A DNA stretch of 64,000 bases, from the IMG/VR virus record IMGVR_UViG_3300033069_002010; one strand, written 5' to 3'. This stretch comes from a virus. Lineage: Duplodnaviria > Heunggongvirae > Uroviricota > Caudoviricetes. The notes under the pieces were generated by a model. The model made no database searches, was not told the DNA's origin, and saw only the letters and a list, made by a program, of their open reading frames with translations. Shown here piece after piece: positions 1-64,000 of this stretch. The stretch's first letter is position 1. Every line of letters begins with the position of its first letter. The position numbers and the translations under genes are program-made.

Positions 1-275
1 AAGCAGTCTCGCAAATGCACTTGTTCATCTCTATTGTCTTGAACGTCGGTATGTCCGAAATTATCAGATTGCATTCGGAATGCTTGCAATTCTTTATTAT
101 GAACCGGTGAGGGGACAGCTTGTAGTGAAGAACTTCCTTGATATGGGTCACCCGATTGCCGACCTTGTGGGTCCGGTCAATCTCGATATCACCAATCGAC
201 TGGTCAACGAAAATAGTGCTGACCAACTGGTGTGCGACTGTCAGAGTCGATATTTTCTCAATGATGTGCTGTTGG

Positions 276-875
276 TTAATTGTTGTTGTCATATCCGAGT
301 TCCTTAGCTCTCTGGAAAAACTTTTCCGAGATTTTCAAAAGATTGTTTTTTGTCTTCCTGTATTTATCATTTTCGGACATCCTCATCGAAACCAACGAGG
401 TCTTATAAGCCTCATCCTTATCATCCATTCTTGAGGTGTGGTTTTCAAGAACCTCATCAAAAACATCTCCGCTCCCGTAGAGTTCTATGAGGGAGTTTAT
501 TTTCATCACCTTATCGGAATTCTCCTCAAGTATCGAGAAGTCATTTTTTCTGGACAGATCATCAATTCTGGAGTCAAGGGTCTGCCAATCGGTAATGTAG
601 GATTTCAAAGATTCCAATGTCTTTATCTCGTCCGAAACCCGGTCGCTTTGGATCAGATCTATGAGGGCCTCGGCGAACATTTCCTTTCCCGAAATCGATA
701 TGCTGCTTTCGAGAAGCTCTGTTCTTGCCCCACCATGGGACTGTATTCTCAGAAAACTGTCCATGAGCTTCATTATGCTTGCCTTCATCGCCAGTCTTTC
801 AAGAAGGGCCTTATCCATCTCGACCTTCGGTTCGGCGTTTACGGACTGGTTTGTCATATTGCTGAATTTTTTCAT
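276..875 (-). CDS. hypothetical protein
   Basis: 199 aa complete ORF; no recognisable motif. Confidence 0.45.
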   Translation of the reverse strand: MKKFSNMTNQSVNAEPKVEMDKALLERLAMKASIMKLMDSFLRIQSHGGARTELLESSISISGKEMFAEALIDLIQSDRVSDEIKTLESLKSYITDWQTLDSRIDDLSRKNDFSILEENSDKVMKINSLIELYGSGDVFDEVLENHTSRMDDKDEAYKTSLVSMRMSENDKYRKTKNNLLKISEKFFQRAKELGYDNNN

Positions 876-937
876 AATTCCATTATCGTTTTTGGTATAT
901 ATTAAAAAAAGATACCCGTTTTCGAGTATCTTTTTTA

Positions 938-1168
938 TTAAAGATTGTGTTTGTATTCCTGAACATCATCACGGATCTCTTCAGCTGTCTTTCTCAGGAT
1001 CTGCATGAATTTCCTGACTCTTACACCGGCCGTCTTGTTTCCCTTGATGAAAAACTTTTCGAAATCATCCTTGAGCCTGACCTTTTTCCCATCAATATCG
1101 ATATCCTCCGTTAAGACCTTGATAAGGTAATCATACTTGTCAAGATATTCCATATTCTCATTTCTCAT
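938..1168 (-). CDS. small hypothetical protein
   Basis: 76 aa ORF in the same orientation as its neighbours; charged. Confidence 0.3.
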   Translation of the reverse strand: MRNENMEYLDKYDYLIKVLTEDIDIDGKKVRLKDDFEKFFIKGNKTAGVRVRKFMQILRKTAEEIRDDVQEYKHNL

Positions 1169-1218
1169 ATGTATACTATTTTTTCCAGTATATATACGAA
1201 AACCTTTTTCTCCTCTTT

Positions 1219-2043
1219 TTAGAAATTTTTGACGATTATCTCAACTGTATCTCCTCCCTTTTTTCTGGCCACCTTTTCATAATCATAATCAAGCTCAATT
1301 ATTGTGTACTTTCTGACCCGATCAAGATATGGATTGTCGACTCCCTTATGCTTGAGGAGATTTGACATGACAAACCTGATTCCCCTCGAGTCCAAGTCAT
1401 CTATAAGATCATAGAGTCCTTCCTCCATTTTCTTTGACCAATAAGAGTTGTACCCAGCCTCGGAAATCAGATAGGGTGGATCTAAATAGACAAAATCCTC
1501 TTTTTTAGGGGGATGCTCCCGGAAAAGGGACATATAATCCCCACAGACAAACGAAACATTCTTATCCTTGAGAACATTGCAGTATTCCCTTAGCTTGCCG
1601 ACCGTACTGTCGTTTATTGTTCTCTTACCGAATGACTGGTTGAACTTGAAGGATTTGTTGAATCTCATCAGGTTGTTGGTGCAGGAACTTACAAGGGAAA
1701 AGAAAAGATAAGGATCCGAATTCAGGTTGAATGCTTCCCTAACCTTCAGGAATTGTTCCTGTGAATTCCTATCGATAGAATAAGATTTTATCCTTTCAAT
1801 CTCACTTTCGACATTTCCGGAATCGGAAGCAGATTTAAGTATTGAGTAAAAATCGATCAGAGGCTTGATTATGTCGTTGGATATGACTTTATCATAAGGA
1901 GTGTTAACGGTAACGGAAAGACCCCCAGCAAACACGTCATAAAACGTGTCCACGTCATTCGTGTCGGGGAAATGTTCCAGAAGCTGAGGAATAAGGTCAT
2001 GCTTGCTTCCAGCGTAATTTAGTGGAGATTTCAATATTTTCAT
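1219..2043 (-). CDS. dam: DNA N6-adenine methyltransferase (Dam family)
   Basis: N-terminal NYAGSK plus FAGG motif I (FYDVFAGGLSV) and catalytic DPPY motif IV; 274 aa is typical Dam size. Confidence 0.85.
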   Translation of the reverse strand: MKILKSPLNYAGSKHDLIPQLLEHFPDTNDVDTFYDVFAGGLSVTVNTPYDKVISNDIIKPLIDFYSILKSASDSGNVESEIERIKSYSIDRNSQEQFLKVREAFNLNSDPYLFFSLVSSCTNNLMRFNKSFKFNQSFGKRTINDSTVGKLREYCNVLKDKNVSFVCGDYMSLFREHPPKKEDFVYLDPPYLISEAGYNSYWSKKMEEGLYDLIDDLDSRGIRFVMSNLLKHKGVDNPYLDRVRKYTIIELDYDYEKVARKKGGDTVEIIVKNF

Positions 2044-3167
2044 GAGTCTATCTTAAAGTGTTTCCTGAGTGTTTCCTGGGCAGATTCCCTTGATTTGTTG
2101 AAATACTTGGTCGATGACCCACGTATTATCCCCAAGGAGGAAAAAAGCTTGAGAATGTCAGTGACATCCTTAGGAAGCAAAATTACGGAATTTATCTTAC
2201 ATAAGTCTATTATCGACTTGATGGAAGGCAGTTTGTCGTTTATTTTGGTGTCCTCGGTATACATGATGTTGATGATACTGTTGCAGTAGAACCATTTCTG
2301 ATACATCGGATCGGATTCTATCTTATCCTTGATCTCAAGATAGGAACGATATTTGTAATATTCGTTGAAATAAACCCCTGCCAAAATAACTAGTTCAATA
2401 AGGGTAGATATGATTACGAAAAACAAAGAATTGTTTTTGTTTTCATCCTTTTTCCCCTCTCCGTCGGCCTTAACCTTTGCCTCATAGTCAGATATGACCT
2501 GTTGGTTTTCCTTTTTTAAATCATCTATTTCCTTTTTTATCTGAGAATTCTCATCCTTGATCTCGGACATCTGAGTCTTCAAATCGATAACCCTCTTCCG
2601 ATCTTCCTTCAATGTCGATGATGATTTAAGGGTCATTTCCTTATCTTTTTCGTCAAATTTCTTATTGTTCTCAGAAATCCTATATTCCACCTTTCCTATC
2701 CGAACCGCATAGACGGAGTTGACACTGTCCACATATCTTTTCACATCGGCTTGAATTTGGGTATCTATCTGTTTGGATTTGGACGAAAATTCCTTGGCTC
2801 CCCTGACAGAGGCGTAAAAGGACATCGAAACTATGAGAATGCTTATCAGCATAAGGGGGAAAACATCCTTGTGCTTTAAGGATTGGTGTTTGATCTGCTG
2901 AAGGGAGAACTTGTCGAAAATCTCCCTTTTCAAAAGCTCAAGCCCACCCAAAAGTATGACGGTCGAAACACCGACCAAAATAGGATTGTCTGTGATGGCC
3001 CCGGAAAGTATCTTGGATACCAGGAAGTAAGCCAGGAATATGGATGACACATGTCCGAAAATGGACAGATAGAACATCACCCTATTGATGTTCCTAAAAC
3101 TTTTGGAAAAGTCCTGTTCCTGTATGGATTCTTCCAATTTCTTAAAATCACTTAGTTTCATTTTCAA
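2040..3167 (-). CDS. membrane/coiled-coil protein
   Basis: 375 aa; several hydrophobic segments plus a long charged coiled-coil; 4-nt ATGA overlap with dam suggests translational coupling. Confidence 0.5.
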   Translation of the reverse strand: MKMKLSDFKKLEESIQEQDFSKSFRNINRVMFYLSIFGHVSSIFLAYFLVSKILSGAITDNPILVGVSTVILLGGLELLKREIFDKFSLQQIKHQSLKHKDVFPLMLISILIVSMSFYASVRGAKEFSSKSKQIDTQIQADVKRYVDSVNSVYAVRIGKVEYRISENNKKFDEKDKEMTLKSSSTLKEDRKRVIDLKTQMSEIKDENSQIKKEIDDLKKENQQVISDYEAKVKADGEGKKDENKNNSLFFVIISTLIELVILAGVYFNEYYKYRSYLEIKDKIESDPMYQKWFYCNSIINIMYTEDTKINDKLPSIKSIIDLCKINSVILLPKDVTDILKLFSSLGIIRGSSTKYFNKSRESAQETLRKHFKIDS

Positions 3168-3480
3168 TAATTAATTTTCCGGTCCATCTTTCTTTCCAAG
3201 ACAGGTCCCTATTTCTGAAGGAACTCAATTTGTTTTCCAAATCGGCCTTTTCCGACAGAATCCTATTGACCGTTTCCGAATTGGACCTCAACGTCTCATC
3301 AAGTTCTCTAGACTTAATCTCAACTTGACCCCTGAGAACATCATTCTTACCAGCAACAACCCTGTAGTAGTTCCTGAACTGGTAAAGTAGGAACCTAAAC
3401 TCGTCAGGGGTAAGTCCGTCGTTGAATTCCGACGTAAGAAGGTAATTCAATATTTCAGTATCCGATAAATTGTCAATCAT
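3148..3480 (-). CDS. hypothetical coiled-coil protein
   Basis: 110 aa ORF; overlaps the upstream gene by 20 nt. Confidence 0.4.
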   Translation of the reverse strand: MIDNLSDTEILNYLLTSEFNDGLTPDEFRFLLYQFRNYYRVVAGKNDVLRGQVEIKSRELDETLRSNSETVNRILSEKADLENKLSSFRNRDLSWKERWTGKLIIENETK

Positions 3481-3494
3481 ATTCGGGTATATAT

Positions 3495-4640
3495 TTATTT
3501 GAATCCTATCTCGTCCTGCTGGGAAGAAAATTCCCTTTTCCTGATCACGTCAATAAGCTTGGTGGGACCCTTGATCTTCGACTTGCTCCCGACCGATTTG
3601 GCCAATTCGAGGGATTTCGTCTTGGAAAGACAGTCGACCTCTATGACATCAATAAGGTTGTTGCAGTCCAGGATTGTCTCATCAATCTCCGAAAGGTGAT
3701 CCACATTCAAAACCATTATTATGTTCAGGTTGAGTTCGTCGGACTGGTATCCGTCGATAAGCTGAAGGATGTTGTTTGTGAAAACGTTTGATTTGGTGTA
3801 GAACTGACTGAAGTAAAGTTCCGAATCGTCGATCACGACAACAGAGTTCTTGAATCTCTTCAGAAGATTCTTAAATTCAGGATTGTTGATGCTGATCTCA
3901 ATCATCGAACTCGGTATGTAGACAAAAGGCTTTTCAAGACATGACGCCATGTATCCGACGAGTCCGGTCTTTCCAGTTCCCCTTTGCCCGTAAATCAGAC
4001 TCAATCCCTTATTTGACTTTCTGATGTTTTTTATCAGTTTTTCAGTCCTCTTCAAAACGTTGTCGTTGAAATACATCTCGATATTCTCGAGATCCAATTT
4101 CATCGGAACCAGAGGCTCGACCTCAAACCCGTTTTGGGTGAATATCGTCGAGAACATCCGGGTTGAGTCACCCTCGTCGTCAAATCCCTCATGGAACTGT
4201 TCGAGATTGGAGATAATTTCGTTCAGTTTTTCGGCGGATCCGCTCTTATAGAAGAAAACAACATCCCCGATTACAGACTCGTCGACAAGCTTGTCGAAAT
4301 GGGTATATGAAAGATAAATCGATTCATCGATCTTAACAAGGACCTTTTCGTTTATCATAACATCGTCCTGAGCGGGAATGGCCTCCGTGAAAACCACACT
4401 GGTCTCGGAATCCCCAATGTATTTGATGAAACTATCAACGTTGTAATTGGCGTGAAGGACATATTTGTTGGGCCTCGATCCGAAGACGGACCAACAATGC
4501 AGATAATCGTTTATTTCGTTCTCATCCCGATTGATGTTTATATTCAAGGGGATTGAGGGTATTATGTTGTTTTTCATAAAAATTACATTTTGAATTTTAT
4601 ATATACCGTAATAATATTTGTTTCGACAATATGAACCCAA
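3495..4640 (-). CDS. P-loop NTPase (AAA-like ATPase)
   Basis: Walker A GQRGTGKTG and Walker B-like VVVIDDSE; 381 aa. Confidence 0.6.
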   Translation of the reverse strand: MGSYCRNKYYYGIYKIQNVIFMKNNIIPSIPLNININRDENEINDYLHCWSVFGSRPNKYVLHANYNVDSFIKYIGDSETSVVFTEAIPAQDDVMINEKVLVKIDESIYLSYTHFDKLVDESVIGDVVFFYKSGSAEKLNEIISNLEQFHEGFDDEGDSTRMFSTIFTQNGFEVEPLVPMKLDLENIEMYFNDNVLKRTEKLIKNIRKSNKGLSLIYGQRGTGKTGLVGYMASCLEKPFVYIPSSMIEISINNPEFKNLLKRFKNSVVVIDDSELYFSQFYTKSNVFTNNILQLIDGYQSDELNLNIIMVLNVDHLSEIDETILDCNNLIDVIEVDCLSKTKSLELAKSVGSKSKIKGPTKLIDVIRKREFSSQQDEIGFK

Positions 4641-4743
4641 ATTACATCGACTCGATTCTTACAGCAAACCTTTATCTCATCTTCTGCAAGATGATCGGAT
4701 GCAAAAAAGGTCTGATGTCGACAGAGGCATCCTGAATCAGAGA

Positions 4744-4784
4744 ATAAAAAAAGTGTTGAACCAAAGAAAGAATTCAACACCTTT
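4744..4784 (-). terminator. intrinsic terminator
   Basis: 8-bp stem GTGTTGAA/TTCAACAC flanked by an A-run on plus (T-run on minus), immediately downstream of the 4788..5042 gene. Confidence 0.5.
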
Positions 4785-4787
4785 AAA

Positions 4788-5042
4788 TTAAATCTGAGGA
4801 CCCGGTCCCGAAGGAATCGGACCTGTCAACGGACCAGTTAGAGGTCCTGTCAGAGGACCACCTAGCGGGATTACAGGGGAATTGAACATTCCAGAATTTT
4901 TTTCCCTCTCAATAAGCTTCATCAACATTTCCTTATGCTGATCCTGCGCCTTTTTCTGCAGTTTTTTGATTTCCTGGTTTCTCTTTTCGATTTTCTTTCT
5001 GTGTTCCTTGGCTTTCTTACCCATAAAAAAATACTTTTTCAT
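4788..5042 (-). CDS. small basic protein with GPLT tandem repeats
   Basis: 84 aa; lysine-rich N-terminal helix; C-terminal GPLTGPLTGPLTGP encoded by a 12-nt tandem repeat. Confidence 0.4.
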   Translation of the reverse strand: MKKYFFMGKKAKEHRKKIEKRNQEIKKLQKKAQDQHKEMLMKLIEREKNSGMFNSPVIPLGGPLTGPLTGPLTGPIPSGPGPQI

Positions 5043-5080
5043 TTATATGAAAAAACCGGCCGTAGTTGAAACAAATCAAT

Positions 5081-5097
5081 ATATAAATAAAAAATAT
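5081..5097 (+). promoter_or_regulatory. TATATAAATAAAAAATA promoter-like element
   Basis: Contains TATAAATA (the T4 late promoter core) 7 nt upstream of the ATG at 5105. The identical 17-mer recurs upstream of the minus-strand gene 19073..20233. Confidence 0.45.
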
Positions 5098-5104
5098 CAT
5101 AGAC

Positions 5105-6193
5105 ATGAGCTGTTTTGACTTAAAAGACATCAATTCGGAACTCAACAGGGTGAAAAACGCCATCTACAAACTTCCACTGAACTACGGTAGTATCGATCTG
5201 AGCTCGAAATTCATGAAAGACAGGCAGATAGCCAAGAAGATAATGAAGGCCAAGTTTCCCAAAAAAGGAAGGTCGGAAACCGAAATAGATGACGATCTGA
5301 ACAGGATCGTCTACGGCATAGACATCAGGAAAAGACTCGGACAGTCCTACAAGCCATATATCAGCGAGGCCGAATTCGAAGACGATGCAGACCAAAGGGC
5401 CGACAATCTTGAGGTGAGCGAAGACGGGTTTGTTCCCATCCTTAGGGATAATCCGATATTCGACGACATCGCCCTACTGAAGAGCGAAATAAGAATAGCC
5501 GCTTTCCAATTGGGAGAAAAGGGACAGTCCCTCGTCAAGGACATCGTTTCACTGACATCGCTTCTGGCGTCATCCCTACCGACGATGGCAGCCCTTATCG
5601 TGACCATCCCAATACCCAACATATCGGGAGCCTTGTCGATACTACTGATAGTCCTAAAGGCCATCGAGGATTTCTTCAACAAGATAAAGGATATTCTCCC
5701 CTATCTCGACATACTTTCTAAATTGGAACTCGTAATCGGACCAATCTATTTTGACACCATACAGAGCATCCTTTGCAACTACCTGAAGATTCTAGCGGAT
5801 GTCCTCTCAAAACTGAATCAGCTTTCCGCTCCCCTGTCGGCTCTTCTCAAAGGCAAAACACCAAGTGAAAGAATCACGGATGTCAACAATGCGAAAACAG
5901 CTGTTGAGACAGCACAAAAAAACCTGAATGAAGTTGGATGGTTCAAAACAATAGACGAAACAGGAGTTTCTGTTACAGGTGATACCAACACAAGAGGGGG
6001 TGATGCCCCAGCAGTCTACAAAAGCGATTATGGGGACGGATGGATATTGAACTCAAAGAAAAACCTCTACACCACAAACAAGTTCGGATCGAGACCCCCT
6101 AAGGAAATAGATTCACTTTGGAAGGCCGATTTGGAATCCAAATGGAAGGATTATACCGACGCCATCAACAAGGCAAAAAAATTGGCGAGCTAA
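5105..6193 (+). CDS. hypothetical membrane-associated protein
   Basis: 362 aa; central hydrophobic stretch (LTSLLASSLPTMAALIVTIPIP...). Confidence 0.5.
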   Translation: MSCFDLKDINSELNRVKNAIYKLPLNYGSIDLSSKFMKDRQIAKKIMKAKFPKKGRSETEIDDDLNRIVYGIDIRKRLGQSYKPYISEAEFEDDADQRADNLEVSEDGFVPILRDNPIFDDIALLKSEIRIAAFQLGEKGQSLVKDIVSLTSLLASSLPTMAALIVTIPIPNISGALSILLIVLKAIEDFFNKIKDILPYLDILSKLELVIGPIYFDTIQSILCNYLKILADVLSKLNQLSAPLSALLKGKTPSERITDVNNAKTAVETAQKNLNEVGWFKTIDETGVSVTGDTNTRGGDAPAVYKSDYGDGWILNSKKNLYTTNKFGSRPPKEIDSLWKADLESKWKDYTDAINKAKKLAS

Positions 6194-6504
6194 ATAAGCT
6201 TGTTGTAGATCGACACAGGTCGGTTGACCTGAACCCCATGCTGCCAATTTCCGACACGAAGGGCCTGCTTGTTCTGGAACTGACCCCTCAACTGTCCAGT
6301 CTCAAGATCGGTCAGGTAAATGTGGAACTGTTCGACATAATCATTGTCGTCCTCAGGGTCCTTGAAATACTCTGGATTGGATTCGAAATCGTCGATGTGG
6401 GTCATGACCCCCATTCCCCACCCGTGGGATTTCCTGAGGATTCTAATGATCCTGGTATAGTCATACCGATCCTCAAGCCATTCGTTGAATTTCCTGATCG
6501 TCAT
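6190..6504 (-). CDS. small protein, tandem paralogue A (MTIRKFNEWL N-terminus)
   Basis: 104 aa; N-terminus is near-identical to its neighbour 6501..6833; ATGA overlap. Confidence 0.5.
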   Translation of the reverse strand: MTIRKFNEWLEDRYDYTRIIRILRKSHGWGMGVMTHIDDFESNPEYFKDPEDDNDYVEQFHIYLTDLETGQLRGQFQNKQALRVGNWQHGVQVNRPVSIYNKLI

Positions 6505-6833
6505 TTTATTTCGGTTTGATAGAGAAAGAAAAGATCCCTTTTTCCAAATCCTTGGATGATATCATCCATGAATTCCATGACCCTGACATAGGACGGATTG
6601 TCCGTATACGAGTGGTAGTTCCTGACTCCATCCTTAGCCACGGTAAGTTCGAACTCGGTCTTGTATTCCTGGTTTATCAGATCCATATACCTATCCGCCG
6701 CCTTTTCCATGCTTCGGAAAGCCTCGACATCACAAACGTCACCGTACGAATATGTCCTTATCAGAACCACGACATCACCGGTGGAGGATCCTCTTGGGAC
6801 AATCAGTTCCTCGTTGAATTTTCTTATTTTCAT
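6501..6833 (-). CDS. small protein, tandem paralogue B (MKIRKFNEEL N-terminus)
   Basis: 110 aa; shares the N-terminal decapeptide with 6190..6504. Confidence 0.5.
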   Translation of the reverse strand: MKIRKFNEELIVPRGSSTGDVVVLIRTYSYGDVCDVEAFRSMEKAADRYMDLINQEYKTEFELTVAKDGVRNYHSYTDNPSYVRVMEFMDDIIQGFGKRDLFFLYQTEIK

Positions 6834-6835
6834 AT

Positions 6836-8221
6836 CTAATCTGCCGATTTTGAGTTTTCGGAAACTATCTGGTTGAAATTGTCGGCCGGATCGAAACTGT
6901 ACTTGGCGGAAAGCTTTCCGCTCATCTCTCCCCCGGAGAACCTGACCGAGATGTCACATCCTATCATAGGCTTATCCCCAATCTCCATCCTTATCTTTAT
7001 CATGAAATCGTTCATTTCCTCTTCCTTGTCATCGACGACCATTTTTACGTGATAGTCGAATTTGACGTTGATGTCATCATAGTTGTCCCTGAAGAATTTC
7101 CTGGACGGGACCTGATGGAACGAGTTTCCCTTGTTTCCAAGATAGAAGACTGGTCTTTCAAGACATCCGAGCTTCTCGACTATTGACTTGACAAGTTTCA
7201 TCTTGACCCTTCCCTTGGCAAGCTTGAATCCGTCCTCGAGCTTTTCTATGTCCCCCATGCTGGTCGCGGTAAGGGATTCGGTCAGAAGGTGCTCGAGTAT
7301 TTTGGAATTCAGAATGAAAATCTTCTTTTCCATCCATTCGCGGTAGACCCTTTCCGAATCGAGGAAACACTGGTCCCGGTTTTTCCATATCTCGGACATC
7401 AGATCCGAGAATTTAAGTATATTCTTATCAAATTCCCTTATATGCTCACCTAGGTTCTTAAACCTAGGATCCCTGTGTTTCAGTTCGAAATACTCGAAAT
7501 ACCCGAGGGAATCCATTCTCTGGGGTTCTATGAACTTTTCAATGTGTATCTGGATGTTCTTGTTGGCATTCTCATACATGATCTTGACCCAGTCCTGGAC
7601 CAGCTTGTCCCATTTGTTTATGTAGGCTTCCCCATACATCTTCTCGATGTCGCTTCCGATAAGATCGTCGGCAAACGTGTTGAATGATGATGTTTTGGAA
7701 GAACTCACCGATTTGTTCAAAAAGAAACTGAACTGTCTTCCGTCCTTCAGCTCTATCACGATATCCTCATTGTGATCCATATCCTTGTTGGGACCCAACC
7801 AATATATTCTTTTTATAAGCTGCTCGCCGAGCTTCTCATCGGGAAGAAGCTTGTCGATTATGTTCCTGGCGGTTATCCTGGCATCGACAAGGTCATTCCA
7901 GTCTGTCTCTATGTCGAACTTGACGTCGTTGAACACCCCATTTATCTTGGATGTCTCGTCGTCGATGACGCATCTATCATCCACAAACTTTCCGAGATGA
8001 AGACGATTTTTCGATAGGAGAAGATTCTTGAGATCGGTAAGGAAAACCTGTGAGTTTTCAGAATATCTAGCTTTTAATCCTCTGTCAAGAACGTTGTCGA
8101 GGAACTCGTTGTTCAGGAGTATCATGGATACGCAGATTTCGGATATCAGGTTTTTAGAACTGTATTTCTTATTTGGTTCTTTATTTAGTTGTTCTAAAAA
8201 AAATTCATATCTAGTTATCAT
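6836..8221 (-). CDS. hypothetical protein
   Basis: 461 aa ORF; no recognisable motif. Confidence 0.5.
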   Translation of the reverse strand: MITRYEFFLEQLNKEPNKKYSSKNLISEICVSMILLNNEFLDNVLDRGLKARYSENSQVFLTDLKNLLLSKNRLHLGKFVDDRCVIDDETSKINGVFNDVKFDIETDWNDLVDARITARNIIDKLLPDEKLGEQLIKRIYWLGPNKDMDHNEDIVIELKDGRQFSFFLNKSVSSSKTSSFNTFADDLIGSDIEKMYGEAYINKWDKLVQDWVKIMYENANKNIQIHIEKFIEPQRMDSLGYFEYFELKHRDPRFKNLGEHIREFDKNILKFSDLMSEIWKNRDQCFLDSERVYREWMEKKIFILNSKILEHLLTESLTATSMGDIEKLEDGFKLAKGRVKMKLVKSIVEKLGCLERPVFYLGNKGNSFHQVPSRKFFRDNYDDINVKFDYHVKMVVDDKEEEMNDFMIKIRMEIGDKPMIGCDISVRFSGGEMSGKLSAKYSFDPADNFNQIVSENSKSAD

Positions 8222-8321
8222 ATTACTATATATTATTTTTAAATTTTCATTTTAAGAATTTTACTCAGACATTTTACTGGACAATGGACTATATATAATA
8301 TATACTATAAAAACCAAAGTA

Positions 8322-9965
8322 ATGGATATTAAATATTTCGAAGAGGAAATTTATAAAAATAGACCCAACCGATTAAAAGAGGGATTTGTCAAAAATAATT
8401 TTCCTGAGTTCTATGAGTTCATAACTGATAAATTTATCGGAGACACTTTTTTAGAAAAATTATATATTTTCTATAAAGGTATCTCAAAATGTAAATGTGG
8501 GAACAAAAATAAATTCATATCATTCAAAACTGGGTTTAGAAAACACTGTAGTATTAAATGTTCTAGTAACGACGAGTCAACTAGAGATAGGTATAAAAAA
8601 TCATGTCTTTCAAAGTATGGGGTTGAAAATATCTCTAAAAACACAGAAATAAAAAAGAAAAAAGAAGAGACATGTATTAAAAATTATGGAGTAAAATCAT
8701 ATTTTCTCACACAGGAATTAAAAGACATCATATATGAAAAATATGGAACTGATAACGTATTCAAAAACGAGGAAATTAAGAAAAAAATATCAGATTCAAA
8801 TATTAAGAAATATGGAAATAAAGTATCTATACTAAACACACAAATAAAAGAAAAGTCCAAGAAAACACTAATCGATAAATATGGTGTTGACAGTTACTCA
8901 AAAACGGATAGTTTCAAGTTAATGATGAAAAATTATAATGATGAAAAATATAAACAATCACTCGATGATAGTGAATATGAAATTATTCACAGAAATAGAT
9001 ATATTAATACATTAAAGCATATAAAGTGTGGGGAAACATTTGATATACAAACACAACTGATAAGAAAAAGAAACAATTCTAAATCTGAAATTTGCTTAGT
9101 ATGTAATCCATTTCAACCATCATATAAGGAAAGTGAATTATTCACATGGATAAGTGAGATCCACCCAAATGTTATCCATCATTTCAGAATTAAAAAATAT
9201 GAAATAGATATATACCTACCCGATCTAAAAATTGGATTCGAGTATAACGGCCTATATTGGCACTCTGAACTGAATAAAGAAAAAAACTACCACCAGGAAA
9301 AAACAAAATATTTTAAAGAAAATGGTATACAAATATACCATATATGGGAGGATGACTGGAAATATAAACAAGACATAGTAAAATCAATTATACTCAATAA
9401 AATTAGTAAAACCCCCAATAGAATTGGGGCTAGGAAATGTAAGGTAGTTGAGGTTTCCGATAAAATATCAAAAGATTTTCTAAATAAAAACCACCTCCAA
9501 GGATTTTGTGTCTCAAAATACAGACTTGGACTAGTATACGAAGGCAATATAGTAAGTCTAATAACACTTGGTAAAAAAAGAAACGGCAAATCATCCAATA
9601 AAGAATTTGAGTTACTTAGATTTGTATCTCTGATTAATCACAACATAGTTGGTGGGTTTTCAAAATTGATAAGTCATTTTATAAAAAAATACAAACCTAA
9701 TAGAATTGTGACATATTCTGATACATCTATTTCAAATGGGGATTTATATACAAAGGCTGGATTCACATACATATATTCAACAAAACCAAACTATTGGTAT
9801 TTTCTAAAAGACAGAAGATTTAATAGATTTTCATTCAGAAAATCAAATCTTATAAAAGAAGGATTTGATATCAAAAAAACCGAGAAGGAGATAATGTTTG
9901 AACGAGGATACAATAGAATATATGACTGTGGGTCAAATTTTTATGAAATAAATCTTAATATATAA
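8322..9965 (+). CDS. modular homing endonuclease, KYGV-repeat family with Vsr-like PD-(D/E)xK nuclease module
   Basis: Repeated motif of about 33 aa ending ...KYGV(E/D)N/S...; then DIYLPDLKIGFEYNGLYWHSE...IYHIWEDDW (Vsr/DUF559-like); C-terminal ARKC...NHLQGF domain shared with 45018..46916. Strongly AT-rich codon usage compared with its neighbours. Confidence 0.7.
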   Translation: MDIKYFEEEIYKNRPNRLKEGFVKNNFPEFYEFITDKFIGDTFLEKLYIFYKGISKCKCGNKNKFISFKTGFRKHCSIKCSSNDESTRDRYKKSCLSKYGVENISKNTEIKKKKEETCIKNYGVKSYFLTQELKDIIYEKYGTDNVFKNEEIKKKISDSNIKKYGNKVSILNTQIKEKSKKTLIDKYGVDSYSKTDSFKLMMKNYNDEKYKQSLDDSEYEIIHRNRYINTLKHIKCGETFDIQTQLIRKRNNSKSEICLVCNPFQPSYKESELFTWISEIHPNVIHHFRIKKYEIDIYLPDLKIGFEYNGLYWHSELNKEKNYHQEKTKYFKENGIQIYHIWEDDWKYKQDIVKSIILNKISKTPNRIGARKCKVVEVSDKISKDFLNKNHLQGFCVSKYRLGLVYEGNIVSLITLGKKRNGKSSNKEFELLRFVSLINHNIVGGFSKLISHFIKKYKPNRIVTYSDTSISNGDLYTKAGFTYIYSTKPNYWYFLKDRRFNRFSFRKSNLIKEGFDIKKTEKEIMFERGYNRIYDCGSNFYEINLNI

Positions 9966-9983
9966 TTCAAAAATCACCTTTTC

Positions 9984-10964
9984 TTGAAACACATAAAATC
10001 ATACAGGGTAAAATCATACCAGATTTTCGAATCTAGAACAGAGACCAAATTTGTGAACGTGGACTCGCTAGATGAGTTCAAAAAGTCATTTGAAGAGGAA
10101 TTCAAAAACGATCAGGGATGGACGGAAAAATTCGGGATATGGGATAAGTATTTCATAAACGGGACTTTCGAGGAATCGAAATACCTAGTATGTGATGGAG
10201 AAATAGTCGGTGGATTTCTGATCTATCATTCAGACATGTCGACATACTGCGACCACATCAGAAATTCCGAAACCACATCGGATATCAAAATTCACAGGAA
10301 TCCAGATGATTTCAGGGACGAGTCGGGGATCTATCTCGAATACATTTTCGTAAAACCAGAATGGAGAAACCAGGGATTGGGGAAACTGATGATATCCCAC
10401 ATAGAAAGCATCGGATACGATTACATGTGGGAAATGTCGGTTGAAAAGAAAGCATCGGGATACTGGATTGACAAGATAAAACGGGATATCCTGATGGAAT
10501 ACGAGGACTCCACCGAATCATTCGGAAGGACTTTCATGACATATAAGATTCTTGATAAAAAAATACTCGAAATAAAAAAAAATAAATGGAATCAATTCAA
10601 AGATATGTTCATCAAGATAGATGAGGATGAATACGATGATATTAAAGAAAAATGGAGGGATAGGAAGGAACAAATTACTAGATGGGAACTGAAATGGTTA
10701 TCCGATAATGACCTTATAGTAGATAAATATAATGATATATTAGGACGAGAAACATTTAACTACCTGACATTCAGTAAGTGGGGTTATCGTCTGAGCTTGT
10801 CGAAATATGATGATGGTTGGTTTTTAGTAAGGACTGGTAAAAAAAGTGAAACAACAACCGCTGACTTTGGTTTCAGAAAATACTTCAAGTGCGATCAATT
10901 TGATGGATTAAAAGCTTTGGTTAGGGAATGGATTAAGGTAAGGGGCAACCTGAAAAGTAAATAG
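9984..10964 (+). CDS. GNAT-family acetyltransferase domain protein
   Basis: Motif A-like FVKPEWRNQGLGKLMISHIE; 326 aa with an extra C-terminal domain. Confidence 0.5.
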   Translation: MKHIKSYRVKSYQIFESRTETKFVNVDSLDEFKKSFEEEFKNDQGWTEKFGIWDKYFINGTFEESKYLVCDGEIVGGFLIYHSDMSTYCDHIRNSETTSDIKIHRNPDDFRDESGIYLEYIFVKPEWRNQGLGKLMISHIESIGYDYMWEMSVEKKASGYWIDKIKRDILMEYEDSTESFGRTFMTYKILDKKILEIKKNKWNQFKDMFIKIDEDEYDDIKEKWRDRKEQITRWELKWLSDNDLIVDKYNDILGRETFNYLTFSKWGYRLSLSKYDDGWFLVRTGKKSETTTADFGFRKYFKCDQFDGLKALVREWIKVRGNLKSK

Positions 10965-10987
10965 TTTGGAAATATAATATATACGAC

Positions 10988-11620
10988 ATGAGATATCTTA
11001 AACCATACCTGAAATACCTGGAATCCCTTCACATCGATCTTTCGATAGTGACCGTCGACATAAACGAATCACTCGGGGTTTTCTACGAGAACATACTCAA
11101 ATCGATAGGAGCCGAGGAGCAGGACATATACGGGACATTCAACCTTCCGAAAGACGACTTTGCCGACAAGCTGAATCTTGACCTCCTGACCAACAATCCC
11201 GAGTTCATAAACTCACTGTCGTCTATAGGACTGAAAAAATCAAACCTTTACAGCACCGAGGATTTTGAGACGTTTGTCAACAAGCCTTCAAGGTTTGTCC
11301 TGATTTATAGGGTTGAGGCAAACGAACTGGAAAATCCGACATTCATACTCTTCCAATCCTACAACCAGACTTTGGACAAGTGGGAGGATTCGAAGCTTTT
11401 CAAGGTCACCGGGGACATAAAGACCTTTTACGACAAGCTTTCCTCAAAGGTTATCGAGGTCGAGGACGGGGACAGCAAATACATCTACAACTCTTCCAAC
11501 GGAAACGAATGGATACTCCAGAATACCGAAAAGGAAAACGACACATTCAAGAAATATTTCAGGAAGGACGAGTTCGAGAAACTGATAAACGACAGGAAAG
11601 TCAAAATAAACATCATATGA
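10988..11620 (+). CDS. hypothetical protein (MRYLKPYLKYLES N-terminus)
   Basis: 210 aa; ends ...II* with the junction ATCATATGAGACAC into the next gene. Confidence 0.5.
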   Translation: MRYLKPYLKYLESLHIDLSIVTVDINESLGVFYENILKSIGAEEQDIYGTFNLPKDDFADKLNLDLLTNNPEFINSLSSIGLKKSNLYSTEDFETFVNKPSRFVLIYRVEANELENPTFILFQSYNQTLDKWEDSKLFKVTGDIKTFYDKLSSKVIEVEDGDSKYIYNSSNGNEWILQNTEKENDTFKKYFRKDEFEKLINDRKVKINII

Positions 11621-12450
11621 GACACGTAGAATCTTTTGAAAGCTTCATATTGGAAACCCTGAAATCGGATGACATAGACCTGGTCGAAAGGAAGCTTGAC
11701 ACCTTCTTCAAATCCAAAGGGTTCAACAAAAAGGACATGTTCAATTACGTCAATTTGCCACATTACACAATCCATTCTGATAGAAGACTAATCAGAAAGG
11801 AGATTGAAAAATTGGAAAATCCGACAGAGGAAACAATTGAACTTTATAAAAAACACAATGTCGACATCAATAAAAGTCTTCAATATTACAAGGATGCCTT
11901 GGAACAACATAAAAAAGGGGATATTTTTATTTTCACGTCACCAACCAAAAAAATAACCCCAGAATTCGTAGACGAATTTCTCAATTTGATAAAAAGCATG
12001 GGATATTTCGTAGCTACAGCCGGATCGTTCGAAACGAAATTGAAGGACAAGACCAAGATCAGGGAATATCTTCTCAGAAAAGGAAGAGGAGGCATACCGA
12101 ACAATATATCAATCTCAATTGAACCTTATTATGACACCCAAATCGAATTCGATGGTGAATATCTCTACCATACGACACCCAAAAAGGCATTGGACAAGAT
12201 AATGAGGGTCGGACTAAATCCCAAGTCAAAAAATACGGTCAGTTTCTATCCCGAAAGGGTTTATCTGTCACCGGATATGGAAAGTATGGAAAACATACTG
12301 CCCCAGTTGAAGGACAAGAAAAAAGATGAGGAATACGTCAGGCTAAGAATAAAGAATTTCCCTGGCTTGAAACTTTATAGGGACGTCAGGTTCAAAGGGG
12401 GATTCTACACATACAACTCAATACACCCGAAATACATAGAGATCATATGA
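11617..12450 (+). CDS. hypothetical protein; weak Tpt1/KptA-like C-terminus
   Basis: Start reassigned to the ATG at 11617 (MRHVESFESF...). The track ORF 11380.. is an upstream in-frame extension across the preceding gene. The C-terminus LYHTT...RVYLS loosely resembles the RNA 2'-phosphotransferase HGT...HLS region. Confidence 0.45.
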   Translation: MRHVESFESFILETLKSDDIDLVERKLDTFFKSKGFNKKDMFNYVNLPHYTIHSDRRLIRKEIEKLENPTEETIELYKKHNVDINKSLQYYKDALEQHKKGDIFIFTSPTKKITPEFVDEFLNLIKSMGYFVATAGSFETKLKDKTKIREYLLRKGRGGIPNNISISIEPYYDTQIEFDGEYLYHTTPKKALDKIMRVGLNPKSKNTVSFYPERVYLSPDMESMENILPQLKDKKKDEEYVRLRIKNFPGLKLYRDVRFKGGFYTYNSIHPKYIEII

Positions 12451-12956
12451 GACACCTGAAACGATTCGAATCCGTCACGACAGTCGAAGATTATCTTTAC
12501 AACCTATACGACACCGATCCTTACTACAAGACCTCGATTGGGGAAGATGTCCTGTATTTCGAGTTCGAATTCGATAGACCGAAGGAAAACATATACGAAA
12601 TATCCGAACAGTATTTCAAATCAAGAAGATTTAGGGATTATGTGGTCACGCACGAGGAGACGGATCTTGGATATCGGGTACTTGTCGTCAAAAAGGATTT
12701 TTACGAAAGACATACAGACTTACTTATCCAGAACATCAGAATGGATCCCCATCCGATAAACAAGGGACTCTCCAAAGAATTCCTGATATTCCCAAATGCG
12801 AAAATTGCCAGGCTCCCGAACAACTGCAGTCTGGCATATGGAATCAACCATTACATCAAGTGGGAATTCTGGCCGATGGACGATGTCGAAGATCCGATCA
12901 CAACCTACAGCGAAATATATCTGCAACTGCTTATTTACAGGCACTGCATCAGATAA
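12447..12956 (+). CDS. hypothetical protein (MRHLKRFES N-terminus)
   Basis: 169 aa; ATGA overlap; its first 27 nt are 24/27 identical to the start of the 44451 gene. Confidence 0.5.
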   Translation: MRHLKRFESVTTVEDYLYNLYDTDPYYKTSIGEDVLYFEFEFDRPKENIYEISEQYFKSRRFRDYVVTHEETDLGYRVLVVKKDFYERHTDLLIQNIRMDPHPINKGLSKEFLIFPNAKIARLPNNCSLAYGINHYIKWEFWPMDDVEDPITTYSEIYLQLLIYRHCIR

Positions 12957-13560
12957 TCTGTTTCTTGATATAGGAAAGTATTATCATTTTTCTGACCTCA
13001 CTGTCCTTCTGCTGATGCCAGTTCCAGGTGAACGTGTTTTCCAGAAAGGCCGATCGGTTCTTGATATCTCCAATCTCACCCTTTATCCGATCCGCCTCGT
13101 CTTCCGATATGTCGAACGGTATGTTAAGCTTGTCGCAGATGCTGAGCATCTTGATAAGATTGTCGGTGTCATAGGCCTGTTGGGCCTCAAGATAAAGACT
13201 GTTCAGATACAAATCGTTTCTCTTGTCGGGATGGGTTGATTTGACAACCGAACGGTATAGGTTTTTTAGTTTCGGATCCTTGGTATTTGAAACATAATCG
13301 CCCTCAATGGGGACGGGATCGGATTCCCGAACGGGAACCTCGACAGTCTTAATGGGATCGGGAAAGTTCCTCTGTGACGTTTTCTCATCAAAAACTGATT
13401 TCAAATCGGGGTGCGATTCCAGAAACAGATTGACATCGTTTATGAATTCCTGATCCAGATGGGTTAGATATTCGGATTTGAACTGGAGATCCGAACTGAC
13501 GAAATCGAATTCCTTTATTAGTCTGGTGACTTCCAATTTTTTTAGGTGTTCCACATCCAT
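12949..13560 (-). CDS. J-domain (DnaJ-like) protein
   Basis: LKNLYRSVVKSTHPDKRND...EAQQAYD contains the HPD tripeptide in a J-domain-like context. Confidence 0.5.
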   Translation of the reverse strand: MDVEHLKKLEVTRLIKEFDFVSSDLQFKSEYLTHLDQEFINDVNLFLESHPDLKSVFDEKTSQRNFPDPIKTVEVPVRESDPVPIEGDYVSNTKDPKLKNLYRSVVKSTHPDKRNDLYLNSLYLEAQQAYDTDNLIKMLSICDKLNIPFDISEDEADRIKGEIGDIKNRSAFLENTFTWNWHQQKDSEVRKMIILSYIKKQII

Positions 13561-13610
13561 ATATATCGAAAACCAACAAATATGATTAAAAAATTTTTAT
13601 ATATAGTTTT

Positions 13611-14171
13611 ATGAATAACATGAATATGGAAGAACTGGTTCAATTAAGAACCAAAATGATCTTGGAAGGCAGGGATGTCACCGATATCAATTTCCTGATC
13701 GATTCGAAGGAAGAGGAATACCTCGACCACATCTTTGAAGGGACTTCAGGAACAGGCGGACCTTCGGGAGCTGCAGGAGCGGCGACCACAGGAATGGGAG
13801 GTGGTGGTGTCGCATACGGAACCGCAGCGGTTTCCGGAATGGGAGCGGTGATCAGCCCACAACCGTCATCACATGCTGGACAGACAATAAGCCCAGGATA
13901 CGAACAGGGAGGAGGAAAAACAGGATCGGGAGACATCGGAGTCCCATACAATACCGGTGGAACCAAGGTATTCCAGAAAGTTCCCGTGGACAACAGAAGA
14001 GGAAACAGCAAAAGAAGGAAAAACAAGATGTTGGCCGGTCTGAAAGGAATGTTTACAAAGAGACAAGATTTCACGGCAGGACAGGGAGAACAGCCTAAAT
14101 CCCCTAAAATAATGAACTTCCAGAACTTCAAAAAGGATGATCTGATGAAGATTAAAAAAGTAAGCCAATAG
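13611..14171 (+). CDS. glycine-rich low-complexity protein
   Basis: 186 aa; a G/A/T-rich segment of about 60 aa followed by a basic C-terminus. Confidence 0.4.
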   Translation: MNNMNMEELVQLRTKMILEGRDVTDINFLIDSKEEEYLDHIFEGTSGTGGPSGAAGAATTGMGGGGVAYGTAAVSGMGAVISPQPSSHAGQTISPGYEQGGGKTGSGDIGVPYNTGGTKVFQKVPVDNRRGNSKRRKNKMLAGLKGMFTKRQDFTAGQGEQPKSPKIMNFQNFKKDDLMKIKKVSQ

Positions 14172-14172
14172 G

Positions 14173-14631
14173 ATGAGACAAATCAAATCATTTTTAGAAT
14201 ACTATGATATTACTTACCACATCGGGGAACCGAAACTCGATTCCAGAAGAAAACAGGACATAGAGACAACCAACAAACAGATGATTACCAAGGATTGGTT
14301 TAAGAGTCACCCATTCCCCGGAGTCACAAAGGTGGTGACCCATGACAAGTCGGTCGACATCTATTTCGGAAGGGATTCGTACATATCAATCTACGCACCG
14401 GGAACAGTCGAATATTCGAAAACCGGAGAAACCGGAACCGTTCGGAAGAAATCCTCACAGGAATCAATCACATGGATGATGCGGGGAAGCGACAAGGATG
14501 ATGTCCTTGACAACAAGGAGGAATTCATATCATGGGTTGACAAGCTTCTCATAAAATTCGGAATGGACAGGAGTGTCCTGAAAGACCTTGATAGGACAAT
14601 AGAAGAAAACAGGCGCATTTACAGACACTAA
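14173..14631 (+). CDS. hypothetical protein (MRQIKSFLEY N-terminus)
   Basis: 152 aa. Confidence 0.45.
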   Translation: MRQIKSFLEYYDITYHIGEPKLDSRRKQDIETTNKQMITKDWFKSHPFPGVTKVVTHDKSVDIYFGRDSYISIYAPGTVEYSKTGETGTVRKKSSQESITWMMRGSDKDDVLDNKEEFISWVDKLLIKFGMDRSVLKDLDRTIEENRRIYRH

Positions 14632-15017
14632 CCGTTCAGCAAATCGTCTATCTTAGAATCCCTTTTACTTTCCAAGACCAGAGCCATTAGGTTCTGGTTT
14701 TTTTCCATATCGGAAAAGACCGGATAAAGACGGAAATAATTGGGATATCTTTCCAAGATTTTCTCAAACTCTTCCAAACTCACATCACCCTGACGATCTA
14801 TCTTGAACGATTCAAACAGGGCCTCTTTTTTTTCGGTCTCCCAGTCTCCTCCTTCGGTTATTTTCCGAAAGAACCCATCAACTATTTCACAATATCCAGA
14901 AATCATTACTAGATGTATCTTAGAATCGAATATCGAAAACTCATGTACCCCAATCTTAATCTCAGGGACAAAAAAATCATCATCTAGTTTGGATTCTAAC
15001 ATACCAATTATAAACAA
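14628..15017 (-). CDS. hypothetical protein
   Basis: 129 aa; convergent with 14173..14631. Confidence 0.4.
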   Translation of the reverse strand: MFIIGMLESKLDDDFFVPEIKIGVHEFSIFDSKIHLVMISGYCEIVDGFFRKITEGGDWETEKKEALFESFKIDRQGDVSLEEFEKILERYPNYFRLYPVFSDMEKNQNLMALVLESKRDSKIDDLLNG

Positions 15018-15053
15018 TAATCGAAATAAAGTTTATAATAAAAAAGCTTCGAA

Positions 15054-15587
15054 ATGCAAAATTCAAAAAACGAAAAAATACTTATTTTGGGAAAATCAGG
15101 ATCGGGAAAGGATCATCTTTTGAGAGGACTAATAAAAATGGGACTCAGATACTCGCCAAAAATAACCACCCGACCGAAAAGGGAGTTGGAAACAGACGGA
15201 GTCGAATATGAATTCACCGACAATCCCACATTCGAAAAAATGCTTGAAGAAAACCGGATTCTGGTCCACCAGAAATTCATCATCGGTGGTGAGACATGGT
15301 ATTACGGAATCTCAAGGGAAAGCTTCTCCGAAAACCAAACATTTATCCTAACCCCACATGAGTTCTCCCAACTTGGGGAATCGGATCTGAAAAACACATT
15401 TGTGGTCTATCTCGACATAGAATCGGAAATAAGAAGAAAAAGAATCCAGAAAAGGGAAGACCATTCGGATTCCATCGACAGGAGAATGGAGGCAGACGAG
15501 ATTGATTTCAGGGAATTCAAGAAATACGATTTGAAGATAACCGACCCGGAATTCGAGGCCGAATGGGTTTACGATCTTATGAATTAA
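15054..15587 (+). CDS. guanylate kinase-like nucleoside monophosphate kinase
   Basis: P-loop GKSGSGKD followed by the GMP-kinase signature TTRPKRELETDGVEYEF. Confidence 0.65.
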   Translation: MQNSKNEKILILGKSGSGKDHLLRGLIKMGLRYSPKITTRPKRELETDGVEYEFTDNPTFEKMLEENRILVHQKFIIGGETWYYGISRESFSENQTFILTPHEFSQLGESDLKNTFVVYLDIESEIRRKRIQKREDHSDSIDRRMEADEIDFREFKKYDLKITDPEFEAEWVYDLMN

Positions 15588-16297
15588 GGTTCGGTCTTCC
15601 CGTCGAAAGTCAATCCTTTCAGACTTCCGTTGATGCTGTTGCAGATGTGTTCGGAATTTGAAATGGTGTTTTCCAAAATCGAGAGCATAATGTTGAGAAT
15701 AGAATATATTTTCAGGAAATTGTTTTCCGACGTGTAGAACTGACTGTTGCATATACCCTCTATCAGGTCAATTGTAAGGGAAATCGTGTCGTTGTTCTTA
15801 ATCTTCATCTTCTCTATGACGACCTTGGGTATCCCGATCGATTCCATTTCCTTCTCGTAATCGTATATTATGTCGTTTATGAGGGAAAGCATGCTTGTCC
15901 AAAGCTCCAAATCGTCCATCTTCTCAAAGGTTCGGTCATTCACGTATTTCTTGATGTTCTCCTTGTGTTTTTTGAGGAATATGGTCAGATACTTTCTGAA
16001 GACCACTGTCCTGTATTCGGTGGAAAACTGTATTGTGGGAACCTTCGAATACATCCAGAAATCGATGTAGTTGAATATGTCATGGTTGAGTATGTCCGAT
16101 TCTGTTATCGACTTGATTGCCGTATCCCGGGTCTTCTTTTTCAGATATGAGTCGATCACCCCATCGCTTATCTTGGTCAATATTCCGGAAAACCAGGATG
16201 ATTTCATCAACAACCAGGCCAGGACCACTAAAAATCCCCCGACCGTTCCCTTGAACCCATACTTTTCCAAAAATTCCAAAATTTCCTTAAATGTCAT
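15584..16297 (-). CDS. hypothetical membrane protein
   Basis: 237 aa; N-terminal TM (GFLVVLAWLLM). Confidence 0.45.
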   Translation of the reverse strand: MTFKEILEFLEKYGFKGTVGGFLVVLAWLLMKSSWFSGILTKISDGVIDSYLKKKTRDTAIKSITESDILNHDIFNYIDFWMYSKVPTIQFSTEYRTVVFRKYLTIFLKKHKENIKKYVNDRTFEKMDDLELWTSMLSLINDIIYDYEKEMESIGIPKVVIEKMKIKNNDTISLTIDLIEGICNSQFYTSENNFLKIYSILNIMLSILENTISNSEHICNSINGSLKGLTFDGKTEP

Positions 16298-16399
16298 CAG
16301 ATGAAATAATTTTTACTCTGATATATATTAAATCCTGATACCCTATTTAATAAAGGCCTTTGAATTTTAATATATATGTGAGAAAAGTTAAAACCAAAC

Positions 16400-18046
16400 A
16401 TGAACCTAACCGAAATTACCTTCAGTAAAGTCAAGAGTCAAATCGAATCATACCTCCAGCAGGAATATTCCAAATCGGGAATCCTGTTCTCGAACGCCTC
16501 GCCGTTCGGACAAATCCTGTCAGTCATCGAAAATCTTTATCAGATGTCGTTTCTATACCTGAAGAATTCGATAATCCAATATGATGTTTCCGATGTCAAT
16601 TCACTGAACCCGAGAGTCATAAGAAACGCCGCAATTTTCGCGGGACACATACCGGGACGAAGCATCAGCGCCACCGGAACACTCATGATTTCGGTCAAAA
16701 CCGACTCGGATCTGCAAAGGGATCTTCCAGGCGGAAGAATAAGCCTAAACAACCGGTCGGCTATAAAGAACAAAACAAACGGACTCGAATACGCCCTTAA
16801 TCTCGGAACCGACAGGCTTACTTACCAAATAACCAAAAACACCCAGTTTTTCGTTTCGATAATACAGGGAAAATGGGAGAGGAAATATTTCACGGGAACC
16901 GGACAGCCAAACCAGACATACCAGGTTGCCATAAGAGGACAACAGAAGGAAGTTGAAAATTTCAACTATGAAATCATAGTCAACGGCGAATACTGGTCGA
17001 TCAAAAAACACCCATATGACATGCTTCCCGACGAAAAGGCATGTGTGGTAAGGACCGGCTTCGACGGAGGAATAGACATCATATTCGGAAATTCGGGATT
17101 CGGGATGATACCACCGATAGCTTCCCCAATAGAGGTAAACTACCTGGTCAGCGACGGATCGTCAGGATCGATATTCAGAAGGACTACAAACGACTGGACG
17201 TTCATAGAACCCCCGACCGACGCAAACGGGAACACTGTCGAAATAAGCAATCTTTTCGACGTATCGATCTATACAGACATCAATTTCGGAGCCGATAGGG
17301 AAAGCACCCAATTCACAAAAAACCTTCTTCCGATATCGACCAACAATTTCGTCCTGGCACTGCCACAACAATACGCCTACCAGATAAAAAGACTCGGGGT
17401 GTTCTCACACGTTAACGCTTATGAGCAGTACGGGACGATATATATTGTGGCAACGCCAAACATACAGCTGTTCAAGAACCAGAATTCCAACTACTTCACA
17501 ATAGACATAAGGGCATTCGAACTTGACGCATATGAGAAAAGCAAGATTGACCTTTACCTAAGAACGGCGGGTAACATATTTTTGAGCAAAAGATACCAAA
17601 TTGACTCCCCAGTCCTTTCGTATTATATCATGAACGTTTTCATCATAACATATTCGGACGCGATAGACGAGAATGTCAATTCGCAAATATATGAGATAGT
17701 ATCAAACTACTTCCTGAATTTCAACAGACTTGACAGGATACCGAAAAGCGACTTGGTGTCACAACTTTCCACCATAAACGAAATCAATTCCGTGGACATT
17801 TCCTTCATTTCTAGAAAGAACGAGGAATTCCGCATACAGAACCCGACCGATACGACAACAACCTTGGGGTTGGACAGGACATTGGGAGACATCGTTTTCG
17901 AGGCAAGCGAAATACCGATAATCAGGGGAGGATGGTATGACAGGAACGAAATTTACTACAGCGACGATTTCGAGAGCAAAGGCCTGAAATCGATAAACAT
18001 AATCAAAAAAGGCACAATCGACGCCTCAAAAAGACAAAGCATCTGA
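16400..18046 (+). CDS. hypothetical protein (possibly structural)
   Basis: 548 aa; no catalytic motifs. Confidence 0.5.
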   Translation: MNLTEITFSKVKSQIESYLQQEYSKSGILFSNASPFGQILSVIENLYQMSFLYLKNSIIQYDVSDVNSLNPRVIRNAAIFAGHIPGRSISATGTLMISVKTDSDLQRDLPGGRISLNNRSAIKNKTNGLEYALNLGTDRLTYQITKNTQFFVSIIQGKWERKYFTGTGQPNQTYQVAIRGQQKEVENFNYEIIVNGEYWSIKKHPYDMLPDEKACVVRTGFDGGIDIIFGNSGFGMIPPIASPIEVNYLVSDGSSGSIFRRTTNDWTFIEPPTDANGNTVEISNLFDVSIYTDINFGADRESTQFTKNLLPISTNNFVLALPQQYAYQIKRLGVFSHVNAYEQYGTIYIVATPNIQLFKNQNSNYFTIDIRAFELDAYEKSKIDLYLRTAGNIFLSKRYQIDSPVLSYYIMNVFIITYSDAIDENVNSQIYEIVSNYFLNFNRLDRIPKSDLVSQLSTINEINSVDISFISRKNEEFRIQNPTDTTTTLGLDRTLGDIVFEASEIPIIRGGWYDRNEIYYSDDFESKGLKSINIIKKGTIDASKRQSI

Positions 18047-18300
18047 TGTATTTAGAAGAACAATCATTACCGGAAATCCACTACATGACACACCTACATG
18101 ATTATGACGAGGATTACGTCAAATATGAGGAAAAGATATTGAACTCAACCCTGAGTCCGTATATGTTCTCCAATGATCTGATGAACGGATTCCTTCAGAG
18201 AATCCAAAGGCTTGTAAGCATACTTTTCGACAACTTCAACATCATAAAAAATTTCAAGAACTACAACGTCGATAAATACTATTACAAACACAAACACTAA
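18046..18300 (+). CDS. small hypothetical protein
   Basis: 84 aa; its start overlaps the stop of the preceding gene. Confidence 0.35.
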   Translation: MYLEEQSLPEIHYMTHLHDYDEDYVKYEEKILNSTLSPYMFSNDLMNGFLQRIQRLVSILFDNFNIIKNFKNYNVDKYYYKHKH

Positions 18301-18331
18301 TAATAATGGATGAAATTTAAAAAACCATTAT

Positions 18332-19006
18332 TTGATAATAATATATAAGAATATAAAAGAAAAATCCTTTAAAATGATAAGAAAAAACGAAGAGACGGGT
18401 AAGGAACCACAGAAAATAAATTCCTTCAAGAGGTTTTCCGAACTGAGCACCAAAACCAAAGAACCCAAGGAAAACCCTTCAACCCCCGTATTGCCTGAAA
18501 CCGACGATGACAGACCGGCCAATCCGAATCTTCCGTATGAAAAAGGAAAGATGGAAAAGCCCGCGTCAACCAAATACCTGAAACCACAGGTTCCCGAAGC
18601 CGAAGCTCCTGAAACCAACGAAAAGACCGATGTAAAGTTCTACGGAAAGATAGCCAAACTCCCTAAAGGAACCAAGGCATCCAAGGGATACAACTTTCTA
18701 GAAAACGTGAAGGTATCCAAATCATCGATTTGGTACATCATGGTCGAAAAAATGGACAACGAGCTCCAGATGGTTAAATACAACCATAAGAAAGGTGTGG
18801 ACCTGAACAAGTTCATCACGGACCTGAAAATCTACTACAAGGAAAAATATTCGGGAAACAAGGAAATGGTCAAGATGATCGAGAACATCCAAATAGACGG
18901 AAACGACAAGTACAGTTGGATAAAAAACATACCCCTGATTGAGGTTGACGGAAGAAAGATGATTTCGAGAATAACCGAAGATCTAATAAAACTTTTAAGC
19001 AAATAA
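18332..19006 (+). CDS. hypothetical protein
   Basis: 224 aa; Pro/Glu-rich N-terminal half. Confidence 0.45.
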   Translation: MIIIYKNIKEKSFKMIRKNEETGKEPQKINSFKRFSELSTKTKEPKENPSTPVLPETDDDRPANPNLPYEKGKMEKPASTKYLKPQVPEAEAPETNEKTDVKFYGKIAKLPKGTKASKGYNFLENVKVSKSSIWYIMVEKMDNELQMVKYNHKKGVDLNKFITDLKIYYKEKYSGNKEMVKMIENIQIDGNDKYSWIKNIPLIEVDGRKMISRITEDLIKLLSK

Positions 19007-19013
19007 ATCAAGA

Positions 19014-19052
19014 TAATAAAAAAAAAACTCAGATTTTCATCTGAGTTTTTTA
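19014..19052. terminator. bidirectional intrinsic terminator
   Basis: A-run, stem AAACTCAGA/TCTGAGTTT with loop TTTTCA, then T-run; sits between convergent genes. Confidence 0.6.
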
Positions 19053-19072
19053 ATGCCCTACGGGATGTTCAT

Positions 19073-20233
19073 TTACATAAAGAACTGGGCATTTGAGTTT
19101 ATCTTCATGATATCATCAGGAGTGAAGGAATTCGGAAATTTCCTAATCGCTTCCTGAAGCTCCTTATATGTAACAGCAGCCTCATCTTTTCTGTTTGTAT
19201 AGAAACAAGCAGCGCTGTGTACCTCGAGTATTTTCCAGACATAAACAGACTCATCGACGAAAAGTAGACGCCCAGGATAAGGATTCTTACCGTGGAAATT
19301 TGACTTGGCAAACTTTGTGTAAAGATAAGCCAGATTCCATTCACCGATTGAAAGGTAGTAGTCGATTATTGCCTTTATCGGTTCGGCCCTAAGGGGATCC
19401 ATCGAATAAGCCTTCAGAAGTTCGTTGTGTGTCTCGTTCCAAGGTTTTTCCAAAGCCTTCATTATGGTTCCTATCCTGAACTGCGAATAAAATCTTTCCT
19501 CCTCATACCCGTCTGTACGACTCACCCTTTCCTTATAGTATTTGAGAGCCCTCCGCAACCTTTCCTCATTCTCGAACTTATTGTCAGGTATAGATGCCGA
19601 ATCATGATATGACTGTGCCGTATAGAATACCCAACGAGCGTTCCTGTCCTTATTGTCGATATAGTCCTCAAGAATCGCTGCATGTTTCTTATACTTATCG
19701 GCAATGTTTCCCTTCCATGATCCGCCATCCATCTGAACGTTTACGTGAAGACCCGACATCAGGTCGGATGTGATGTTCTGCTGCTCGCAGATAATGAACT
19801 CGTGGACCGGTCCATACCACTTAAAGGGTAGTTCGGTTCTCCAACACTCGTTTCGAGTGTATTTCATGTTTCCGATATACGTGTTGAACATATACAGGTC
19901 CTTGTCGAGCTTGTTCTTGTCGAACACCTTGTCGTCGATCACAAGCTGTTCGTCAGCATCGAGCCAAAAAGCGTATTCCGACTTGTCTTTTACCATTTCC
20001 ATGGCATAATTCCTACAATTTTCAAAATTGTCGAACTGCCTATCATAAACAAATGTCGGTATATTGTTGGTCTCTCCCCATTTTCGGATCACATCCTGTG
20101 TTCCATCAGTAGAACCAGTATCGACGATGACAACACAATCGACTATTTTCTTTATTGAGTTCAACATTCTTTCTATCACATGGGACTCGTTCTTGACGAT
20201 TTGAGAAAGTGCTAACTTGTAAGGTTTAGACAT
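19073..20233 (-). CDS. family-2 glycosyltransferase with C-terminal helical-repeat domain
   Basis: N-terminal VVIVDTGSTDGTQDVI (GT2 D-x-D region); 386 aa; TATATAAATAAAAAATA element 10 nt upstream. Confidence 0.65.
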   Translation of the reverse strand: MSKPYKLALSQIVKNESHVIERMLNSIKKIVDCVVIVDTGSTDGTQDVIRKWGETNNIPTFVYDRQFDNFENCRNYAMEMVKDKSEYAFWLDADEQLVIDDKVFDKNKLDKDLYMFNTYIGNMKYTRNECWRTELPFKWYGPVHEFIICEQQNITSDLMSGLHVNVQMDGGSWKGNIADKYKKHAAILEDYIDNKDRNARWVFYTAQSYHDSASIPDNKFENEERLRRALKYYKERVSRTDGYEEERFYSQFRIGTIMKALEKPWNETHNELLKAYSMDPLRAEPIKAIIDYYLSIGEWNLAYLYTKFAKSNFHGKNPYPGRLLFVDESVYVWKILEVHSAACFYTNRKDEAAVTYKELQEAIRKFPNSFTPDDIMKINSNAQFFM

Positions 20234-20277
20234 TAATAAAATTTATTTTTTATTTATATAGACTATCTTATAATAGT

Positions 20278-20646
20278 TTATATTTTATTTTTTTTCTTGG
20301 ATGTACCAACCCAAGAGTCACCCCCTTCATTAAGGTACTTATTTATCATATCTTTCAGATACTCGTCGTTGTCGAATCTCCTGACAGGTTCCTTGACACC
20401 AAGGATTACAATCGTGATATAAAAAACAGTGTCACCTTCGATCAGAAAAGAGGTCTTGGTCCCCATCACAATATAGTCCTGACTATCAATCTCAATGACG
20501 GTTCCCTTAGATGGAATGATTATCGGATTTTCAGTATCTATGTCTTCAAGACCTGAAAAAAGTGAGGCAAGACGGATATCCCGTTTTTTATCGATTGATC
20601 CTGTATCATCGAATCTAAATTGGAGTCGGTAAATAACTTTTTTCAT
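20278..20646 (-). CDS. hypothetical protein
   Basis: 122 aa. Confidence 0.4.
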   Translation of the reverse strand: MKKVIYRLQFRFDDTGSIDKKRDIRLASLFSGLEDIDTENPIIIPSKGTVIEIDSQDYIVMGTKTSFLIEGDTVFYITIVILGVKEPVRRFDNDEYLKDMINKYLNEGGDSWVGTSKKKNKI

Positions 20647-20650
20647 ATAT

Positions 20651-21595
20651 TTATTGGATTGAGTTTAATTCATGAATACTCTTTTTCTGATTGAGAGCCA
20701 TGATCGAATTTGATATGAGTCTGTCACAACTTACATAACAAAGTCGATCATGTAACTTATCAGATTCAATCGTATCGGAGACCAAGAGTTGGGTTATTTT
20801 CGATTTTTCAAGATTCTCCATCGCAGCTCCACTCAATATTCCATGTGTCGCCACACATCTCACTGATTTAGCACCCTTTTCAATCAGAAGATCAGTCGCC
20901 TTTACCATGGTTCCCATGGTGTCAGCCATATCGTCGACTATTATCACGTTCCGATCAGTAACGTCACCAACCAAATCCATCGAATGGATTTCATTGGGTT
21001 TGATTCTCTTCTTGTTTATCATGGCGAATGTGGCATCAGGAAAGGCCTTACAGAAATCAGAAGCTCTTTTAACAGCACCCTGATCAGGAGCCACTATACA
21101 TAGATCAGAAATATTCAATGTCTTGATATGATCAATGAAAATTTTGTTTCCATTAAGGTGAATTACTGGAATATTATAAAATCCCTGAATGGCCGACGCA
21201 TGAAGATCAATCGTAATCAATTGTGTAACTCCAACCTTTTCAAGAACATCAGACAACATCTTGGAACCAATTGACGATCTTAAATGGTCAGTCTTGTCCT
21301 GACGGGAATATGATTGATATGGAGCCACTAAAGTAAATGAACGACATCCTGCCCTCTTGGCAGCATCGACAACCAAAAGAGTCTCGATTATCGAATCAGA
21401 GGTATCAGTGGAATTGATGAAGAAAACATCCTCATCCCTGACCGATTCCCTGAAACAGGGTAGAATTTCCCCATCTGAGAATTTTTCAATTTTAAGGGAC
21501 TTGAAACTAGAATCAGAGATGTCATACACCTTGGAAATCTCCTGGTGTATTCTCGAAGCCAGCTTTGGATTAGACCTACCTGAGTAAATTTTCAT
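20651..21595 (-). CDS. prs: ribose-phosphate pyrophosphokinase (PRPP synthetase)
   Basis: KIYSGRSNPKLASRI...KFSDGE N-terminal Prs signature and PRPP-binding loop VIIVDDMADTMGT. Confidence 0.9.
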   Translation of the reverse strand: MKIYSGRSNPKLASRIHQEISKVYDISDSSFKSLKIEKFSDGEILPCFRESVRDEDVFFINSTDTSDSIIETLLVVDAAKRAGCRSFTLVAPYQSYSRQDKTDHLRSSIGSKMLSDVLEKVGVTQLITIDLHASAIQGFYNIPVIHLNGNKIFIDHIKTLNISDLCIVAPDQGAVKRASDFCKAFPDATFAMINKKRIKPNEIHSMDLVGDVTDRNVIIVDDMADTMGTMVKATDLLIEKGAKSVRCVATHGILSGAAMENLEKSKITQLLVSDTIESDKLHDRLCYVSCDRLISNSIMALNQKKSIHELNSIQ

Positions 21596-21603
21596 ATTAT
21601 CTT

Positions 21604-21870
21604 TTATTTTAAAAAATGATCTATAAGGACATCTCGTTTGTTCTGTTGATGAGGAACAAACTTATCAATCCTCATCTTCAGGAAGTGTTTGAATTTAATA
21701 TTTTGAAAGATCTTCTTATACTTACCCCATTCAAATACAAATCGATATCTTGCCCTCATACTCAGTGAGTTCCACCAAATCAGGTGATTTCCGTGGAGTT
21801 TATTTTCTACAGACTTATACATCTTGAAGTACTTTCTCCGATTCTTTTCTCTGTTTGAAAGGTTTTTCAT
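21604..21870 (-). CDS. small basic protein
   Basis: 88 aa; Lys/Arg-rich. Confidence 0.35.
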   Translation of the reverse strand: MKNLSNREKNRRKYFKMYKSVENKLHGNHLIWWNSLSMRARYRFVFEWGKYKKIFQNIKFKHFLKMRIDKFVPHQQNKRDVLIDHFLK

Positions 21871-21888
21871 GAGACAAAATTACAAAAT

Positions 21889-22191
21889 TCAACCCTCAAT
21901 AACAAATAATCTCCGATTTCCCGTCTTCACAGTAACATCAACTACAGGTATCTTAATAAGATCACCATCTATGACATACTCATCCTCGGAAAGCATCCAT
22001 TTTGATATAAGTCCGAACGACCTATACTTTTCCAAAACACGATTAAATGATGTATAATAACCTCTATCAACGACACCAGCATCGGTGTTGTTCGAAAACA
22101 CAACAAACAGATCCTCCTTCAAATTTACAATATCCGATTCCAATATTTGGTTTCTAGATTTCAGACTGTTAAATAACTGTTCTTTATTCAT
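21889..22191 (-). CDS. hypothetical protein
   Basis: 100 aa. Confidence 0.35.
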   Translation of the reverse strand: MNKEQLFNSLKSRNQILESDIVNLKEDLFVVFSNNTDAGVVDRGYYTSFNRVLEKYRSFGLISKWMLSEDEYVIDGDLIKIPVVDVTVKTGNRRLFVIEG

Positions 22192-22723
22192 GTTCCAATA
22201 TAGATTTTAGGTCTGCTGGACTGTAATTAATAGATTTTAGAACCTTGTTATCGGACTTTCTATACACAATCCATTTTCCGTTGGATTCCTTATAATAACT
22301 TTCAATCCCGTCCTTTTTCATATAATAATCAATGGTCTGAAGAGCCTCTTCCAAAGATGAACATGATTTTGACATGTTGCTTCTTTGAACCTCATCAAAC
22401 ATTTCGACGAATTTCTCACCGAGACCGAACTCCAAAACCGCTCCTGACAGGACATACTGAATATCACACAAGGCATCAGCAATTTCAACAATGTTACGGT
22501 TTCTGATACCATCAACTAACTCGTTCAATTCTTCCTGAAGAAGATTGATTCTAAGTGAACACCTATCCTCTGGAATTTGAGGTTTATCAAGTATGGGAGC
22601 ACCGAAAGTTCGATGAAAATCACCGACTTGGTTAAGTGAATTTAATTTTTCCATACCACTTATATGGAATATGTTAAATGAGTTTTCACTTTTAATATAT
22701 AAAAATGGGAAAAACATACTCAT
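22184..22723 (-). CDS. MazG-like nucleoside triphosphate pyrophosphohydrolase
   Basis: EELNELVDGIRNRNIVEIADALCDIQYVL matches the MazG EExxE...D helix motif. Confidence 0.55.
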   Translation of the reverse strand: MSMFFPFLYIKSENSFNIFHISGMEKLNSLNQVGDFHRTFGAPILDKPQIPEDRCSLRINLLQEELNELVDGIRNRNIVEIADALCDIQYVLSGAVLEFGLGEKFVEMFDEVQRSNMSKSCSSLEEALQTIDYYMKKDGIESYYKESNGKWIVYRKSDNKVLKSINYSPADLKSILEHE

Positions 22724-23743
22724 ATGCAGATCAGAAAATACGAATCATTCATCGAGGAACCAGTAAACGAGGAACTTATCGGGGAAATAATAAAAGCGGC
22801 CAAGGGAGCACTAAAGGGGTTCCTGACCAACATAACCACCCCCTTCAAAAACCTGAAGGATGACTTCAAAAAAGGTCTGAAAACCGAACAAGCGAAGACC
22901 AGATTCATTCAGGGTCTTGACACAATATTGAAAAATGCCACCGATGGTATACAGAAGGCCAAGGACGAAGCCGAAATAAACTCGATGACGGACGCTTTCT
23001 TCAAGCAGATAGCCGAACAGGAAGCCGATTTCGACAAGGAAATAAAATCGATCAAGGAAGGTGCCGAACAGACACCAGGAACTAGAGGACAGGCAAAGAA
23101 CGCGATGATTGCTGGAAAGGTTATGATGGGAATGGTAAAGGACCAGTTTCAAAAGATGAAAGTAGAATTCGACAAGAGGTACGCATCTGCAAAAGACTTG
23201 GCAGCAAAGAAACAGGTAGCCATACAGAGACTAAGGGACACGATTGAAACAACCAAAAAGAAGCTCAACGATCCAAAAACCTTAGAAACAGCAATCCAGA
23301 CATACAAAAACGAAAACAAGATTGATGGTGGATCATCAGCCGGAATTTCAGTTGATATACTAAAGACATACAATTCCACCAAATCGGAAGAATTGGTTGG
23401 AAAGGAAGTCAGATACAAAACCAAAAAATACGACCCCAACAAGAAACCAGAAGAGCAACCGGAAAACATAGGGAAATTGAAAGTTCTTAGAGTAGATTCA
23501 GACGGAATTTTCTTTGATGGGGAAAGGGAAGACTTCAAGAAGCCGTTTGACCAAATCCTCCCCACTACTGAATCGGGAGCGAATGCAAAAAAAGCACAAG
23601 AAGTACTAACAAGAATCAAAAACGATGATGATAAAATGGGAAAGATCGCCAAGTTCGCCGAGTTTGTAGAAAAAGACGAAAATAAGGATAAGGTTGCCGA
23701 AATAGAAAAAATAATAGGGGGATTAACAACCCCAACTGCATAA
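22724..23743 (+). CDS. lysine-rich charged protein (MQIRKYESFIEE N-terminus)
   Basis: 339 aa. Confidence 0.5.
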   Translation: MQIRKYESFIEEPVNEELIGEIIKAAKGALKGFLTNITTPFKNLKDDFKKGLKTEQAKTRFIQGLDTILKNATDGIQKAKDEAEINSMTDAFFKQIAEQEADFDKEIKSIKEGAEQTPGTRGQAKNAMIAGKVMMGMVKDQFQKMKVEFDKRYASAKDLAAKKQVAIQRLRDTIETTKKKLNDPKTLETAIQTYKNENKIDGGSSAGISVDILKTYNSTKSEELVGKEVRYKTKKYDPNKKPEEQPENIGKLKVLRVDSDGIFFDGEREDFKKPFDQILPTTESGANAKKAQEVLTRIKNDDDKMGKIAKFAEFVEKDENKDKVAEIEKIIGGLTTPTA

Positions 23744-23747
23744 AAAA

Positions 23748-24476
23748 ATGGATAGAAACAGGGAGATCACCAAGATCTACAACAAGATTGATACGATTGC
23801 CAGAAAAGGAAAGACAGCAGTCTACCAATATTACAACTACATATCGGAACTTATAGACAACCAGCAATATTACCTTTTCCAGGACGTCATGATGACAAGA
23901 TACGAAATAGACATTCGATACTACAAATCAGTTGATGAAATGAGAAGATTGACCTTTCCCAAAATACGGGAAAAAACCCAACAATCATTCCAGAAACAAC
24001 TAAAAAAACTATTTGACTCAAAAAACGTCTATCCTATAGGATTCCACTTTTTCAACAAAACCAACTCACACTATCTTGGAGACATAGTCGAAGTTGAGGA
24101 ACCACACGCGACTATATTATATCAGGACCCTGAACTAGTCAAGAAACTTTCAGCATCCGAAAATGGGGAAATAAAGATTATAAATCTCGAGGTCTCGAAA
24201 GGACTATCATCATCTATACATGATGCAATACCAAAATTCAACATCGATCCACAATCAGTGTTACAAATATCGACCCAGTCACAAGTAATATTCGAAGGTG
24301 AAATATATGAGTGTGTCCAGTCATACACATGGAGTCTAACTAATCAGATAACTCCGACATATTCAGAATATTGGAGTGTCCAATCCTTCCCAACATATTC
24401 ATTCGCCACTTTCTCAAGCGATTCGGTGACTCTCTACAACAAGTATTCGATGGCGATAGATTACTTAAATACCTGA
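23748..24476 (+). CDS. hypothetical protein
   Basis: 242 aa. Confidence 0.45.
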   Translation: MDRNREITKIYNKIDTIARKGKTAVYQYYNYISELIDNQQYYLFQDVMMTRYEIDIRYYKSVDEMRRLTFPKIREKTQQSFQKQLKKLFDSKNVYPIGFHFFNKTNSHYLGDIVEVEEPHATILYQDPELVKKLSASENGEIKIINLEVSKGLSSSIHDAIPKFNIDPQSVLQISTQSQVIFEGEIYECVQSYTWSLTNQITPTYSEYWSVQSFPTYSFATFSSDSVTLYNKYSMAIDYLNT

Positions 24477-25199
24477 TTTGATCAGGTATTCTTCAAGAAT
24501 ATCTCTGAAATCATGACACTTGTGGACCTTTACATCATTGGGACCGATGTAGAAAATATACCCGACATGAACATCAATCCCGATTTCCTTCAGTATCAGC
24601 GAATACAGTGAAATCTGTATCGAGTATTCGTTAAGATGGCATTTGTCGAATTCCTGAAAAGGATCGAGAAGCTTTTCACCATAATCGTTTACAGTCTCAA
24701 ATTTCTTGTTCGTTTTCCAGTCGACTATTACAACCCTATCCTTGTAAAGGAAAAGGGAATCTATCATACCAGCAATGTTCCATTTTCTAGAAAAGATCCT
24801 TTGTTCGAATTTTACCGGAGTAAGTTTGTGAAGATGGGTTCCAAAAAGAGTATTGAACTTGTTTATCCTGTCTATGACATCTAGGTCAGCAGGTAGTGTC
24901 TGGTAAATTCCGTTGAAATAGTTTTCAATCCAATTATGTGTGGCGGTCCCAACCTCATTCGCCCTGTTGTTGATCTGCTTCCATCTCGAAAGCATCTCAG
25001 CCTGGGTTATACCCTCCTGTTCAGCCTTCTTCTTTGACCAGAAATCCTGATCAAATTCCTTATGAAACCTTGATATGAATTGGGTGACTGATATGTAGTG
25101 ATTACCGTCATACGTGTATTTGTGTTTGACGGGGTCAAACCTGAATTTCGGATCATCATACGATTCTAATAATTTCAAGACAGTTTCTCTCATAAACAT
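24465..25199 (-). CDS. PD-(D/E)xK nuclease (RecB/Cas4-like)
   Basis: GMIDSLFLYKDRVVIVDWKTNKK resembles the RecB-family D...hhhDYKT motif. Confidence 0.5.
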   Translation of the reverse strand: MFMRETVLKLLESYDDPKFRFDPVKHKYTYDGNHYISVTQFISRFHKEFDQDFWSKKKAEQEGITQAEMLSRWKQINNRANEVGTATHNWIENYFNGIYQTLPADLDVIDRINKFNTLFGTHLHKLTPVKFEQRIFSRKWNIAGMIDSLFLYKDRVVIVDWKTNKKFETVNDYGEKLLDPFQEFDKCHLNEYSIQISLYSLILKEIGIDVHVGYIFYIGPNDVKVHKCHDFRDILEEYLIKSGI

Positions 25200-25247
25200 A
25201 TATATGAGAGAAACTGTCTTTTGTTTCTATGACATCATGTTAGACTA

Positions 25248-26558
25248 TCAAAGATCATCAAAGTATCCGATACTCGATCCGATACTCGACCCCACATCAA
25301 CAGGCATCCACCACCGGTTTTTAGGACTGTTAAATTTATTCTTCCTAGCCTCATCCTGAGCCCTTTTCCTTTCAACCCTTGTGTGAATCATTTCCCACTC
25401 GTTCAGATTCGGATCGACATATATCCAATCCCTGAGTTCATCATGGTAAACTGCATCTGTTCTAAGAATATGGGCATCATATATCTCGGAATAAACAACA
25501 CCATTACAAACGGTCCATATCTTCCGGTCCTTGATGTAGACCATCTCACTCGGATACCAATATGTGTGGTTTAGACCGTCCTCACGAAGAAAGTCTCGAG
25601 GCTGACAATACCCATCTCCACTCGAAATGGTTATGATATCAACATTCTCTGGAATGTGATTATATATGGTATTATTACTCCTGTCCAAAAACTTGAAAGT
25701 GTCCATGTAAGGATACATCTCGAAGTCCGAATGGTCAAGCTTGATATGACCACGTATCAACGATTCCTGACCCTTTGAAAGAAAAAACATGGTGTTGTTC
25801 CATTTCTGCTCTTTCTTGTAAATAAAACCATTATCATCAGCATACTTACGAAAATGATACAGATATTCCTCATCGTTTATCGTGTAAATCCTATCGAGGA
25901 CATTATAGGTCTTTTCACCATCTGTCATCCCATGCCACATGAGAGCCCTACCAACGAGAAGGTTCCCGTTCATCATACAAAGCATCTTGACCTGATTGGG
26001 ATTTTGGACGTAAATGTCCATATATTTCTGACACGAACTGTGTTTCATACAGGAGTTACCCAAAGATGATGACTGATCGTAGTAGTTGTGATGATGATAC
26101 CATTTCCTAACATCCTCGCCCTGAACCACTTTAAACTGGAACACAGGAGCCGATTGGATGTTTCGGTAAAGTGTGGAAAAAAGTTCCACCTCCTTGTCGG
26201 AAATGTCTTTGAAAATCTTCCTGACGAAAGAGCCGGGTTTGGCGTAAATACGCTTGCTAGTCCCCCAAACATTATCAGTATCGAATCTGTCTTTAGTTAG
26301 ATATGATATTTTGGTCCTATCAGCAGAAGATACACCTATGTAGTTAACATGGTTGTCGACTAGAATTTCGATAGGAAGTCTCTGTTTGAGAAGCAGTTGA
26401 GCCACTTCAGATGAAGTCATCTGAACTAACACTGATTCAAATTCGGGAGAAATAAAAATATCTGAAGTTTTGCGGATATACGGCATTTGGAAAAGATTTC
26501 TACAAATATAGGTAAAATAGTTATTAAAATTACTTTTCTGAGAAGACCATTTCAACAA
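25248..26558 (-). CDS. hypothetical protein
   Basis: 436 aa. Confidence 0.5.
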   Translation of the reverse strand: MLKWSSQKSNFNNYFTYICRNLFQMPYIRKTSDIFISPEFESVLVQMTSSEVAQLLLKQRLPIEILVDNHVNYIGVSSADRTKISYLTKDRFDTDNVWGTSKRIYAKPGSFVRKIFKDISDKEVELFSTLYRNIQSAPVFQFKVVQGEDVRKWYHHHNYYDQSSSLGNSCMKHSSCQKYMDIYVQNPNQVKMLCMMNGNLLVGRALMWHGMTDGEKTYNVLDRIYTINDEEYLYHFRKYADDNGFIYKKEQKWNNTMFFLSKGQESLIRGHIKLDHSDFEMYPYMDTFKFLDRSNNTIYNHIPENVDIITISSGDGYCQPRDFLREDGLNHTYWYPSEMVYIKDRKIWTVCNGVVYSEIYDAHILRTDAVYHDELRDWIYVDPNLNEWEMIHTRVERKRAQDEARKNKFNSPKNRWWMPVDVGSSIGSSIGYFDDL

Positions 26559-26862
26559 GTTCTAAAACTCGATTCCGATTGTTGATTTTAGAGTTCCCGA
26601 CAAGTTTAATCACTTCCTGTTTAGTCGATCCCGATTTTTTCAATTTAAGGATAGCACTACACATCTTCTCATCCTCCTTAGTAAGCTTTGCAGTATATTT
26701 TTGGTAAACCTCCTTAGGAATTGTTGAGACAGGAGGAGTCCCAACAACAGATTTCTCCTTCAACTGTTCAATAGTAATCCTCTTCGCAGAAGGAACATGA
26801 TTGACTTCAAACTCCTTTGAAATATCCTTAATCCCTAATATTTTCTTTATTATGTTCATCAT
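26530..26862 (-). CDS. hypothetical protein (possible HTH)
   Basis: 110 aa. Confidence 0.35.
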   Translation of the reverse strand: MMNIIKKILGIKDISKEFEVNHVPSAKRITIEQLKEKSVVGTPPVSTIPKEVYQKYTAKLTKEDEKMCSAILKLKKSGSTKQEVIKLVGNSKINNRNRVLELVEMVFSEK

Positions 26863-27347
26863 ATGTGGTTAAATGTTAATAATCTTATTTCCTTGTTGTT
26901 ATGAAGCTTCTTGAAACCATAGTACATCCTCTGACCTTCATTGGTCAAGTCACGGAAACCACATACCCACATCCGGTCGTTCTTATGGAAATAGGTCAGG
27001 TTAGACCACCCGATACAAACTGAGGAGATCAAATTGATTGACTTGTTTTTAAAAAGATCATCTTCGGATGATATGTTCGGAAAATACAACCTATCATATT
27101 CATCATTTATCCTCTGACTTTCTATCAGATTATCCAAATCCTGATCGGAATCCAATTCCGGACGATTGTCTACATCATCTGAATAAAATCCAGGAAGATC
27201 GAGAGTTATGTGAGATAGTTCAGAGTCCACATTCTTGGGTTCGAATGCAATCAAATAAACCATGGTTTTCCCAACATTTCTACCGTGAAAGAAATGACTA
27301 CTCGGATGGGGAAAGTTTACAAAACCACTGTTGTCTTCTTTGAACAT
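26859..27347 (-). CDS. hypothetical protein
   Basis: 162 aa; ATGA overlap with the downstream gene. Confidence 0.4.
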   Translation of the reverse strand: MFKEDNSGFVNFPHPSSHFFHGRNVGKTMVYLIAFEPKNVDSELSHITLDLPGFYSDDVDNRPELDSDQDLDNLIESQRINDEYDRLYFPNISSEDDLFKNKSINLISSVCIGWSNLTYFHKNDRMWVCGFRDLTNEGQRMYYGFKKLHNNKEIRLLTFNHI

Positions 27348-27398
27348 AGAATGTAAAAATATGAAAAATAATACTGAAAAAAAAAATATATATACTCT

Positions 27399-27881
27399 AT
27401 GATTTTAAGATATAGAAAATTCATGGAGGGTTATGACAAAGATATCCTTAAAATGATTAAGGACTTAGCCGATAAGACAAATACCCTTAAAAAATCAATC
27501 ATCAAATCACTTACCCCAAATGAGGTTTATGAGGACTACTTTCTCGAATTTATCGAGAATGAAAGTTTCACTTACCATATCTATAACACACACAATATAT
27601 TAATGACCATTGACCTTAAAAAGAAAATGCATAGACCCAAAAATATCAAATCTGAAACAGAAAGATACCTTAGGAAATCATCGATGATAATCAAAAGACT
27701 GGAAAGCATGTTCCCAGACTCAAGGTGTCATTTCGAGATGAAACTAAACGGAAAGGTTCAGGCTATACAGAGGGGTTATGACCGAAAAGATGATATCCTT
27801 ACATTTACCGGAATCGGAGATCCTAACCCATACGAACCTAAGGGAACCGTAATCGTCAAAATAACCTTCCATATAGCATAA
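27399..27881 (+). CDS. hypothetical protein (MILRYRKFMEGY N-terminus)
   Basis: 160 aa. Confidence 0.45.
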   Translation: MILRYRKFMEGYDKDILKMIKDLADKTNTLKKSIIKSLTPNEVYEDYFLEFIENESFTYHIYNTHNILMTIDLKKKMHRPKNIKSETERYLRKSSMIIKRLESMFPDSRCHFEMKLNGKVQAIQRGYDRKDDILTFTGIGDPNPYEPKGTVIVKITFHIA

Positions 27882-27910
27882 AAAATACCGGTTAGACCGG
27901 TATTTTTTTC
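27881..27910. terminator. bidirectional intrinsic terminator
   Basis: A5, stem TACCGGT/ACCGGTA, then T7, between convergent genes. Confidence 0.6.
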
Positions 27911-29367
27911 ATCATACTACCAATTCTATCCGAAACTTCGGTTTTTGGGAGTATAGACATCACGGTCATAAGATCTGGTCCCGGAACCCCACCCGTAAGG
28001 GCCATCCTCAAGTCAGGCATAACCTTTCCCATCTTGATCCCTAGATCCTGACAAATGTCATGGATTGACTGCTTGATAGAATCAACAGTCCAATCGATTC
28101 CATCAATATTCCCGAGAAAGACATCAAACACCCGAATGAAATCAGGATTTGTCTTATCCGAACTGACCCTGACTGGATTTACGAATATGTCAACCACCGA
28201 TTGGAGATCCGTCGTGAAAACACTTCTTTTCTTAGCAAGGTCAATAATCCTCGATTTGTCGGAGAGACTGAAATCGGTTCCTTTGAAATCGACGCGAGTC
28301 ATCAGGTAATCGTCAGACCTCAGGTTATTGAGATACCACGAGTTGAAATGTTTTGCCTTGTCCATATCGAACCTAGCTCCGTGCTTGTGGACACGATCAA
28401 GGGAGAACTGAGAGATCAGATCATCCATAGAAAATATTTCATTTGTTCCAATAGGAGACCAACCTATAAGACTCAGGTTGTTTATGAACACATCAGCGTC
28501 AAATCCATATTCCTTCCAACCATCAACCCATTTTCCATCGGAATCCACATACCCGATTGGAGAGATCGGAATACCGTATTTGGAGGCTGTCCTCTTGGAA
28601 AGCTTTCCCTTACCATCCGGGTTCATGATAAGGGGAAGATGACCGAAAGTCGGAATATCCCATCCGAAAGCCTTGTAGAGGAGGATATGGAAAGGTGTTG
28701 ACGCGACCCATTCCTGTCCTCTCAGGACATGGGTGACTCCCATATCATGATCGTCGGATGTGTTGGCCATGTGATAACTGGCAATACCGTCGGACTTCAG
28801 GAGAACCTTGTCATCCAACTGATTGGAGCTGATAGTGATATCCCCGAGTATAGCATCGGTGAACGTGATATCAACATCGGTAGGAACCGCGAAACGAACC
28901 ACAAACTTATCTCCACTAGCGAGACGGGAGTCAACATCATCTTTTGCAAGGGTAAAAGAATTTTTCATGCAGAGACGGGTGGCTGCATCATACTTGAAAT
29001 TGGGAACGGACTTGTGGGCCTTATCCAAATCATCCTTAGTATCAAACGCGTAATAAGCAAATCCTTTGTCGATAAGGAACTTGATCTTGTCCGAATAATT
29101 CCTTTCAGTCTGGATGAAGGAACCTATGGTAGGATCTGGGTTCCAATAGGAGGCATCAGGTTGGATTCCTAACCAATCACACATCCTTTTGAAATAATCA
29201 AGGAAATTTGGGTTGTAACGATCACGGTCGGTATCCTCGAGGCGAACCAAAAACCTACCACCCGTCTGTTTGGCAAGGAAATAGTTGTAGAGAAGGGTTC
29301 TAACATTTCCGAGATGAACAAACGGTCCAGTCGGTGACGGCGCTATCCTTGTTACTATTTTACGCAT
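27892..29367 (-). CDS. gltX: glutamyl-tRNA synthetase, bacterial type
   Basis: RIAPSPTGPFVHLGN (HIGH region), THVLRGQEW, GKLSKR (KMSKS); C-terminus GKVMPDLRMALTGGVPGPDL matches the bacterial GluRS tail. Start moved to the internal Met (MRKIVTRIAPSPTG) because the upstream 44 codons are hydrophobic and non-homologous. Confidence 0.9.
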   Translation of the reverse strand: MRKIVTRIAPSPTGPFVHLGNVRTLLYNYFLAKQTGGRFLVRLEDTDRDRYNPNFLDYFKRMCDWLGIQPDASYWNPDPTIGSFIQTERNYSDKIKFLIDKGFAYYAFDTKDDLDKAHKSVPNFKYDAATRLCMKNSFTLAKDDVDSRLASGDKFVVRFAVPTDVDITFTDAILGDITISSNQLDDKVLLKSDGIASYHMANTSDDHDMGVTHVLRGQEWVASTPFHILLYKAFGWDIPTFGHLPLIMNPDGKGKLSKRTASKYGIPISPIGYVDSDGKWVDGWKEYGFDADVFINNLSLIGWSPIGTNEIFSMDDLISQFSLDRVHKHGARFDMDKAKHFNSWYLNNLRSDDYLMTRVDFKGTDFSLSDKSRIIDLAKKRSVFTTDLQSVVDIFVNPVRVSSDKTNPDFIRVFDVFLGNIDGIDWTVDSIKQSIHDICQDLGIKMGKVMPDLRMALTGGVPGPDLMTVMSILPKTEVSDRIGSMMKKIPV

Positions 29368-29419
29368 ATGGGGAACGTTGGTTTTAATGTATAAGAATAC
29401 AAAAATAGTCAAAATTGAC

Positions 29420-30265
29420 ATGAAAACAAAATTTATATACGCCCTAAACGATCCCAACACCCATGAAGTGAAATATATCGGAAAAACAAATAACCTCAAA
29501 AAAAGACTACAGAGTCACCTGTCAAATAATCAGCTATCATCGGCAACAAGGAAAAACAATTGGATCATCTCTCTATTGAGGGATAATAAAATACCCATAA
29601 TCGAACTATTAGACGAAGTGCCTGAAAATGAAATAGACTTCTATGAGATATTCTACATATCATTATTCAGGTCATGGGGATTTAATCTATTAAATGGGAC
29701 AATTGGTGGAGATGGATTCGACTGGACAGGGAGAAAACACGATCCCATATCCAATTTAAAAAACAGAATAAACAGCCCCCATAGGAAATCGGTTGCCAAA
29801 TACGACATGAATGGAAATCTTCTCGATAAATATCATTCCTTGAGAGAGGCCGGTATAGAGAACAATATGGAAAAAGCCAACATATCCCGATGTTGTAGGA
29901 ACATACTTAAAACCTCAGGTGGTTTTAGATGGGAGTTCATAGAAAATATATCGGAACATGTATTCGAAACTCCAATCAATAGAGTTGAGAAAATTAAAAA
30001 ACCGAGACTCGATTCAAGACTGAAAAAAATTGATGTCTATAAGTTAGATGGGACGTTAATAGACACATGTGATAGTTTATCAAAAACTTCAGAAACACAC
30101 AATTGTCATTGGTCTCTAATAAAAAAATGCTGTGATAAAAAATCATTTCACCAGACAAAAAACCTAACATTCAGATTCATGGAGATGCTTTTGACTATAT
30201 CCCCCATAAAAATTATAGGAATGAAAAGACGTATAAAATTCAGATGTTCAAGGACGGAGACTTAG
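29420..30265 (+). CDS. GIY-YIG homing endonuclease with NUMOD1-like DNA-binding repeats; C-terminus frameshifted
   Basis: MKTKFIYALNDP...KYIGKT...R...H (GIY/YIG/Arg); two NUMOD1-like HTH units in frame; AAAATTGA lies immediately upstream. Confidence 0.75.
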   Translation: MKTKFIYALNDPNTHEVKYIGKTNNLKKRLQSHLSNNQLSSATRKNNWIISLLRDNKIPIIELLDEVPENEIDFYEIFYISLFRSWGFNLLNGTIGGDGFDWTGRKHDPISNLKNRINSPHRKSVAKYDMNGNLLDKYHSLREAGIENNMEKANISRCCRNILKTSGGFRWEFIENISEHVFETPINRVEKIKKPRLDSRLKKIDVYKLDGTLIDTCDSLSKTSETHNCHWSLIKKCCDKKSFHQTKNLTFRFMEMLLTISPIKIIGMKRRIKFRCSRTET

Positions 30266-30417
30266 TGATGGAATTTGATTCTCTAAAAGAAGCTGTTTCC
30301 TATACCAGGATAGGAAAACAATATATCTCGAAAAACATGAAAGAAAATATGAAAGAAAACTCAAATAAAATTTTAAAGGGATTTGTATTCAGATTCAAAA
30401 AAAACCCATTCGACTGA
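30139..30417 (+). pseudogene. out-of-frame third NUMOD1 module of the GIY-YIG endonuclease (-1 frame)
   Basis: The -1 frame reads ...KTYKIQMFKDGDLVMEFDSLKEAVSYTRIGKQYISKN...ILKGFVFRFKKNPFD*, a canonical NUMOD1 unit. The shift is probably at the C5/A5 homopolymers at 30201-30210. The frame ends at 30417, abutting the convergent gene that ends at 30419. Confidence 0.5.
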
Positions 30418-30418
30418 A

Positions 30419-30964
30419 TCACTCCAAAATCCTGTCTATCTTGCGTTCCCTTATAATGTGGACCACACTTTCGGGTTTGTATTTGGTCGGGTCGTCCCAT
30501 CTGATTTTTTTAACAGAAAGAACATCATTATTCAAACAAAGTGAAAGTGTTGATGCGTAAATAACCGAACTAGAATATCGGAAGGAAAGGTTGGATCCGG
30601 AATGATCAATCGACCGATACATAGGACATAAAAGTATGATACAGTTGTTGTTTACAGTGGAAGCATTGGACAAGGAACTCAAAATCATTCTCGAATGGGA
30701 TTGGTCACTTACGTTAATGACATTCTCCAAGTCGGACACAAACATCCGATTTTTCAGTTTCATCGTTCTCATGATACCAACATCACTGTCAGACAATCCA
30801 ATACTCTTACCGTTATCGGACACCACAACCCTTGTGAAAAGGGGCTTGTGATATTCCAAAATGGAAAGAATATCGAATCGATCACTGTTGGTGACATACC
30901 CGAAAGTCAAAATACCGTCACACTGGTTCACCCATTCGGGTATCATATTAAATATAGAATTCAT
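30419..30964 (-). CDS. hypothetical protein
   Basis: 181 aa. Confidence 0.4.
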   Translation of the reverse strand: MNSIFNMIPEWVNQCDGILTFGYVTNSDRFDILSILEYHKPLFTRVVVSDNGKSIGLSDSDVGIMRTMKLKNRMFVSDLENVINVSDQSHSRMILSSLSNASTVNNNCIILLCPMYRSIDHSGSNLSFRYSSSVIYASTLSLCLNNDVLSVKKIRWDDPTKYKPESVVHIIRERKIDRILE

Positions 30965-30974
30965 ATCGTTTATA

Positions 30975-31010
30975 TAAAAAAACCAACAGGATTTAAACCC
31001 TGTTGGGTTT
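30975..31010 (-). terminator. intrinsic terminator
   Basis: Stem CCAACAGG/CCTGTTGG with A7 on plus (T7 on minus), downstream of the SPFH gene. Confidence 0.55.
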
Positions 31011-31033
31011 AAATCAAACTAGACCGTGAAGTA

Positions 31034-32911
31034 TTACGATTTCTTGGCCGTTTTCTCAGTCTCCGTTTTTTCCTGAATGATTTCAGGGACCTGTCCCTTC
31101 ATCATCTGCATCAGTTGGAGACCCATAAGTCCATCAAGAGAACCTCCACCGTTAGCCCCTCCCCCGATAAGGACATCAGGAATGACCTTAATCTTGTTGG
31201 CTCCGATCGATTCAGTAACCTTGAACTTGGTGAAGTTGTCCTCACCCATAGCCTCAACAGCCAACCTATAAGCCTCGGCCTCTGACTTACCAATCGCGAG
31301 CTTCTTAGAAGCTTCCGCATTACCAGTAACAGTGATTCGTTCAGCTTCAGCATTTGCTGACAGTTTTGTCGCCTTGGCTTTCGCTTCAGCGTCTAGTTCC
31401 ACAGCCTTAGCCCGACCTTCAGCTGCCTTTACTTCAGCCGCCGCGTTACGTTCGGCTATGTTCACCGACTGTTCAGACTTAACCACTTCCTTCTGCATGT
31501 CGGCTATCGCATTTGCTTTCTCAAACTCCTGACGTTTCGCCTGAGCCATACGCTGGGTATCATATGTGACCTGCTGCTCTTCCGCAATCTTACGGTCGGT
31601 AAGGGTCTTCATCAGACTTTCAGGTGGGGTGATGTCACCAATCAGGGTATCCACCGCATGTACGTTATACTCATCCAACACCATTGAAATATGTGATTTT
31701 GCCGATTCCTGACGCTCCTTACGGGTACTGAGGAACGCGATTACGTCACTGTCCTGGGCCGAGTTACGGAAATAGTTTCCGATTGTAGGTTCCAAAACCT
31801 GACTCACCAGGTTCTTCATGTTACCGAAACGAGCGATAACCTTAGGGGCCTCTGTCGATGGTACGTGAATAATCTGTGAAACATCAAGGTTAAATGGAAA
31901 ACCGTCCTTGGAACGAACCGTGATTGTACACAGTTTCTCATCAAGATTATGAGCCTCTGAACGAGCATTTGCCCAGTTCAATACAAGATTGGTTGTTGGA
32001 ACCAGTTCTACTCGCATCGTATGCGTATTTATAGGATACTTACCCGGACCGAGTGGTTCATTCCAAACACCCTTCTGTCCCTTAGAAACGATGTTTCCGT
32101 GTTTGAAGTCTGTACCAGTTACATCAACCCCGTCATCACCAACATATGATACAACCACACCAACATGTCCGATAGGGATTTCGGTCATTTTTACCTCTTC
32201 AACAATGACCGCCCAAGGGTTAATGTTGTAAGTACCCGCTAGGATGACTTCCTGTTGGAGACCCCTCTGACCCCCATTCTGAAGAAATGAGTCAAAGTCC
32301 TGGAACTTGTTATGATTTGGTACAATATCAGCCGCAATCTGACCCTCCTTGAGGGGAGCTCCATCAAGCGTAGTGACTACACCAACCGCATTATCATTGA
32401 CGGTTGTCTGGTCCGTGATTGAGATATCAAAAAGATGACGGTTGATACGGTAGGAACCTGCTACGAGAATAAGAGCCTGACGTCCTTTAGATCCCCCATT
32501 GGTAAGAAATTTCTCAGCATCCTGAAAAGAGTCGCAATCTACTCTCTTTCCGAGGATCTGACCATTTGACGGAACAACCCCATCCTTGGCTGATATAAGA
32601 CCGATTTTACCCTGAGGAATGACAGTAAAGTCAACTAAATTAATCTCGAACTGCCATGGCCAATATCCAAAATAAAGACCAGGTGCTAGAGTACTGGCCT
32701 GGAAACCAGCTTCACCTTTGGTGGCGATAATTCGCCCATCTGGAAGTGACTTATCCTTACCAAAAAGGACGAATTTTTTGGTAATGAGACCGATTTTCGA
32801 TTCGGGAACGATGACTACACCAAACAGACGGAATACCCATTTATACATTACAAGTGTAAGAACTACAGGAATAATCCACCAGTTGTGGAGAAAGAAATTG
32901 AAAAATGACAT
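31034..32911 (-). CDS. SPFH/band-7 (flotillin/YqiK-like) membrane protein
   Basis: N-terminal TM, SPFH core, and a long Ala/Glu/Lys-rich coiled-coil (EAERITVTGNAEASKKLAIGKSEAEAYRLAVEAMG) typical of the flotillin tail. Confidence 0.8.
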   Translation of the reverse strand: MSFFNFFLHNWWIIPVVLTLVMYKWVFRLFGVVIVPESKIGLITKKFVLFGKDKSLPDGRIIATKGEAGFQASTLAPGLYFGYWPWQFEINLVDFTVIPQGKIGLISAKDGVVPSNGQILGKRVDCDSFQDAEKFLTNGGSKGRQALILVAGSYRINRHLFDISITDQTTVNDNAVGVVTTLDGAPLKEGQIAADIVPNHNKFQDFDSFLQNGGQRGLQQEVILAGTYNINPWAVIVEEVKMTEIPIGHVGVVVSYVGDDGVDVTGTDFKHGNIVSKGQKGVWNEPLGPGKYPINTHTMRVELVPTTNLVLNWANARSEAHNLDEKLCTITVRSKDGFPFNLDVSQIIHVPSTEAPKVIARFGNMKNLVSQVLEPTIGNYFRNSAQDSDVIAFLSTRKERQESAKSHISMVLDEYNVHAVDTLIGDITPPESLMKTLTDRKIAEEQQVTYDTQRMAQAKRQEFEKANAIADMQKEVVKSEQSVNIAERNAAAEVKAAEGRAKAVELDAEAKAKATKLSANAEAERITVTGNAEASKKLAIGKSEAEAYRLAVEAMGEDNFTKFKVTESIGANKIKVIPDVLIGGGANGGGSLDGLMGLQLMQMMKGQVPEIIQEKTETEKTAKKS

Positions 32912-33032
32912 AAAAATGATTTGATGATTTCCTACTCTTTGATGGGATTTTCGGATTACTCCCTGTTATTTTGGCGCCAATAACCTTACAAAGGTAAATT
33001 TTTTATCTTAATAAAACAAAAAACAATAAAAA

Positions 33033-33416
33033 TTAAACCACACCTCTTTTCCTAAGATGTCGAAGACATGGTTCAATAAAAAAATCAGCATATTGTTCAG
33101 CCTCTATCTCATATGGATGATACTTATAAAGATGTATTTCTGATAGACGGTGGTATTTGTCAACATCTTTTTTCCTAGGCATCTGGAGAAAATGTGTGTA
33201 TTCATGAATGATTGTACCAATGATATCCTTACGATGACGACAGGTATTCAGGAATAAAGTAATCTCCTTATTCTCATATTCCCCAAATCTCTGTTTATAC
33301 CTCTTGTCAGTATTTATTTTAAGTTTTGGATACCTCTTTATTGGTGTCCCCAAATGATGACAACACCAGTTGAAGGTTTCCTCTGCTATAAGAGCAGACT
33401 TTTCGTTATATTTCAT
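33033..33416 (-). CDS. SprT-like putative zinc metallopeptidase
   Basis: EITLFLNT...IIGTIIHEYTHF has an HExxH motif in an SprT-like context; 127 aa. Confidence 0.4.
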   Translation of the reverse strand: MKYNEKSALIAEETFNWCCHHLGTPIKRYPKLKINTDKRYKQRFGEYENKEITLFLNTCRHRKDIIGTIIHEYTHFLQMPRKKDVDKYHRLSEIHLYKYHPYEIEAEQYADFFIEPCLRHLRKRGVV

Positions 33417-33462
33417 ACCACAAAGATACGACTTTTTTCCGAAATTACCAAATATTCTTTCA

Positions 33463-33681
33463 CTATGAAAGTATCTGATTTATCAGATCGTGCCTTTTTT
33501 CGTTAATCAAACTAGACTTGTATTGACTCAAAGGAATTAAATCCTCTTCATTGAAGGACTGCTCATGATATTTTTCAGTTACCCAACCACAGTCATAACC
33601 ACCATTAGAATTGGTAGAAATTACCTTCATCTTATTTCCACCCGTTGACTTGATAACAAGATCACCTGGATTGAACTTCAT
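33463..33681 (-). CDS. YodC/DUF2158-like small protein
   Basis: MKFNPGDLVIKSTGGNKMKV...CGW matches the PGDxVxxKSGGPxMTV signature. Confidence 0.45.
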   Translation of the reverse strand: MKFNPGDLVIKSTGGNKMKVISTNSNGGYDCGWVTEKYHEQSFNEEDLIPLSQYKSSLINEKRHDLINQILS

Positions 33682-33719
33682 AAATAAGAAATCATTTTCC
33701 CTATTTATAAAAATGTAGA

Positions 33720-33971
33720 CTATTCCTCAAATAAATTTTTAATAATCTCATCCCTTACAAATTGTATTGGAACAAGATATGTACGATTAACCTTTACCAG
33801 GTTAGAATCGGTTTCAAGTATTAAATCGTTTCCTACCATGCTTTTGACCAAATAGGCAACTCCATCCTTCAGTATTTTAGGGTGACCGTTCTTCTTCCTC
33901 CTAAAGACAACAACCCTATCCCCGATTTCAAAACTGACATTATCCTTGTTCCATATCCTTGTTTTTTCCAT
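33720..33971 (-). CDS. hypothetical protein
   Basis: 83 aa. Confidence 0.35.
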   Translation of the reverse strand: MEKTRIWNKDNVSFEIGDRVVVFRRKKNGHPKILKDGVAYLVKSMVGNDLILETDSNLVKVNRTYLVPIQFVRDEIIKNLFEE

Positions 33972-34785
33972 AGTTCATGATAAGCAGTTCCACACCCTTG
34001 GTCTGTTCCTGGCCAGACTTAGCCATAGCGGCCTTGGCGAAGGCTTTTGATTCCCATCGATATTCATTTTTCGGAAACCACTCCGATAATTCGGGAAAAT
34101 CATAGTAACTGAGAGAAAACCTTCCAGACATTGATTTCAGACAGTCCGCTAGTCTCAGATGTGTATCTATCCCAAACTCATGATTAGCGTAATAGTCTTC
34201 TGTTTTATGATATGGTGGGTCACAGTAAAAATAGGTCTTAGGGGAATCATATTTTTTGACGACATCCTCAAAATCCATATTCTCAACCACATCAATTTTG
34301 GAAAAATAGGCCTGCCATTTCGGATTCCTGAGCTTATCCTTGAATGTGTCGAATTTCGACTTATATTTTCCCCTCAAATCGATGAAACTTCCCCTTTGGG
34401 GATTTGTCCCACTCCAAACCTGGGTAAGGATGTAAGCGTATTTGTACGCTGTCTCATAATCAGGGTTAGTAAGATCGACCTTGAAATCCGGATGGAAAAT
34501 TTCCTGTTGGAAACTTTCAAAAAGTTTCGGATCCTGTGAAGGTATCTGGTCAATAATCAGGGAGAACTTACTATAGTTCCGGATACAGTTGAACAGATTG
34601 ACGTTCAGAGGATTGAAATCGTTATAGACCACCTTTTTCAGGTTGGGATAATTGGTCAGTTCAAGATTGAAAAAAACCCAAAACATACCCGAAAACGACT
34701 CGACATATATCTCTATGTCGTTCGGTATATAATTGCGGATCCATTTCCCAATTTTACTTTTACCACCAATGTAACTTAAAGCCAT
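33940..34785 (-). CDS. DNA N6-adenine methyltransferase (second Dam-family paralogue)
   Basis: N-terminal SYIGGKSK, motif I VESFSGMFWVF, motif IV YCDPPYHKT. Confidence 0.75.
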   Translation of the reverse strand: MALSYIGGKSKIGKWIRNYIPNDIEIYVESFSGMFWVFFNLELTNYPNLKKVVYNDFNPLNVNLFNCIRNYSKFSLIIDQIPSQDPKLFESFQQEIFHPDFKVDLTNPDYETAYKYAYILTQVWSGTNPQRGSFIDLRGKYKSKFDTFKDKLRNPKWQAYFSKIDVVENMDFEDVVKKYDSPKTYFYCDPPYHKTEDYYANHEFGIDTHLRLADCLKSMSGRFSLSYYDFPELSEWFPKNEYRWESKAFAKAAMAKSGQEQTKGVELLIMNYGKNKDMEQG

Positions 34786-34935
34786 TTCAAAATTATATTT
34801 TTTATCCTATTCGGGAAGCCGAAACAGGGTTTCTAGATGAGAAGGTTCCCCTACATCCATATTTTCTTGTCCTACAGGACGATAGAATAGTTACCAAAAG
34901 TAATAGAATGATCTTGTTTTTCATTATTTTCATTT

Positions 34936-35136
34936 TTAGCACCCAACACCTGGTATCCTCATATCTTCCTCACTCAGTGGACTCGAACCCACCCTATTTA
35001 GGAAATCAGTAAGAATACTCATCTCATTTTTATCTAGGGTTATATTCAGAGTTGTATGGGAAAGTTGGTGACATATCTCAAGTCGGTCGATTTCCTTTCT
35101 AAAAGTCAGGTTTTTTAGTTTAATTTGATTCTTCAT
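34936..35136 (-). CDS. small hypothetical protein
   Basis: 66 aa. Confidence 0.3.
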   Translation of the reverse strand: MKNQIKLKNLTFRKEIDRLEICHQLSHTTLNITLDKNEMSILTDFLNRVGSSPLSEEDMRIPGVGC

Positions 35137-35725
35137 TCTTCAGTTGATTTATTCTATCTCTCAATTGAGAAGCGATTTCATACTCCTCGTTTTCCAAAGC
35201 CTTTTCCAACATATTCTGTAGACTCTCCACCGTGACTACATGAGTGTAATCCCTATCCCGATGATTGTTTTTATATTGTTCATCACTGATTGTACCATCA
35301 TCTTCCATCTCAAACCCGTGAAGTTTGATTATTTCTCGATTACAATAGATCGGACACCCATAAAGTAACGATAATGAAATCGCATCCCCAATACCACAAT
35401 CTATCTCAAACTGATCAATCATATTTGAAAGTATGACTTTACAGTAGAATATACCTTCCATGATATTGATGATGTTGACTTCCTGTATATCCGCACCCAA
35501 AGCATCAGTAACACTTTTAACAATATCATGGTACAATGGCATCTTGGGAACTAATCCCTGGAGTTTCATTTCTATATAAAGGGCATCAGATGATTTTATG
35601 ATGACAGGTAGTTTGTTCTTGCCCTCCATCTCACCTAGGACAACAACAAACGATCCCATTTGGGATTGCCCATAAGAAAGTCCTATAACCCTAAGCTCTG
35701 TTTTTTTCATATTGTTTATACTCAT
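35120..35725 (-). CDS. bifunctional nuclease (DUF151/BFN) with C-terminal UVR domain
   Basis: RVIGLSYGQS...VVVLGE...LPVIIKSSDA...IFYCKV matches the BFN fold signature; the C-terminal EYEIASQLRDRINQLKNE is UVR-like. Confidence 0.5.
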   Translation of the reverse strand: MSINNMKKTELRVIGLSYGQSQMGSFVVVLGEMEGKNKLPVIIKSSDALYIEMKLQGLVPKMPLYHDIVKSVTDALGADIQEVNIINIMEGIFYCKVILSNMIDQFEIDCGIGDAISLSLLYGCPIYCNREIIKLHGFEMEDDGTISDEQYKNNHRDRDYTHVVTVESLQNMLEKALENEEYEIASQLRDRINQLKNEESN

Positions 35726-35765
35726 TTTTGTGAATAAGTTGCTTTTATAAAAATAAATAAAATAT

Positions 35766-36419
35766 TTAATCCTGCAAAAGCAGATCTGCAGCCGACGTAG
35801 CAGCCGTTGCCATCGGTTTACTCCAAACCCTATAACCCATCCCCCTTAACCAGGGAACGTAAGTCTTATAGGACAAATTTGATCGGTTCTTAGCAAATCC
35901 CTTACCATCTACCTTTCCCTCAACTGGGTTGAAATCTAAGTGAAGATCAATAAGCTTGTAATCAAAAGACTTCTCATGATCACTAAGAGATATGTTTTCA
36001 ATAACCACATCTTCAGTATGGTAAACATGAGAGTATTTACCACTACACTTATCAAGATGGAACTTATATCTTTTCCTCTCTGAAATAGTCAGATCCTTAC
36101 GGACATAGTGTCCCCTGAGTTCACTATCAAGGAACTCCCCAATCTCTTGAACATACTGTGCCTCCTTGTGAAGCCTTTCGAAGTTGTCACGGATCTTAGT
36201 CACGTTCTCCCTGAAAAAGACAACGTGAGCACCATTTTTGAGATCGGTATTGTACATCATAAGGGTGATCGCGTAAACGGTCTTCCTGCGTCTCTGTATT
36301 GAGTCACATCCAAGTGATATTGTCACATAAGGATCCTTTTCGACATAATCTTTGATGTATTCGACTATATCTGGAATGAAATCCCCACCGAATTTCTTGA
36401 ATCTTTTTCTTACATCCAT
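35766..36419 (-). CDS. hypothetical protein
   Basis: 217 aa. Confidence 0.4.
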   Translation of the reverse strand: MDVRKRFKKFGGDFIPDIVEYIKDYVEKDPYVTISLGCDSIQRRRKTVYAITLMMYNTDLKNGAHVVFFRENVTKIRDNFERLHKEAQYVQEIGEFLDSELRGHYVRKDLTISERKRYKFHLDKCSGKYSHVYHTEDVVIENISLSDHEKSFDYKLIDLHLDFNPVEGKVDGKGFAKNRSNLSYKTYVPWLRGMGYRVWSKPMATAATSAADLLLQD

Positions 36420-36430
36420 TTCATTGAATT

Positions 36431-36646
36431 TTATTTGTTGTCCATTACCTGGACAGTCAGAATTGAGTTCCTAACCACGTCAGGGGGAACCACCATGAAT
36501 CCGTTCGGGAGGTGCATCTCATATCCACCGTCGACGTAGAACCCCTTTGACATTTCGATAATGTCCTTATACTGATCAGGAGTGACCGTCATCGGCTCAG
36601 AGACATACGCCCCGATTCTGTTTTCGAGTTTAAATGTTATTGTCAT
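36431..36646 (-). CDS. small hypothetical protein
   Basis: 71 aa. Confidence 0.3.
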   Translation of the reverse strand: MTITFKLENRIGAYVSEPMTVTPDQYKDIIEMSKGFYVDGGYEMHLPNGFMVVPPDVVRNSILTVQVMDNK

Positions 36647-36697
36647 AATATATGATAAAAAGTGAAACCCCTTTTTGAGAGGGGTTTCAAATCCACG

Positions 36698-37861
36698 TTA
36701 TTTGGAACCAGTAGGTCGGTTGATACGTTTGATGTTTACGAGAACATCTTTGAACGATACCATGAACTTCTTAATCTTCGGGTCGGATACGTCAGGGACG
36801 TTGTCCAACACATGGAGAAGATAAGCGGTGAGTTCGTCATCACCGACCTTTTTCAGGAACTTGGTCACGTTGTCAAGCTGCTTTTCGGAAAGCTTCTTGA
36901 TATCGAACTCCTTGAGGGAGTTGATAAGTTCCGAGTTCTTGTCTCGGTTGTACTTCTCCAGTTCCTTTTCAACCTTATCGAAACGATCGATAATGTCGTG
37001 GATGGTGATGTTAATCATTTCCTGACAGTATTGTAGGAAACGTTGTGCTCCGTTACCAACGTAACCGTGGGCAACTTCCTGAAGATACGGGAGGAACTCA
37101 CGTGGGGAAGCATCCTTACCGAAATTCTTCACAATAAACTGTGACAACATAGTCCATGAACGCGGTGTGGCGTATGCCCTAGTGTTCTCAGTCGCTGGTT
37201 GATAAAGCTTTTCAGGGTAAGCTTTAATGTAGGATACGATTGTCGAGTGACAGTTATCCTTGGCGAAGTTGTCAATCCATTCAGTCGCACCGAGTGTGTG
37301 GTTGAAGTGGATAAGACGGTTGTTAAGAGCCGAGTCGAATTCCTCGACGTCGGTTCCGTCCTCATCACCCAAGTTACCAGATGCCATCATAAGGACGGTA
37401 TCGTTGAACTTGAACTTGGTTCCAATCTGACGCTCCAAAAGGATTTGGAGAGCCGCGTTACGAACAGCAAGGGAAGCACGGTTAAGTTCCTCAAAGTGGA
37501 TTACGGTCGGACGTTCGTTCGCTTCAACAGCCCAACGAGGAACTACGTGGTCGAGACATTCTTCACCATTGAATGTTGCAACCCTTGGATAAAGACCAAC
37601 GTCGGTTTCATCAACCATCGAAAGACGGACGTCCTTATAAACAAACCCCATCTTGTCGGCGATGGATTTGGCGATGGCCGATTTGGCGATACCGGGTTTG
37701 GAGGTGATGTACATAACACCGTACTTCGGCCACATGGTCATGAAATACCTGCGTTCGCGGTCGGTAAGTTGTGACATACGCTCCCTGAGCTCTTTGGGCA
37801 TCGTCGAGAAGTCGGTCACGTGGGATAAATCAATCAGATTTGTCATATTTTCTTTACTCAT
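36698..37861 (-). CDS. MoxR-like AAA+ ATPase
   Basis: MYITSKPGIAKSAIAKSIA (Walker A variant) ... TVIHFEELNRASLAVRNAALQILLERQ (MoxR sensor/arginine region). Confidence 0.8.
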   Translation of the reverse strand: MSKENMTNLIDLSHVTDFSTMPKELRERMSQLTDRERRYFMTMWPKYGVMYITSKPGIAKSAIAKSIADKMGFVYKDVRLSMVDETDVGLYPRVATFNGEECLDHVVPRWAVEANERPTVIHFEELNRASLAVRNAALQILLERQIGTKFKFNDTVLMMASGNLGDEDGTDVEEFDSALNNRLIHFNHTLGATEWIDNFAKDNCHSTIVSYIKAYPEKLYQPATENTRAYATPRSWTMLSQFIVKNFGKDASPREFLPYLQEVAHGYVGNGAQRFLQYCQEMINITIHDIIDRFDKVEKELEKYNRDKNSELINSLKEFDIKKLSEKQLDNVTKFLKKVGDDELTAYLLHVLDNVPDVSDPKIKKFMVSFKDVLVNIKRINRPTGSK

Positions 37862-37921
37862 GTTTTTTTGTTTCTACAAAGATAAGATAAAAATTCTATT
37901 ATCAAAATTATTTTTGAAAAT

Positions 37922-38206
37922 TTATTCAGTGACCGTTTCGGGATACCAACCAGGTGTGTACAGTAAGGGATCGAGACGATTCAATTCCCTTATCTCTAGG
38001 AGCTCCTTTGAATATTTCCACATTGTTGGTTTCCATTCTGGAGAACCAAGCTTTAGTTTTGGGGTATCGAGGACACTGACAAGAATAACTTTTTTCTCGA
38101 AGTCCGATGTGGCAGATTCCATCATCTGTTCAAATGATTCAGGGGTCATGTCGACCGTTCTGGTCAGGTATTTGTCGTAGATTTTATCGTAAAATTCTTT
38201 ATTCAT
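37922..38206 (-). CDS. hypothetical protein
   Basis: 94 aa. Confidence 0.35.
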   Translation of the reverse strand: MNKEFYDKIYDKYLTRTVDMTPESFEQMMESATSDFEKKVILVSVLDTPKLKLGSPEWKPTMWKYSKELLEIRELNRLDPLLYTPGWYPETVTE

Positions 38207-38233
38207 ATAAAATATTTTGAAATTTAAATTGTA

Positions 38234-38854
38234 TTATCCTTTGATAACCTCAACGTTTTTAAGGGAAACCACTGGTTTTACAACCTCCATCATCTTACTG
38301 ACGTGACCGAAATCCTTCAGACGGTCGATAGTACCCTTTGCGATTGTGAATGACTGAACAGCCTTGATGATCTGACCCTTGTCACCATCCTCGATTTCAT
38401 CACATTCCTCGATCAGACGGGAGATAACCTCACCGTATTTCTCAATCATGTCGTTGTCGAAAGAGAAAGTAGTCTTTTCCTCAACGATTTCCTGACCAAA
38501 ATCCTCAATAAGAGACTCCGCACGATCAGCATTGATTGTAATATACCGATCTGTAGGAATGAACATAGTCTGTGCCACATCAAGACCCTTTTTGGCCTCA
38601 ACCATAACCGAACCTGGATTGCGACCTGTCTTTTCATAGAGTTCAACCCACTTCTGTTTTGCGGTCTCCTTAATCTCATCAGAAAGGATATCGGCCTTAG
38701 CCTTGTCACGCTTCATATTGTCATTGAGAACCTCAAGCTTTTGAATTTTATCGAAAAACTCACCATCCTTAACGGTCAGACGGATTTTCTGATCCTTTGG
38801 ATTTGTAGCCTTGGTTGCTGCGGTTGATTTTGCCTTACTGAAGAGATTAGCCAT
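38234..38854 (-). CDS. hypothetical protein
   Basis: 206 aa. Confidence 0.45.
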   Translation of the reverse strand: MANLFSKAKSTAATKATNPKDQKIRLTVKDGEFFDKIQKLEVLNDNMKRDKAKADILSDEIKETAKQKWVELYEKTGRNPGSVMVEAKKGLDVAQTMFIPTDRYITINADRAESLIEDFGQEIVEEKTTFSFDNDMIEKYGEVISRLIEECDEIEDGDKGQIIKAVQSFTIAKGTIDRLKDFGHVSKMMEVVKPVVSLKNVEVIKG

Positions 38855-38940
38855 AGTAGTCGTTTTTTGATTGTTTTGTTACACAAAGATACTGAATATT
38901 TCTTAATCCACCAAATCCGATAGAATTTTCGGACTCCAAA

Positions 38941-39183
38941 TTACTTCCATTTGTTTATTTTTCTTATCCTTGCGTAACTTTTAAATATTTTGTTATAATA
39001 CCTAATTGTTTCTACTTGAAACATTTTCTTACCTATACTTTCAAATTCGAATTCCCTAATATCATATCGTATTTTGTCACTTAGTCTGTTTATTCTTATT
39101 GGGGCAAGAATGTACTTTATTATTTTTCTGAATCTGTACTTCATGGGTTTTTCTGGAACAGAAATACTTAGTCTTAATTTCAA
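38941..39183 (-). CDS. small basic protein
   Basis: 80 aa; Arg/Lys-rich. Confidence 0.3.
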   Translation of the reverse strand: MKLRLSISVPEKPMKYRFRKIIKYILAPIRINRLSDKIRYDIREFEFESIGKKMFQVETIRYYNKIFKSYARIRKINKWK

Positions 39184-39257
39184 GATTCCTGTCCATTATA
39201 TCCAATATTTTTTCTCTTAAAAAGAGTGTTTTCTCATTCATCATTTCTTACCCTTTA

Positions 39258-39869
39258 TTACACAAAGATACCTCCTTTATCCGAATTGGCCAAAATTTGA
39301 TAGATTTTTTTGACCTGAAAATGACAGTCAGATCCCTCTCCGTTGAATACTAGGAAATCTGACAAACGCTTCTTTTCCGTCTCATCCATCTGTTTTCTCA
39401 TCCGAATATCATACTCCTGAGGTAGAATCCCATCCCTTTTGAACACCCGACCTATCCTTACCGAATAGGGAGCGTCGACGAATATAATCCTATCCATCCT
39501 CAAGTTCATCCCCGATTCGAACAGGATGGCACTCTCAGCCAAAACAAATTTCGAATCATGGTTTTCACTACAAAAATCTTCGAAATCCGATATCACATAA
39601 GGATGACATATCTCATTCAATTTTTTAAGACGATCTTCTGCACCCTCAACAAACACAATTTTCCTAACCTTAAATCGGTCCATGTTGCCCTGACTGTCAT
39701 AGACATCCCCAAATTCCCTGATTATCTTCTCCTTCAGATCTGGGATGTTGTTGTTGACCCACCTTGCCCTTTCATCAGAGTTGTAGACAGGAACTCCCTG
39801 TTCTTTGAACAGGGAGCTTATATATGATTTTCCAGACCCCATAAGTCCAGTAATTCCAACTTTTAACAT
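39258..39869 (-). CDS. coaE: dephospho-CoA kinase
   Basis: MLKVGITGLMGSGKSYISSLFKEQGVPVYNSDE is the canonical CoaE N-terminus. Confidence 0.85.
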   Translation of the reverse strand: MLKVGITGLMGSGKSYISSLFKEQGVPVYNSDERARWVNNNIPDLKEKIIREFGDVYDSQGNMDRFKVRKIVFVEGAEDRLKKLNEICHPYVISDFEDFCSENHDSKFVLAESAILFESGMNLRMDRIIFVDAPYSVRIGRVFKRDGILPQEYDIRMRKQMDETEKKRLSDFLVFNGEGSDCHFQVKKIYQILANSDKGGIFV

Positions 39870-39878
39870 AAAATATTT

Positions 39879-40205
39879 TTATAGACTAAAACTCTCACCA
39901 CATCCACACGTTCTCGACGCATTTGGGTTCCTCCATTCAAATCCTCTCCCATTAAGACCATCAGAATAGTCGAGTTCGGTTCCCCACAAATATAGGATAC
40001 TTTTTTTATCACAGACAATTTTAATTCCCCTATCTTCAAAAACCTCATCACCATCCTTTACGTCATGATCGAATTCCATGGAATATCTAATTCCCGAACA
40101 CCCTCCGCCCTTGACTCCAACACGAAGAAAATGTTCCTTTGTAAGTCCATCCTTGACGATCAGTTCATCAATCTTTGTTTTCGCCGATTCACTTATCGTT
40201 ATCAT
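39879..40205 (-). CDS. IscA/ErpA/SufA-family iron-sulfur cluster insertion protein
   Basis: ITISESAKTKI...LRVGVKGGGCSG...CGCGESF contains all three conserved cysteines. Confidence 0.85.
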   Translation of the reverse strand: MITISESAKTKIDELIVKDGLTKEHFLRVGVKGGGCSGIRYSMEFDHDVKDGDEVFEDRGIKIVCDKKSILYLWGTELDYSDGLNGRGFEWRNPNASRTCGCGESFSL

Positions 40206-40216
40206 ACTTCACTTTT

Positions 40217-40498
40217 TTAAAAATCATCATCAAATTCTTCCTCATCGTAATCATCATCTTCCTCATCATCTTCCCCATACATGTCCTCATAGTCGTGATA
40301 CTCTAGGACATCATTTTTCTCGAAAAAAGAGATGAGTTCCTTAACCTCTTTCGGTGTAAGCCCACCGTCCTTTATGCGAATAACATCCTGTTCGGGATTA
40401 GACCAATATATCTTCCCATCATCCTGAAGTCGATTTAACCTATCATAGACAATTTCCGAATCGGAACACTCATCCAAACTGTAATACTTTGCAATCAT
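40217..40498 (-). CDS. acidic hypothetical protein
   Basis: 93 aa; poly-acidic C-terminus. Confidence 0.4.
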   Translation of the reverse strand: MIAKYYSLDECSDSEIVYDRLNRLQDDGKIYWSNPEQDVIRIKDGGLTPKEVKELISFFEKNDVLEYHDYEDMYGEDDEEDDDYDEEEFDDDF

Positions 40499-40528
40499 CT
40501 TTAAGAAATTTTTTTCTATATATCCATT

Positions 40529-40759
40529 TTAAAAATCAGGAACTTGTATCTCAGGACCAACTCTCTCTATATCATCAATATAGATACCCATAGAAGAAGA
40601 ATCCCCCATTCCACCAGGAAGAAAACAACAATCATCATCATATTTGGAATGCATGTACCAACAAGGTGTGGGACTTTCATACCCACGTATCAGAACCCAA
40701 TACCAACCAGACTTGGTTGGAAATTCGACACTCTCAAACACTTTTTTAATTTTAGACAT
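40529..40759 (-). CDS. small hypothetical protein (MSKIKKVFESVEF N-terminus)
   Basis: 76 aa. Confidence 0.35.
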   Translation of the reverse strand: MSKIKKVFESVEFPTKSGWYWVLIRGYESPTPCWYMHSKYDDDCCFLPGGMGDSSSMGIYIDDIERVGPEIQVPDF

Positions 40760-41492
40760 CTTTGAATTTTTTATTTATTAAATAATTTGATAAAATCGGT
40801 TTTTTTTCAGTATCCTCCCATTTACAAGCAACCCTCAAATCATCACCAATAAGAGCCACTGTGATATATGTGTTCTCACCACACCTGAAAGTGGCGGTGG
40901 TTTCCTCAAGCTTGATCGGTTCAATCTCCTTTTCGGGATCACAGTCGAAGTTATCGATTTCCTTGATGAAATCAAAAGTTTCGGTTTTATAGTATTTTCC
41001 CTTCAAAAGTTTCAGAAACGGATCGGTGATTTTCAAAACCTCATTTTTCCTTACCCCATGAACATCCTTATACTTGAATCCTATGGTTATGTGCAGATCT
41101 ATCTCAGGAAGCCCATATCTCTTCCTAACCTCCTGGAGTTTTTCCGAACGGACCACCACAAAATATGCCCGGTTTCCAGACCTTTCCGCAGTTCCGATTC
41201 CCATCATCTGAACATCATCGAATTCGAAATCGAACACCGACTCAAGTGAGTTGACAAACCTATCAGGTCCCATCTCTTTCAAGATTCGGTTGTAATCCAT
41301 GACATTTATTACAGTTATATGATAATGCCCTTGATCCCTGTTTTGCTGATATTGGGTATATACGGTAAATTCCTCGTCACCAAGTATCCCCCTCATCTGT
41401 TCGAGATAAGGATGGATAGAGTCTTTCCAAATGTTTACTCCGACATAATTATTCCCAACTGTGTCCTTAATGTATTCTACTCTGTAAATCAT
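40752..41492 (-). CDS. 2H phosphoesterase (LigT / cyclic phosphodiesterase-like)
   Basis: Two H-x-T-x motifs (GHYHITV and DLHITIG) about 90 aa apart; ATGA overlap with the upstream CCA-adding enzyme gene. Confidence 0.55.
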   Translation of the reverse strand: MIYRVEYIKDTVGNNYVGVNIWKDSIHPYLEQMRGILGDEEFTVYTQYQQNRDQGHYHITVINVMDYNRILKEMGPDRFVNSLESVFDFEFDDVQMMGIGTAERSGNRAYFVVVRSEKLQEVRKRYGLPEIDLHITIGFKYKDVHGVRKNEVLKITDPFLKLLKGKYYKTETFDFIKEIDNFDCDPEKEIEPIKLEETTATFRCGENTYITVALIGDDLRVACKWEDTEKKPILSNYLINKKFKDV

Positions 41493-42697
41493 ACAATCAT
41501 TTTTTTGAATTCCTCAGTCTCAAGTCTCTTAATCTCCTCCCCAAGAGCCTTACCCCTAATTCCACTAGACATGAGGTCATCAGCCGAAACCGTTGGAACA
41601 TATTCGACAAACTTCCGAAACATCCTATCCCTAACAAGGTTACAGTCTAACCATTCAAGGATGACCGAATTGTCGATGTGACACTTTATTTTCCTCTTAT
41701 ACATCTCAAAAACGTTATCAGGAGTCAATCCCAAAAGAGATATCAGGAAAACCGACTTGTCAGCGACATCCCCTTCGATCTTGAATTCCTGGACCAGTTT
41801 CCTTTCCAAGATCTTCGGATCTTCCTTCCTGAAAAGGTTGGCTAATATGACCACCATATTTGACGAATCGATAAGATCTGTGTTTATCAGACATCCGGGA
41901 AAAACTACATCCCAGAGCCCCAAATCGGTGAAATACTGGAGATAACTATTGAAATCAAGAGTCTTCTTCTTGGTATACGAATGTGCCTTCTTGATCTCCT
42001 CCCAAATCCTTTCACGGGAAATGATATTCAGATCGTTCTTCCTGTCACGGATCGCGTCAAGTGATTTCGGATCCACACTGAAACTATATCTGAACGCAAA
42101 CCTGATGAGTCTCAGGATACGCAGAGGATCTTCCTTGATTCTGAGTTCGGGATCACCGAGAAAACGGGCGACACGGTTTTTTATGTCATCCATACCACCA
42201 ACCAAATCGACTATAGATTTGGTGTCCAAATCATAAAACAAAGCGTTGAAAGGTATGTCACGACGCTTAACGTCGTTTTCTATCGTGGTGAACCTCACAT
42301 CAGGATTCCTAGTCGTTCCAAGCACTGCCGAAACACCAGTCTTACCAGCTTCCGAGGCATATATATCCTCCCTGAAAGTGGCGATCTCCATACCCAAAGG
42401 CTGGTCATCGGTATATACTACAACTACCCCGAAAGCCTTACCCTGAAGGTTCGTCGAATATCCTTCAGATTTAAGGATCGAGACAACCTCATCGGGAACA
42501 GCGTCGGTGGCCAAATCAAAATCCTTAGGTTGGTCACCAATAAGGAAATCCCTGACCGAACCCCCAACCACAAAAAGTTTCTTTCCGTTTGATTGGAAAA
42601 TCCGATGGAGTTCCTTGACCGAATCGGGAATAAGATTCCACATATCAGAATCCCTTTGGTTTTCTAGAAATTTTTCGTAATTTACTAATACTTTCAT
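41489..42697 (-). CDS. cca: CCA tRNA nucleotidyltransferase
   Basis: LFVVGGSVRDFLIGDQPKDFDLATDAVPDEV head-domain signature. Start moved to the internal Met (MKVLVNYEKF); the first M at 42775 adds a hydrophobic 26-aa extension that overlaps the divergent gene. Confidence 0.85.
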   Translation of the reverse strand: MKVLVNYEKFLENQRDSDMWNLIPDSVKELHRIFQSNGKKLFVVGGSVRDFLIGDQPKDFDLATDAVPDEVVSILKSEGYSTNLQGKAFGVVVVYTDDQPLGMEIATFREDIYASEAGKTGVSAVLGTTRNPDVRFTTIENDVKRRDIPFNALFYDLDTKSIVDLVGGMDDIKNRVARFLGDPELRIKEDPLRILRLIRFAFRYSFSVDPKSLDAIRDRKNDLNIISRERIWEEIKKAHSYTKKKTLDFNSYLQYFTDLGLWDVVFPGCLINTDLIDSSNMVVILANLFRKEDPKILERKLVQEFKIEGDVADKSVFLISLLGLTPDNVFEMYKRKIKCHIDNSVILEWLDCNLVRDRMFRKFVEYVPTVSADDLMSSGIRGKALGEEIKRLETEEFKKMIV

Positions 42698-42720
42698 TGA
42701 AACAAAGTTAATCAAAATTT

Positions 42721-42736
42721 TTAATATATATATTAA
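42721..42736. promoter_or_regulatory. palindromic TTAATATATATATTAA element in a divergent promoter region
   Basis: Perfect 16-nt palindrome between divergent starts at 42697 (minus) and 42738 (plus). Confidence 0.4.
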
Positions 42737-42737
42737 T

Positions 42738-43235
42738 ATGAAAGACATTAAAAAGTTTGAGGCGTTTGGTGACATTTATCCCGAAACCAGGTTGGACTAC
42801 GACTGGAAAAGGGAATTTCTCGAAATACGGGAACTTTTCTACAACATCGAGGAAAATCTACCCGATGAGAGTTTGGTCGACTTTTCGGCTGGATGGAGGT
42901 CATCGATGAATAACCAAATGTTCCCATGTTACATAAATAAGGCGGGCGAGATTATGGGGAATGACGAAGTGATAGAAAAAACCTGCGGCACATACGCCAA
43001 CTTTCTCATAAGAATCACTATAGAACCGAGATTCAAAACCCGTAACTACTCCCCATTCAAAATCTCAAATTCCGAGTCCTTTTTCGGGGAAAACGCTCAA
43101 ATCGTGGTAGACATAATATCAAGACTCAAATACATAACAAAAGGACTGAACGAATACTCAATGGGGATAACATTCAAAGATAATCTCATCTATATATATT
43201 TTTTAAGAAACAACAACGAAAGAAAACAGATATGA
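42738..43235 (+). CDS. hypothetical protein (MKDIKKFEAF N-terminus)
   Basis: 165 aa. Confidence 0.45.
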   Translation: MKDIKKFEAFGDIYPETRLDYDWKREFLEIRELFYNIEENLPDESLVDFSAGWRSSMNNQMFPCYINKAGEIMGNDEVIEKTCGTYANFLIRITIEPRFKTRNYSPFKISNSESFFGENAQIVVDIISRLKYITKGLNEYSMGITFKDNLIYIYFLRNNNERKQI

Positions 43236-44029
43236 CCGAAAAAATAAAAAAAGCCTATGACCTAGCTAAATGGGCTCACGAAGGACAGACAAGAAAATTT
43301 ACAGGAAAACCGTATTTCGATGAACATGTCGTCAAGGTTTGGGAGGAAACGAAACGATACGGGGCCACCGAAGAAGAGGAATGTGCATCGCTGCTCCACG
43401 ACACGGTTGAGGACCAGCCCGATAAGGTAAGCCTAAAAATGATCGAAGAGGAATTCGGACCAAAAGTCTCTGGATACGTCGGAGAACTGACATCAGACGA
43501 GGATAGAATAAGGGAAATCGGAAAAGCCCAATACATGAAGGAAAAACTTTCCAAAATATCACTAGGATCACTCAAGGTCAAACTAGCCGATAGGAAATGC
43601 AACATTTCCGACATGATGACGGCTCCCGAAAAATTCAGGAACAAATACTACCCAGAGACAAGAACGATGATGGAAGGACTGGAAGGAAGGAATCTTCCCG
43701 AAGCCCAGGAAAAATTGGCCGATGACATAAACCAAATCCTAGACGAGGTTAAGTCGAAATTTTTTGAATCCAAGAAACACTCATTAAAATATATAAAATT
43801 GTACGAAGACTTTAAACAGAACAACATAACCCACGACGATATCATAAAATGTATAGACTCAGGTGGAGTTATATATGCCAACATAGTTAGGAATTTTCCT
43901 GAAAACGTTCCCGAAGAACCTCTTCACCCAGTATCAGTTGATGATGATGGGTTAATAACCGTTGAGAAAGAAGGGAGAAACTATGAAGTAGATATAAGAG
44001 ATGTCAAGAAAATAGAATATAACAAATAA
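43232..44029 (+). CDS. HD-domain (p)ppGpp hydrolase, SpoT/RelA-N-like small alarmone hydrolase
   Basis: AHEGQTRKFTGKPYFDEHVVKV...ASLLHDTVED matches the SpoT HD hydrolase signature (H...GQ.R..G.PY..H...VA...HD..ED). Confidence 0.7.
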   Translation: MTEKIKKAYDLAKWAHEGQTRKFTGKPYFDEHVVKVWEETKRYGATEEEECASLLHDTVEDQPDKVSLKMIEEEFGPKVSGYVGELTSDEDRIREIGKAQYMKEKLSKISLGSLKVKLADRKCNISDMMTAPEKFRNKYYPETRTMMEGLEGRNLPEAQEKLADDINQILDEVKSKFFESKKHSLKYIKLYEDFKQNNITHDDIIKCIDSGGVIYANIVRNFPENVPEEPLHPVSVDDDGLITVEKEGRNYEVDIRDVKKIEYNK

Positions 44030-44448
44030 TGGAATTTCAAACTAAAAGCGGAGGATTAGTCAGGACTGGATATTTTCACTCGAGAATATCAGGAGATCAG
44101 TTTTTTATAACCATAGACCAATCATCAAACATAAATAATGGTGATGATGAAGCTACCCTCGTCCTAACTAACCAGGAAGTTAGAGACCTAATATCACTTC
44201 TCAACAACCACTTAATCTACTCGGAAGGGAAACCGTTTGTCATCCTGGCAGATCCTCTTCTCCACCCCTCAGTTCACATACATGTGGTCACCGATGAGGG
44301 TGAGAAAGAGATAGAAAAGGATCCGGATCTGGTAAACCCCTTCCTGAACGGAACCCAAGAGACAACACCAGGGGAAATACACCTGGATAAGGCAGACTAT
44401 TTCAAAAGCATCCTGCCAAAACTGACCAACGTAAAACCTATTCAATAG
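44029..44448 (+). CDS. hypothetical protein
   Basis: 139 aa. Confidence 0.4.
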   Translation: MEFQTKSGGLVRTGYFHSRISGDQFFITIDQSSNINNGDDEATLVLTNQEVRDLISLLNNHLIYSEGKPFVILADPLLHPSVHIHVVTDEGEKEIEKDPDLVNPFLNGTQETTPGEIHLDKADYFKSILPKLTNVKPIQ

Positions 44449-44450
44449 AC

Positions 44451-45023
44451 ATGAAACACCTGAAACTCTTCGAATCCAAGAACTGGGAAATAGTATTCGA
44501 CCCACACATCACAAGAATAGAATGGAACGGTCTGCCATCTTACCTACGCGACAAAACACTTATCGACTTCACACAGAGAGATATAAAACAAATAATCGGA
44601 TTTTTGGAGCATTTCGTCCCGATGTCAATGATTAAGATGCCCGAAAATACTGACAAAAAATTGGATTATGACCAAGGTAAATTTCGTGGTTCAATAGATG
44701 TGTCAACGGAAAGATCGAGCCGACCCAAAAACTATTATGACAATATCAATATATTGAAGTTAGATGATGAATACTTCATTGTATATTGCACCCACGGATA
44801 CCCAAGCGGACAACGAACCCAGGTATTCAAATGTGACCAAATCGAAGGACTGATCGAACTATTGGGGATGATGTTTGAGGGATATCCCAAAAAGGACTAT
44901 TCGAGCCAAAACTACATAACCAAAATAAAAAATCTAATCAATTCAATAGACATCGAAAAAACAGATCCAAAAAAACTGAAATCACTAGAGGAATTCCTAA
45001 TAAAATGGAAATCTGATTCATGA
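44451..45023 (+). CDS. hypothetical protein (MKHLKLFES N-terminus)
   Basis: 190 aa. Confidence 0.45.
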   Translation: MKHLKLFESKNWEIVFDPHITRIEWNGLPSYLRDKTLIDFTQRDIKQIIGFLEHFVPMSMIKMPENTDKKLDYDQGKFRGSIDVSTERSSRPKNYYDNINILKLDDEYFIVYCTHGYPSGQRTQVFKCDQIEGLIELLGMMFEGYPKKDYSSQNYITKIKNLINSIDIEKTDPKKLKSLEEFLIKWKSDS

Positions 45024-46916
45024 TAAAACCATTTCAAATTTTATCTTACCACAATCCCATATCTTATTGATTCTATTTTTCTCAACATATTTTGATTCAG
45101 TTAAGGTAGTCTTGAGTTTTGATTTTCTAAATCTTGACTTATGGACCCTCTTACCATCCACAACATACTTATAATCTGGATTTGAGAAATTAATAAGTTT
45201 AAAACCTATGGTTTCATATAATTTTCCATTAGACCAGTCCCTGTCAGCATAACTAACTATCCTAGTAGGCCCATAGTTTTTGATGAAATTTTTCAAAAGT
45301 CTAGATGCACCACCAATAACCGATGTATCTATCTTATTACAAAACCTGGACAAATTCCATTCCATATTATCCATTTTTTTCCTACCTTCGGAATGATCAA
45401 ATGTCATAATAGAAACAAGTTCCCCTCTATAGTACAATCCTATTTTAACCACAGAATTCACAAATCCTTGTATGTGATTCTCATCAAGAAAACACCGAAC
45501 TATTTTTGGATCATTTATAACCCTAACTTCACATTTTCTAGCATGAATCATGGTATTAGTAATACCAATCCAATTTCTGATTTGACTCTTAATAATATTT
45601 GTCCTATGCGACCAGTCGTCTTCCCATATATTTATAATATGAATTCCTTTGTCCAAAAAATATTTTCTTTTATTTAAGTGATAATTTCTATCTCTGTATT
45701 TTTCTGAATGCCAGTATAGTCCATTAAACTCAAATCCTATTTTCAAATCGGGAAGATAAATATCTATTTCCAACCCATCTCTATATGATCCAATAACCTC
45801 TCCTTGATATATTGATTTTATATAATTCAGCACTTGTTTTTCCTTTATTGAATATAACTCTCCGACGGGATTACAAATGACACATAAGGGCACTCTACCT
45901 CTTATCCTATTAAAATATAGATCAGTTGATATTTCAAAATTGTGTGGTTTATCTAAATCACATTTGAATAAAGAAACACTATTACCAACATAAGTAATAT
46001 ATGAATCGTGTTTAGTTATTGAAAATTTAATTCTTATTTCATCAGACTGGGAAACATGTTCAACATTATATTTATCAAGATTTGTTTTCCTTACTTTATC
46101 AAGTATAATAGGTGATTGTAATGGTGATTCTACACCATATTTTTCAATATTTGTCTTTTTTATCTGTTCTCTAATCTCGGGTGACTTAAAAACATTATCA
46201 TAGCCATACCTTTCTATATTTGTGTTTCTAATGATCTGCTTACAATCTTCACTTTTTAAGTTTGAGTCAACACCCCACTTTTCTATACTTGATTCTCTTC
46301 TTTTTTTCTGAAATTCTTCACTTTGTGAAACATATTCTACACCATATTTTTTTAAATTTGTCTCTTTGGACCTCCGAATAAAGTCATCTGTGCCAATATA
46401 ATACTCACTACCATATTTCAACATGTTAGTCTCAGTTACCTTAACCTTGAAATCATCGGTTTTCGCATAACTGTCTAATCCATATTTTTCCAAACAAGTA
46501 TTCCTTATTTTTGACTTGACTACATCACTATACATTTGATGTTCAACCCCATGATTCCTGATTAACGTTTGTTTGGACTTCTCTTTAACAGTATTTAATT
46601 GAAATGGATTATCCACACCATATTTGGATTGACATACATCCTTTATTTTCTGATTGGAACATTGATACCTACTACATGATGATTTATTTATATCTTTTAT
46701 AGATAAATTATATCGTTTATAAGGTTGTTTAAATTCCAATCCACAATAATCACATTTTACATCAACAACTATCTTGGATCCAATAGTGATATCTTTGATA
46801 TTAACTGTTATAATATCACCTATTTTTGGATTATCTAAATCATATTTATTTCTTAATTTAAGACAGTTCCTTTTAGTTAAGACTATTTCTACTTTTTCGG
46901 TTAATAGCATAAACAA
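45018..46916 (-). CDS. modular homing endonuclease, KYGV-repeat family with Vsr-like nuclease module
   Basis: Nine or more KYGV(D/E)xxxQ repeats, then LEIDIYLPDLKIGFEFNGLYWHSE...IWEDDW and ARKCEVRVI...NHIQGF, paralogous to 8322..9965. AT-rich. Confidence 0.7.
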   Translation of the reverse strand: MFMLLTEKVEIVLTKRNCLKLRNKYDLDNPKIGDIITVNIKDITIGSKIVVDVKCDYCGLEFKQPYKRYNLSIKDINKSSCSRYQCSNQKIKDVCQSKYGVDNPFQLNTVKEKSKQTLIRNHGVEHQMYSDVVKSKIRNTCLEKYGLDSYAKTDDFKVKVTETNMLKYGSEYYIGTDDFIRRSKETNLKKYGVEYVSQSEEFQKKRRESSIEKWGVDSNLKSEDCKQIIRNTNIERYGYDNVFKSPEIREQIKKTNIEKYGVESPLQSPIILDKVRKTNLDKYNVEHVSQSDEIRIKFSITKHDSYITYVGNSVSLFKCDLDKPHNFEISTDLYFNRIRGRVPLCVICNPVGELYSIKEKQVLNYIKSIYQGEVIGSYRDGLEIDIYLPDLKIGFEFNGLYWHSEKYRDRNYHLNKRKYFLDKGIHIINIWEDDWSHRTNIIKSQIRNWIGITNTMIHARKCEVRVINDPKIVRCFLDENHIQGFVNSVVKIGLYYRGELVSIMTFDHSEGRKKMDNMEWNLSRFCNKIDTSVIGGASRLLKNFIKNYGPTRIVSYADRDWSNGKLYETIGFKLINFSNPDYKYVVDGKRVHKSRFRKSKLKTTLTESKYVEKNRINKIWDCGKIKFEMVLS

Positions 46917-46979
46917 CTCTTCTTTTTATATTCTATATATAAAAAAGAAGAGTTGTTCCACTTAGTCCCTTATTATTTT

Positions 46980-48581
46980 TTATTTATCATCCAAATCAAC
47001 CTTAATCTGCTTGACACGACCGTTTGTCTTCGAAATTGGAACCTCTGTCCCGATTGATATCAAAAGTATGTTACCCTTGATTTGCGACAAGTCAAGACTA
47101 TCACAGTAACCATCGGTCAACACAAGAGTATTGAACTCGTTGAAGTGCTGGGAGACGTAGTTTACAGCCGGTTGAAGAGCTGTACCACCAAGACCTTTGA
47201 TTGGAATACTTTCCAACTTACGCTTTGACTTGATGTTCTGTACCCACTTGACTTGAGTATCCGCCTCAATCAGATTGACCTCTATGTCGTTCCTGTAAAT
47301 ATAGGAAAGAACCCTTTCGAATGTCCCACCCATTGAACCTGACGTATCAAGAATACAGTTGATTTTGGTCTTGATCCTACGGTTTCCTTTCAGACCGTCA
47401 ATCTGACGACGGTTAGGCTTAACGATTGTCTTGGTCTTTTTCGTACCGAAAATCAGGTTCGAAACCGAACGCTTGATGTATTTCAGGTAATCCTTACGCT
47501 TCTTACGGAGCTTGTTGAGTGTCTGTTCGATATTACCAGCTTCCAAACCACGGGCCTGGAGACGGTCCATCGCGTCCTTAACCATTGACTCCCTCATTTC
47601 CTCAGGAACCTCATCGTTCATGTGAACATCAAGATACTGCCCCTGGTTGTTCTCAAGGTTGTCAAGAATTTGGTCGAGAGACCAAGTGTCTATCTTTTCC
47701 TTTTCGTTCTTAGGATTCTTACCATAGGCACCGTAAGATGGTTTTCCAGAAGAATCCTTTCCGCCTTCACCACCTGTACCCTGACAGTCTGGACAATCCT
47801 GACCGGACTGTCCGTGTTGGTGTCCTCCTTGACCCTGTCCGTTCTGACCTTGTTGACCCTGTTGACCCTGTCCGTTCTGACCCTGACTGTCTCCTTCATC
47901 ACCATCCTGACCCTGTCCGTTCTGACCCTGTTGTGGTTGACCTTGGCCCTGCTGTGGCTGACCCTGCTGGGATTGTCCTGTCTTACCCGAACCGTTGCAG
48001 GTTTTGCACTGTCCGTTCTTCTTCTGTTTCTTCTGATGCTTTTCCTGCTCTTCACGAAGCCACTCATAGAGTTCCTCGAAAATCAGCTTTCCTGGATACT
48101 CGGAGGGAACGAAAAGAGCCATGTTGCGTCCATGTTCATCTTTCGGTATCTCGACATAGTTCTGAGGAATGTCCTCCCAAATGATATGATTGATAATCAT
48201 ATCCTGGGCGATGTTGGAAAGCTTGTGATCGTACTGACCTGTAATCGTACGCTTGGGGTGGTTCCACAAAAGGTGGAAATCCTCATGGAGAGTGATGAAA
48301 TTGACCTCTTTCTGGGAAAGTCGGTTCAGGAACTCCGAACTGTAATAGAACTGCATACCCTTGGCAGTCATGTTGACCGCACAGGTATCGATATCCTTTC
48401 TCTCATGGAATGAGATAAACAGGTTGAAATTCCCATAATAGGGAAGTGAAACTCGAGTGTCAATTAACATCTGTTGGATCGACTCCATCAGTTTCTCGTG
48501 GATATTTTTTAAATACATACTTTTAATATTATGATTTATACAAAAATAATGAATTTGGTTTAAATGAACAAAAAATTTCAT
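46980..48581 (-). CDS. DUF2201-type putative metallopeptidase / VWA-domain protein with Gln/Gly-rich repetitive linker
   Basis: N-terminal HEDFHLLWNH (HExxH); central QGQ/GQN low-complexity tract of about 90 aa; C-terminal VWA with MIDAS ILDTSGSMGG...LTDG. Confidence 0.7.
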   Translation of the reverse strand: MKFFVHLNQIHYFCINHNIKSMYLKNIHEKLMESIQQMLIDTRVSLPYYGNFNLFISFHERKDIDTCAVNMTAKGMQFYYSSEFLNRLSQKEVNFITLHEDFHLLWNHPKRTITGQYDHKLSNIAQDMIINHIIWEDIPQNYVEIPKDEHGRNMALFVPSEYPGKLIFEELYEWLREEQEKHQKKQKKNGQCKTCNGSGKTGQSQQGQPQQGQGQPQQGQNGQGQDGDEGDSQGQNGQGQQGQQGQNGQGQGGHQHGQSGQDCPDCQGTGGEGGKDSSGKPSYGAYGKNPKNEKEKIDTWSLDQILDNLENNQGQYLDVHMNDEVPEEMRESMVKDAMDRLQARGLEAGNIEQTLNKLRKKRKDYLKYIKRSVSNLIFGTKKTKTIVKPNRRQIDGLKGNRRIKTKINCILDTSGSMGGTFERVLSYIYRNDIEVNLIEADTQVKWVQNIKSKRKLESIPIKGLGGTALQPAVNYVSQHFNEFNTLVLTDGYCDSLDLSQIKGNILLISIGTEVPISKTNGRVKQIKVDLDDK

Positions 48582-48634
48582 ACCATAATAGGAGGATTAA
48601 TCATTTAATATAATGGTAAAATTATATTTCAAAA

Positions 48635-49507
48635 ATGATTATAACAAAGGTAACACAAATGAGGATAAATAAAAAAAATATTAATCACTTCACGGAATTG
48701 GGATATGAGGTAAATCTGAAGGATGTAATATGTATAGATCCGACCGAATTAAGTAAAGGTTCAAATGTTAGAATCGATGTATCATGTGATAGGTGTGGAT
48801 TAGAAAGGAATATAAAATATCAGTCCTATATATTCAATATAGAGAGAAGTCTTGACGGAAAAACATACACATGTGACCGATGTTCTCATGAAAAGATAAG
48901 GGAAACCAATATTAAAAAATATGGGACCGAATACTATTCAAAAACCAAAGATTTCATCAATAAGATAAAAAAAACATCTATGGAAAGATTCGGACTTGAA
49001 CATTTCTCTAAGACAGAGGATTATATAAAAAATAGAACCAAAACAAATATGGAGAAATATGGGGTGGAAAATCCCTTTCAACTAACAGATCTGATCAAAT
49101 CATCAATGATGGATAAATATGGAGTAGACCATCCGTCAAAAATAAAAGACTTAATCCCAAATAGAGAATTAAAACGCCGAAAAACAAAAGAAAAAAATGG
49201 AAATTGGGTTAAAATTGATGATCTAAAAGACTGGAACATTTATAAGAATAGAGTTAGAACATTAACATCAAGAAATAAAAAGGAACTTTTTGAAAATTGG
49301 GACGGGAAAGACTATTACGATGGAGAATATATTGAGACATACTCAAACCTAAATCATAATGACCCAAAATACCCAACCATTGATCATAGAATATCAATAT
49401 ACCATGGTTTCGTCAACAAAATAGAACCAGAGTTAATATCTGATATATCAAATCTTGTTATCACCAAAAGAATTCTAAATATAAAGAAGTCTAACAAAGA
49501 CATTTAG
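48635..49507 (+). CDS. modular homing endonuclease, KYGV-repeat family with C-terminal HNH nuclease
   Basis: CxxC pair, five or more KYG repeats, then NHNDPKYPTIDHRISIYHGF...N...N (HNH motif). AT-rich. Confidence 0.7.
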   Translation: MIITKVTQMRINKKNINHFTELGYEVNLKDVICIDPTELSKGSNVRIDVSCDRCGLERNIKYQSYIFNIERSLDGKTYTCDRCSHEKIRETNIKKYGTEYYSKTKDFINKIKKTSMERFGLEHFSKTEDYIKNRTKTNMEKYGVENPFQLTDLIKSSMMDKYGVDHPSKIKDLIPNRELKRRKTKEKNGNWVKIDDLKDWNIYKNRVRTLTSRNKKELFENWDGKDYYDGEYIETYSNLNHNDPKYPTIDHRISIYHGFVNKIEPELISDISNLVITKRILNIKKSNKDI

Positions 49508-49567
49508 TTACAGAAAGTGAAATTTGGGACTGTGGCAAAATAAAGTACCAAATTTTAATATATAAAA

Positions 49568-50503
49568 ATGACTAATATGGAAATTGAAAAACTCTCACAC
49601 ATTATTATCCAGGAAAGATTACACATAAATACAAACATGGACAGACTTACCGATTATCTATATGATCGAATAAAAGGAAAAACTGGAATCCATGTGATTA
49701 AAAACAATGTCCCTGAATTGGATATCGACAAGGTAATCTTCGACATCTCCAAGAAATATACCAACACAGGAGAATTAAGTATAAACAAATCATACAAAGG
49801 TAAAAATGGGTGGGTATTTTACGTGTACCTAACTGTTCCGTTCTTTTCCGATACTGTCAAACATGAGATGGACCATGCATTACGACTTATGGTGAAACCT
49901 AGAGAGGACATACTGAATAATCTTAATTTCTTAAAATCAAAAATGATATTCAAAAACGAAAATCAAATAGACTTCTTTTTCTATATGATATACTTATCCT
50001 CAGATGAGGAGATTAACTCAATGATAAAGGAGTCGTATGGTGATGTTAGGGAGTTCATGAAAAATAACTCAGTCTCCTCCCTGAATAGGGATCAATTTAT
50101 TTATATAATAAAGACCACAAGACCATTTCTGAAATCTGAGGATATGATTAATTTCAATCTAAAGAAGTGCTTTGCCAGCTTCACAGTGAACCAGATAAAC
50201 AAATTGTTTTACATATACGAAAATAACAAAAGGGATTTGGATAGGATAAACAGATTTCCATCGTTTTTACGAAAAATAAAACTGATAATAAAAGGATTGA
50301 GAACTTGGCGTAGTCTCCTACTACGTCATTGTGGTGGCCTCTCTCTCTATTTTCGAAGGGTCGCATCATTTTCACCTGTAGACATAGAGAACACCGATAG
50401 TCATATCTATCCAAAATCGAAATTCGACTATGAGAAATATATTAAAAGTCAAGGGTATAAACTGAGAAGATCACTATACAAATTATACGATCACTTCACC
50501 TAA
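49568..50503 (+). CDS. hypothetical protein with HEMDH motif
   Basis: 311 aa; an isolated HExxH (TVKHEMDHAL). Confidence 0.4.
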   Translation: MTNMEIEKLSHIIIQERLHINTNMDRLTDYLYDRIKGKTGIHVIKNNVPELDIDKVIFDISKKYTNTGELSINKSYKGKNGWVFYVYLTVPFFSDTVKHEMDHALRLMVKPREDILNNLNFLKSKMIFKNENQIDFFFYMIYLSSDEEINSMIKESYGDVREFMKNNSVSSLNRDQFIYIIKTTRPFLKSEDMINFNLKKCFASFTVNQINKLFYIYENNKRDLDRINRFPSFLRKIKLIIKGLRTWRSLLLRHCGGLSLYFRRVASFSPVDIENTDSHIYPKSKFDYEKYIKSQGYKLRRSLYKLYDHFT

Positions 50504-51462
50504 AATCCCAAAATCGATTTTATAACCCCCATCTTTTTGGAAGCGATCCTGGAGGCTTTCTCACTACCTATTTTAAGAACTCCATCCAAATAAGTTTTGT
50601 CCTTTATTATCTTATCGTATTCGATTCTCGGCTTTTCGAAATGTTCCATTATCTTTTCGAAAAGGGCCGATTTGGCTTCGGAATACATGATGCCGTCACT
50701 GTATCTCGATTTCATAACCTCAATTTCGGTCTCGTCCGAAAAAAGACTGTAAATTTTGAACACGTTGCAGTTTTCGTAATCCTTGGGATCGTGTATGCCC
50801 GCACTGTTGGTGACTATGCGGTTGATGGTTTTCCTGAGAGTCTTCTCATCGGAAAACGGATCGATGCAGTTGTCGTAGCTTTTCGACATCTTGCGTCCGT
50901 CGATTCCGGGAACAATCATCTGATTCTCGATTATGAACGATTCGGGAACGGTGAAATAATGACCGTATTGGTTGTTGAACTTGGTCGCGATGTCCCTGGT
51001 CATTTCAAGGTGCTGTTTCTGATCCTTTCCGACGGGTATCAGATCCGCGTCGTAGAGAAGAATGTCGGCAGCCATCAGGACAGGATAGGTGAACAGACCC
51101 ACGTTTATGTCGGACAGGTTCTCAGACTTGTCCTTGAAGGAATGGGCTCCCGTCAGCATGGTATAGGGTGTCATGCAGGACAGGTAGAACTGAAGCTCGC
51201 AGACCTGCGGAACGTCGGACTGCTTGAACAGGATGTTGCGTCTGTAGTCGAAACCCAAGGCAAGAAAAGTGGCAAGGGCCGAATGGATATTGTCCTTTCG
51301 GACTTTGGCATCCTTTATTGTGGTCATCGAGTGTATGTCGGCGATGAACAGTATGGTTCTGTTCTCCCGTTTGGAAAAGTCAAGTATCGGTTTTATAGCC
51401 CCGAAATAGTTTCCGAGATGTGGTTTGCCGCTCGATTGGATTCCCGTAAGTATGGTTTTCAT
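50500..51462 (-). CDS. trpS: tryptophanyl-tRNA synthetase
   Basis: ILTGIQSSGKPHLGNYFGAI (HIGH region) and GRKMSKSYDN (KMSKS). Confidence 0.9.
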   Translation of the reverse strand: MKTILTGIQSSGKPHLGNYFGAIKPILDFSKRENRTILFIADIHSMTTIKDAKVRKDNIHSALATFLALGFDYRRNILFKQSDVPQVCELQFYLSCMTPYTMLTGAHSFKDKSENLSDINVGLFTYPVLMAADILLYDADLIPVGKDQKQHLEMTRDIATKFNNQYGHYFTVPESFIIENQMIVPGIDGRKMSKSYDNCIDPFSDEKTLRKTINRIVTNSAGIHDPKDYENCNVFKIYSLFSDETEIEVMKSRYSDGIMYSEAKSALFEKIMEHFEKPRIEYDKIIKDKTYLDGVLKIGSEKASRIASKKMGVIKSILGF

Positions 51463-51467
51463 AAAAC

Positions 51468-51500
51468 AAAGGACAACGGGGTTGAATCCGTTGTCCGCAA
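51468..51500 (-). terminator. intrinsic terminator
   Basis: Stem GGACAACGG/CCGTTGTCC followed on the minus strand by TTTGTTTT, between the 51532 gene and trpS. Confidence 0.5.
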
Positions 51501-51531
51501 ATATAGTTCAATTTTCCGACTAAAAAAATTC

Positions 51532-51846
51532 CTAATAGGATTCGTCGTGTTCCGCGTAGTAGTCCGACCAGTAATCGCGTAGTTCATCAATGGCCTTTGC
51601 CAAGGTATATGAATAATATCTGGTAATATTCAACGGTTCCCTTGAACCGAGTGATTTTTTAACCCTGGCGTTAAGTTCGACATTGAACTCCCCATTCATC
51701 TCATCCGCCCTGGATTTGGACTCCGATTCGGTCGGATACAGCTCAACCACCTCATTGCTGTTGCGATCATAGACGCAGAATACCTCTTCAGGCTTCATGC
51801 CTGATGAAAGGCTTTCGTTGAATTTTTTAATCTTCATATGTGACAT
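51532..51846 (-). CDS. hypothetical protein (MSHMKIKKFNESL N-terminus)
   Basis: 104 aa. Confidence 0.4.
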   Translation of the reverse strand: MSHMKIKKFNESLSSGMKPEEVFCVYDRNSNEVVELYPTESESKSRADEMNGEFNVELNARVKKSLGSREPLNITRYYSYTLAKAIDELRDYWSDYYAEHDESY

Positions 51847-52507
51847 CTATTTCTATATATCCCTCCTTGAACAGACACCAGTTGACTCCGGGAAGGGATT
51901 TTATCTCACTCTCGATCATGAACATCTCGGAAACCTTGAGATTCGAGGAATGTGGTATGATCAGGGTCTTGTCGACACCGGTAGGAAAACCCGAACCTTC
52001 GTACAGAGGAACGATCTCGGTCTTTATCTCAACGGTTTTGACACCGTATTTTTCAAGAATCCCACGGACGTTTTCAACAAGGGTCTTTTCAACCACGGCG
52101 TCTCCGGCGGATTCGTTGATTCTTTCGACAACGGTCTCGAGACTTTCGAAATAAGCCGAATCCATTTTCTTTGCCTTCAAGATATCATAAATATCCAAGG
52201 ATACCCTTTCAAGAGAAGAAACCCTTTCTATCCAATCGGATTCCTCGTTAAGTGGATTAGTCGAATATGACCATCTTATCGGATTGGTAATAAGATCCCG
52301 TTTATCGATCCTGACAACGGTTTCCCTTCTCTGATGACCGATACCCTCATTAAAGAGTCCATTTAGAGTTATTTCAACGAAATACCGGTTTCCGATTGAT
52401 TTCTCAGTAATGTAAACATTCTCGATAAGAGACTTTAGATCGTAGTCGATTTTGTTGATTGACGTTTTTATTTCATGTAAAACCATGTTATCAATATTTT
52501 TTTCCAT
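51827..52507 (-). CDS. hypothetical protein
   Basis: 226 aa. Confidence 0.45.
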   Translation of the reverse strand: MEKNIDNMVLHEIKTSINKIDYDLKSLIENVYITEKSIGNRYFVEITLNGLFNEGIGHQRRETVVRIDKRDLITNPIRWSYSTNPLNEESDWIERVSSLERVSLDIYDILKAKKMDSAYFESLETVVERINESAGDAVVEKTLVENVRGILEKYGVKTVEIKTEIVPLYEGSGFPTGVDKTLIIPHSSNLKVSEMFMIESEIKSLPGVNWCLFKEGYIEIDVTYED

Positions 52508-52528
52508 TTTATATATTAAATTTTATAT

Positions 52529-52565
52529 ATAAAAAAACTCGGATTATCTCCGAGTTTTGTTTTTC
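52529..52565 (-). terminator. intrinsic terminator
   Basis: A7, stem ACTCGGA/TCCGAGT with loop TTATC, then TTTGTTTTT. Confidence 0.55.
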
Positions 52566-53182
52566 CTGACAGCTTCTTCTTCCTGAAGGAGAAGTTTATC
52601 CAAATCCATAAAAATAGACTTTCTTCGTTCCTCCTCACCGAGTTTCATTCGCCTCTCGTTTTCGCCATCAAAAGCAGTTATAACACTTTCTGACAATTTC
52701 TGACCTATCCTTATCTCATATAAACAACTCTTAGTCGAATCAACATCCATTATCGTCATCAGATAATCAACAGAATTAATCGGATTAAGAATAATAACTA
52801 CATTATCCTTTTCAATCTGACGTATCTGGTTCGAAATCGAACTTGTCAGGCTTGTATTTGGATCTTTCAGACAAAGTTTCCAAAGTCGAATTCCCTTTTC
52901 CTGTAACTCAGTTACCTGTTTTTCTTCATCCGAATATGTAAGTCGAGTATCCATTTTGGAGAAAAATCCATTGGTTCTGATATACGTCTTCAAAACAAAA
53001 AATTTGAAGTGTGATAAGGTTCTGAATTTTGACCACACCAACACACTCGAGAGTATAAGGGTGATAAGGTTCAATATCCAGAAATTCATACTAGGTAACC
53101 AGTCCAAAATACCGAGTAGTATTAGAAAACCTGACATGACCAAAGCGATCATAGTCACGAAAACAAATAAGATAAATCTCAT
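52544..53182 (-). CDS. hypothetical membrane protein
   Basis: 212 aa; two or three N-terminal TM segments. Confidence 0.45.
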   Translation of the reverse strand: MRFILFVFVTMIALVMSGFLILLGILDWLPSMNFWILNLITLILSSVLVWSKFRTLSHFKFFVLKTYIRTNGFFSKMDTRLTYSDEEKQVTELQEKGIRLWKLCLKDPNTSLTSSISNQIRQIEKDNVVIILNPINSVDYLMTIMDVDSTKSCLYEIRIGQKLSESVITAFDGENERRMKLGEEERRKSIFMDLDKLLLQEEEAVRKNKTRR

Positions 53183-53186
53183 ATTT

Positions 53187-55214
53187 TTAATCCAACATTA
53201 AATTTTGGTGACCAAGTTTGTTTACTGTATCCTTCAAAAGCTGAAGATCCTTCAGACTACAATGTGTCTGGTATTCAACCGAAGGTTTTATTCCTGCCTT
53301 ACACAGGAAATCAACCACCTGCTCTACATCCCAATGTAAGTCGGTCTTCTCATCCCATATGTCAAACGTGGCCTCCTCGAGCTCCTCGAAACAGTCACCC
53401 AAAGCCTTTATCTCCGGGAATCTGCTCTTCAGCAGATGTTCCAGGTGCTGGTCGTAGGCGATGTTCTTTCCATAGGAAAGAGGATTCACACAAAAGACTA
53501 TTTTCGGGTCTCCGAGCTCGTTGGTGGCATCTTCCTCTTCGTGGATGGCGAAAATGAAATCGTCATCCTTTATGTCACCATACATCTCCTCCATGTCCTC
53601 ATCCCACTCATCATTGTCATCCCAAACAAGATTTCCATCCTTGTCAACCGAAGCCTCGTTGAATTTCTTGATTCGATCTTCTGTTTTCCTTTCGACATGG
53701 GATTCGAAAGAATTGGAACCACACATCTTGTCGAATTCGCTTTCCTGACCGAATCCGAGCTTAATCATCTTCTGGACAATCTCTCCCCAAGACAACTCAC
53801 CGACGTATTTCAATTTCGCTCTCATCACAGCAACATCAGTAACTCCCATCGCCACCATGGCCGCATCGGAAGGATCAATAGGTTCGAGTCGTATGTTCAT
53901 TCCCGCAAGTTGCTTCCTGACCGTCTCAGGCAGAGACTCATAATCCATAATCTCGGTAAGAACACCATCCTGATTCTGACCGATGCGAATCTGATACTCA
54001 CCACTTTCAAATAGTTTCATAAAAGCTTCAGCGTTTATGCCTTTGATTTTCTTGACTTTTGAAAGGATAAGTTCCGAAATTTCGGGTTCTAGATCAACCT
54101 TTTCATTCATTCTTTCAGAAACATTGAAATAATATCCGTTGAAAGGTTCAACAGGTTGAAGGGTTTCAAGTCGGTCCTCAAGAAGTTTGAGTTCTGACTT
54201 GGCTTCCTCAACTTTTTTCTGAGACTGAACCACATCAATCTCAAATTTTGAGACGTCTTTTACCTTCTGGGAAATACGGGACTTGATCTCATCAATCTTT
54301 TCTTGCTTCATCTTAGCAAACGAAGCCTCGAGAGTAGATTGGTAGTTCGGAACCTCTTCAACAACCTCAATTTCAATATCATCCTCATCTATCACCTCAA
54401 CAGATTCCTCATCAAACATCGACATCAGGATATCGAGTTTGGAACCCAGATCTTCCTTGATTTCAGGTGTTTCGACTTCGTCGAAAATGGATGCGAGCTT
54501 GTCTATCGGTCGCTGGTATTCGACCGAAAGGAAAAGAGGAATGGAATATCCCTTGATATGCTGGACAGACTCGAATTCGAGTTCTCGGACACACCACCTC
54601 TGACGATACGAGACAAGTGTCTTGTCGGATATCAGTTCCAACAGACGTCCCCGCTGTTCCGAAGTGGTCATATTCGAACCAACCTCTTCAAAATTGACGG
54701 TTCCCTCATCACATATAGTAAGCTTGAATTTGATTCCGTCATAGTCAAGTCCCGAAAGTTGTTTTCCCTCGATGTAAGCTTCCTTGGATAGGAAATTGAC
54801 ATGGTTGGAACCACCGATGAACTCGATAAACTTGTCCTTGGGTGAAAACTCACCGATTACAAGAGGTTTCAGATCGTCTGACTCTGATTTGGGGTGGAGA
54901 AGAAGACCCCCACCGTCGGGATCGTTGAAATCGGGATCGGTGAAATCGAAGAAATAACCTTCTACGTCAATCCCATCCGACAAAACTCGGACAGTACCTT
55001 TGAAAAGTCGGTTTTCCAAAGAATAGTCATCATCCTTATCATGGGTGATGAGGACGATAGCCTCATCACCGTCTTTCAGGTTCTTGGCCTCATCTAGGGT
55101 AAACAGTTTTCCGTTGTGTAGGGCGTCATTATAATCGGTATAACCGAAAGGAAATGTCATTATGCTCATTTGTAGGTTTTTGTCAAAAGTAAATAAAATT
55201 GATGGACAATCCAA
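53187..55214 (-). CDS. large acidic hypothetical protein
   Basis: 675 aa; coiled-coil centre; Asp/Glu-rich. Confidence 0.5.
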   Translation of the reverse strand: MDCPSILFTFDKNLQMSIMTFPFGYTDYNDALHNGKLFTLDEAKNLKDGDEAIVLITHDKDDDYSLENRLFKGTVRVLSDGIDVEGYFFDFTDPDFNDPDGGGLLLHPKSESDDLKPLVIGEFSPKDKFIEFIGGSNHVNFLSKEAYIEGKQLSGLDYDGIKFKLTICDEGTVNFEEVGSNMTTSEQRGRLLELISDKTLVSYRQRWCVRELEFESVQHIKGYSIPLFLSVEYQRPIDKLASIFDEVETPEIKEDLGSKLDILMSMFDEESVEVIDEDDIEIEVVEEVPNYQSTLEASFAKMKQEKIDEIKSRISQKVKDVSKFEIDVVQSQKKVEEAKSELKLLEDRLETLQPVEPFNGYYFNVSERMNEKVDLEPEISELILSKVKKIKGINAEAFMKLFESGEYQIRIGQNQDGVLTEIMDYESLPETVRKQLAGMNIRLEPIDPSDAAMVAMGVTDVAVMRAKLKYVGELSWGEIVQKMIKLGFGQESEFDKMCGSNSFESHVERKTEDRIKKFNEASVDKDGNLVWDDNDEWDEDMEEMYGDIKDDDFIFAIHEEEDATNELGDPKIVFCVNPLSYGKNIAYDQHLEHLLKSRFPEIKALGDCFEELEEATFDIWDEKTDLHWDVEQVVDFLCKAGIKPSVEYQTHCSLKDLQLLKDTVNKLGHQNLMLD

Positions 55215-55217
55215 ATC

Positions 55218-55625
55218 TTATCCGATAAGATCCGAAATGTTCATGTCCCTCCTCAACAGAACCGCTTCCTCATCGGTAGTGGCTTTGGGAATTTTGTTAC
55301 CGACCGAATCGAAAATAGTCCCACTGTCTATGCACTTATCACCGCTTTCCTCAGCCAAGGACATCAGATCCGGATCCTCTGTCTTCTCATCCATCTGAAG
55401 GTCATACAGAAGCTGAAGTTCAGACTTGTACGGCATTATGTTTGATACCACAAAAGGACTGGTTTCCGAGAAATTCTCGGTGGCCAGTAACAGCAAAAGC
55501 TTCCTTTCCTTTGAGGAAAGGAGGTCCATCCGATCCGTCACCTTGATGACGTTGAAAAGACGGAACAGTTCGATAAACTCGTCGGAAACGACAAGTTTCT
55601 TTTCATCAGTATTTATTTCTTCCAT
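55218..55625 (-). CDS. hypothetical protein
   Basis: 135 aa. Confidence 0.4.
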   Translation of the reverse strand: MEEINTDEKKLVVSDEFIELFRLFNVIKVTDRMDLLSSKERKLLLLLATENFSETSPFVVSNIMPYKSELQLLYDLQMDEKTEDPDLMSLAEESGDKCIDSGTIFDSVGNKIPKATTDEEAVLLRRDMNISDLIG

Positions 55626-55639
55626 ATTTTTCTTGGTTT

Positions 55640-55936
55640 TTAATCAATAAGTTTCGATAGGACATAATCCCTATATTCCTGTTTGGGGACTGAACCGAGT
55701 TCGAACGCCCTTCGGAAGAAGATCTCAAAAAGATGTTCATGACCTAGTTCCTTGGCGGCGATGGCCCTATTTATGGCCTTCCACTCATCTGTGATTTTTC
55801 TAGCCTGAATAAGAGCTAAGGATTTCTGTTTTTCGATATCATCGGTTTTTCCCATGATATCGTTTATACGGGAATAATTCTTCATATATTCCTGTTTGGA
55901 CTGTCCGTTGTACACCGATTTTTGACCCATATACAT
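55640..55936 (-). CDS. hypothetical protein
   Basis: 98 aa. Confidence 0.4.
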   Translation of the reverse strand: MYMGQKSVYNGQSKQEYMKNYSRINDIMGKTDDIEKQKSLALIQARKITDEWKAINRAIAAKELGHEHLFEIFFRRAFELGSVPKQEYRDYVLSKLID

Positions 55937-55937
55937 T

Positions 55938-56327
55938 TTATTTGAAAATCGCTTTAAGTTGGTTGGTGATAGAACGAACCTGTTTCAGGTTCTCATACGT
56001 GTTCATCCATGTACCGATGGGAATAGTTACCGTAAATATGACTTTGGTGAAATACGATTCCGAGAAAAACCTAGAATCACAAGGCTCAAGTATTTCAGAA
56101 CATGTCGGCTCTGTAGTCAGAAGACCACATACCCATAGACCACGACGGTGTTCTAGAAGAACATAAGGATGGTTGAAAACCGGATGCATCAGAACATCCC
56201 CTTTCTTAAATTCGGCCGGACCCCTTTTTCCGGAATAGGTCCCTGGAAGAGACTGGATCCACCCGATAAGCTGTTCGTGACTGTATTTACCACTTTTAAC
56301 CTTTTCAATCAAGTTAGACTTATCCAT
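55938..56327 (-). CDS. hypothetical protein
   Basis: 129 aa. Confidence 0.4.
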   Translation of the reverse strand: MDKSNLIEKVKSGKYSHEQLIGWIQSLPGTYSGKRGPAEFKKGDVLMHPVFNHPYVLLEHRRGLWVCGLLTTEPTCSEILEPCDSRFFSESYFTKVIFTVTIPIGTWMNTYENLKQVRSITNQLKAIFK

Positions 56328-56629
56328 TGTAAGATTGTTGTTAAGATAGTTATAATATTATCATGATGTTACATGAAATTCAAAAAACCAATAAATCGGT
56401 ATAGCCGCGATTCTGTTCTATGAATACATTTATCTATTGCCTCAACCCGTCCTCACAGGGAAACCGACACCCTCGGACTGTTTGAGTTGCAGCTTCTTTG
56501 GTCAAACAAGCTTTCAGTCGATGACCTACTAACTCTTCCAAATTTGGTTTTGCTGTCGCGAACTTCCTCCAGTATCTCTACCGGCGTATTCTCCCGTGTT
56601 TATTGTCCCACAAAGATAGTAAACATTTT

Positions 56630-57109
56630 TCACCCCACCAAATTTCCCAATCTCAGGTCTCTCAGGCAGGTTAGGATAAGCTTTTTCTGATAATGGGATT
56701 CCATGTATGTTTCAAGATAATCCTGCATATTTGAATGAAGACCACCTTCGGGATTTGGGTTTATCGAGATCACCGGACCCAAAAACCTCTCGAAATTACC
56801 AACTATAAGGTCGAAACTTAAATTGATGGACAGTGAAAGATATTTCAATTGGGGTATTATCAAATCGGTTTCGCCCCCCCATATTTTTCTGTATTCGGAA
56901 AGAAACATCTTGAAATCAGCCTCATCCGGTCCCATCAGGTCATCGGTCACGATAGGAGGAAAGCCAATATACCTGGTGTATTTCTCAAGGATGTAATCGG
57001 GGGAGTTCACTTGGAGATGGGCATGGGTAACCCAGGGAGAAAGAAGAAAAGTGAATTTCAGAAGGTTTATGATTTTTTCCAAATTGGGATCCCTATCAAA
57101 ATTGTCCAT
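56630..57109 (-). CDS. hypothetical protein
   Basis: 159 aa. Confidence 0.45.
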   Translation of the reverse strand: MDNFDRDPNLEKIINLLKFTFLLSPWVTHAHLQVNSPDYILEKYTRYIGFPPIVTDDLMGPDEADFKMFLSEYRKIWGGETDLIIPQLKYLSLSINLSFDLIVGNFERFLGPVISINPNPEGGLHSNMQDYLETYMESHYQKKLILTCLRDLRLGNLVG

Positions 57110-57218
57110 GGGACAAAGTTATGAAATAAGAAATGAATTTTAAAAAGGGATCACAAGACCCCTTTTTTTACCGACATTACGGACCTCGGTAGACCAAAGT
57201 CCTAACCACATGGATGGA

Positions 57219-57587
57219 TTAGGATAAGACTTCATTTTCAATCTTGATCTCAATAACAAGCTTGTCTTTCGACATCATGTCCTTTAGTTTGATCATCTTG
57301 AACATTTTGAACAAACTCAATCCACTATATTCAGGATTGGTAGCGATAACGTTTTTTAGGAACCTAAAATCTGAAATCCTTTTTCTAGCAACCTCATTAT
57401 GAGTATAAACATACCTGAATCTAGAATCGACAACTGTTGACTTTAAAACCCTTTCCTGAAAACGGTCATGACTAGCCTGAAGATTATCAATAATCATATC
57501 AATAGTATTACCACGACTTATCATCTGAATAATCCGATTGTCTATATGAGTGAAAAGAAGATCTGTTTTGTTAAAAGTTTCCATCAA
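57219..57587 (-). CDS. hypothetical protein
   Basis: 122 aa. Confidence 0.4.
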   Translation of the reverse strand: MMETFNKTDLLFTHIDNRIIQMISRGNTIDMIIDNLQASHDRFQERVLKSTVVDSRFRYVYTHNEVARKRISDFRFLKNVIATNPEYSGLSLFKMFKMIKLKDMMSKDKLVIEIKIENEVLS

Positions 57588-57990
57588 ATATATTATTTAT
57601 TTTGTAATCCCTAGACCATGTTTTATCTGTCATGGTAAAGGAAATTATGAATCTTGTCAGCCTTATTGATGACCCTGGTTGAAATGGATTTTCAACATCT
57701 ATTGTTTTTGGTTCGGAAACCGACCAGAAGCTGCCTCCCAAAAAGTCCGTTCTTATATTTTTTTTCTTTATCCTCAGATGGTTGGACAGTTTGGAATAGA
57801 ATTCAGTCTTGGGAATGAGAATATTAAAAATTTGATCTGTCTGATTCCAATTGTACCGGATTTTGATGTCGATCCAATCAAACGCATCGGAACACCCGTC
57901 ATGAAACATGGGTATACGGTACGAAACCATAATTTTCCGATGACTCAATTTTGTCACCGTCAGATCGTCAGATTCGAAAATTCTATCCAT
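57571..57990 (-). CDS. hypothetical protein
   Basis: The track ORF starts at 58080 and overlaps the rhomboid 3' end by 98 nt; the internal Met (MDRIFESDD, at 57990) is the more likely start. Confidence 0.35.
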   Translation of the reverse strand: MDRIFESDDLTVTKLSHRKIMVSYRIPMFHDGCSDAFDWIDIKIRYNWNQTDQIFNILIPKTEFYSKLSNHLRIKKKNIRTDFLGGSFWSVSEPKTIDVENPFQPGSSIRLTRFIISFTMTDKTWSRDYKINNIFDGNF

Positions 57991-58573
57991 TCCTGTTTCC
58001 AAAAACCTTTCTCTCAAGGAAATACGCCGACATTCCTGCCATTGCCCCACCAAAGTGGGCCCAGTGACCGATATTGTCATTTACTGCAAAGATACAGCAA
58101 ATAAATTCTATTATGAAAAGAAATCCAACAAGATATTTGGATTTTATCCCGAACGGAAGAAACATTATCGAAAGTTCGGCATTCGGATTCAAAAAAGCGA
58201 ACATCATCACGATTCCCCATACGGCTCCCGACGCCCCCACACACGGACCCTGTGTGAACAGGGACTGCAGTATGCCTCCGACCAGTCCGAAAAGAAGATA
58301 GTAGAAATAGAACTTCTTGGTGGAATTTATGAAACTCTCAACAAAAGGACCCAGGGATATCAGAGCCAACATGTTTCCCAAAAGGTGGAAAATGCCCCCA
58401 TGGACGAATTGCGAGGTTATCAGCTGATACCACCCGAAATTCGGGCTGGTGTAGTTCCAGCAGGCCAAAAACCAAGTCAGGTCGAGTTTAAATAAACTGA
58501 GAACGGACATGAATAGAAAAACTGAAACGTTGATGTAAAATAGGGTCTTGATGCCCGTTGATGATTGAAACAT
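57983..58573 (-). CDS. rhomboid-family intramembrane serine protease
   Basis: Six TM segments; catalytic GASGAVWG (GxSG) and the later TM His in AHFGGAMAG. Confidence 0.75.
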   Translation of the reverse strand: MFQSSTGIKTLFYINVSVFLFMSVLSLFKLDLTWFLACWNYTSPNFGWYQLITSQFVHGGIFHLLGNMLALISLGPFVESFINSTKKFYFYYLLFGLVGGILQSLFTQGPCVGASGAVWGIVMMFAFLNPNAELSIMFLPFGIKSKYLVGFLFIIEFICCIFAVNDNIGHWAHFGGAMAGMSAYFLERKVFGNRNG

Positions 58574-58940
58574 GATATTTATTTTAGAATTTTCTTAAAA
58601 GGTATCTCTGAAGCCAGTCGGAAAGTCCCTTGCTTACCTTAGCAGCTGCCCTCAATTTCCTGATCTCGAGGAACAGACCAATACTATCTGATTCCGATTT
58701 ACCTATATGGGTTTCTGTTATACTCATCGAATTGGTGGATTCGCGCCACTAGAATTACCTTAATGTACCTTAACCGCTTGATTTTGGAAAAAAGTTCCAG
58801 ACTATCTGATTCTTGACACATAATCGACTATGAAAATATTTGACGATTCCCTCCATGCCTTTCGACTCGAAATCAGTTTCCTGTATATGTTTGACATCTT
58901 TCTCTTCTGTTTTATTATCGAGAAAATCCGAACGGTATCC

Positions 58941-58987
58941 ATAAAAACAAAAATAGGATTTTCCCCGATTAAAAAAAAATCCTATTC
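58941..58987 (-). terminator. intrinsic terminator
   Basis: 11-bp stem AATAGGATTTT/AAAATCCTATT followed on the minus strand by TTTGTTTTT; overlaps the stop of 58982..59278. Confidence 0.5.
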
Positions 58988-59278
58988 GTAATCCCGATAA
59001 TCCACCGAATCCGTGGGATACCCTGACAGGTAATCGCTGTAGTTCAGGCTCTGTTCCAATTTCGCGGACAGGTAGTCCGAAAATCTCCTCATCAGGATAT
59101 TTCTTCTTTCCTCCCTTATCAGGGCAAAAAGTTCCATCTCAGAGACTTGGTCTTTCCTCACTGCTATTGAACGGTATTTTTTCACCGACAATCGTTGTTT
59201 CAGTAACCCCCTTGTAGAATTTCGTCTTTCCACATCTCTTACAATTTTTCTTGAGAAGCTCGTCATAGCGACCCACAC
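58982..59278 (-). CDS. hypothetical protein
   Basis: 98 aa. Confidence 0.35.
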   Translation of the reverse strand: MWVAMTSFSRKIVRDVERRNSTRGLLKQRLSVKKYRSIAVRKDQVSEMELFALIREERRNILMRRFSDYLSAKLEQSLNYSDYLSGYPTDSVDYRDYE

Positions 59279-59338
59279 TCTTGACGTATTTCCATCTTGT
59301 CCATCTGTGACCCGTAAAAAGACAGATTATCCATTTCA

Positions 59339-60568
59339 TCATTTAATATTCTTTTTTAATTCGTTCAAATCGTCGAGATACATATCTTTCGGTTCTACCA
59401 AAGACAGGGCCTCCATATCGGATTTTTTTGTCCTGTAATCATCCTTCAGCTTTTCGAAGAGATCTTTGGTTAGAGACCAAATTGGCATCTTTAAAAGATA
59501 ATCAAAAGAATCGTCTATCTGTTCAAGACCGATTTTGACCATCTCATAAACTAGAATGTCTTTCTGTTTATTCTTGACCTCAATCTTCCCATCTAGAATG
59601 TATTTGATAAATCGGCCCTTATTGGCTAGAACTTTCAGTTCAGATCTCATTTTTTCTAGTAGGAAATCTTTACGTTTTATATAATATTTCAATCTGAAAG
59701 TTACGAAATATTCTATTATTTCAGAATCAGATTCAAAAATTTTTAGCTTTCCAGATTCGTCAAGGGTGGAGAAATTTTCGGTCTCTGACTCCTCAAGCTT
59801 CAGAATCTTGATAAGTTTTTCTTCTGTCAAATTTGACAGTGATTCCCTAGTGAATTTTATCGTATAGTCTATATTGTCTCTACAGTTGTCGTCGTATCCG
59901 ACTATGACCTTGTCCTCCAAAAGCTTATCAAGTATAGTCTCATACTTCTCATAAGTCATTGATGGTGGAAGTTCAGTTACCCTTACCGTTGAGGTGTTCG
60001 CCACCTGTACCTTTCCCTGGATAATCCACCTCTTAGGATTCTCGGGATCTCTTATATAATCACCGTTGAAAAAACGGTTATAAGGCTTTATGTCCCCGAT
60101 TTTATTCCCGTTGATTACCTGCTGGCATGCCGTGATTATGTCAGATGGGTTCCGGTTTAGAATGTTGGAAGCGAAACCGACCGCGATGCCAGACGATCCA
60201 TTTATCAGGATCATCGGTATGATAGGAAGAAAGAAATGGGGTTCAATTTCCTGTCCCTCCTCCTGCTTATAGGTTAGAAGATCGAAATCCTTGTAGAGAA
60301 GACGAAAATTTTTGTTGAGTTTGGTCCCGATATACCTGGCCGCTCCGGGCTCAGGGGACCGGAGGGATCCGAACTGACCGACCTCATCCAAAAGACTCAT
60401 GTTGTTCTTGAAGCTTTGGGCCATGGTGACAATCGCGTTTTCCAAAGAACTGTTATGGGTAACTATCATGGAGTCTCCAACAACGAAATTATGGTATTTA
60501 TCAACCGTAATATCATAAAATTTCCTTGGTTTATCCAATTTGTTTACCCTTATTGATTTTATTCTCAT
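59339..60568 (-). CDS. topoisomerase II large subunit (gp52/GyrA-like), C-terminal fragment preceded by a C-intein
   Basis: The first 39 aa (MRIKSIRVNKLDKPRKFYDITVDKYHNFVVGDSMIVTHN) carry intein blocks F and G. The extein resumes SSLENAIVTMAQSF...LLDEVGQFGS...GAARYIGTKL, i.e. the type IIA active-site Tyr region. Confidence 0.85.
   Translation of the reverse strand: MRIKSIRVNKLDKPRKFYDITVDKYHNFVVGDSMIVTHNSSLENAIVTMAQSFKNNMSLLDEVGQFGSLRSPEPGAARYIGTKLNKNFRLLYKDFDLLTYKQEEGQEIEPHFFLPIIPMILINGSSGIAVGFASNILNRNPSDIITACQQVINGNKIGDIKPYNRFFNGDYIRDPENPKRWIIQGKVQVANTSTVRVTELPPSMTYEKYETILDKLLEDKVIVGYDDNCRDNIDYTIKFTRESLSNLTEEKLIKILKLEESETENFSTLDESGKLKIFESDSEIIEYFVTFRLKYYIKRKDFLLEKMRSELKVLANKGRFIKYILDGKIEVKNKQKDILVYEMVKIGLEQIDDSFDYLLKMPIWSLTKDLFEKLKDDYRTKKSDMEALSLVEPKDMYLDDLNELKKNIK
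60452..60568 (-). mobile_element. split intein, C-terminal half (Int-C, 39 aa)
   Basis: Blocks F (FYDITVDKYHNFVV) and G (IVTHN|S). It begins with its own Met in a separate ORF. Confidence 0.75.
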
Positions 60569-61478
60569 ATTTTTTAAGTATAAATTTTTTACAAGATTCT
60601 ATATTATTCCTAACATCTTCATCACTCCAAATTTCCAATATTTCAAACCCATTTGAAATGGCTAAGTTATTCTTAATTCTCCGTCTGTTGATATTCTCTG
60701 AAGCAGTTTCATTCACAAAGGGATTCGACCATACATCATTTTCATTTTTTGCATGAAATGCAACCCCATGAAACTCAATTATTATTTTAAGGGATTTTAT
60801 AGTGAAATCATAGAAAAATATATTTGTTCCACCTTTTAGGAAAAATTCATTTTTGTCTTGATATCCAAAAAATATATCATCTGACAATAGACCAATATGA
60901 ATGCAAAAATTAAAAACATCTAGAAAAACAACCAGTGACTCCTTAGATGCTTTACCAAAAAGGTGAAGACGAGGATCATATCCCAAGTTATTCATAAAAA
61001 TATTATGTATTTCCCACCATTTTTTTTTGAAAAAAAGAGGATCAATGACCATTTTATACCTCATCTTATCCACTTTAGATATTTTAATGGTTTCTGATTT
61101 CGATATATGATCAACACCATATTTCAACATAAGAGTCTTTTTTGATTTTTCCTTAACGGACTCTCTCTGAAAAACATTTATTATTCCCTCATTTTCAATA
61201 AGTCTATCCTCCCATTTTTTTCTAGAAGATGATTCCCCACAAAAATTATGTGTCGAACCACATGATTTAAGATATGATCTCATCTTCAACTCTTCAGCAC
61301 ATTCGGAAGAACAGGTTTGATTTTGTCTGTGATAAAACTCCAAACCACAGTTTTTACATTTTTTATATTTTCTACAATCCGTACAGAAATTACCATATTT
61401 TTCTGGATCTTTCAGTATATATTTCTTACTTATTGAATCTATATTGAAACTCGATCCACATCTTTTACATATACACAT
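60531..61478 (-). CDS. free-standing Vsr-like homing endonuclease lying between the split-intein halves
   Basis: CxxC...CxxC N-terminus; one KYGVDHISKSE repeat; FFYDFTIKSLKIIIEFHGVAFHA...ILEIWSDEDV (Vsr/DUF559-like). Its frame differs from both intein halves; own TATATATA element upstream; AT-rich. Confidence 0.7.
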   Translation of the reverse strand: MCICKRCGSSFNIDSISKKYILKDPEKYGNFCTDCRKYKKCKNCGLEFYHRQNQTCSSECAEELKMRSYLKSCGSTHNFCGESSSRKKWEDRLIENEGIINVFQRESVKEKSKKTLMLKYGVDHISKSETIKISKVDKMRYKMVIDPLFFKKKWWEIHNIFMNNLGYDPRLHLFGKASKESLVVFLDVFNFCIHIGLLSDDIFFGYQDKNEFFLKGGTNIFFYDFTIKSLKIIIEFHGVAFHAKNENDVWSNPFVNETASENINRRRIKNNLAISNGFEILEIWSDEDVRNNIESCKKFILKKYENKINKGKQIG

Positions 61479-61513
61479 TATTTATTTTTATGGTATATAT
61501 AAAATGACCAAAA

Positions 61514-62062
61514 TCACTTTTTATCATCATGGGATAAAATATCCATGATGATATCATCCTCTTTTAGGTTTTCAGCGGTTACCCATCCCCTTTCCGTTAG
61601 GAAAGGGTGATTTGAAGTGCATTTGAATATTTCGCCATTTTCCATTTCAATCTCGAACTCTATGTCAGTGATTTGACCTACCCTTGGAGTATGGCCCTTT
61701 CCAGCGACAAATTGTTTAGTTTCCTCATCAAATGAGATCAAATCCAACTCAATATCTGGAAAATTTTCAAACCATTCAATAATTTTAATAGACGACCCAT
61801 CTATTAATGAGATTTTTGTTTCGGGATCCAAACAGTTTCCGTGGTGGTAGAAAGCGTCCGAAGCCACCTTACCGGCCAACTGGAAAACCTTGAGAGGCTT
61901 CTCGGAACCGTTTTTCCAAATGTCGGAACAGATGTGTATTATTTTTCTCTGTGTCGGCTTGAACCCGTCGATGACCGACGGAATCGCCCTTCCCTCGACC
62001 ACATACATGGCGAAATCCTTGTACTCCGTCGACAGGAATTCGGTTATTGTTTTCTTGTTCAT
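61514..62062 (-). CDS. topoisomerase II large subunit (gp52/GyrA-like), N-terminal fragment fused to an N-intein
   Basis: DGFKPTQRKII...LKVFQLAGKVASDAFYHHG(N) is the conserved type IIA N-terminal region, up to the YHHGE motif. Confidence 0.85.
   Translation of the reverse strand: MNKKTITEFLSTEYKDFAMYVVEGRAIPSVIDGFKPTQRKIIHICSDIWKNGSEKPLKVFQLAGKVASDAFYHHGNCLDPETKISLIDGSSIKIIEWFENFPDIELDLISFDEETKQFVAGKGHTPRVGQITDIEFEIEMENGEIFKCTSNHPFLTERGWVTAENLKEDDIIMDILSHDDKK
61517..61834 (-). mobile_element. split intein, N-terminal half (Int-N, 105 aa)
   Basis: Begins with Cys immediately after YHHGN; block A CLDPETKISLIDGSSIKIIE; block B KCTSNHPFLTERGWVTAENLKEDDII; terminated by TGA at 61514-61516. Confidence 0.75.
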
Positions 62063-62155
62063 GATTTTTATAGTTACTATGTTTCCTTTGTTTTCTATTT
62101 ATATTAGTTTCCTGGTTCCCCTACGAAGAACCGATTCTGAATATATACGGGAATC

Positions 62156-62428
62156 ATGGACACAGAGAACTTTCCCGAATCGTTGGGATTCTTATCCGAC
62201 GGATACGAATGGACCAAGCCGCTTGACGGCGGATACATGGTCATAACAAAACGCCTACTCGATTCGAATCTCTATTCTTTTTCATTCGTCGACGAGGACG
62301 ACGACGAGCTTTTCATCGTGATGAAGGGAACCCCCGAGGACTGCGTGGAACAGATGCGGATATTCGAGAGGGACGAGAAAATAAGAAGGATTCTCGACTT
62401 TGACCAAAAAACCAATATAAAAGGATAA
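62156..62428 (+). CDS. hypothetical acidic protein
   Basis: 90 aa; ATATATAC element upstream; its stop abuts the topoisomerase gene start. Confidence 0.4.
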   Translation: MDTENFPESLGFLSDGYEWTKPLDGGYMVITKRLLDSNLYSFSFVDEDDDELFIVMKGTPEDCVEQMRIFERDEKIRRILDFDQKTNIKG

Positions 62429-62429
62429 T

Positions 62430-64000
62430 ATGAAGAAAATTGAGGAAAAATACAAGGTATTGGACCACATATCCCACGTCCTGCTGAGACCGGGAACATA
62501 TGTCGGGTCCAACAAGCCCCACACCGGAACAAAATGGATCTTCGATTCCGAATCCAAAAGGATGAAGAAGAGGGAAATAACCTACATACCTTCGTTTCTG
62601 AAGATATTCGACGAGATTGTCACCAACTCGTTCGACGAACACAAACGAACCCCGTCACTCAACAAGATAGACGTCGGGGTAAATCCGGAAACCGGAGAGA
62701 TATCGGTAAGGGACAACGGGGGAATACCGGTGGTCATACACAAGGAACACAACCAATACGTTCCCGAGGTGATATTCGGGAACCTCATGTCGGGGGCCAA
62801 CTACGACGACTCCGAGGAAAGGATAGTCGCGGGGACCAACGGATTGGGAGCCAAGCTTACCATAATATTCTCCAAGCAGTTCCAGATATCCACCTGCGAC
62901 GGAAAGACAAGCTTCCACCAGACCTATTCCAACAACATGAGGGACAGGACCCAACCGGTCATCAAGAAGCAGAAGACCAACCACACCGAAATAAGATACG
63001 TTCCCGATTTCGAGAAATTCGAAATGACCGGACTGGACGACGACCACTTCCAGATGATACGGAAAAGGGTGATCGATCTGGCTGGGTGCAACCCGACCTG
63101 CAGGGTCACGTTCAACGGAGATCCGATCGACGTAAAATCATTCGAGGATTATGTCAGACTGTATCGGGAAGACTATTTCTTCGAATCCAACAAGGAAAGG
63201 ACCTGGTCCCTGGCTGTGGCCCCGTCGGACGAAGGATTCCAGCAGGTCAGTTTCGTCAACTCCACCGACACGTATGACGGCGGAACCCATGTCGACTACA
63301 TACTCAACCAAATCATTTCGGAACTACGGGATTTCTTCCAAAAGAAACACAAGACCGACATCAGGCCTTCCGAAATAAAAAACCACATAACTCTGTTTCT
63401 TAACTCGACTGTGGTCAACCCTTCCTTCTCATCACAGACAAAGGAAAAGCTGATAACCGAGACAAAGGACTACGGTTACAAGTACGAGGTGACCGACAAG
63501 ATGATCAAGTCGATACTGAAATCGGAAATAGTCGAGTCGATACTAGATTGGATACAGCAGAAGAAAAGCGCCGACGAGAACAAGCTGGCCAGGGAACTCA
63601 ACAAGAACGCCGGAAAACTGAAGGTCGACAAGCTGATCGACGCCAAGGGAAAGGAAAGGTGGAAATGCTCGCTCGCCATTTTTGAGGGAGATTGTTTACA
63701 TGAAGACACACTTGTAAGAGTCATTCGGGATGGGGATGTAATAGATACAAAAATAAAAAACATAACAACCGAAGATCTAGTCATTACTCATAGTAATTCA
63801 ATATCCAATGTTTATGCTATAACAAAAAAAATAAAGAAAAAAGCAGTTATAAAAATTAAGGATGAGGAAATAACATGTAGCCATGAACATAAATGGTTCG
63901 TTTATGACAGGGAAAAAAATGAATTCTATTTCGAAACAACAAAAAATATAAATAAATCGAAACATAAATTAGTTAAGAACTATTTAGCATTTATGGATTC
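62430..64000 (+). CDS. topoisomerase II ATPase/TOPRIM subunit (gp39/gp60, GyrB-like), partial, interrupted by an intein
   Basis: GHKL ATPase motifs (FDEIVTNSFDE, RDNGGIPV, GTNGLGAKLT), the QTKEKL motif and TOPRIM EGD, followed at 63693 by CLHEDTLVRVIRDG (intein block A) where SA is expected. The ORF runs off the window end. The ORF track missed this gene because it has no stop inside the window. Confidence 0.85.
   Translation, partial: MKKIEEKYKVLDHISHVLLRPGTYVGSNKPHTGTKWIFDSESKRMKKREITYIPSFLKIFDEIVTNSFDEHKRTPSLNKIDVGVNPETGEISVRDNGGIPVVIHKEHNQYVPEVIFGNLMSGANYDDSEERIVAGTNGLGAKLTIIFSKQFQISTCDGKTSFHQTYSNNMRDRTQPVIKKQKTNHTEIRYVPDFEKFEMTGLDDDHFQMIRKRVIDLAGCNPTCRVTFNGDPIDVKSFEDYVRLYREDYFFESNKERTWSLAVAPSDEGFQQVSFVNSTDTYDGGTHVDYILNQIISELRDFFQKKHKTDIRPSEIKNHITLFLNSTVVNPSFSSQTKEKLITETKDYGYKYEVTDKMIKSILKSEIVESILDWIQQKKSADENKLARELNKNAGKLKVDKLIDAKGKERWKCSLAIFEGDCLHEDTLVRVIRDGDVIDTKIKNITTEDLVITHSNSISNVYAITKKIKKKAVIKIKDEEITCSHEHKWFVYDREKNEFYFETTKNINKSKHKLVKNYLAFMD
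63693..64000 (+). mobile_element. intein inserted at the TOPRIM EGD|SA site (partial)
   Basis: Block A CLHEDTLV...; a later TCSHEHKWFV is block-B-like. Markedly more AT-rich than the flanking extein. Confidence 0.65.

Follow-up and report, generated by a model that had tools for sequence, protein, structure and literature searches.

A virus-specific N-terminal decapeptide tag on mutually unrelated proteins of Mahaphage-like huge phages

Introduction

In phage T4, the internal protein genes ipII and ipIII encode basic proteins that start with MKTYQEFIAEA, and ipI starts with MKTFKEF. Short N-terminal propeptides are also found on T4 Alt and gp24. The targeting propeptides of T4 are 10-20 residues long (PMC5694885), and the internal proteins of T-even phages are diverse, counter host defences and have only the targeting sequence in common (PMC3012670). 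The phiKZ-like giants (SPN3US, phiKZ, and 201phi2-1) offer a second likeness: they are large, and their heads contain tens of different proteins, about 50 in the case of SPN3US (PMC7411985). Many phiKZ-like head proteins carry N-terminal propeptides that are removed after Glu by a T4-like prohead protease, and paralogous head proteins can have identical N-termini, as SPN3US gp53 and gp54 do (PMC5694885). Those propeptides differ from the peptide described here in being mostly longer than 100 residues, in having no single common decapeptide and in being cut at motifs such as ALE or SLE (PMC5694885). In addition, the portal and capsid protein families of the clade studied here are T4-like, not phiKZ-like.

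Two further systems resemble the peptide in architecture. Encapsulin cargo-loading peptides, which consist of a short terminal peptide with a flexible linker, bring unrelated enzymes into an HK97-fold shell; they are usually C-terminal, bound by the shell protein and left uncleaved, whereas the phage tag is N-terminal. The N-terminal membrane helix of E. coli MreB (MLKKFRGMF) is short, basic, and amphipathic, and the tag shares with it the Lys-Lys-Phe pattern and a high hydrophobic moment. Helices of the MreB/MinD type are, however, degenerate in sequence and lack a conserved acidic/polar end, while the N/E-E-S end of the tag is near-invariant and the peptide is specific to one viral clade.

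The DNA analyzed here, a stretch of 64,000 nucleotides referred to as the window, originates from a Mahaphage-like huge phage of the T4 superfamily. In this clade, which includes the largest phages known, the tag is found on about 10% of the proteins.

Tagged genes in the window

A recurrent N-terminal decapeptide had been reported from at least 12 ORFs of the window in a preliminary description. All 12 were present with the N-termini as quoted, although the coordinate used there for minus-strand ORFs is the low end of the ORF and not the start codon. Independent gene calling on a Logan contig returned identical ORFs of 277, 210, 169, 152, 110, and 104 aa. Two further carriers with diverged forms of the tag had been overlooked, namely 6836-8221 (-) and the CCA-adding enzyme at 41489-42697 (-), which brings the number of carriers to 14 among ~87 genes. 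The phenomenon is larger than first reported. Six-frame translation of the window yields 11 occurrences of the core [ILMV][KR]x[FY][ENLM][ESAG][FLWYVIK], six of which lie 2-3 residues past the start Met of a long ORF.

A fixed-register unsupervised matrix was trained on the closest complete relative, LR745206 (635 kb, 904 genes), with every N-terminus of that genome included, and was then applied to the window. The tag was enriched, as 8 of 87 window genes scored above the 99th percentile of shuffled N-termini, compared with a mean of 0.87 and a maximum of 5 in 1000 when the same test was run on shuffles. Likewise, the claim that the carriers share nothing else held when the first 14 residues were removed, since no pair among the 14 window carriers then matched at E < 0.01.

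The first three tagged genes are closely packed on the minus strand. The start of 6190-6504 (104 aa, MTIRKFNEWL) overlaps the stop of 6501-6833 (110 aa, MKIRKFNEEL), which in turn starts 2 nt past the stop of 6836-8221 (461 aa, diverged tag MITRYEFFLEQL). The latter is conserved in the clade and has no assigned fold. Its orthologues start with MKWL[KR]xYxLFxE[SA] and are laid out as a tag, an indel-rich linker, and a conserved core; among 61 of them, Y7, F10, and E12 are retained in 55-60, and the linker consists of 40-97% gaps. On the plus strand, a three-gene tandem array opens with 10988-11620 (210 aa, MRYLKPYLKYLES; orthologues MRY[IL]xxYKx[FY]KES), followed by 11617-12450 (277 aa, MRHVESFESFILE) and 12447-12956 (169 aa, MRHLKRFESV), both of which overlap the upstream gene by ATGA. 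A weak Tpt1/KptA (ADP-ribosyltransferase fold) signature, LYHTTP...GLNP, was observed in 11617-12450. Also on the plus strand, 14173-14631 (152 aa, MRQIKSFLEY) starts 1 nt past 13611-14171 (+, 186 aa), an untagged ORF of the same operon, one segment of which shows homology with the N-terminal arm of the gp23-like capsid protein of the clade (SGMGAV..PQP..AGQT...GSGDIG).

The remaining plus-strand carriers are 22724-23743 (339 aa, MQIRKYESFIEE), a Lys/Glu-rich helical protein with the LR745206 orthologue MKYVRTFESF, 27399-27881 (160 aa, MILRYRKFMEGY; LR745206 orthologue MKYLKMFES), 42738-43235 (165 aa, MKDIKKFEAF), and 44451-45023 (190 aa, MKHLKLFESK), which starts 2 nt past 44029-44448. On the minus strand, the start of 40529-40759 (76 aa, MSKIKKVFES) overlaps the end of 40752-41492, and 51532-51846 (104 aa, MSHMKIKKFNES) probably starts at its second Met (51837), giving MKIKKFNES. 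The CCA-adding enzyme carries a tag-type N-terminal extension (MKVLVNYEKFLEN), and within the long ORF it is Met27 that serves as the true start. The relatives begin with MI[IL]KKYKxFLES, and one homologue is without the extension.

Architecture of the tag and level of selection

The major consensus of the tag is M-K-[Y/H]-[L/I]-K-[K/R]-F-[N/E]-[E/S] (MK[YH]LKKFNES), with the variants MK[HY]LKxYK[LI]FES and M-I-K-K-[FY]-x-[EQ]-F-I-[KE]-E-[SA]. Position 7 is aromatic in 258 of 359 non-redundant tags, and the information content is held within residues 1-10, dropping sharply past position 9-10. Structure prediction of the first residues had been suggested earlier as a way of looking for an amphipathic helix; the AlphaFold model places a helix at residues 2-11, with low confidence at 9-17, and the hydrophobic moment (muH) of the consensus helix is 0.63-0.69, a value reached by ~1% of shuffles. 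Residues 11-25 are polar, with an acidic fraction of 0.23. The tag forms a short, basic and amphipathic helix at the N-terminus that is detachable, and an indel-rich acidic linker separates it from the protein proper. Homologues free of the extension are known for the CCA-adding enzyme, the NUDIX protein, and the LRR-like family.

Codon choice equals the background at every tag position, with all synonymous families in use and Ser encoded by AGY as well as TCN codons. Such free use of synonymous codons places selection at the level of the peptide. The identical peptide is moreover encoded by different codons at 29% G+C in the relatives and at 39% G+C in the window. These observations bear on the view that the recurrence is a by-product of A+T-richness or else reflects a nucleotide-level constraint, be it leaderless-mRNA initiation (the alternative raised in the preliminary description), an RNA element, or some recombination cassette situated where genes start. 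In the relatives with 29% G+C, the tag is indeed encoded mostly by A+T-rich codons, and a TTAATATATA-like box is seen near several tagged starts, but this box also precedes untagged genes, including that of the baseplate wedge, and matches are 10 to >100 times fewer with composition-preserving shuffles and with a codon-scrambled pattern. Furthermore, at least 7 of the 12 tagged genes overlap or abut the stop codon of the upstream gene and are therefore operon-internal. A leaderless or other nucleotide-level start element was consequently rejected, and we give next to no credence to any explanation at this level.

Sec, Tat, and lipoprotein signal peptides need a hydrophobic core (7-15 residues) after the basic N-region, or a twin-arginine motif or lipobox. 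Such signals were ruled out by the polar acidic linker that follows the tag and by the scarcity of membrane-like proteins among carriers, only 1 of 89 tagged genes of the relative being of this kind compared with 69 of 737 untagged genes.

Distribution in the phage clade

Using a matrix trained on the window, 89 of the 904 N-termini of LR745206 were found to be tagged, against 8.3 from within-N-terminus shuffles, and equal scores were reached by 0.5-0.8% of internal windows of its proteins as opposed to 9.8% of N-termini. A back-translated tag pattern matched at least 120 IMG/VR loci, compared with one for a codon-scrambled control, and 126 of 132 pattern matches coincided with an ORF start. 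Genes in common with LR745206 or the window, that is, membership of the same clade, were found for 116 of the 120 loci. In 596 Gb of cellular genomes, only 29 tag stretches were detected, of which ~16 came from a single MAG, in fact a phage of this clade that had been binned wrongly; real cellular genomes are without the tag. The tag is also kept among orthologues of the carriers. The decapeptide is thus a virus-specific N-terminal address tag that operates at the peptide level.

Carrier proteins

After trimming of the tag, 79 of 103 carriers had no BLASTP relative, and a Pfam domain was recognized in only ~5 of the 103, the domains belonging to different families. Carrier lengths range from 65 to 543 aa; the median pI is 4.7, and 85% are below pI 6. 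The carriers are mutually unrelated, soluble, mostly acidic and mostly ORFans, with a few enzymes (CCA-adding, NUDIX, and Tpt1-like) among them. The capsid, portal, baseplate and core replication genes do not carry the tag.

Tagged genes tend to be neighbours, with 22 adjacent pairs observed against 8.7 expected. Some carrier sub-families are clear tandem duplicates, and one phage encodes dozens of tagged LRR-like paralogues in tandem. Such clustering would suit very old paralogues, in which the tag is the last recognizable part of a common fold, a structural element and no signal. We consider this highly improbable, as the tag precedes unrelated known folds (CCA-adding enzyme, NUDIX, LRR-like, and Tpt1-like), some homologues are untagged, and the linker between tag and core is rich in indels and modelled with low confidence. 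The wide range of lengths and the large share of trimmed proteins without a detectable relative also speak against common descent.

The choice of carriers bears as well on the idea that the decapeptide acts as a nascent peptide on the ribosome, either aiding the transition from initiation to elongation or making phage-specific control of translation possible, where the host dispenses with Shine-Dalgarno sequences. The tag is about as long as a chain that reaches the constriction of the exit tunnel, and the strict distance of the aromatic residue from Met1 suits an N-terminus-specific process. In line with this, the genes are preceded by no visible Shine-Dalgarno sequence, the window encodes GluRS in addition to the CCA-adding enzyme, and these phages are rich in translation genes and have Bacteroidetes as predicted hosts (PMC7162821). 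An expression enhancer would, however, be expected on abundant structural proteins and on core replication genes, and it is precisely these that are untagged, the carriers being mostly accessory ORFans. Nor would it need an acidic indel-rich linker, and extension-free homologues would be unexpected. A role on the ribosome is therefore improbable.

Head genes of the relatives and a proposed capsid-targeting role

The head module was not seen in the 64-kb window itself and was found in relatives only. In LR745206, the Portal_T4 (gp20) and Gp23 families were matched at E = 3e-57 and E = 2e-26, respectively. The prohead protease gene that the preliminary description had suggested should be sought elsewhere is present in the relatives as a gp21-like protease fused to the scaffold, recognized in LR745206 by a weak Peptidase_S77 match and GEFDHP/VSSR motifs and conserved as a fusion in 118 IMG/VR loci. 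This fusion is a difference from T4, as are the 9-11 tandem repeats of the scaffold, which are acidic, 14 residues long (NIxYSEY[LI]AEN[LV]DK) and rich in (L/I)xE sites; among homologues, invariance of the repeat residues Y, E, Y, A, and E reaches 99-100%. In 68 of 79 homologues, the repeats are followed by K[LI][NF]E[SNA], and the form K[LI][NF]ES matches the end of the tag. The propeptide of the capsid protein contains a site of the same type (SINE↓N, with the arrow at the predicted cut), as do the repeats and tail of the scaffold. A direct link to the capsid protein was observed at 93266-93520 of LR745206, where the tag leads straight into a stretch with homology to the N-arm of that protein.

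Like the T4 capsid targeting sequence, the tag is an N-terminal peptide of ~10 residues with a Met-Lys start, an aromatic/hydrophobic pattern and a Glu near its end, placed on otherwise unrelated proteins, and in both cases the phage builds its head with components of the gp20, gp21, gp22, and gp23 types. The minor tag classes (~15% of tags) match the T4 sequence at 6 of 9 positions, and one of them, M-I-K-K-[FY]-x-[EQ]-F-I-x-E-[SA], is nearly MKTYQEFIAEA, whereas agreement with the major class is limited to M1, K2, F7, and the hydrophobic character of position 4. With the window-trained matrix, T4 ipI-III score -1.6 to 1.4 bits. Of the tags, 21% contain a canonical (L/I)-x-E site whose Glu falls at residue 7-13, compared with 5% of controls. 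For a relaxed Phi-x-E-small site with Glu in the same range, the shares are 72% and 10%, respectively; the 72% is partly circular, since F-[NE]-[ES] is built into the matrix used for selection. Three residues before Glu, where the T4 site has Leu/Ile, most clade tags have Phe, and the F-E-S subclass (~1/3 of tags) has Lys, Arg, or Thr at P3.

The scale and cargo differ as well. A genome of this clade has ~90 tagged genes, whereas T4 has three internal proteins, Alt and a few propeptide-bearing head proteins. The cargo of the clade is acidic, in contrast to the T4 internal proteins, and includes enzymes and large tandem families. Carriers with obvious cytoplasmic roles (CCA-adding enzyme and NUDIX) count against capsid targeting.

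The T4-like capsid targeting sequence proposed in the preliminary description is thus partly supported: the T4-superfamily head genes, the detachable helix on unrelated proteins, and the near-T4 minor class agree with it, while the rarity of the canonical site and the acidic cargo do not. Tentatively, and with somewhat less than even confidence, we regard as the best explanation that the tag is such a sequence and sends its carriers into the head. During head assembly, the basic tag helix would dock on a prohead core made of the gp21-like protease fused to the acidic-repeat scaffold. Once the shell had closed, protease cleavage would take place immediately C-terminal to the conserved Glu (Phi-x-E↓S/N/E), a cut of the type proposed for the repeats and tail (K[LI][NF]E↓S) of the scaffold and for the capsid propeptide. 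The mature proteins would be kept in the head until their ejection along with the DNA, as a ready-made set of proteins that act early.

A somewhat less likely possibility is that the tag addresses its carriers to, or is recognized by, some partner other than the prohead. It could be an N-terminal degron through which a host or phage protease of the ClpXP or Lon type would clear a group of accessory proteins at set times, or else it could dock its carriers on a phage-made compartment, a membrane patch or a chaperone hub. The detachable helix, the linker, the unrelated soluble cargo, the strict N-terminal register and the virus-specificity suit any targeting peptide equally, and small acidic ORFans in tandem arrays resemble early host-takeover genes. 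Cytoplasmic enzymes occur among the carriers, the start M-basic-hydrophobic-hydrophobic recalls the N-terminal recognition motif of ClpX, and the helix is strongly amphipathic and resembles that of MreB. Membrane binding, however, needs neither the near-invariant end nor tight sequence conservation, and no candidate receptor was found for a partner of this kind. The likeness of the tag to the T4 sequence, to the scaffold repeat of the clade and to the K[LI][NF]ES site would also be left unexplained.

The N-terminal tag in the window

All 12 ORFs reported in the preliminary description to open with a recurrent decapeptide (the tag, consensus M-K-[Y/H]-[L/I]-K-[K/R]-F-[N/E]-[E/S]) are present in the window, with N-termini as quoted there. 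The core motif expression occurred 11 times in the six-frame translation, and six of these occurrences sit two to three residues after the first Met of a long ORF. Enrichment of the tag at gene starts was borne out with a control for circularity, a fixed-register matrix built from all 904 N-termini of LR745206, a 635-kb uncultured huge-phage relative of the window phage, none of them selected. With this matrix, 8 of the 87 window genes scored above the 99th percentile of shuffled N-termini; shuffled N-termini gave a mean of 0.87 such genes and a maximum of five in 1000 shuffles. The tagged proteins (carriers) had also been said to share nothing else, and after trimming of the tag the window carriers indeed show no significant mutual similarity. 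Pfam and PHROGs searches assigned no significant family to the tagged window ORFs, the sole signal being a weak Tpt1/KptA match in 11617-12450. Two carriers had been missed: the product of 6836-8221, opening MITRYEFFLEQL (orthologues MKWL[KR]xYxLFxE[SA]), and the CCA-adding enzyme, whose true start is Met27 (MKVLVNYEKFLEN; relatives MI[IL]KKYKxFLES).

The window has a G+C content of ~39% and genes tightly packed on both strands; no tRNA genes were found in its 64 kb. It codes for a T4 gp6-like baseplate wedge protein and a T4-type topoisomerase II medium subunit, as well as glutamyl-tRNA synthetase, the CCA-adding enzyme and an SPFH protein. The best tblastn matches of the topoisomerase were to LR745206 (635 kb, 65% identity), LR756502, LR756500, LR756504 and LR756501/3 (735 kb), and identity to all other phages was below 38%. 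The genomes of 634, 636, 642 and 735 kb, the largest described by Al-Shayeb et al. (2020; PMC7162821), are assigned there to the Mahaphage clade, with Bacteroidetes as predicted hosts. Metagenome contigs, the longest of 102.6 kb, encode an identical copy of the 6836-8221 product, and independent gene calls on a Logan contig confirmed the small ORFs discussed here. No match was obtained by megablast of window 16000-40000 or tblastn of the tagged ORF 12447-12956 against the phage collection, nor with an exact 49-mer of the window in IMG/VR, and no contigs coding the window topoisomerase product are on record.

Distribution of the tag

LR745206 was retrieved whole and scored with a matrix trained on the 12 window instances only. 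At a cut-off of ≥8 bits, 89 of its 904 N-termini were tagged, compared with 8.3 when residues 2-16 were shuffled, and 0.5-0.8% of internal windows scored as high. Even when the N-termini are pooled over all genes of LR745206, K2, H/Y3, L/I4, K5, F/Y7, E8-9 and F10 are visible. The consensus of 359 non-redundant instances is M-K(80%)-[Y/H](86%)-[L/I](98%)-K(88%)-[K/R]-F(87%)-[N/E](94%)-[E/S], with information content at background past position 10. Minor classes of the tag read MK[HY]LKxYK[LI]FES and M-I-K-K-[FY]-x-[EQ]-F-I-x-E.

The back-translated pattern ATGAARYAYYTNAARNNNTTYAAYGAR was found in at least 120 IMG/VR stretches, and the same codons in scrambled order gave one match. Among the matches listed, the pattern begins an ORF in 126 of 132, and homologues of LR745206 or window genes are present at 116 of 120 loci; the tag-bearing IMG/VR contigs derive from many samples. 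A search of 596 Gb of bacterial and archaeal genomes gave 29 stretches, ~16 of which come from a single MAG, GTDB JALOAD01, 'Candidatus Muiribacterium halophilum'. Judged by the identity of 60-73% between its contig proteins and those of LR745206, this MAG contains many contigs of a mis-binned phage of the tag clade. The tag can thus serve as a simple sequence marker for the clade, one that here revealed a mis-binned 'bacterial' GTDB MAG. A host-derived signal was ruled out, the tag being absent from real cellular genomes. The phage contigs of JALOAD01 carry head-to-tail arrays of LRR-like paralogues, at least eight genes per 8 kb, each starting MKY[LI]KxFNE; the LR745206 homologue (19905-20588) is without the tag.

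The tag is also present in LR756504 and the 735-kb LR756501. No tagged gene was seen in a sampled 50-kb piece of LR756500, so the distribution in the wider Mahaphage group is either uneven or under-sampled, and none was seen in 41 kb of T4. Searches of the searchable literature for the peptide strings, and for huge phages together with N-terminal motifs or capsid targeting, turned up no paper that has or describes the motif.

Selection at the peptide level

Each tag position has the same codon mix as the corresponding position of untagged genes and as gene bodies, and every synonymous family is in use. In the window, Ser is encoded by TCC, AGC, TCA or AGT and Leu by CTG or CTT; in relatives of 29% G+C, Leu is mainly TTA. 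Selection on the tag acts at the peptide level. A composition artefact was ruled out by the shuffled N-termini, the scrambled-codon control and codon usage; the same three results contradict a nucleotide-level element, and we give these two explanations together practically no credence.

The proposal that the motif reflects an initiation constraint on leaderless mRNAs had to be abandoned. At least 7 of the 12 tagged genes start overlapping or within a few bases of an upstream stop codon and therefore cannot be leaderless. No Shine-Dalgarno sequences are visible in the window. Most operon starts, on either strand and with that of the baseplate wedge gene among them, are preceded at 10-45 nt by a TTAATATATA-like box (starts at 875, 1168, 4577, 5105, 8221, 8322, 10988, 13611, 16297, 16400, 22724, 27399, 42738, 49568 and others). 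Since it precedes operon starts whether or not they are tagged, and at variable distance, the box does not discriminate tagged or leaderless genes and was rejected as their marker. It is probably a phage promoter element and recalls the T4 late promoter TATAAATA (-10-only).

Anatomy of the tagged proteins

Orthologues retain the tag, varied within the consensus. The 461-aa product of 6836-8221 (- strand) is conserved in the clade and has 1167 homologues, 61 of which were aligned. Columns 1-13 of the alignment are the tag (Y7 in 55, F10 in 60 and E12 in 59 of the 61), columns 14-34 form an indel-rich linker with gaps in 40-97%, and the conserved core begins at column 35. On the question whether the first residues form an amphipathic helix, the consensus helix is strongly amphipathic, and the AlphaFold model of the 6836-8221 product (mean pLDDT 87.8) has a helix at residues 2-11, with modest confidence. 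Residues 9-17 of this model have pLDDT <50, ahead of a globular body modelled with confidence. Foldseek searches of the PDB with the model gave no match better than E = 0.047, and the predicted structure may be a new fold.

The tag is an add-on ahead of known folds. Homologues without it were found for the CCA-adding enzyme (one, beginning directly at the conserved ...DIIP), for a NUDIX protein (one, beginning at the first strand) and for an LRR-like protein (one). After trimming, 79 of 103 carriers have no relative within the two genomes. Descent of the carriers from one paralogue family was ruled out on this ground and on the absence of similarity among the trimmed window carriers; the tag-less homologues and the indel-rich linker between tag and core likewise contradict ancient paralogy, which we consider very improbable. 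A role of the nascent peptide in translation would fit the strict N-terminal register and the Shine-Dalgarno-less context, but leaves unexplained why abundant structural proteins lack the tag and why its linker is disposable, and appears unlikely to us.

The tagged proteins of LR745206 are more acidic than the untagged ones (median pI 4.7 vs 5.6, P = 1e-11), in particular at residues 11-25 (acidic fraction 0.23 vs 0.14, P = 3e-14). They are rarely membrane-like (1/89 vs 69/737, P = 0.004), only one exceeds 500 aa (57 among the untagged), and 22 adjacent tagged pairs were observed where 8.7 were expected. About five of the 103 carriers have a Pfam domain (NUDIX, DUF6576, Toprim_2 and MazE-like), and PDB sequence searches with four large tagged LR745206 proteins returned nothing.

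The T4-type head module and possible capsid targeting

Of the LR745206 head proteins, the portal is of T4 type and the capsid protein of gp23 type. Immediately upstream of the capsid gene lies a gene for a 707-aa protein (198546-200669). The N-terminal ~170 residues of this protein are similar to the gp21 prohead protease; they contain the motifs GEFDHP and VSSRA and match Peptidase_S77 weakly. Near-perfect 14-residue repeats, NIxYSEY[LI]AEN[LV]DK, make up the middle of the protein, and a long poly-acidic tract comes after them. This protease-scaffold fusion is kept in 118 IMG/VR loci (65-86% identity, 9-11 repeats), with Y, E, Y, A and E of the repeat 99-100% invariant across homologues. Every repeat holds the T4 protease site (L/I)-x-E, and the core Y-S-E-Y-I-A-E is close to the Y-Q-E-F-I-A-E of the T4 targeting sequence. 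After the repeats, 68 of 79 homologues have K[LI][NF]E[SNA], most commonly KLFES or KLNES, the pentapeptide that ends the tags. In the clade capsid protein, S-I-N-E-N lies shortly before the segment aligning with the T4 gp23 maturation site. A putative prohead protease, for which the preliminary description had proposed a search, is encoded in relatives; the head module was seen in these only, not in the window.

At 93266-93520 of LR745206 the tag is directly joined to a segment homologous to the capsid protein N-arm, and the same segment occurs in untagged proteins, including that of window 13611-14171 (+ strand). Proteins with this N-propeptide/N-arm-like segment (SGMGAV..AQP..LAG.T...GSGD[VIL]G) are also encoded at 554784-555284 and 291407-291880 of LR745206, and one of the group copies the entire capsid delta domain as a stand-alone protein. 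All of these are small proteins that may act as decoys associated with the capsid or as accessory proteins of the head.

Among known systems, the T4 capsid targeting sequence comes closest; the tag resembles it in position, length, unrelated cargo and association with a T4-type head, and in part in sequence and cleavage site. T4 core proteins associate via N-terminal targeting propeptides of 10-20 residues that are removed by gp21 (PMC5694885), and the internal proteins of T-even phages are diverse anti-restriction proteins with the targeting sequence alone in common (PMC3012670). Capsid targeting is the leading candidate mechanism for the tag. Pairing is conceivable between the basic tag, with three Lys and one Glu, and the acidic repeat, with three acidic residues and one basic; the repeat array would then serve as a multivalent loading rack. 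The head of phage SPN3US contains ~50 different proteins (PMC7411985), so that a cargo of ~90 species in a 635-kb phage would be large but conceivable.

The tags agree in part with the sites of a T4-type protease. In 72% of tags and 10% of controls, a Glu at residue 7-13 has a hydrophobic residue two places ahead of it and a small or polar one behind it, the 72% being partly circular; Leu or Ile, canonical at P3, is found in 21% of tags, and the F-E-S subclass does not fit. This low share weakens the capsid-targeting interpretation, as do the acidity of the cargo, the presence among the carriers of plainly cytoplasmic enzymes and of tandem LRR-like paralogues (dozens of them in one phage), and the restriction of the observed head module to relatives. 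The architecture of the tag would fit equally well if it addressed another destination or were a degron, which we regard as possible but doubtful.

A candidate protein-sorting system

On balance, we favor the interpretation that the tag is the zip code of a novel viral protein-sorting system, read by a multivalent receptor and labelling ~10% of the proteome of the largest phages, so that ~90 mostly acidic ORFans and RNA-/NAD-related enzymes would travel under one decapeptide. The receptor would in one version be the protease-scaffold with its 9-11 repeats, and the cargo a starter proteome packaged beforehand and ejected along with the DNA. A second version would involve a non-capsid destination, e.g. 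a compartment or a proteolytic timer. Either version, if true, would make the tag the first N-terminal sorting signal of proteome scale reported for a bacteriophage. Should the tag serve to load capsids, phages of 0.5-0.7 Mb would deliver dozens of ready-made proteins together with their DNA, which would revise the view of their huge gene content, large capsids and arms race with host defences, and ~10% of their unknown genes would be labelled at once as virion-delivered effectors. Together with its receptor, a tag of 9-10 residues could also find use in loading capsids with proteins. Were the destination other than the capsid, the tag would belong to a viral sorting or timing system of a new kind, without described phage counterpart.

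Other features of the window

The window is rich in genes for RNA repair and translation (40752-41492, 41489-42697, 43232-44029, 11617-12450, 27892-29499 and 9984-10964), with products including a 2H phosphoesterase, the CCA-adding enzyme, an HD-domain protein, the weak Tpt1/KptA-like protein and glutamyl-tRNA synthetase. A GNAT acetyltransferase is encoded immediately upstream of the tagged tandem array. At 31034-32911, 36698-37861 and 46980-48581 are genes for the SPFH/Band-7 protein (625 aa), an ATPase (phrog_1297) and a DUF2201 metallopeptidase with a VWA-like domain. Homing-endonuclease-like DUF7487 proteins are present in multiple copies (8322-9965, 45018-46916, 48635-49507 and 60531-61478), one with a REase_MTES_1575 match and one with a Mom-like domain. 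The copies at 8322-9965 and 48635-49507 lie in stretches of low G+C (27% at 8-10 kb and 33% at 48-50 kb), which suggests that these two are selfish mobile insertions.

Follow-up and report, generated by a model that had tools for sequence, protein, structure and literature searches.

The closest described counterpart of the locus reported here, and the best analogy that we can offer, is the capsid targeting sequence (CTS) of bacteriophage T4 together with the polymorphic loci of its internal proteins. The T4 prohead protease cleaves according to the rule L/I-x-E, and the T4 protein Alt is an ADP-ribosyltransferase. Residues 4 and 7 of the CTS determine targeting, residues 8 and 10 are needed for processing, and Alt is likewise packaged and processed (PMC9026906). 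The leader is the sole part common to the T4 internal proteins, whose genes lie in a genomic hotspot (PMC12373910, PMC3012670). We found that T4 ipII and ipIII, which start with MKTYQEFIAE, have 32 identical nucleotides and shared upstream sequence, while ipI starts with MKTFKEFTS. A second described system is that of the PeSLs, mobile promoter/stem-loop cassettes that bring about modular shuffling in T4-type hyperplastic regions (PMC2839356, PMC4122927). At the level of expression, K/N-Y/I at residues 3-5 and the tripeptides KFS and KIH raise the expression of an E. coli reporter (PMC6920384).

Huge phages larger than 600 kb are known from metagenomes alone, and for the greater part of their genes no function has been assigned. 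The stretch analysed here (64,000 nucleotides of the IMG/VR record IMGVR_UViG_3300033069_002010, called the window) comes from a huge phage of the Mahaphage type. The nearest complete genomes are of 634-642 kb; the genome of the window phage is probably larger than 600 kb, and its predicted host is a member of the Bacteroidetes. Megablast of positions 10000-15000 against phages gave no match, and IMG/VR scans with the genes at 12447, 11617 and 44451 as queries recovered no relatives. In these scans the gene for a 210-aa protein (F210) was the sole probe that recovered related loci. The comparison set consists of 38 such loci, all of which (38/38) hold the 210-aa gene, and this gene is also present in Mahaphage genomes of 634-735 kb. 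A protein profile scan revealed a gp6-like baseplate wedge gene in the window; head-morphogenesis and protease genes were found neither among the ~38 window proteins scanned nor in the Pfam hits for genes of two 10-kb extensions.

Unrelated genes carry a common Met-anchored tag

The sequence-only reading of the window had drawn attention to three consecutive genes with unrelated bodies and a common N-terminal tag, at 10988-11620, 11617-12450 and 12447-12956 (Table 1). An independent gene-calling pipeline gave the same three genes, and the observation was borne out. BLASTP detected no mutual similarity of the bodies, and in a profile-profile alignment (hhalign) of the 277-aa and 210-aa families ten tag columns aligned and nothing else, with a probability of 1.9%. 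The use of the tag is wider than first noted, as genes 9984 (MKHIKSY..IFES) and 14173 (MRQIKSFLE) of the same block are tagged too. Genes placed in tandem on the same strand with a common start might be regarded as diverged paralogs of one family, with the N-terminus as the least diverged part, and in BLASTP 10988 weakly matches 9984 over the C-terminal half of the latter (E = 2e-4, with a tiny database). However, apart from the absence of similarity between the bodies, the folds differ (GNAT versus Tpt1-like) and each family has its own orthologs and its own lengths across the loci, which makes common descent hardly credible.

Table 1. Features of the array, its surroundings and other tagged genes of the window
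Feature	Position	Strand	Remark
Two small loose-tag genes, MTIRKFNEWLE and MKIRKFNEEL	6190..6833	-	share AAATTCAACGA with 51532-51846 (repeat family D5)
Left backbone gene, ~470 aa	6836..8221	-	adjoins array in most related loci
Homing endonuclease (DUF7487), GC 27%, untagged	8322..9965	+	between left backbone gene and array
Tagged GNAT/KCDQFDG fusion gene, TTG start, MKHIKSYRVKSYQIFES	9984..10964	+	Pfam GNAT match, tblastn, junction alignment
Promoter-like TATAATATATAC box, 3 nt 5' of ATG of 210-aa gene	10973..10984	+	putative function
Core gene F210, 210 aa	10988..11620	+	tag MRYLKPYLKYLES encoded at 10988-11026
Junction 1, ATCATATGAGACAC	11612..11625	+	I-I-stop of F210 overlaps ATG-AGA-CAC (M-R-H) of F278
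Accessory gene F278, 277 aa, Tpt1/KptA-like fold	11617..12450	+	tag MRHVESFES at 11617-11643
Junction 2, same 14-mer	12442..12455	+	I-I-stop of F278 overlaps M-R-H of F169
Accessory gene F169, 169 aa, fast-evolving	12447..12956	+	tag MRHLKRFES at 12447-12473
Right backbone gene, weak J-domain match, untagged	12949..13560	-	convergent with array
Variable tagged gene F152, MRQIKSFLEYY	14173..14631	+	missing from many relatives
Loose-tag gene, MQIRKYESFIEE	22724..23743	+	
Loose-tag gene, MILRYRKFMEGY	27399..27881	+	immediately 3' of TATATATAC box
Loose-tag gene, MSKIKKVFESV	40529..40759	-	
Loose-tag gene, MKDIKKFEAF	42738..43235	+	immediately 3' of TTTAATATATATATTAAT
ORFan, tag MKHLKLFES at 44451-44477, start ATGAAACACCTGAAACTCTTCGAATCC	44451..45023	+	adjoins homing endonuclease gene
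Loose-tag gene, MSHMKIKKFNESL	51532..51846	-	

We assessed the pattern on 62 non-redundant tags from the 38 loci. The tag reads M, K/R, an aromatic residue or His, L/I, K, x, F/Y, then zero to four residues, a hydrophobic residue and E-S. Among the 62 tags, K/R occupies position 2 in 48 and position 5 in 53, while Y/H/F/W is found at position 3 in 53, L/I/V at position 4 in 57 (by way of eight codons) and F/Y at position 7 in 56. The E-S pair, placed at 8/9, 9/10, 11/12 or 12/13, is encoded by GAA/GAG followed by TCA/TCT/TCC/TCG/AGC, and the F278 family is frequently without it. At positions 2 and 5 the codon AAA is strongly favoured.

Every array gene and ~15% of all window genes carry the tag (the tagged share of genes overall is ~15-20%), and it is a lineage-specific short linear motif. 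The core [LIVM][KR]x[FY] occurs within the first 10 residues of 13 window genes, versus 2.4 expected from its internal frequency, and a stricter core in 6, versus 0.44; inside the window proteins the strict M-anchored pattern is nearly absent. The N-terminal enrichment is likewise seen in the 735-kb genome LR756501, and the tag is common to Mahaphage genomes of 634-735 kb. The cultured Bacteroidetes jumbo phage pT24, which has the baseplate-wedge gene in common with the window, is devoid of the tag (its 69 genes gave 3 loose hits). About 10 more window genes have a looser form, I-R/K-K-F-N-E, and the left backbone gene has a loose tag of its own, MITRYEFFLEQ, its orthologs starting with MKVIRKYHLFLEAQ and MRWLRGYELFLEAQ. 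A search of the literature, covering a limited set of papers, returned no earlier description of the motif in huge phages.

The tag is also retained where the rest of the protein changes. F169 is 28-62% identical to its orthologs and the tag is its best-conserved segment, with M1 and F7 invariant, while the N-terminus is tag-like in 61/61 homologs of F278. The hallmark of the Tpt1/KptA RNA 2'-phosphotransferases is their fold with a catalytic Arg-His-Arg-Arg tetrad. A Foldseek search with the AF2 model of F278 (mean pLDDT 84.9, built on a 37-sequence alignment) matched KptA/Tpt1 with E ~5e-6, probability 1.0 and TM 0.43-0.46 on target length; the Pfam match to Tpt1/KptA has E = 0.04, under the cut-off, and H185 and R214 are invariant in the family. 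Most of tag residues 1-15 score below 50 in this model, compared to ~90 for the body, and so the tag of F278, the single protein modelled with AlphaFold, is predicted to be an unpacked extension outside the fold. The tag is carried by unrelated folds: a GNAT acetyltransferase, a Tpt1/KptA-like ADP-ribosyltransferase fold, and ORFans.

Gene fusion provides a further view of the tag. Gene 9984 consists of a GNAT acetyltransferase part (9984-10547) and a 'KCDQFDG' domain (10575-10961), which are two separate genes in the relative L006; by tblastn, the L006 gene at 4546-4983 covers residues 16-145 of the 9984 product at 78%. According to an alignment of the junction, the KCDQFDG part lost its own tag upon fusion to GNAT. 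The tag disappears once a domain becomes internal by gene fusion, and a fusion of KCDQ to F278 also exists (protein P0007).

Sec, Tat and lipoprotein signals have a basic n-region and an h-region of at least 7-10 residues, with a twin-Arg (Tat) or a lipobox Cys. Judged by eye, no such signal is present in the tags, which are 9-13 residues long and charged throughout, with no hydrophobic stretch and no Cys.

Synonymous sites and the DNA-level reading

The same sequence-only reading had proposed that gene starts in the array are conserved at the nucleotide level above what the peptide needs. This would point to a nucleic-acid element, be it a recombination site or an enhancer of mRNA translation, of which the peptide is a by-product. 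The underlying observations are correct: ATCATATGAGACAC is repeated exactly at 11612-11625 and 12442-12455, and the starts of genes 12447 and 44451 are identical at 24 of 27 nucleotides. In the latter pair all six shared residues use the same codon (P = 0.0027, or ~0.04 when corrected for 15 pairs), and in window tags the codon is shared at 32 of 44 same-residue positions, versus 17.6 expected from bulk codon usage. In favour of such an element one may also count that the identical 14-mers flank gene 11617, exactly the gene that is missing from the closest relative, and that L006 holds a 52/57-nt block.

However, the wider comparison does not agree with this proposal. Up to eight synonymous codons are used per conserved position, both TCN and AGC occur for Ser, and across the 62 tags the excess nucleotide conservation was not confirmed as a general property. 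The same codon is used at identical residues in 49% of cases for orthologous tags, which is not above the 56% for unrelated tags from different genomes; for unrelated tags of the same genome the value is 62%. When the two-fold-degenerate composition of the tags is considered, their synonymous conservation is no higher than that of the bodies. The window holds 77 pairs of identical 14-mers and ~22 are expected by chance (Markov-1 simulations), hence an exact 14-nt repeat is by itself unremarkable, and it is notable only in that it stands at two gene junctions in succession. Neither junction showed a stem-loop, a terminator or an inverted repeat (scan counts were at the shuffle level), the array encodes no recombinase, and an Rfam scan of the array gave no match. 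The synonymous-site data, which gave the outcome that the sequence-only reading had itself named as its refutation, thus largely refute a nucleic-acid element, and we consider it improbable. Since synonymous sites of the tags vary freely, it can be concluded that selection acts on the tag peptide, anchored to the initiator Met.

The 12447 product has one non-identical homolog among 5.8 billion proteins and the 44451 product has none, and for this reason the ancestry of the 24/27-nt match is untraceable via orthologs. A compositional test for a foreign origin of the 44451 tag relative to its body gave no significant difference (GC3 0.62 vs 0.41, P = 0.2). Concerted evolution of tags was also discarded as a general process, with codon sharing within genomes of merely 0.62 vs 0.56. 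In two genomes the tags of adjacent genes covary (MRH/MRH in the window, MIH/MIH in L006), a feature partly forced by the ATGA overlap, because of which codon 2 must begin with A.

We also analysed the gene starts as sites of translation initiation. An enhancer acting on leaderless mRNA, the other function suggested at the outset, is a weak proposal: of the three genes, two start by translational coupling and are not leaderless, tagged and untagged starts are equally unstructured and equally A/T-rich, and pT24 lacks the tag. Another possibility is that the tag is optimised for initiation or early elongation, as a short N-terminal ramp of Lys/Tyr/Ile/His and A-rich codons that raises the yield of accessory genes that are poorly adapted, in a host without Shine-Dalgarno pairing. 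The tags read K-H/Y-L/I-K, which resembles the motifs of PMC6920384, AAA is preferred at positions 2 and 5, and all starts are unstructured and A/T-rich, with no Shine-Dalgarno motifs seen 5' of them. However, a ramp leaves the invariant aromatic residue 7 and the variably spaced E-S unexplained. Moreover, the starts of untagged genes are just as A/T-rich and as little structured, pT24 does without the tag, and window tags use G/C-containing codons such as CAC, CTG, CGA and TCC. We therefore regard the ramp as an unlikely explanation, and a mere expression optimum would be of modest interest. The reported ramp motifs are, like the tag, Met-anchored, position-specific, rich in K/Y/I/H and defined at the amino-acid level across synonymous codons. 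Their effect, however, is limited to codons 3-5, while the tag reaches the aromatic residue 7 and E-S at 8-13 and is lineage-specific, not shared at large by the phages of this host phylum.

The TATAATATATAC box upstream of F210 is a member of the TTTAATATATA family, which precedes many genes, and it coincides in part with a sigma-70-like match at 10950-10978. Among the array genes a promoter box is found before 9984 and 10988 only. The TATATA box was rejected as a marker of an expression class of tagged genes, as it precedes untagged genes too, including the baseplate wedge gene.

A variable array around the 210-aa gene

Comparison of gene content across the 38 loci showed that the array is cassette-like and variable. 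The conserved backbone consists of the ~470-aa gene, the 210-aa gene and the DnaJ-like gene. The genes that flank the 210-aa gene change from locus to locus, with at least six kinds of neighbour to its right and at least six to its left, the newcomers all being tagged. In ~20 loci, including the 642-kb genome LR756502, the backbone is minimal. The F210 protein ends with ...INII in every case, and the ending ATA+TGA is used only when a plus-strand gene comes next. The homing endonuclease gene is an insertion found in the window genome only, among the loci examined, and F152 is coupled to a conserved 186-aa gene.

Of the cassette exchange suggested earlier, the part that stood is that gene content differs at exactly these junctions, the indels all lying at gene boundaries; the part that did not is the general nucleotide conservation. 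Two indels relative to relatives are bounded by a repeated motif. Gene 11617 is flanked by the 14-mer, and exactly this gene is missing from the closest relative, L002; it is also absent from L003 and from most other loci. The KCDQ gene, absent from L002, is bounded in L006 by the 52/57-nt repeat: it has an F210-type promoter and tag, 52/57 nt identical, and the identity stops right after the E-S codons. Short promoter/tag homologies are sometimes copied, or flank deletions (L006 and L002, respectively), and the tag is swappable between genes. A few cases point to occasional recombination within tags, each of which may be a deletion or an insertion. Since each gene family keeps its own flavour of tag, exchange must be rare.

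F210 is 91% identical to its L002 counterpart and its neighbours are 62-66% identical. Mosaic recombination was rejected as the source of this gap, as the divergence ratio is ~3-4 in all genome pairs, and differences in rate are the favoured explanation.

Possible role of the tag and its known counterparts

The explanation that we propose, and to which we give about even credence, is that of a hyperplastic array of accessory genes around F210 whose products bear a peptide tag, a CTS-like leader for sorting or processing, the DNA identities being mainly by-products. The tag would serve as a signal for sorting or processing that a single partner, common to all tagged proteins, recognises. In its most likely version it would be a capsid-targeting leader removable by a protease, like the CTS of T4 internal proteins, and the array would then encode a changing repertoire of packaged and injected effectors. 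The 14-nt junctions and the 24/27 match arise mainly from the shared peptide, the ATGA overlap and a narrow choice of codons. Such short homologies, at times lengthened by the TATATA box, could be occasional substrates of recombination, with whole-gene deletions, replacement of tags and gene fusions as the outcomes. A propeptide or leader, which the sequence-only reading had mentioned as its fallback, is the reading that fits best, and its capsid-targeting step is proposed by analogy only.

A tagged share of ~15-20% of genes speaks against this version, as it may be too high for a packaging signal. The residue three positions before the Glu of the candidate cut is hydrophobic in long tags (I/M/L/Y/F-F/L-E-S, as in IFES, MFES, YLES and FLES), which agrees with the T4 rule, and Arg/Lys in short ones (KRFES); the short form K-R-F-E-S is at odds with a hydrophobic-x-E site and counts against the version too. 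The high share would be more compatible with a general cytoplasmic partner than with a packaging route, and the tag could be a docking motif for such a partner: the J-domain protein with host Hsp70, a protease (the tag being a degron), or a phage compartment. The tag is basic-hydrophobic and conserved yet unpacked (in one model), and the conserved DnaJ-like gene lies directly beside the array in all loci. However, the J-domain was recognised only weakly, with an E of 0.0019 that misses the Pfam cut-off, and the adjacency may just mirror the conserved backbone. Docking on these partners seems to us doubtful.

Should the tag turn out to serve in packaging or processing as the CTS does, a mechanism described for one phage genus would extend to the largest phages, candidate injected anti-defence or takeover enzymes would be identified, and a ready-made cargo-loading tag would become available. 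A broader reading, which we put forward tentatively and think rather unlikely, is that the tag may be an address label in use throughout the lineage of the largest known phages. It would send a large and fast-changing set of proteins to the capsid for co-injection, or to another phage-made compartment, with recombination at the tag plugging in effectors. Were this true, the injected or sorted effectors of uncultured Mahaphages, including GNAT and Tpt1-like enzymes, could be read from genome sequence. A Met-anchored motif that is found on about every sixth gene, and is concentrated among the accessory ones, is a handle on a functional class that needs only sequence. The comparative data also trace, gene by gene, the growth and shrinkage of a hyperplastic region at stop/start overlaps.

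Among known systems, an integron-like cassette array was rejected, since the junctions have no inverted repeats and no integrase is found in array genes or neighbours, and so was a tandem paralogous multigene family, the bodies being non-homologous by BLASTP and hhalign. The array is similar to PeSL regions in that accessory genes come, go or are exchanged exactly at gene borders, in a large myovirus-like genome that is conserved elsewhere. The homology is provided by short sequences repeated in start regions, here the TATATA box with the tag (L006) and the repeats flanking the genes missing from L002. It differs from them in that its junctions have no stem-loop or terminator, most of them are stop/start overlaps without a promoter, and the repeated unit runs into coding sequence, where it is constrained as a peptide.

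The differences from the T4 CTS are of several kinds. The likeness is at the level of pattern and not of sequence homology, position 3 being T in T4 and H/Y here, and the spacing from F7 to E-S is variable in the tags. The leader is found on a handful of proteins in T4, versus ~15-20% of genes here. Packaging, cleavage and the prohead protease and core are known for T4, while the window phage, with its predicted Bacteroidetes host, is known from its genes. On the other hand, in both systems a Met-anchored leader of ~10 residues is the only part common to unrelated proteins (here by BLASTP and hhalign), and leader-bearing genes occupy variable hotspots (here across 38 loci). Position 4 is hydrophobic or aromatic and position 7 is Phe, followed by Glu, as seen here in MKHLKLFES and MRHLKRFES, a likeness in conservation. 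Cleavage follows Glu in T4, and a conserved E-S is present in the tag sequence. One tagged protein has a predicted ADP-ribosyltransferase fold, and T4 packages the ADP-ribosyltransferase Alt. Finally, paralogous leaders with their upstream regions are nearly identical at the nucleotide level in both, ipII/ipIII in T4 and KCDQ/F210 in L006.

Tagged genes in a variable array

The sequence-only reading had described three consecutive plus-strand genes with unrelated bodies, a common N-terminal tag and identical junctions. This description was borne out and proved broader than first reported, as the window contains more tagged genes. An independent pipeline, applied to a Logan assembly of the same genome, calls the three genes identically. 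BLASTP detects no similarity among their bodies, and when the profiles of the 277-aa and 210-aa families are compared, alignment is confined to the ten tag columns; paralogy is rejected. Two further tagged genes lie in the same block, and a looser form of the tag opens about ten other genes of the window (e.g., MTIRKFNEWLE, MKIRKFNEEL, MQIRKYESF, MKDIKKFEAF, MSHMKIKKFNESL). N-termini show a strong excess of the motif, with 13 genes observed versus 2.4 expected for the loose core and 6 versus 0.44 for a stricter one, and chance is rejected as its origin. The exact 14-mer repeat alone is nothing unusual: the window has 77 identical 14-mer pairs against about 22 expected under a first-order Markov model. 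We also observed a second tag flavour, M-x-I-R/K-K-F-N-E, in three small genes with one identical codon string.

Positions of the features discussed, in the window unless a related locus (L) is named
Feature	Position	Strand	Remark
210-aa gene	10988-11620	+	N-terminus MRYLKPYLKYLES
277-aa gene	11617-12450	+	N-terminus MRHVESFES
169-aa gene	12447-12956	+	N-terminus MRHLKRFES
Junction string	11612-11625, 12442-12455		both ATCATATGAGACAC
Tagged gene, same block	9984		TTG start, MKHIKSY..IFES
Tagged gene, same block	14173		N-terminus MRQIKSFLE
Second-flavour gene starts	6475-6504, 6804-6833, 51808-51837	-	string AAATTCAACGA
Conserved TTG start	9984; L002 20; L003 7550		
GluRS, TrpRS-like gene, CCA-adding enzyme	27892-29421, 50500-51462, 41489-42775		listed together
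DUF7487/HNH-type homing endonuclease genes and topoisomerase inteins	8322-9965, 45018-46910, 48635-49507; 59339-62062 and L043		
41-nt promoter-form repeat	33412-33452, 38875-38915, 39254-39294, 56602-56642	-	
TTT(T)AATATATA(C/G) examples	10973-10984, 13594-13605, 27385-27395, 42720-42735, 49555-49565; L005, L003-L009		
DUF805b RNA motif	32929-32964	-	
SPFH/Band-7 gene	31034-32911		
Tandem 9/15-nt repeats	47815-47990		CCCTG/TTGACC units
DUF2201 metallopeptidase/VWA gene	46980-48581		

With the 210-aa gene as a probe, 38 related loci were collected from IMG/VR, JGI, ENA, Logan and GenBank. All 38 have a common backbone consisting of a ~470-aa gene (minus strand), the 210-aa gene (plus), a DnaJ-like gene (minus), a 186-aa gene and guanylate kinase. 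About 20 loci, LR756502 among them, carry this minimal backbone only, and the rest have additional plus-strand genes to the left and/or right of the 210-aa gene. Thus, the array of the window (endonuclease, fusion of acetyltransferase (GNAT) and 'KCDQFDG' (KCDQ) domains, 210, 277, 169) compares with GNAT, 210, 169 in L002; KCDQ, 210, 182, HNH in L003; 144, GNAT, KCDQ, 210, 120, 278, 173 in L006; 125, 210, 278 in L009; and other newcomers in L022, L026, L028, L029, L030 and L035. The proposed cassette array is therefore upheld, as gene content differs among the loci and the newcomers are all tag-initiated (e.g., MKYLKKFEDN, MKFIKLFENF, MKHLKRFNES, MQIKKFLKE). A TTG start is kept across genomes in the promoter-proximal first array gene (GNAT or KCDQ), and the downstream coupled genes all start with ATG.

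Before a plus-strand gene, the 210-aa gene ends in ATA-TGA overlapping the next ATG, or in TAATG; directly before the convergent DnaJ-like gene it ends in ATT/ATC plus TAA/TAG. Since the ending varies with the gene that follows, 'ATCATATGA' is simply how the family-specific ...INII end looks under ordinary translational coupling. The 277-aa family ends in ...PKYIEVI or ...PKYIEII in 37/37 aligned homologs.

Events at the DNA level nevertheless take place. In L006 (also L007 and L008) the KCDQ and 210-aa genes have a common 52/57-nt block, made up of a TATATA box plus the tag MS/NYLKKYTNFLES, with identity falling to background just past the E-S codons. As the KCDQ tag in L006 is of the 210-family type, a promoter-plus-tag segment has been copied onto an unrelated gene. 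The closest relative, L002 (91% identity of the 210-aa protein), has neither KCDQ nor the 277-aa gene, and in relatives each lies between direct repeats, KCDQ between copies of the 57-nt block and the 277-aa gene between copies of the 14-mer. Because the window, L006 and L009 all carry the 277-aa gene, at a divergence like that of its neighbours, deletion of this gene in the L002 lineage would be the more parsimonious course. Fusions occur at tag boundaries, and each has lost its internal tag or keeps it only in degraded form: gene 9984-10964 joins GNAT to KCDQ, separate genes in L006, with loss of the stop codon, promoter and second tag, and P0007, a protein of a 121-kb JGI contig, joins KCDQ to the 277-aa family. 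The tag is thus dispensable once its domain becomes internal, and exchangeable between genes.

Constraint on the tag peptide

The tag was analysed in 62 non-redundant examples. Position 2 is K/R in 48, position 3 Y/H/F/W in 53, position 4 L/I/V in 57 (codons TTA, ATA, CTT, TTG, ATT, CTG, ATC, CTA), position 5 K/R in 53 and position 7 F/Y in 56. E-S follows the core at 8/9, 9/10, 11/12 or 12/13, written GAA/GAG plus TCA, TCT, TCC, TCG or AGC. At identical residues, orthologous tags use the same codon in 49% of cases, and unrelated tags in 56% between genomes and 62% within one genome; this high baseline stems from two-fold-degenerate residues and an AAA/GAA preference. Where genes overlap by ATGA, codon 2 has to start with A, which leaves AGA and AGG as the sole arginine codons there. 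Codon identity at identical residues is 52% in tags versus 42% in bodies, a gap that probably reflects composition. Within the fast-evolving 169-aa family no other segment is as well conserved as the tag (M1 and F7 invariant; body identity 28-62%), and in the slow-evolving 210-aa family it is less conserved than the body (M1, K5, E12 and S13 kept). The synonymous-codon variety and these family patterns indicate that constraint acts on the peptide pattern, and the nucleic-acid element that the sequence-only reading suggested at the gene starts is, on that reading's own criterion, largely refuted by the many synonymous codons and the low sharing between orthologs. The two junctions contain no hairpins, terminators or inverted repeats, and the array has no Rfam match. 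The starts of 12447 and ORFan 44451 match at 24/27 nt, with 6/6 shared codons (P = 0.0027; ~0.04 corrected for 15 pairs), which is only suggestive of a DNA-level event.

The tag may instead be an N-terminal expression optimum, i.e., a translational ramp, which would account for the K-H/Y-L/I-K start and for the AAA bias (PMC6920384). However, a ramp leaves F7 and E-S unexplained, start-region structure is equally weak in tagged and untagged genes (-2.3 and -3.3 kcal/mol, versus -7.8 for internal windows), and the A/T content of their starts is equal. Moreover, pT24, a cultured Bacteroidetes jumbo phage that also has the wedge gene, is devoid of the tag, with just 3 loose hits among 69 genes.

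Genome identity and promoters

The window encodes a gp6-like baseplate wedge, a CCA-adding enzyme, homing endonucleases, GluRS and a TrpRS-like protein identified solely by reading its N-terminal sequence; despite these tRNA-related genes, ARAGORN found no tRNA genes across the 64 kb. Inteins interrupt split GyrA/GyrB-like topoisomerase genes, and one homing endonuclease gene (GC 27%) adjoining the array is inserted in this genome only, among the loci examined. The wedge and 210-aa proteins are each ~61% identical to those of LR756502 (642 kb), 59% and 53% to LR745206 (634 kb), and 37-38% to LR756501 (735 kb). These are the largest Mahaphage-clade genomes, with Bacteroidetes as predicted hosts (PMC7162821). 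Such a host is supported by a 41-nt repeat family of the Bacteroidetes promoter form TTTG-N20-TAnnTTTG (TATCTTTG), which suggests a separate host-type promoter class. In front of gene 33033-33416 the -7 box stops 4 nt upstream of the ATG, so the mRNA of this gene may be leaderless.

No Shine-Dalgarno motifs were seen 5' of gene starts. Many start codons, of tagged and untagged genes alike, have a TTT(T)AATATATA(C/G) motif 3-20 nt to their 5' side. It is kept in relatives and in LR756501; probably it serves as a phage-specific promoter whose leaders are very short. The Rfam DUF805b RNA motif (44.3 bits; gathering score 35.6) occurs just upstream of an SPFH/Band-7 membrane protein gene, and the tandem repeats within the DUF2201 gene encode a low-complexity stretch.

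A candidate targeting signal and the T4 parallel

The tag is Met-anchored and present on unrelated folds, including GNAT and, in the 277-aa accessory protein, a predicted Tpt1/KptA-like NAD-dependent ADP-ribosyltransferase (Foldseek E ~5e-6). The latter has 61 homologs, whose sources include metagenomic contigs up to 624 kb and huge phages with genomes of 484-735 kb. In the AlphaFold model of this family most of residues 1-15 have pLDDT <50, versus ~90 for the body, although the underlying alignment holds 37 sequences and the tag is conserved in it; the tag is thus modelled as an unpacked segment. Together with its dispensability and exchangeability, these properties mark the tag as a probable short linear signal, which one common partner would recognise. 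Recognition by something other than a capsid route, such as the neighbouring J-domain protein acting with Hsp70, a protease or some phage compartment, is a less likely reading. The propeptide alternative of the sequence-only reading is the best lead, by analogy with T4. No head genes were found among the scanned window proteins and extensions.

We found no earlier description of the motif in huge phages in the literature searched, and regard the system as a set of accessory proteins that carry a leader and are encoded in a hyperplastic region. Of moderate significance as it stands, it would gain greatly were packaging or processing to be shown.

Phage T4 offers the nearest known counterpart, its capsid targeting sequence. 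In the T4 genome, ipII and ipIII start with MKTYQEFIAE, with 32 identical nt and common upstream sequence, and ipI with MKTFKEFTS. Residues 4 and 7 of this sequence mainly govern targeting, and 8 and 10 processing (PMC9026906); the leader is the sole common part of the internal proteins, whose loci lie in an anti-restriction gene hotspot (PMC12373910; PMC3012670). Likewise, conservation here is highest at positions 4 and 7, with Glu after them, and the sequence hydrophobic-F/L-E-S is seen in long tags. Though close in both pattern and genomic behaviour, the parallel is one of analogy. Unlike in T4, the tagged share of genes is far higher, ~15-20% in the window and in LR756501 (12/59 genes in the latter).

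Follow-up and report, generated by a model that had tools for sequence, protein, structure and literature searches.

The stretch of DNA analyzed here (the window, 64,000 nucleotides) derives from a Mahaphage-like huge phage, whose host appears to belong to the Bacteroidota. It encodes an HD-less tRNA nucleotidyltransferase of the CCA-adding type, immediately followed by a 2H phosphoesterase of the 2H-SAK family. We tentatively propose that the 2H protein replaces the HD domain in a tRNA 3'-end repair performed by this pair. The observed basis for this proposal is the gene structure, the fold and motifs of the 2H protein, its family membership, the synteny of the two genes throughout one clade, the HD-less character of the CCA enzyme, and the association of the 2H-SAK family with RNA repair.

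The 2H phosphoesterase domain occupies residues 1-150 of a 246-aa protein (41043..41492, minus strand). The first-pass annotation had assigned a 2H fold to this protein, and structure prediction bore this out, revealing the bilobed alpha+beta 2H fold. The two H-x-T motifs, H58-I-T60 (41313..41321, minus strand) and H134-I-T136 (41085..41093, minus strand), are invariant in 42 homologues, and likewise in a set of 15 sequences that includes relatives of 33-50% identity. The protein matches the Pfam 2H-SAK model PF22547 with 74.5 bits (gathering cut-off 27, E=1.2e-20), a model carried by all 120 homologues among the matches listed, and membership of this family is also upheld by structure. A weak match to Pfam tRNA_lig_CPD (E=0.021) was detected as well. 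No sequence-level match was found to the LigT Pfam families, and searches of PDB sequences with the single sequence and with a profile returned nothing significant. We infer that the protein is a 2',3'-cyclic phosphodiesterase. Its C-terminal domain (aa ~155-246; 40752..41030, minus strand) is confidently modeled as two helices, a four-strand meander and a helix, with no family and no clear fold match. This domain is kept across the ~246-aa architecture and is absent from 2H relatives of 148-155 aa, including two (L037 and L038) that still adjoin a CCA gene. The window protein consists of these two domains alone, and no fused phosphatase, kinase or ATP-grasp RNA ligase was found in it.

The upstream gene encodes a class II tRNA nucleotidyltransferase (41489..42697, minus strand) of 402 aa. 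The mechanical open reading frame runs to 42775; Met27 was chosen as the start from an alignment of 19 clade members. The protein displays the class II CCA hallmarks, namely the Pol-beta head motifs and the RNA-binding neck. The original class II assignment is upheld by the Pfam matches to PF01743 (E=1.3e-28) and PF12627 (E=4e-6) and by the residues of the GGxVRD, DxD, TFRxD, RRD and EDxxR motifs, which are invariant across the 19 aligned enzymes. No HD domain was detected by Pfam in the window enzyme at E<=0.1, or in the CCA proteins of two relatives (L001 and L002) at E<=0.01.

At the sequence level, score alone does not separate this enzyme from a poly(A) polymerase. Indeed, NCBIfam scored it highest with the pcnB subfamily, at 167 bits, CCA models reaching 134-140 bits; among PDB entries, E. 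coli PAP I came closest (E=1e-31), with CCA enzymes at 1.7e-28; and a long loop separates the TFRED and RRD motifs, as in PAP I. Were the enzyme a poly(A) polymerase, the pair would prepare and tag cyclic-phosphate-ended RNA fragments for decay, not for repair. However, every NCBIfam score lies under the equivalog cut-offs (NF008137, for the multifunctional Cca of E. coli type, gave 80 bits for a cut-off of 451), and the head domains of the two enzyme types are nearly indistinguishable. The position of GRRF, the basic signature of PAP I, reads GKAF in the window enzyme, and the clade has kept TFR-E/D, a basic/acidic motif that typifies CCA enzymes. Moreover, phage tRNAs require CCA addition, the matching PHROG family (2244, E=4e-51) is labeled 'tRNA nucleotidyltransferase', and huge-phage homologues are regarded and handled as CCA-adding enzymes (PMC7162821). 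We consider a poly(A) polymerase very improbable here.

The two genes share an ATGA stop/start overlap, read from the sequence (41489..41492, minus strand). This overlap had been viewed as a sign of translational coupling; it is real, but generic in this genome, since 4-bp overlaps occur in 6 of the 63 same-strand neighbouring gene pairs of the window. From 42697 down to 36698, the minus-strand genes are tightly packed, with gaps of -8 to +60 bp, and genes of unrelated function (IscA-like, CoaE) are just as closely spaced. The array, which starts at the CCA gene, is probably terminated by a strong terminator-like hairpin (36663..36689, minus strand; the 10-bp stem has 5 GC pairs, and a T tract is present). 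Downstream of the 2H gene, a 76-aa ORF (40529..40759) precedes the gene for a 93-aa protein with a strongly acidic tail (40217..40498, minus strand). The latter has no match in Pfam, PHROG or NCBIfam, and in relatives no other downstream neighbour accompanies the 2H gene as constantly: by tblastn and blastp, its gene lies directly 3' of 2H in most of the related loci L001-L047. On the other side of the pair, a divergent plus-strand gene (43232..44029) encodes a 265-aa protein composed of a RelA/SpoT-type HD phosphohydrolase domain (aa 1-145) and a module of ~80 aa. The aminoacyl-tRNA synthetases GluRS and TrpRS (the latter at 50500..51462) had been cited in support of a repair function; they are ordinary huge-phage translation genes located 8-13 kb away and provide no such support. 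The ORF at 22724..23743 was also tested as a TrpRS and ruled out.

The conservation of the pair was assayed across related loci. Scanning IMG/VR with the single 2H sequence gave no matches; relatives were recovered by an alignment-based scan. Of 39 distinct related loci, 32 (82%) have the CCA gene upstream of the 2H gene and in the same orientation. The two genes are adjacent in 14 of these, separated by one small ORF in 9, and 0.6-3.5 kb apart in the other 9. In the remaining 7 of the 39 clade loci, CCA is missing from the 2H neighbourhood, and on one contig (L027/L075) the two genes are ~50 kb apart. Their order persists while identity falls to 33% for the 2H protein and to 42% for the CCA enzyme, and a reciprocal search starting from CCA gave the same picture. 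Other neighbours turn over heavily, CoaE being kept in 5 loci and IscA in 6. The same block also retains the 93-aa acidic protein and a 206-aa protein. Outside this group, no 2H gene was found within 6 kb of CCA in ~60 more distant phage CCA loci, and none of 16 distant 2H loci has a CCA neighbour; the link is limited to one huge-phage clade. The claim that the two genes form a module is supported by their conserved order within the clade, but the linkage is confined to that clade and often broken by insertion, loss or relocation.

No CCA-2H fusion was detected among the best 150 of 1153 2H family representatives, and none of these 150 proteins exceeds 306 aa. Two long CCA-containing ORFs of other phages (L138 and L148) were considered as fusions and rejected: only the nucleotidyltransferase domain matched PDB sequences, and no HD region was found in them by phmmer with the fusion protein of LR756501 described below. 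An AbiEii-like nucleotidyltransferase gene beside 2H (L033/L050) was also set aside as restricted to a single lineage, an L001 ORF of equal length (319 aa) being unrelated.

Beyond the clade, independent lineages connect the 2H-SAK family with RNA-end healing. In two giant-virus proteins (L057 and L062), 2H is fused with a PTP phosphatase, a kinase and an RNA ligase in a single polypeptide, and in L059 with PTP. A gene for a Pnk-type kinase/HAD phosphatase abuts the 2H gene in L054 and is convergent to it in L061; judged by ORF size, L064-L067 have the same layout as L061. The partners of distant 2H-SAK proteins comprise Pnk-type kinase/phosphatase, PTP phosphatase and RNA ligase, and CCA is never among them. 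For jumbo phages, a part in RNA repair has been suggested both for 2H enzymes and for CCA enzymes (PMC7824862). In the window, which covers 64 kb of a much larger genome, Pfam detected no RNA ligase, Pnk kinase or HAD/PTP phosphatase among the ORFs scanned.

The 64-kb window contains no tRNA gene. In nine related loci, 17 tRNA genes lie 1.5-8 kb from the pair; as none of the 17 encodes CCA, the CCA enzyme already has routine work to do in maturing tRNAs. Phages carrying HDV-like 'theta' ribozymes, which trim tRNA 3' trailers, show a 250-fold enrichment of CCA enzymes (PMC10879173). The idea that 2H clears the cyclic phosphate left by such ribozymes was not supported: at gathering thresholds, Rfam detected nothing but tRNAs in the nine loci, and the 110 nt downstream of the 17 tRNAs are A/T-rich or terminator-like.

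In E. coli Cca, the HD domain clears 2',3'-cyclic phosphate and so allows tRNA ends to be repaired (PMC6961547). In a 735-kb relative (LR756501), a single protein of 1233 aa carries nucleotidyltransferase, RNA-binding and HD domains; two queries detected no 2H-SAK match in this relative. The pattern is complementary, with an HD-fused CCA enzyme without 2H on one side and an HD-less CCA enzyme with 2H on the other.

The substitution would be incomplete in one respect. Enzymes of the 2H superfamily leave a phosphomonoester; the HD domain of Cca removes the monoester too, which a 2H enzyme is not expected to do. The 2'- or 3'-phosphate left by the 2H enzyme still blocks or encumbers CCA addition, and no phosphatase is present within the module. 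A speculative candidate for the missing phosphomonoesterase is the RelA/SpoT-type HD protein of 265 aa (Pfam HD_4, E=2e-10; NCBIfam spoT_relA, E=8e-13). A conserved HD-CCA-2H trio was considered and rejected: outside the window, only L004 and L005 have the HD domain, and the sole conserved part of the protein is its last ~80 aa (aa 185-263), which occur by themselves as a small ORF in ~30 related loci. Another possible candidate, unlinked to the pair, is a 277-aa protein (11617..12450, plus strand) that might remove a 2'-phosphate. Its C-terminal half displays an ADP-ribosyltransferase (ART) fold closest to Tpt1, with the NAD-binding ART lobe, whereas its N-terminal 160 aa have a predicted topology that differs from Tpt1. 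At the sequence level, LYHxT...GLxP is the sole segment that aligns with Tpt1; Pfam gave no match at E<=0.01, and NCBIfam NF002014 gave 16.3 bits for a cut-off of 239. The Tpt1 resemblance noted in the first-pass annotation is real in terms of fold, but this ORF, 29 kb from the pair, is no close neighbour.

We suggest the following scheme. A long minus-strand transcription unit would encode the HD-less CCA-adding enzyme and then, immediately, the stand-alone 2H-SAK phosphodiesterase. A tRNA broken at its 3' end or close to it, whether through a metal-independent RNase or spontaneous transesterification, would be left with a 2',3'-cyclic phosphate, which the 2H enzyme would open. A phosphomonoesterase, either a host enzyme, the RelA/SpoT-type HD neighbour or the distant Tpt1-like protein, would strip the remaining 2'- or 3'-phosphate, and the CCA enzyme could then restore the missing nucleotides. 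The 2H protein would thus provide in trans the role played in cis by HD in E. coli Cca. That tRNA is the substrate of the 2H enzyme, that this enzyme cooperates with the CCA enzyme and that the pair serves counter-defence are presumed from the features described above. The notion of a tRNA 3'-end repair module agrees with the 2H fold, the repair context of 2H-SAK, the HD-less CCA enzyme and the clade-wide synteny, but the module itself lacks the phosphate-removal step. We regard as rather unlikely a more specific version, in which Bacteroidota huge phages would possess an acceptor-end repair pathway running from 2H-SAK through the NAD-dependent Tpt1-like protein or an HD enzyme to the HD-less CCA enzyme, as a counter-defence against nucleases clipping tRNA 3' ends.

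The main alternative, possible though less probable than the replacement of HD by 2H, is that the two proteins have independent jobs and an inherited synteny: CCA would mature phage tRNAs, and 2H would heal RNA, for instance after anticodon-loop cuts, on behalf of a ligase/Pnk pathway whose genes would lie in another part of the ~600-kb genome, as in canonical 2H-SAK systems. Inheritance alone could explain the linkage, because it is seen in one clade with conserved gene order, in a block that also keeps the 93-aa and 206-aa proteins. Several observations favor this alternative: the CCA-less tRNA genes near the module, the identity of the 2H-SAK partners outside the clade, and the mixed content of the tightly spaced array. 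Moreover, in many relatives unrelated genes, for example those encoding CHU_C/T9SS-domain proteins, are inserted between CCA and 2H, and in others CCA is lost or relocated. On the other hand, the ligase, kinase and phosphatase of such a pathway are absent from the scanned ORFs of the window, the same-strand CCA-then-2H order has persisted in 82% of loci despite the turnover of neighbours such as CoaE and IscA, and the complementary distribution of HD and 2H would not be expected. It is improbable, finally, that the 2H protein degrades small cyclic-phosphate molecules instead of healing RNA ends. The targets would be cyclic oligonucleotide immune signals (as for Acb1), 2',3'-cNMPs or the ADP-ribose 1'',2''-cyclic phosphate made by a Tpt1-type enzyme. 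Acb1 was not the closest relative of the 246-aa protein in sequence or structure.

If the pairing is functional, tRNA 3'-end repair would have arisen on at least two occasions with unrelated phosphoesterases, the HD domain in E. coli Cca and the 2H enzyme in these phages, and the 2H-SAK domain would have a second, ligase-independent role. Huge phages would then invest in tRNA 3'-end repair, an investment which, if real, points to nucleases of the host or of a competitor that attack the tRNA acceptor end during infection. The more specific Bacteroidota pathway, if true, would counter host nucleases clipping tRNA 3' ends, an anti-phage defence of a class not yet described for these hosts. A functional pair would also offer a simple system, of two or three proteins, in which to study how tRNAs ending in a cyclic phosphate return to service; in human cells, the step that resolves this phosphate ahead of TRNT1 has not been assigned to any enzyme (PMC8920990). 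If the pairing reflects inherited gene order only, the locus holds nothing beyond the usual translation and RNA-repair cargo of huge phages.

Among known systems, the 246-aa protein is related to the Swiss Army Knife (SAK) RNA repair proteins, reportedly described by Burroughs and Aravind in 2016, and belongs to the Pfam 2H-SAK family. Its distant relatives show the canonical fusion of 2H, PTP, kinase and RNA ligase. In contrast, the window has no fused or adjacent kinase, phosphatase or ligase, its protein has an extra C-terminal domain, and its partner is a CCA-adding enzyme, a combination seen in no other lineage sampled. The protein also differs from the LigT/ThpR 2',3'-cyclic phosphodiesterases, in having no LigT Pfam match and in this additional domain. 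In Rak2-like jumbo phages (121Q, XbC2), CCA is also surrounded by genes for RNA repair and NAD/ADPr processing: Nudix, and, in XbC2, an RNA ligase plus DUF2828 or, in 121Q, a macro domain protein. However, they belong to a separate clade and have no 2H gene beside CCA. Pfam detects no HD domain in the 121Q CCA enzyme either, although some records annotate it as 'multifunctional'.

As in T4 Pnk/Rnl1 and in yeast and plant Trl1, the proposed scheme would heal a cyclic phosphate end before a nucleotidyl-transfer enzyme acts. The CPD domain of Trl1 is itself a 2H enzyme, and the window protein weakly matches the corresponding Pfam family, whereas the phosphatase of T4 Pnk is an HAD enzyme. Unlike both systems, the scheme requires no 5'-kinase, and its final step would be a template-independent 3' nucleotide addition, not the ligation of two halves. 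The first-pass annotation described the module as distinct from T4 Pnk/Rnl, and no Pnk/Rnl-type genes were found among the scanned ORFs; it is not distinct from known biology, since E. coli Cca is accepted to act in repair in this very way, by combining cyclic phosphodiesterase activity with CCA addition. The window pair and E. coli Cca both unite a class II CCA nucleotidyltransferase with an enzyme opening 2',3'-cyclic phosphate, for the same proposed purpose, the repair of tRNA 3' ends bearing this group. They differ in that the window CCA enzyme lacks the C-terminal HD phosphohydrolase domain and that its putative phosphoesterase partner is a separate polypeptide with an unrelated, metal-independent 2H fold. 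The nucleotidyltransferase-HD fusion of E. coli is nevertheless retained in LR756501, itself a huge-phage relative. The CCA-2H pair plausibly repairs clipped tRNA ends, as a variant on a known idea.

The CCA-type open reading frame is located on the minus strand at 41489..42775 and is 428 aa long as called; when it is aligned with 18 relatives, each 369-409 aa long, the true start falls at Met27 (42697). The 246-aa 2H ORF (40752..41492, minus strand) follows, and the last two bases of its ATG start, TG, are shared with the TGA stop of the CCA gene (...ATGATTGTATGATTTAC... in the window sequence). The first-pass annotation described the two genes as translationally coupled. In the window, 18 of the 63 same-strand neighbour pairs overlap, 6 of them by 4 bp. 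Because such tight spacing is usual here, the ATGA overlap is a weak sign of a tie. CCA and 2H stand first in a closely spaced minus-strand array; behind them come ORFs of 76 aa and (acidic) 93 aa, an IscA-type Fe-S protein, a dephospho-CoA kinase (CoaE) and a conserved 206-aa protein, and a strong hairpin (36663..36689) closes the array.

The assignment of the 246-aa protein to the 2H superfamily was borne out: the protein has the 2H fold, whose absence would have refuted the first-pass reading. Residues 43-145 match Pfam PF22547, 'Swiss Army Knife, 2H phosphoesterase domain' (2H-SAK), with 74.5 bits (E=1.2e-20; cut-off 27 bits), and 42 homologues all keep the pairs H58/T60 and H134/T136 unchanged. 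A second domain, modelled with confidence, spans residues ~155-246; no family or fold match was found for it. The 246-aa architecture is shared by 381 proteins at E<=1e-3 in a 90%-clustered collection, and by 1153 representatives at 50% clustering. The best 150 of these 1153 are all too short for a CCA-2H fusion.

Conservation of the pairing was assessed by an alignment-seeded IMG/VR scan for 2H, which returned 64 loci. After merging near-identical copies, and counting in three INPHARED genomes, 39 distinct loci belong to the clade of the window, with 2H proteins 33-62% identical to its own. In 32 of them, a CCA gene precedes 2H on the same strand: the two are directly adjacent in 14 (among them L045, assigned manually on account of its split CCA gene), have one small ORF (61-600 bp) between them in 9, and stand 0.6-3.5 kb apart, with unrelated genes between, in 9. 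CCA is missing from at least 5 kb upstream of 2H in the other 7. On one contig of these 7, 281 kb long (IMGVR_UViG_3300036770_008729; loci L027 and L075), a clade-type CCA gene at ~96 kb and 2H at ~147 kb stand ~50 kb apart; therefore both genes can be retained without adjacency. In the reciprocal scan from CCA, 2H lies downstream of those CCA genes whose identity to that of the window is ~43% or higher, with two exceptions; at ~60 loci where this identity is 34-42%, no 2H-SAK gene occurs within 6 kb. No CCA gene was found in the retrieved flanks of 16 distant 2H-SAK loci. CoaE (5 loci) and IscA (6 loci) turn over faster than CCA; the acidic 93-aa and 206-aa proteins are kept in related loci as often as CCA or more, and the linkage of 2H to the acidic protein is at least as tight as to CCA. 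Thus the pairing is real and persistent, yet limited to one lineage, and that lineage conserves a larger block as well.

The acidic protein (40217..40498, minus strand) has an extremely acidic C-terminal tail and lies directly 3' of 2H in most related loci. It has no family match in Pfam, PHROG or NCBIfam and might mimic nucleic acid or act as a 2H partner. The divergent neighbour (43232..44029, plus strand, 265 aa) carries a RelA/SpoT-type HD domain. Only its last ~80 aa are kept across the clade, as a separate small ORF in ~30 related loci. The HD fusion to this module occurs only in the window and the related loci L004 and L005, and the idea of an HD-CCA-2H trio was therefore dropped, together with that of a CCA-2H fusion, for which searches were fruitless. 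At a locus without CCA (L033/L050, 6958..7917, plus strand), an AbiEii/MenT-like nucleotidyltransferase (PF08843, E=4e-7) lies directly 5' of 2H, in this lineage only. Three lineages have a CCA gene broken in two (L017/L019, 5464..7707; L031, 5965..7985; L045/L046, 5884..7996) by an ORF that is 225-349 aa long and lacks a Pfam match. This suggests that an intron or intein-type mobile element was inserted there.

Using tblastn, the 2H protein found matches only in three uncultured phage genomes of 635-642 kb. These fall in the set above 634 kb placed in the Mahaphage clade, with Bacteroidetes as predicted hosts (PMC7162821). CHU_C/T9SS-domain genes in related loci are consistent with such a host. 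Elsewhere in the window, GC falls to 0.274 within 8001..10000, over an ORF (8322..9965, plus strand) with DUF7487 and REase-like domains; DUF7487 recurs in three further ORFs, and GIY-YIG, NUMOD1 and intein matches are also present. These resemble mobile genes of the homing-endonuclease type. Immediately 5' of a 625-aa SPFH/Band-7 protein (31034..32911, minus strand) is a DUF805b RNA motif (Rfam RF02914, 44.3 bits, E=2.5e-9; 32929..32964, minus strand). Modules that combine SPFH/Band-7 with a cognate small RNA have been proposed to serve as scaffolds for RNA repair, so this pair may be relevant.

For the upstream protein, Pfam gives the poly(A) polymerase/CCA head domain (E=1.3e-28) plus the RNA-binding neck, and PHROG gives family 2244, 'tRNA nucleotidyltransferase' (E=4e-51). 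HMM and PDB scores do not tell a CCA enzyme from poly(A) polymerase I. The window protein and its 18 relatives share the residues of the GGxVRD, DxD, TFRxD, RRD and EDxxR motifs without variation, and motifs and context favour a predicted CCA-adding activity; a poly(A) polymerase is very improbable. In other lineages, the 2H-SAK domain heads ~840-aa proteins with a PTP-type phosphatase, P-loop kinase and RNA ligase in two giant-virus contigs (L057, L062) and is fused to a PTP-SAK phosphatase in a phage (L059). In two further jumbo-phage lineages (L054, L061) the gene abuts or is convergent to a T4 Pnk-like kinase/HAD-phosphatase gene, and four loci (L064-L067) have a layout like L061, judged by ORF size. 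These independent associations with phosphatase, kinase and ligase support a role in RNA-end healing, in which 2H-SAK would open 2',3'-cyclic phosphates ahead of the phosphatase; the same role was proposed for jumbo-phage 2H enzymes (PMC7824862). Action of the 2H enzyme on small cyclic-phosphate molecules seems unlikely.

The first-pass annotation read the gene pair as a tRNA 3'-end repair module. The observation was confirmed, and the interpretation is plausible and supported in part: we tentatively consider that CCA and 2H cooperate in such repair. 2H enzymes leave a 2'- or 3'-phosphomonoester; this product is expected here too, and the CCA-2H module contains no phosphatase. The adjacency could also be inherited synteny, with the two enzymes acting independently, an explanation only somewhat less probable. 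The conserved larger block is compatible with it, and the persistence of the pair is compatible with cooperation. CCA is encoded in none of the 17 tRNA genes found at nine related loci; therefore the CCA enzyme already has an ordinary maturation role. HDV-like theta ribozymes are known to flank tRNAs (PMC10879173), but clearing of their cyclic phosphates by 2H was discarded as an idea, no ribozyme being found beside tRNAs in related loci. A tRNA with anticodon CTA (amber-suppressor type; ARAGORN 'Pyl') lies ~1.5 kb 3' of 2H in one relative (L040, 10158..10230); at the corresponding position several others carry Met, Leu and Arg tRNAs, and CCA is encoded in none of these genes.

[quoted passage not shown] Domain search found no HD domain in the CCA enzymes of the window and two related loci (L001, L002). 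In contrast, a 735-kb relative (LR756501; L070, LR756501.1 145000-175000) encodes a 1233-aa fusion (9864..13565, minus strand) of a cytidine/adenosine-deaminase-like domain, CCA head, neck and HD (E=6e-10), and has no 2H-SAK match with either long or short family members as query. Such a complementary pattern, seen in very few independent genomes, is what would result if 2H had taken the place of HD by non-orthologous replacement. At the same locus, a 528-aa homologue (16903..18489, plus strand) of the Tpt1-like protein of the window lies 3.3 kb from the fusion, and 11 tRNA genes cluster a further 6-10 kb beyond (24876..28814). In the Rak2-like jumbo phages 121Q (L068) and XbC2 (L069), the neighbours of the CCA gene include Nudix and HPF genes; in 121Q a macro-domain gene is also close by, and in XbC2 an RNA ligase and DUF2828 lie ~4-6 kb upstream. 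Pfam detects no HD domain in the 121Q CCA protein, though some records name its homologue 'multifunctional ... phosphatase'. Altogether, the CCA-2H pair would not be a new kind of system but a variant of an established concept, exemplified by the HD-bearing Cca of E. coli and by jumbo-phage RNA repair.
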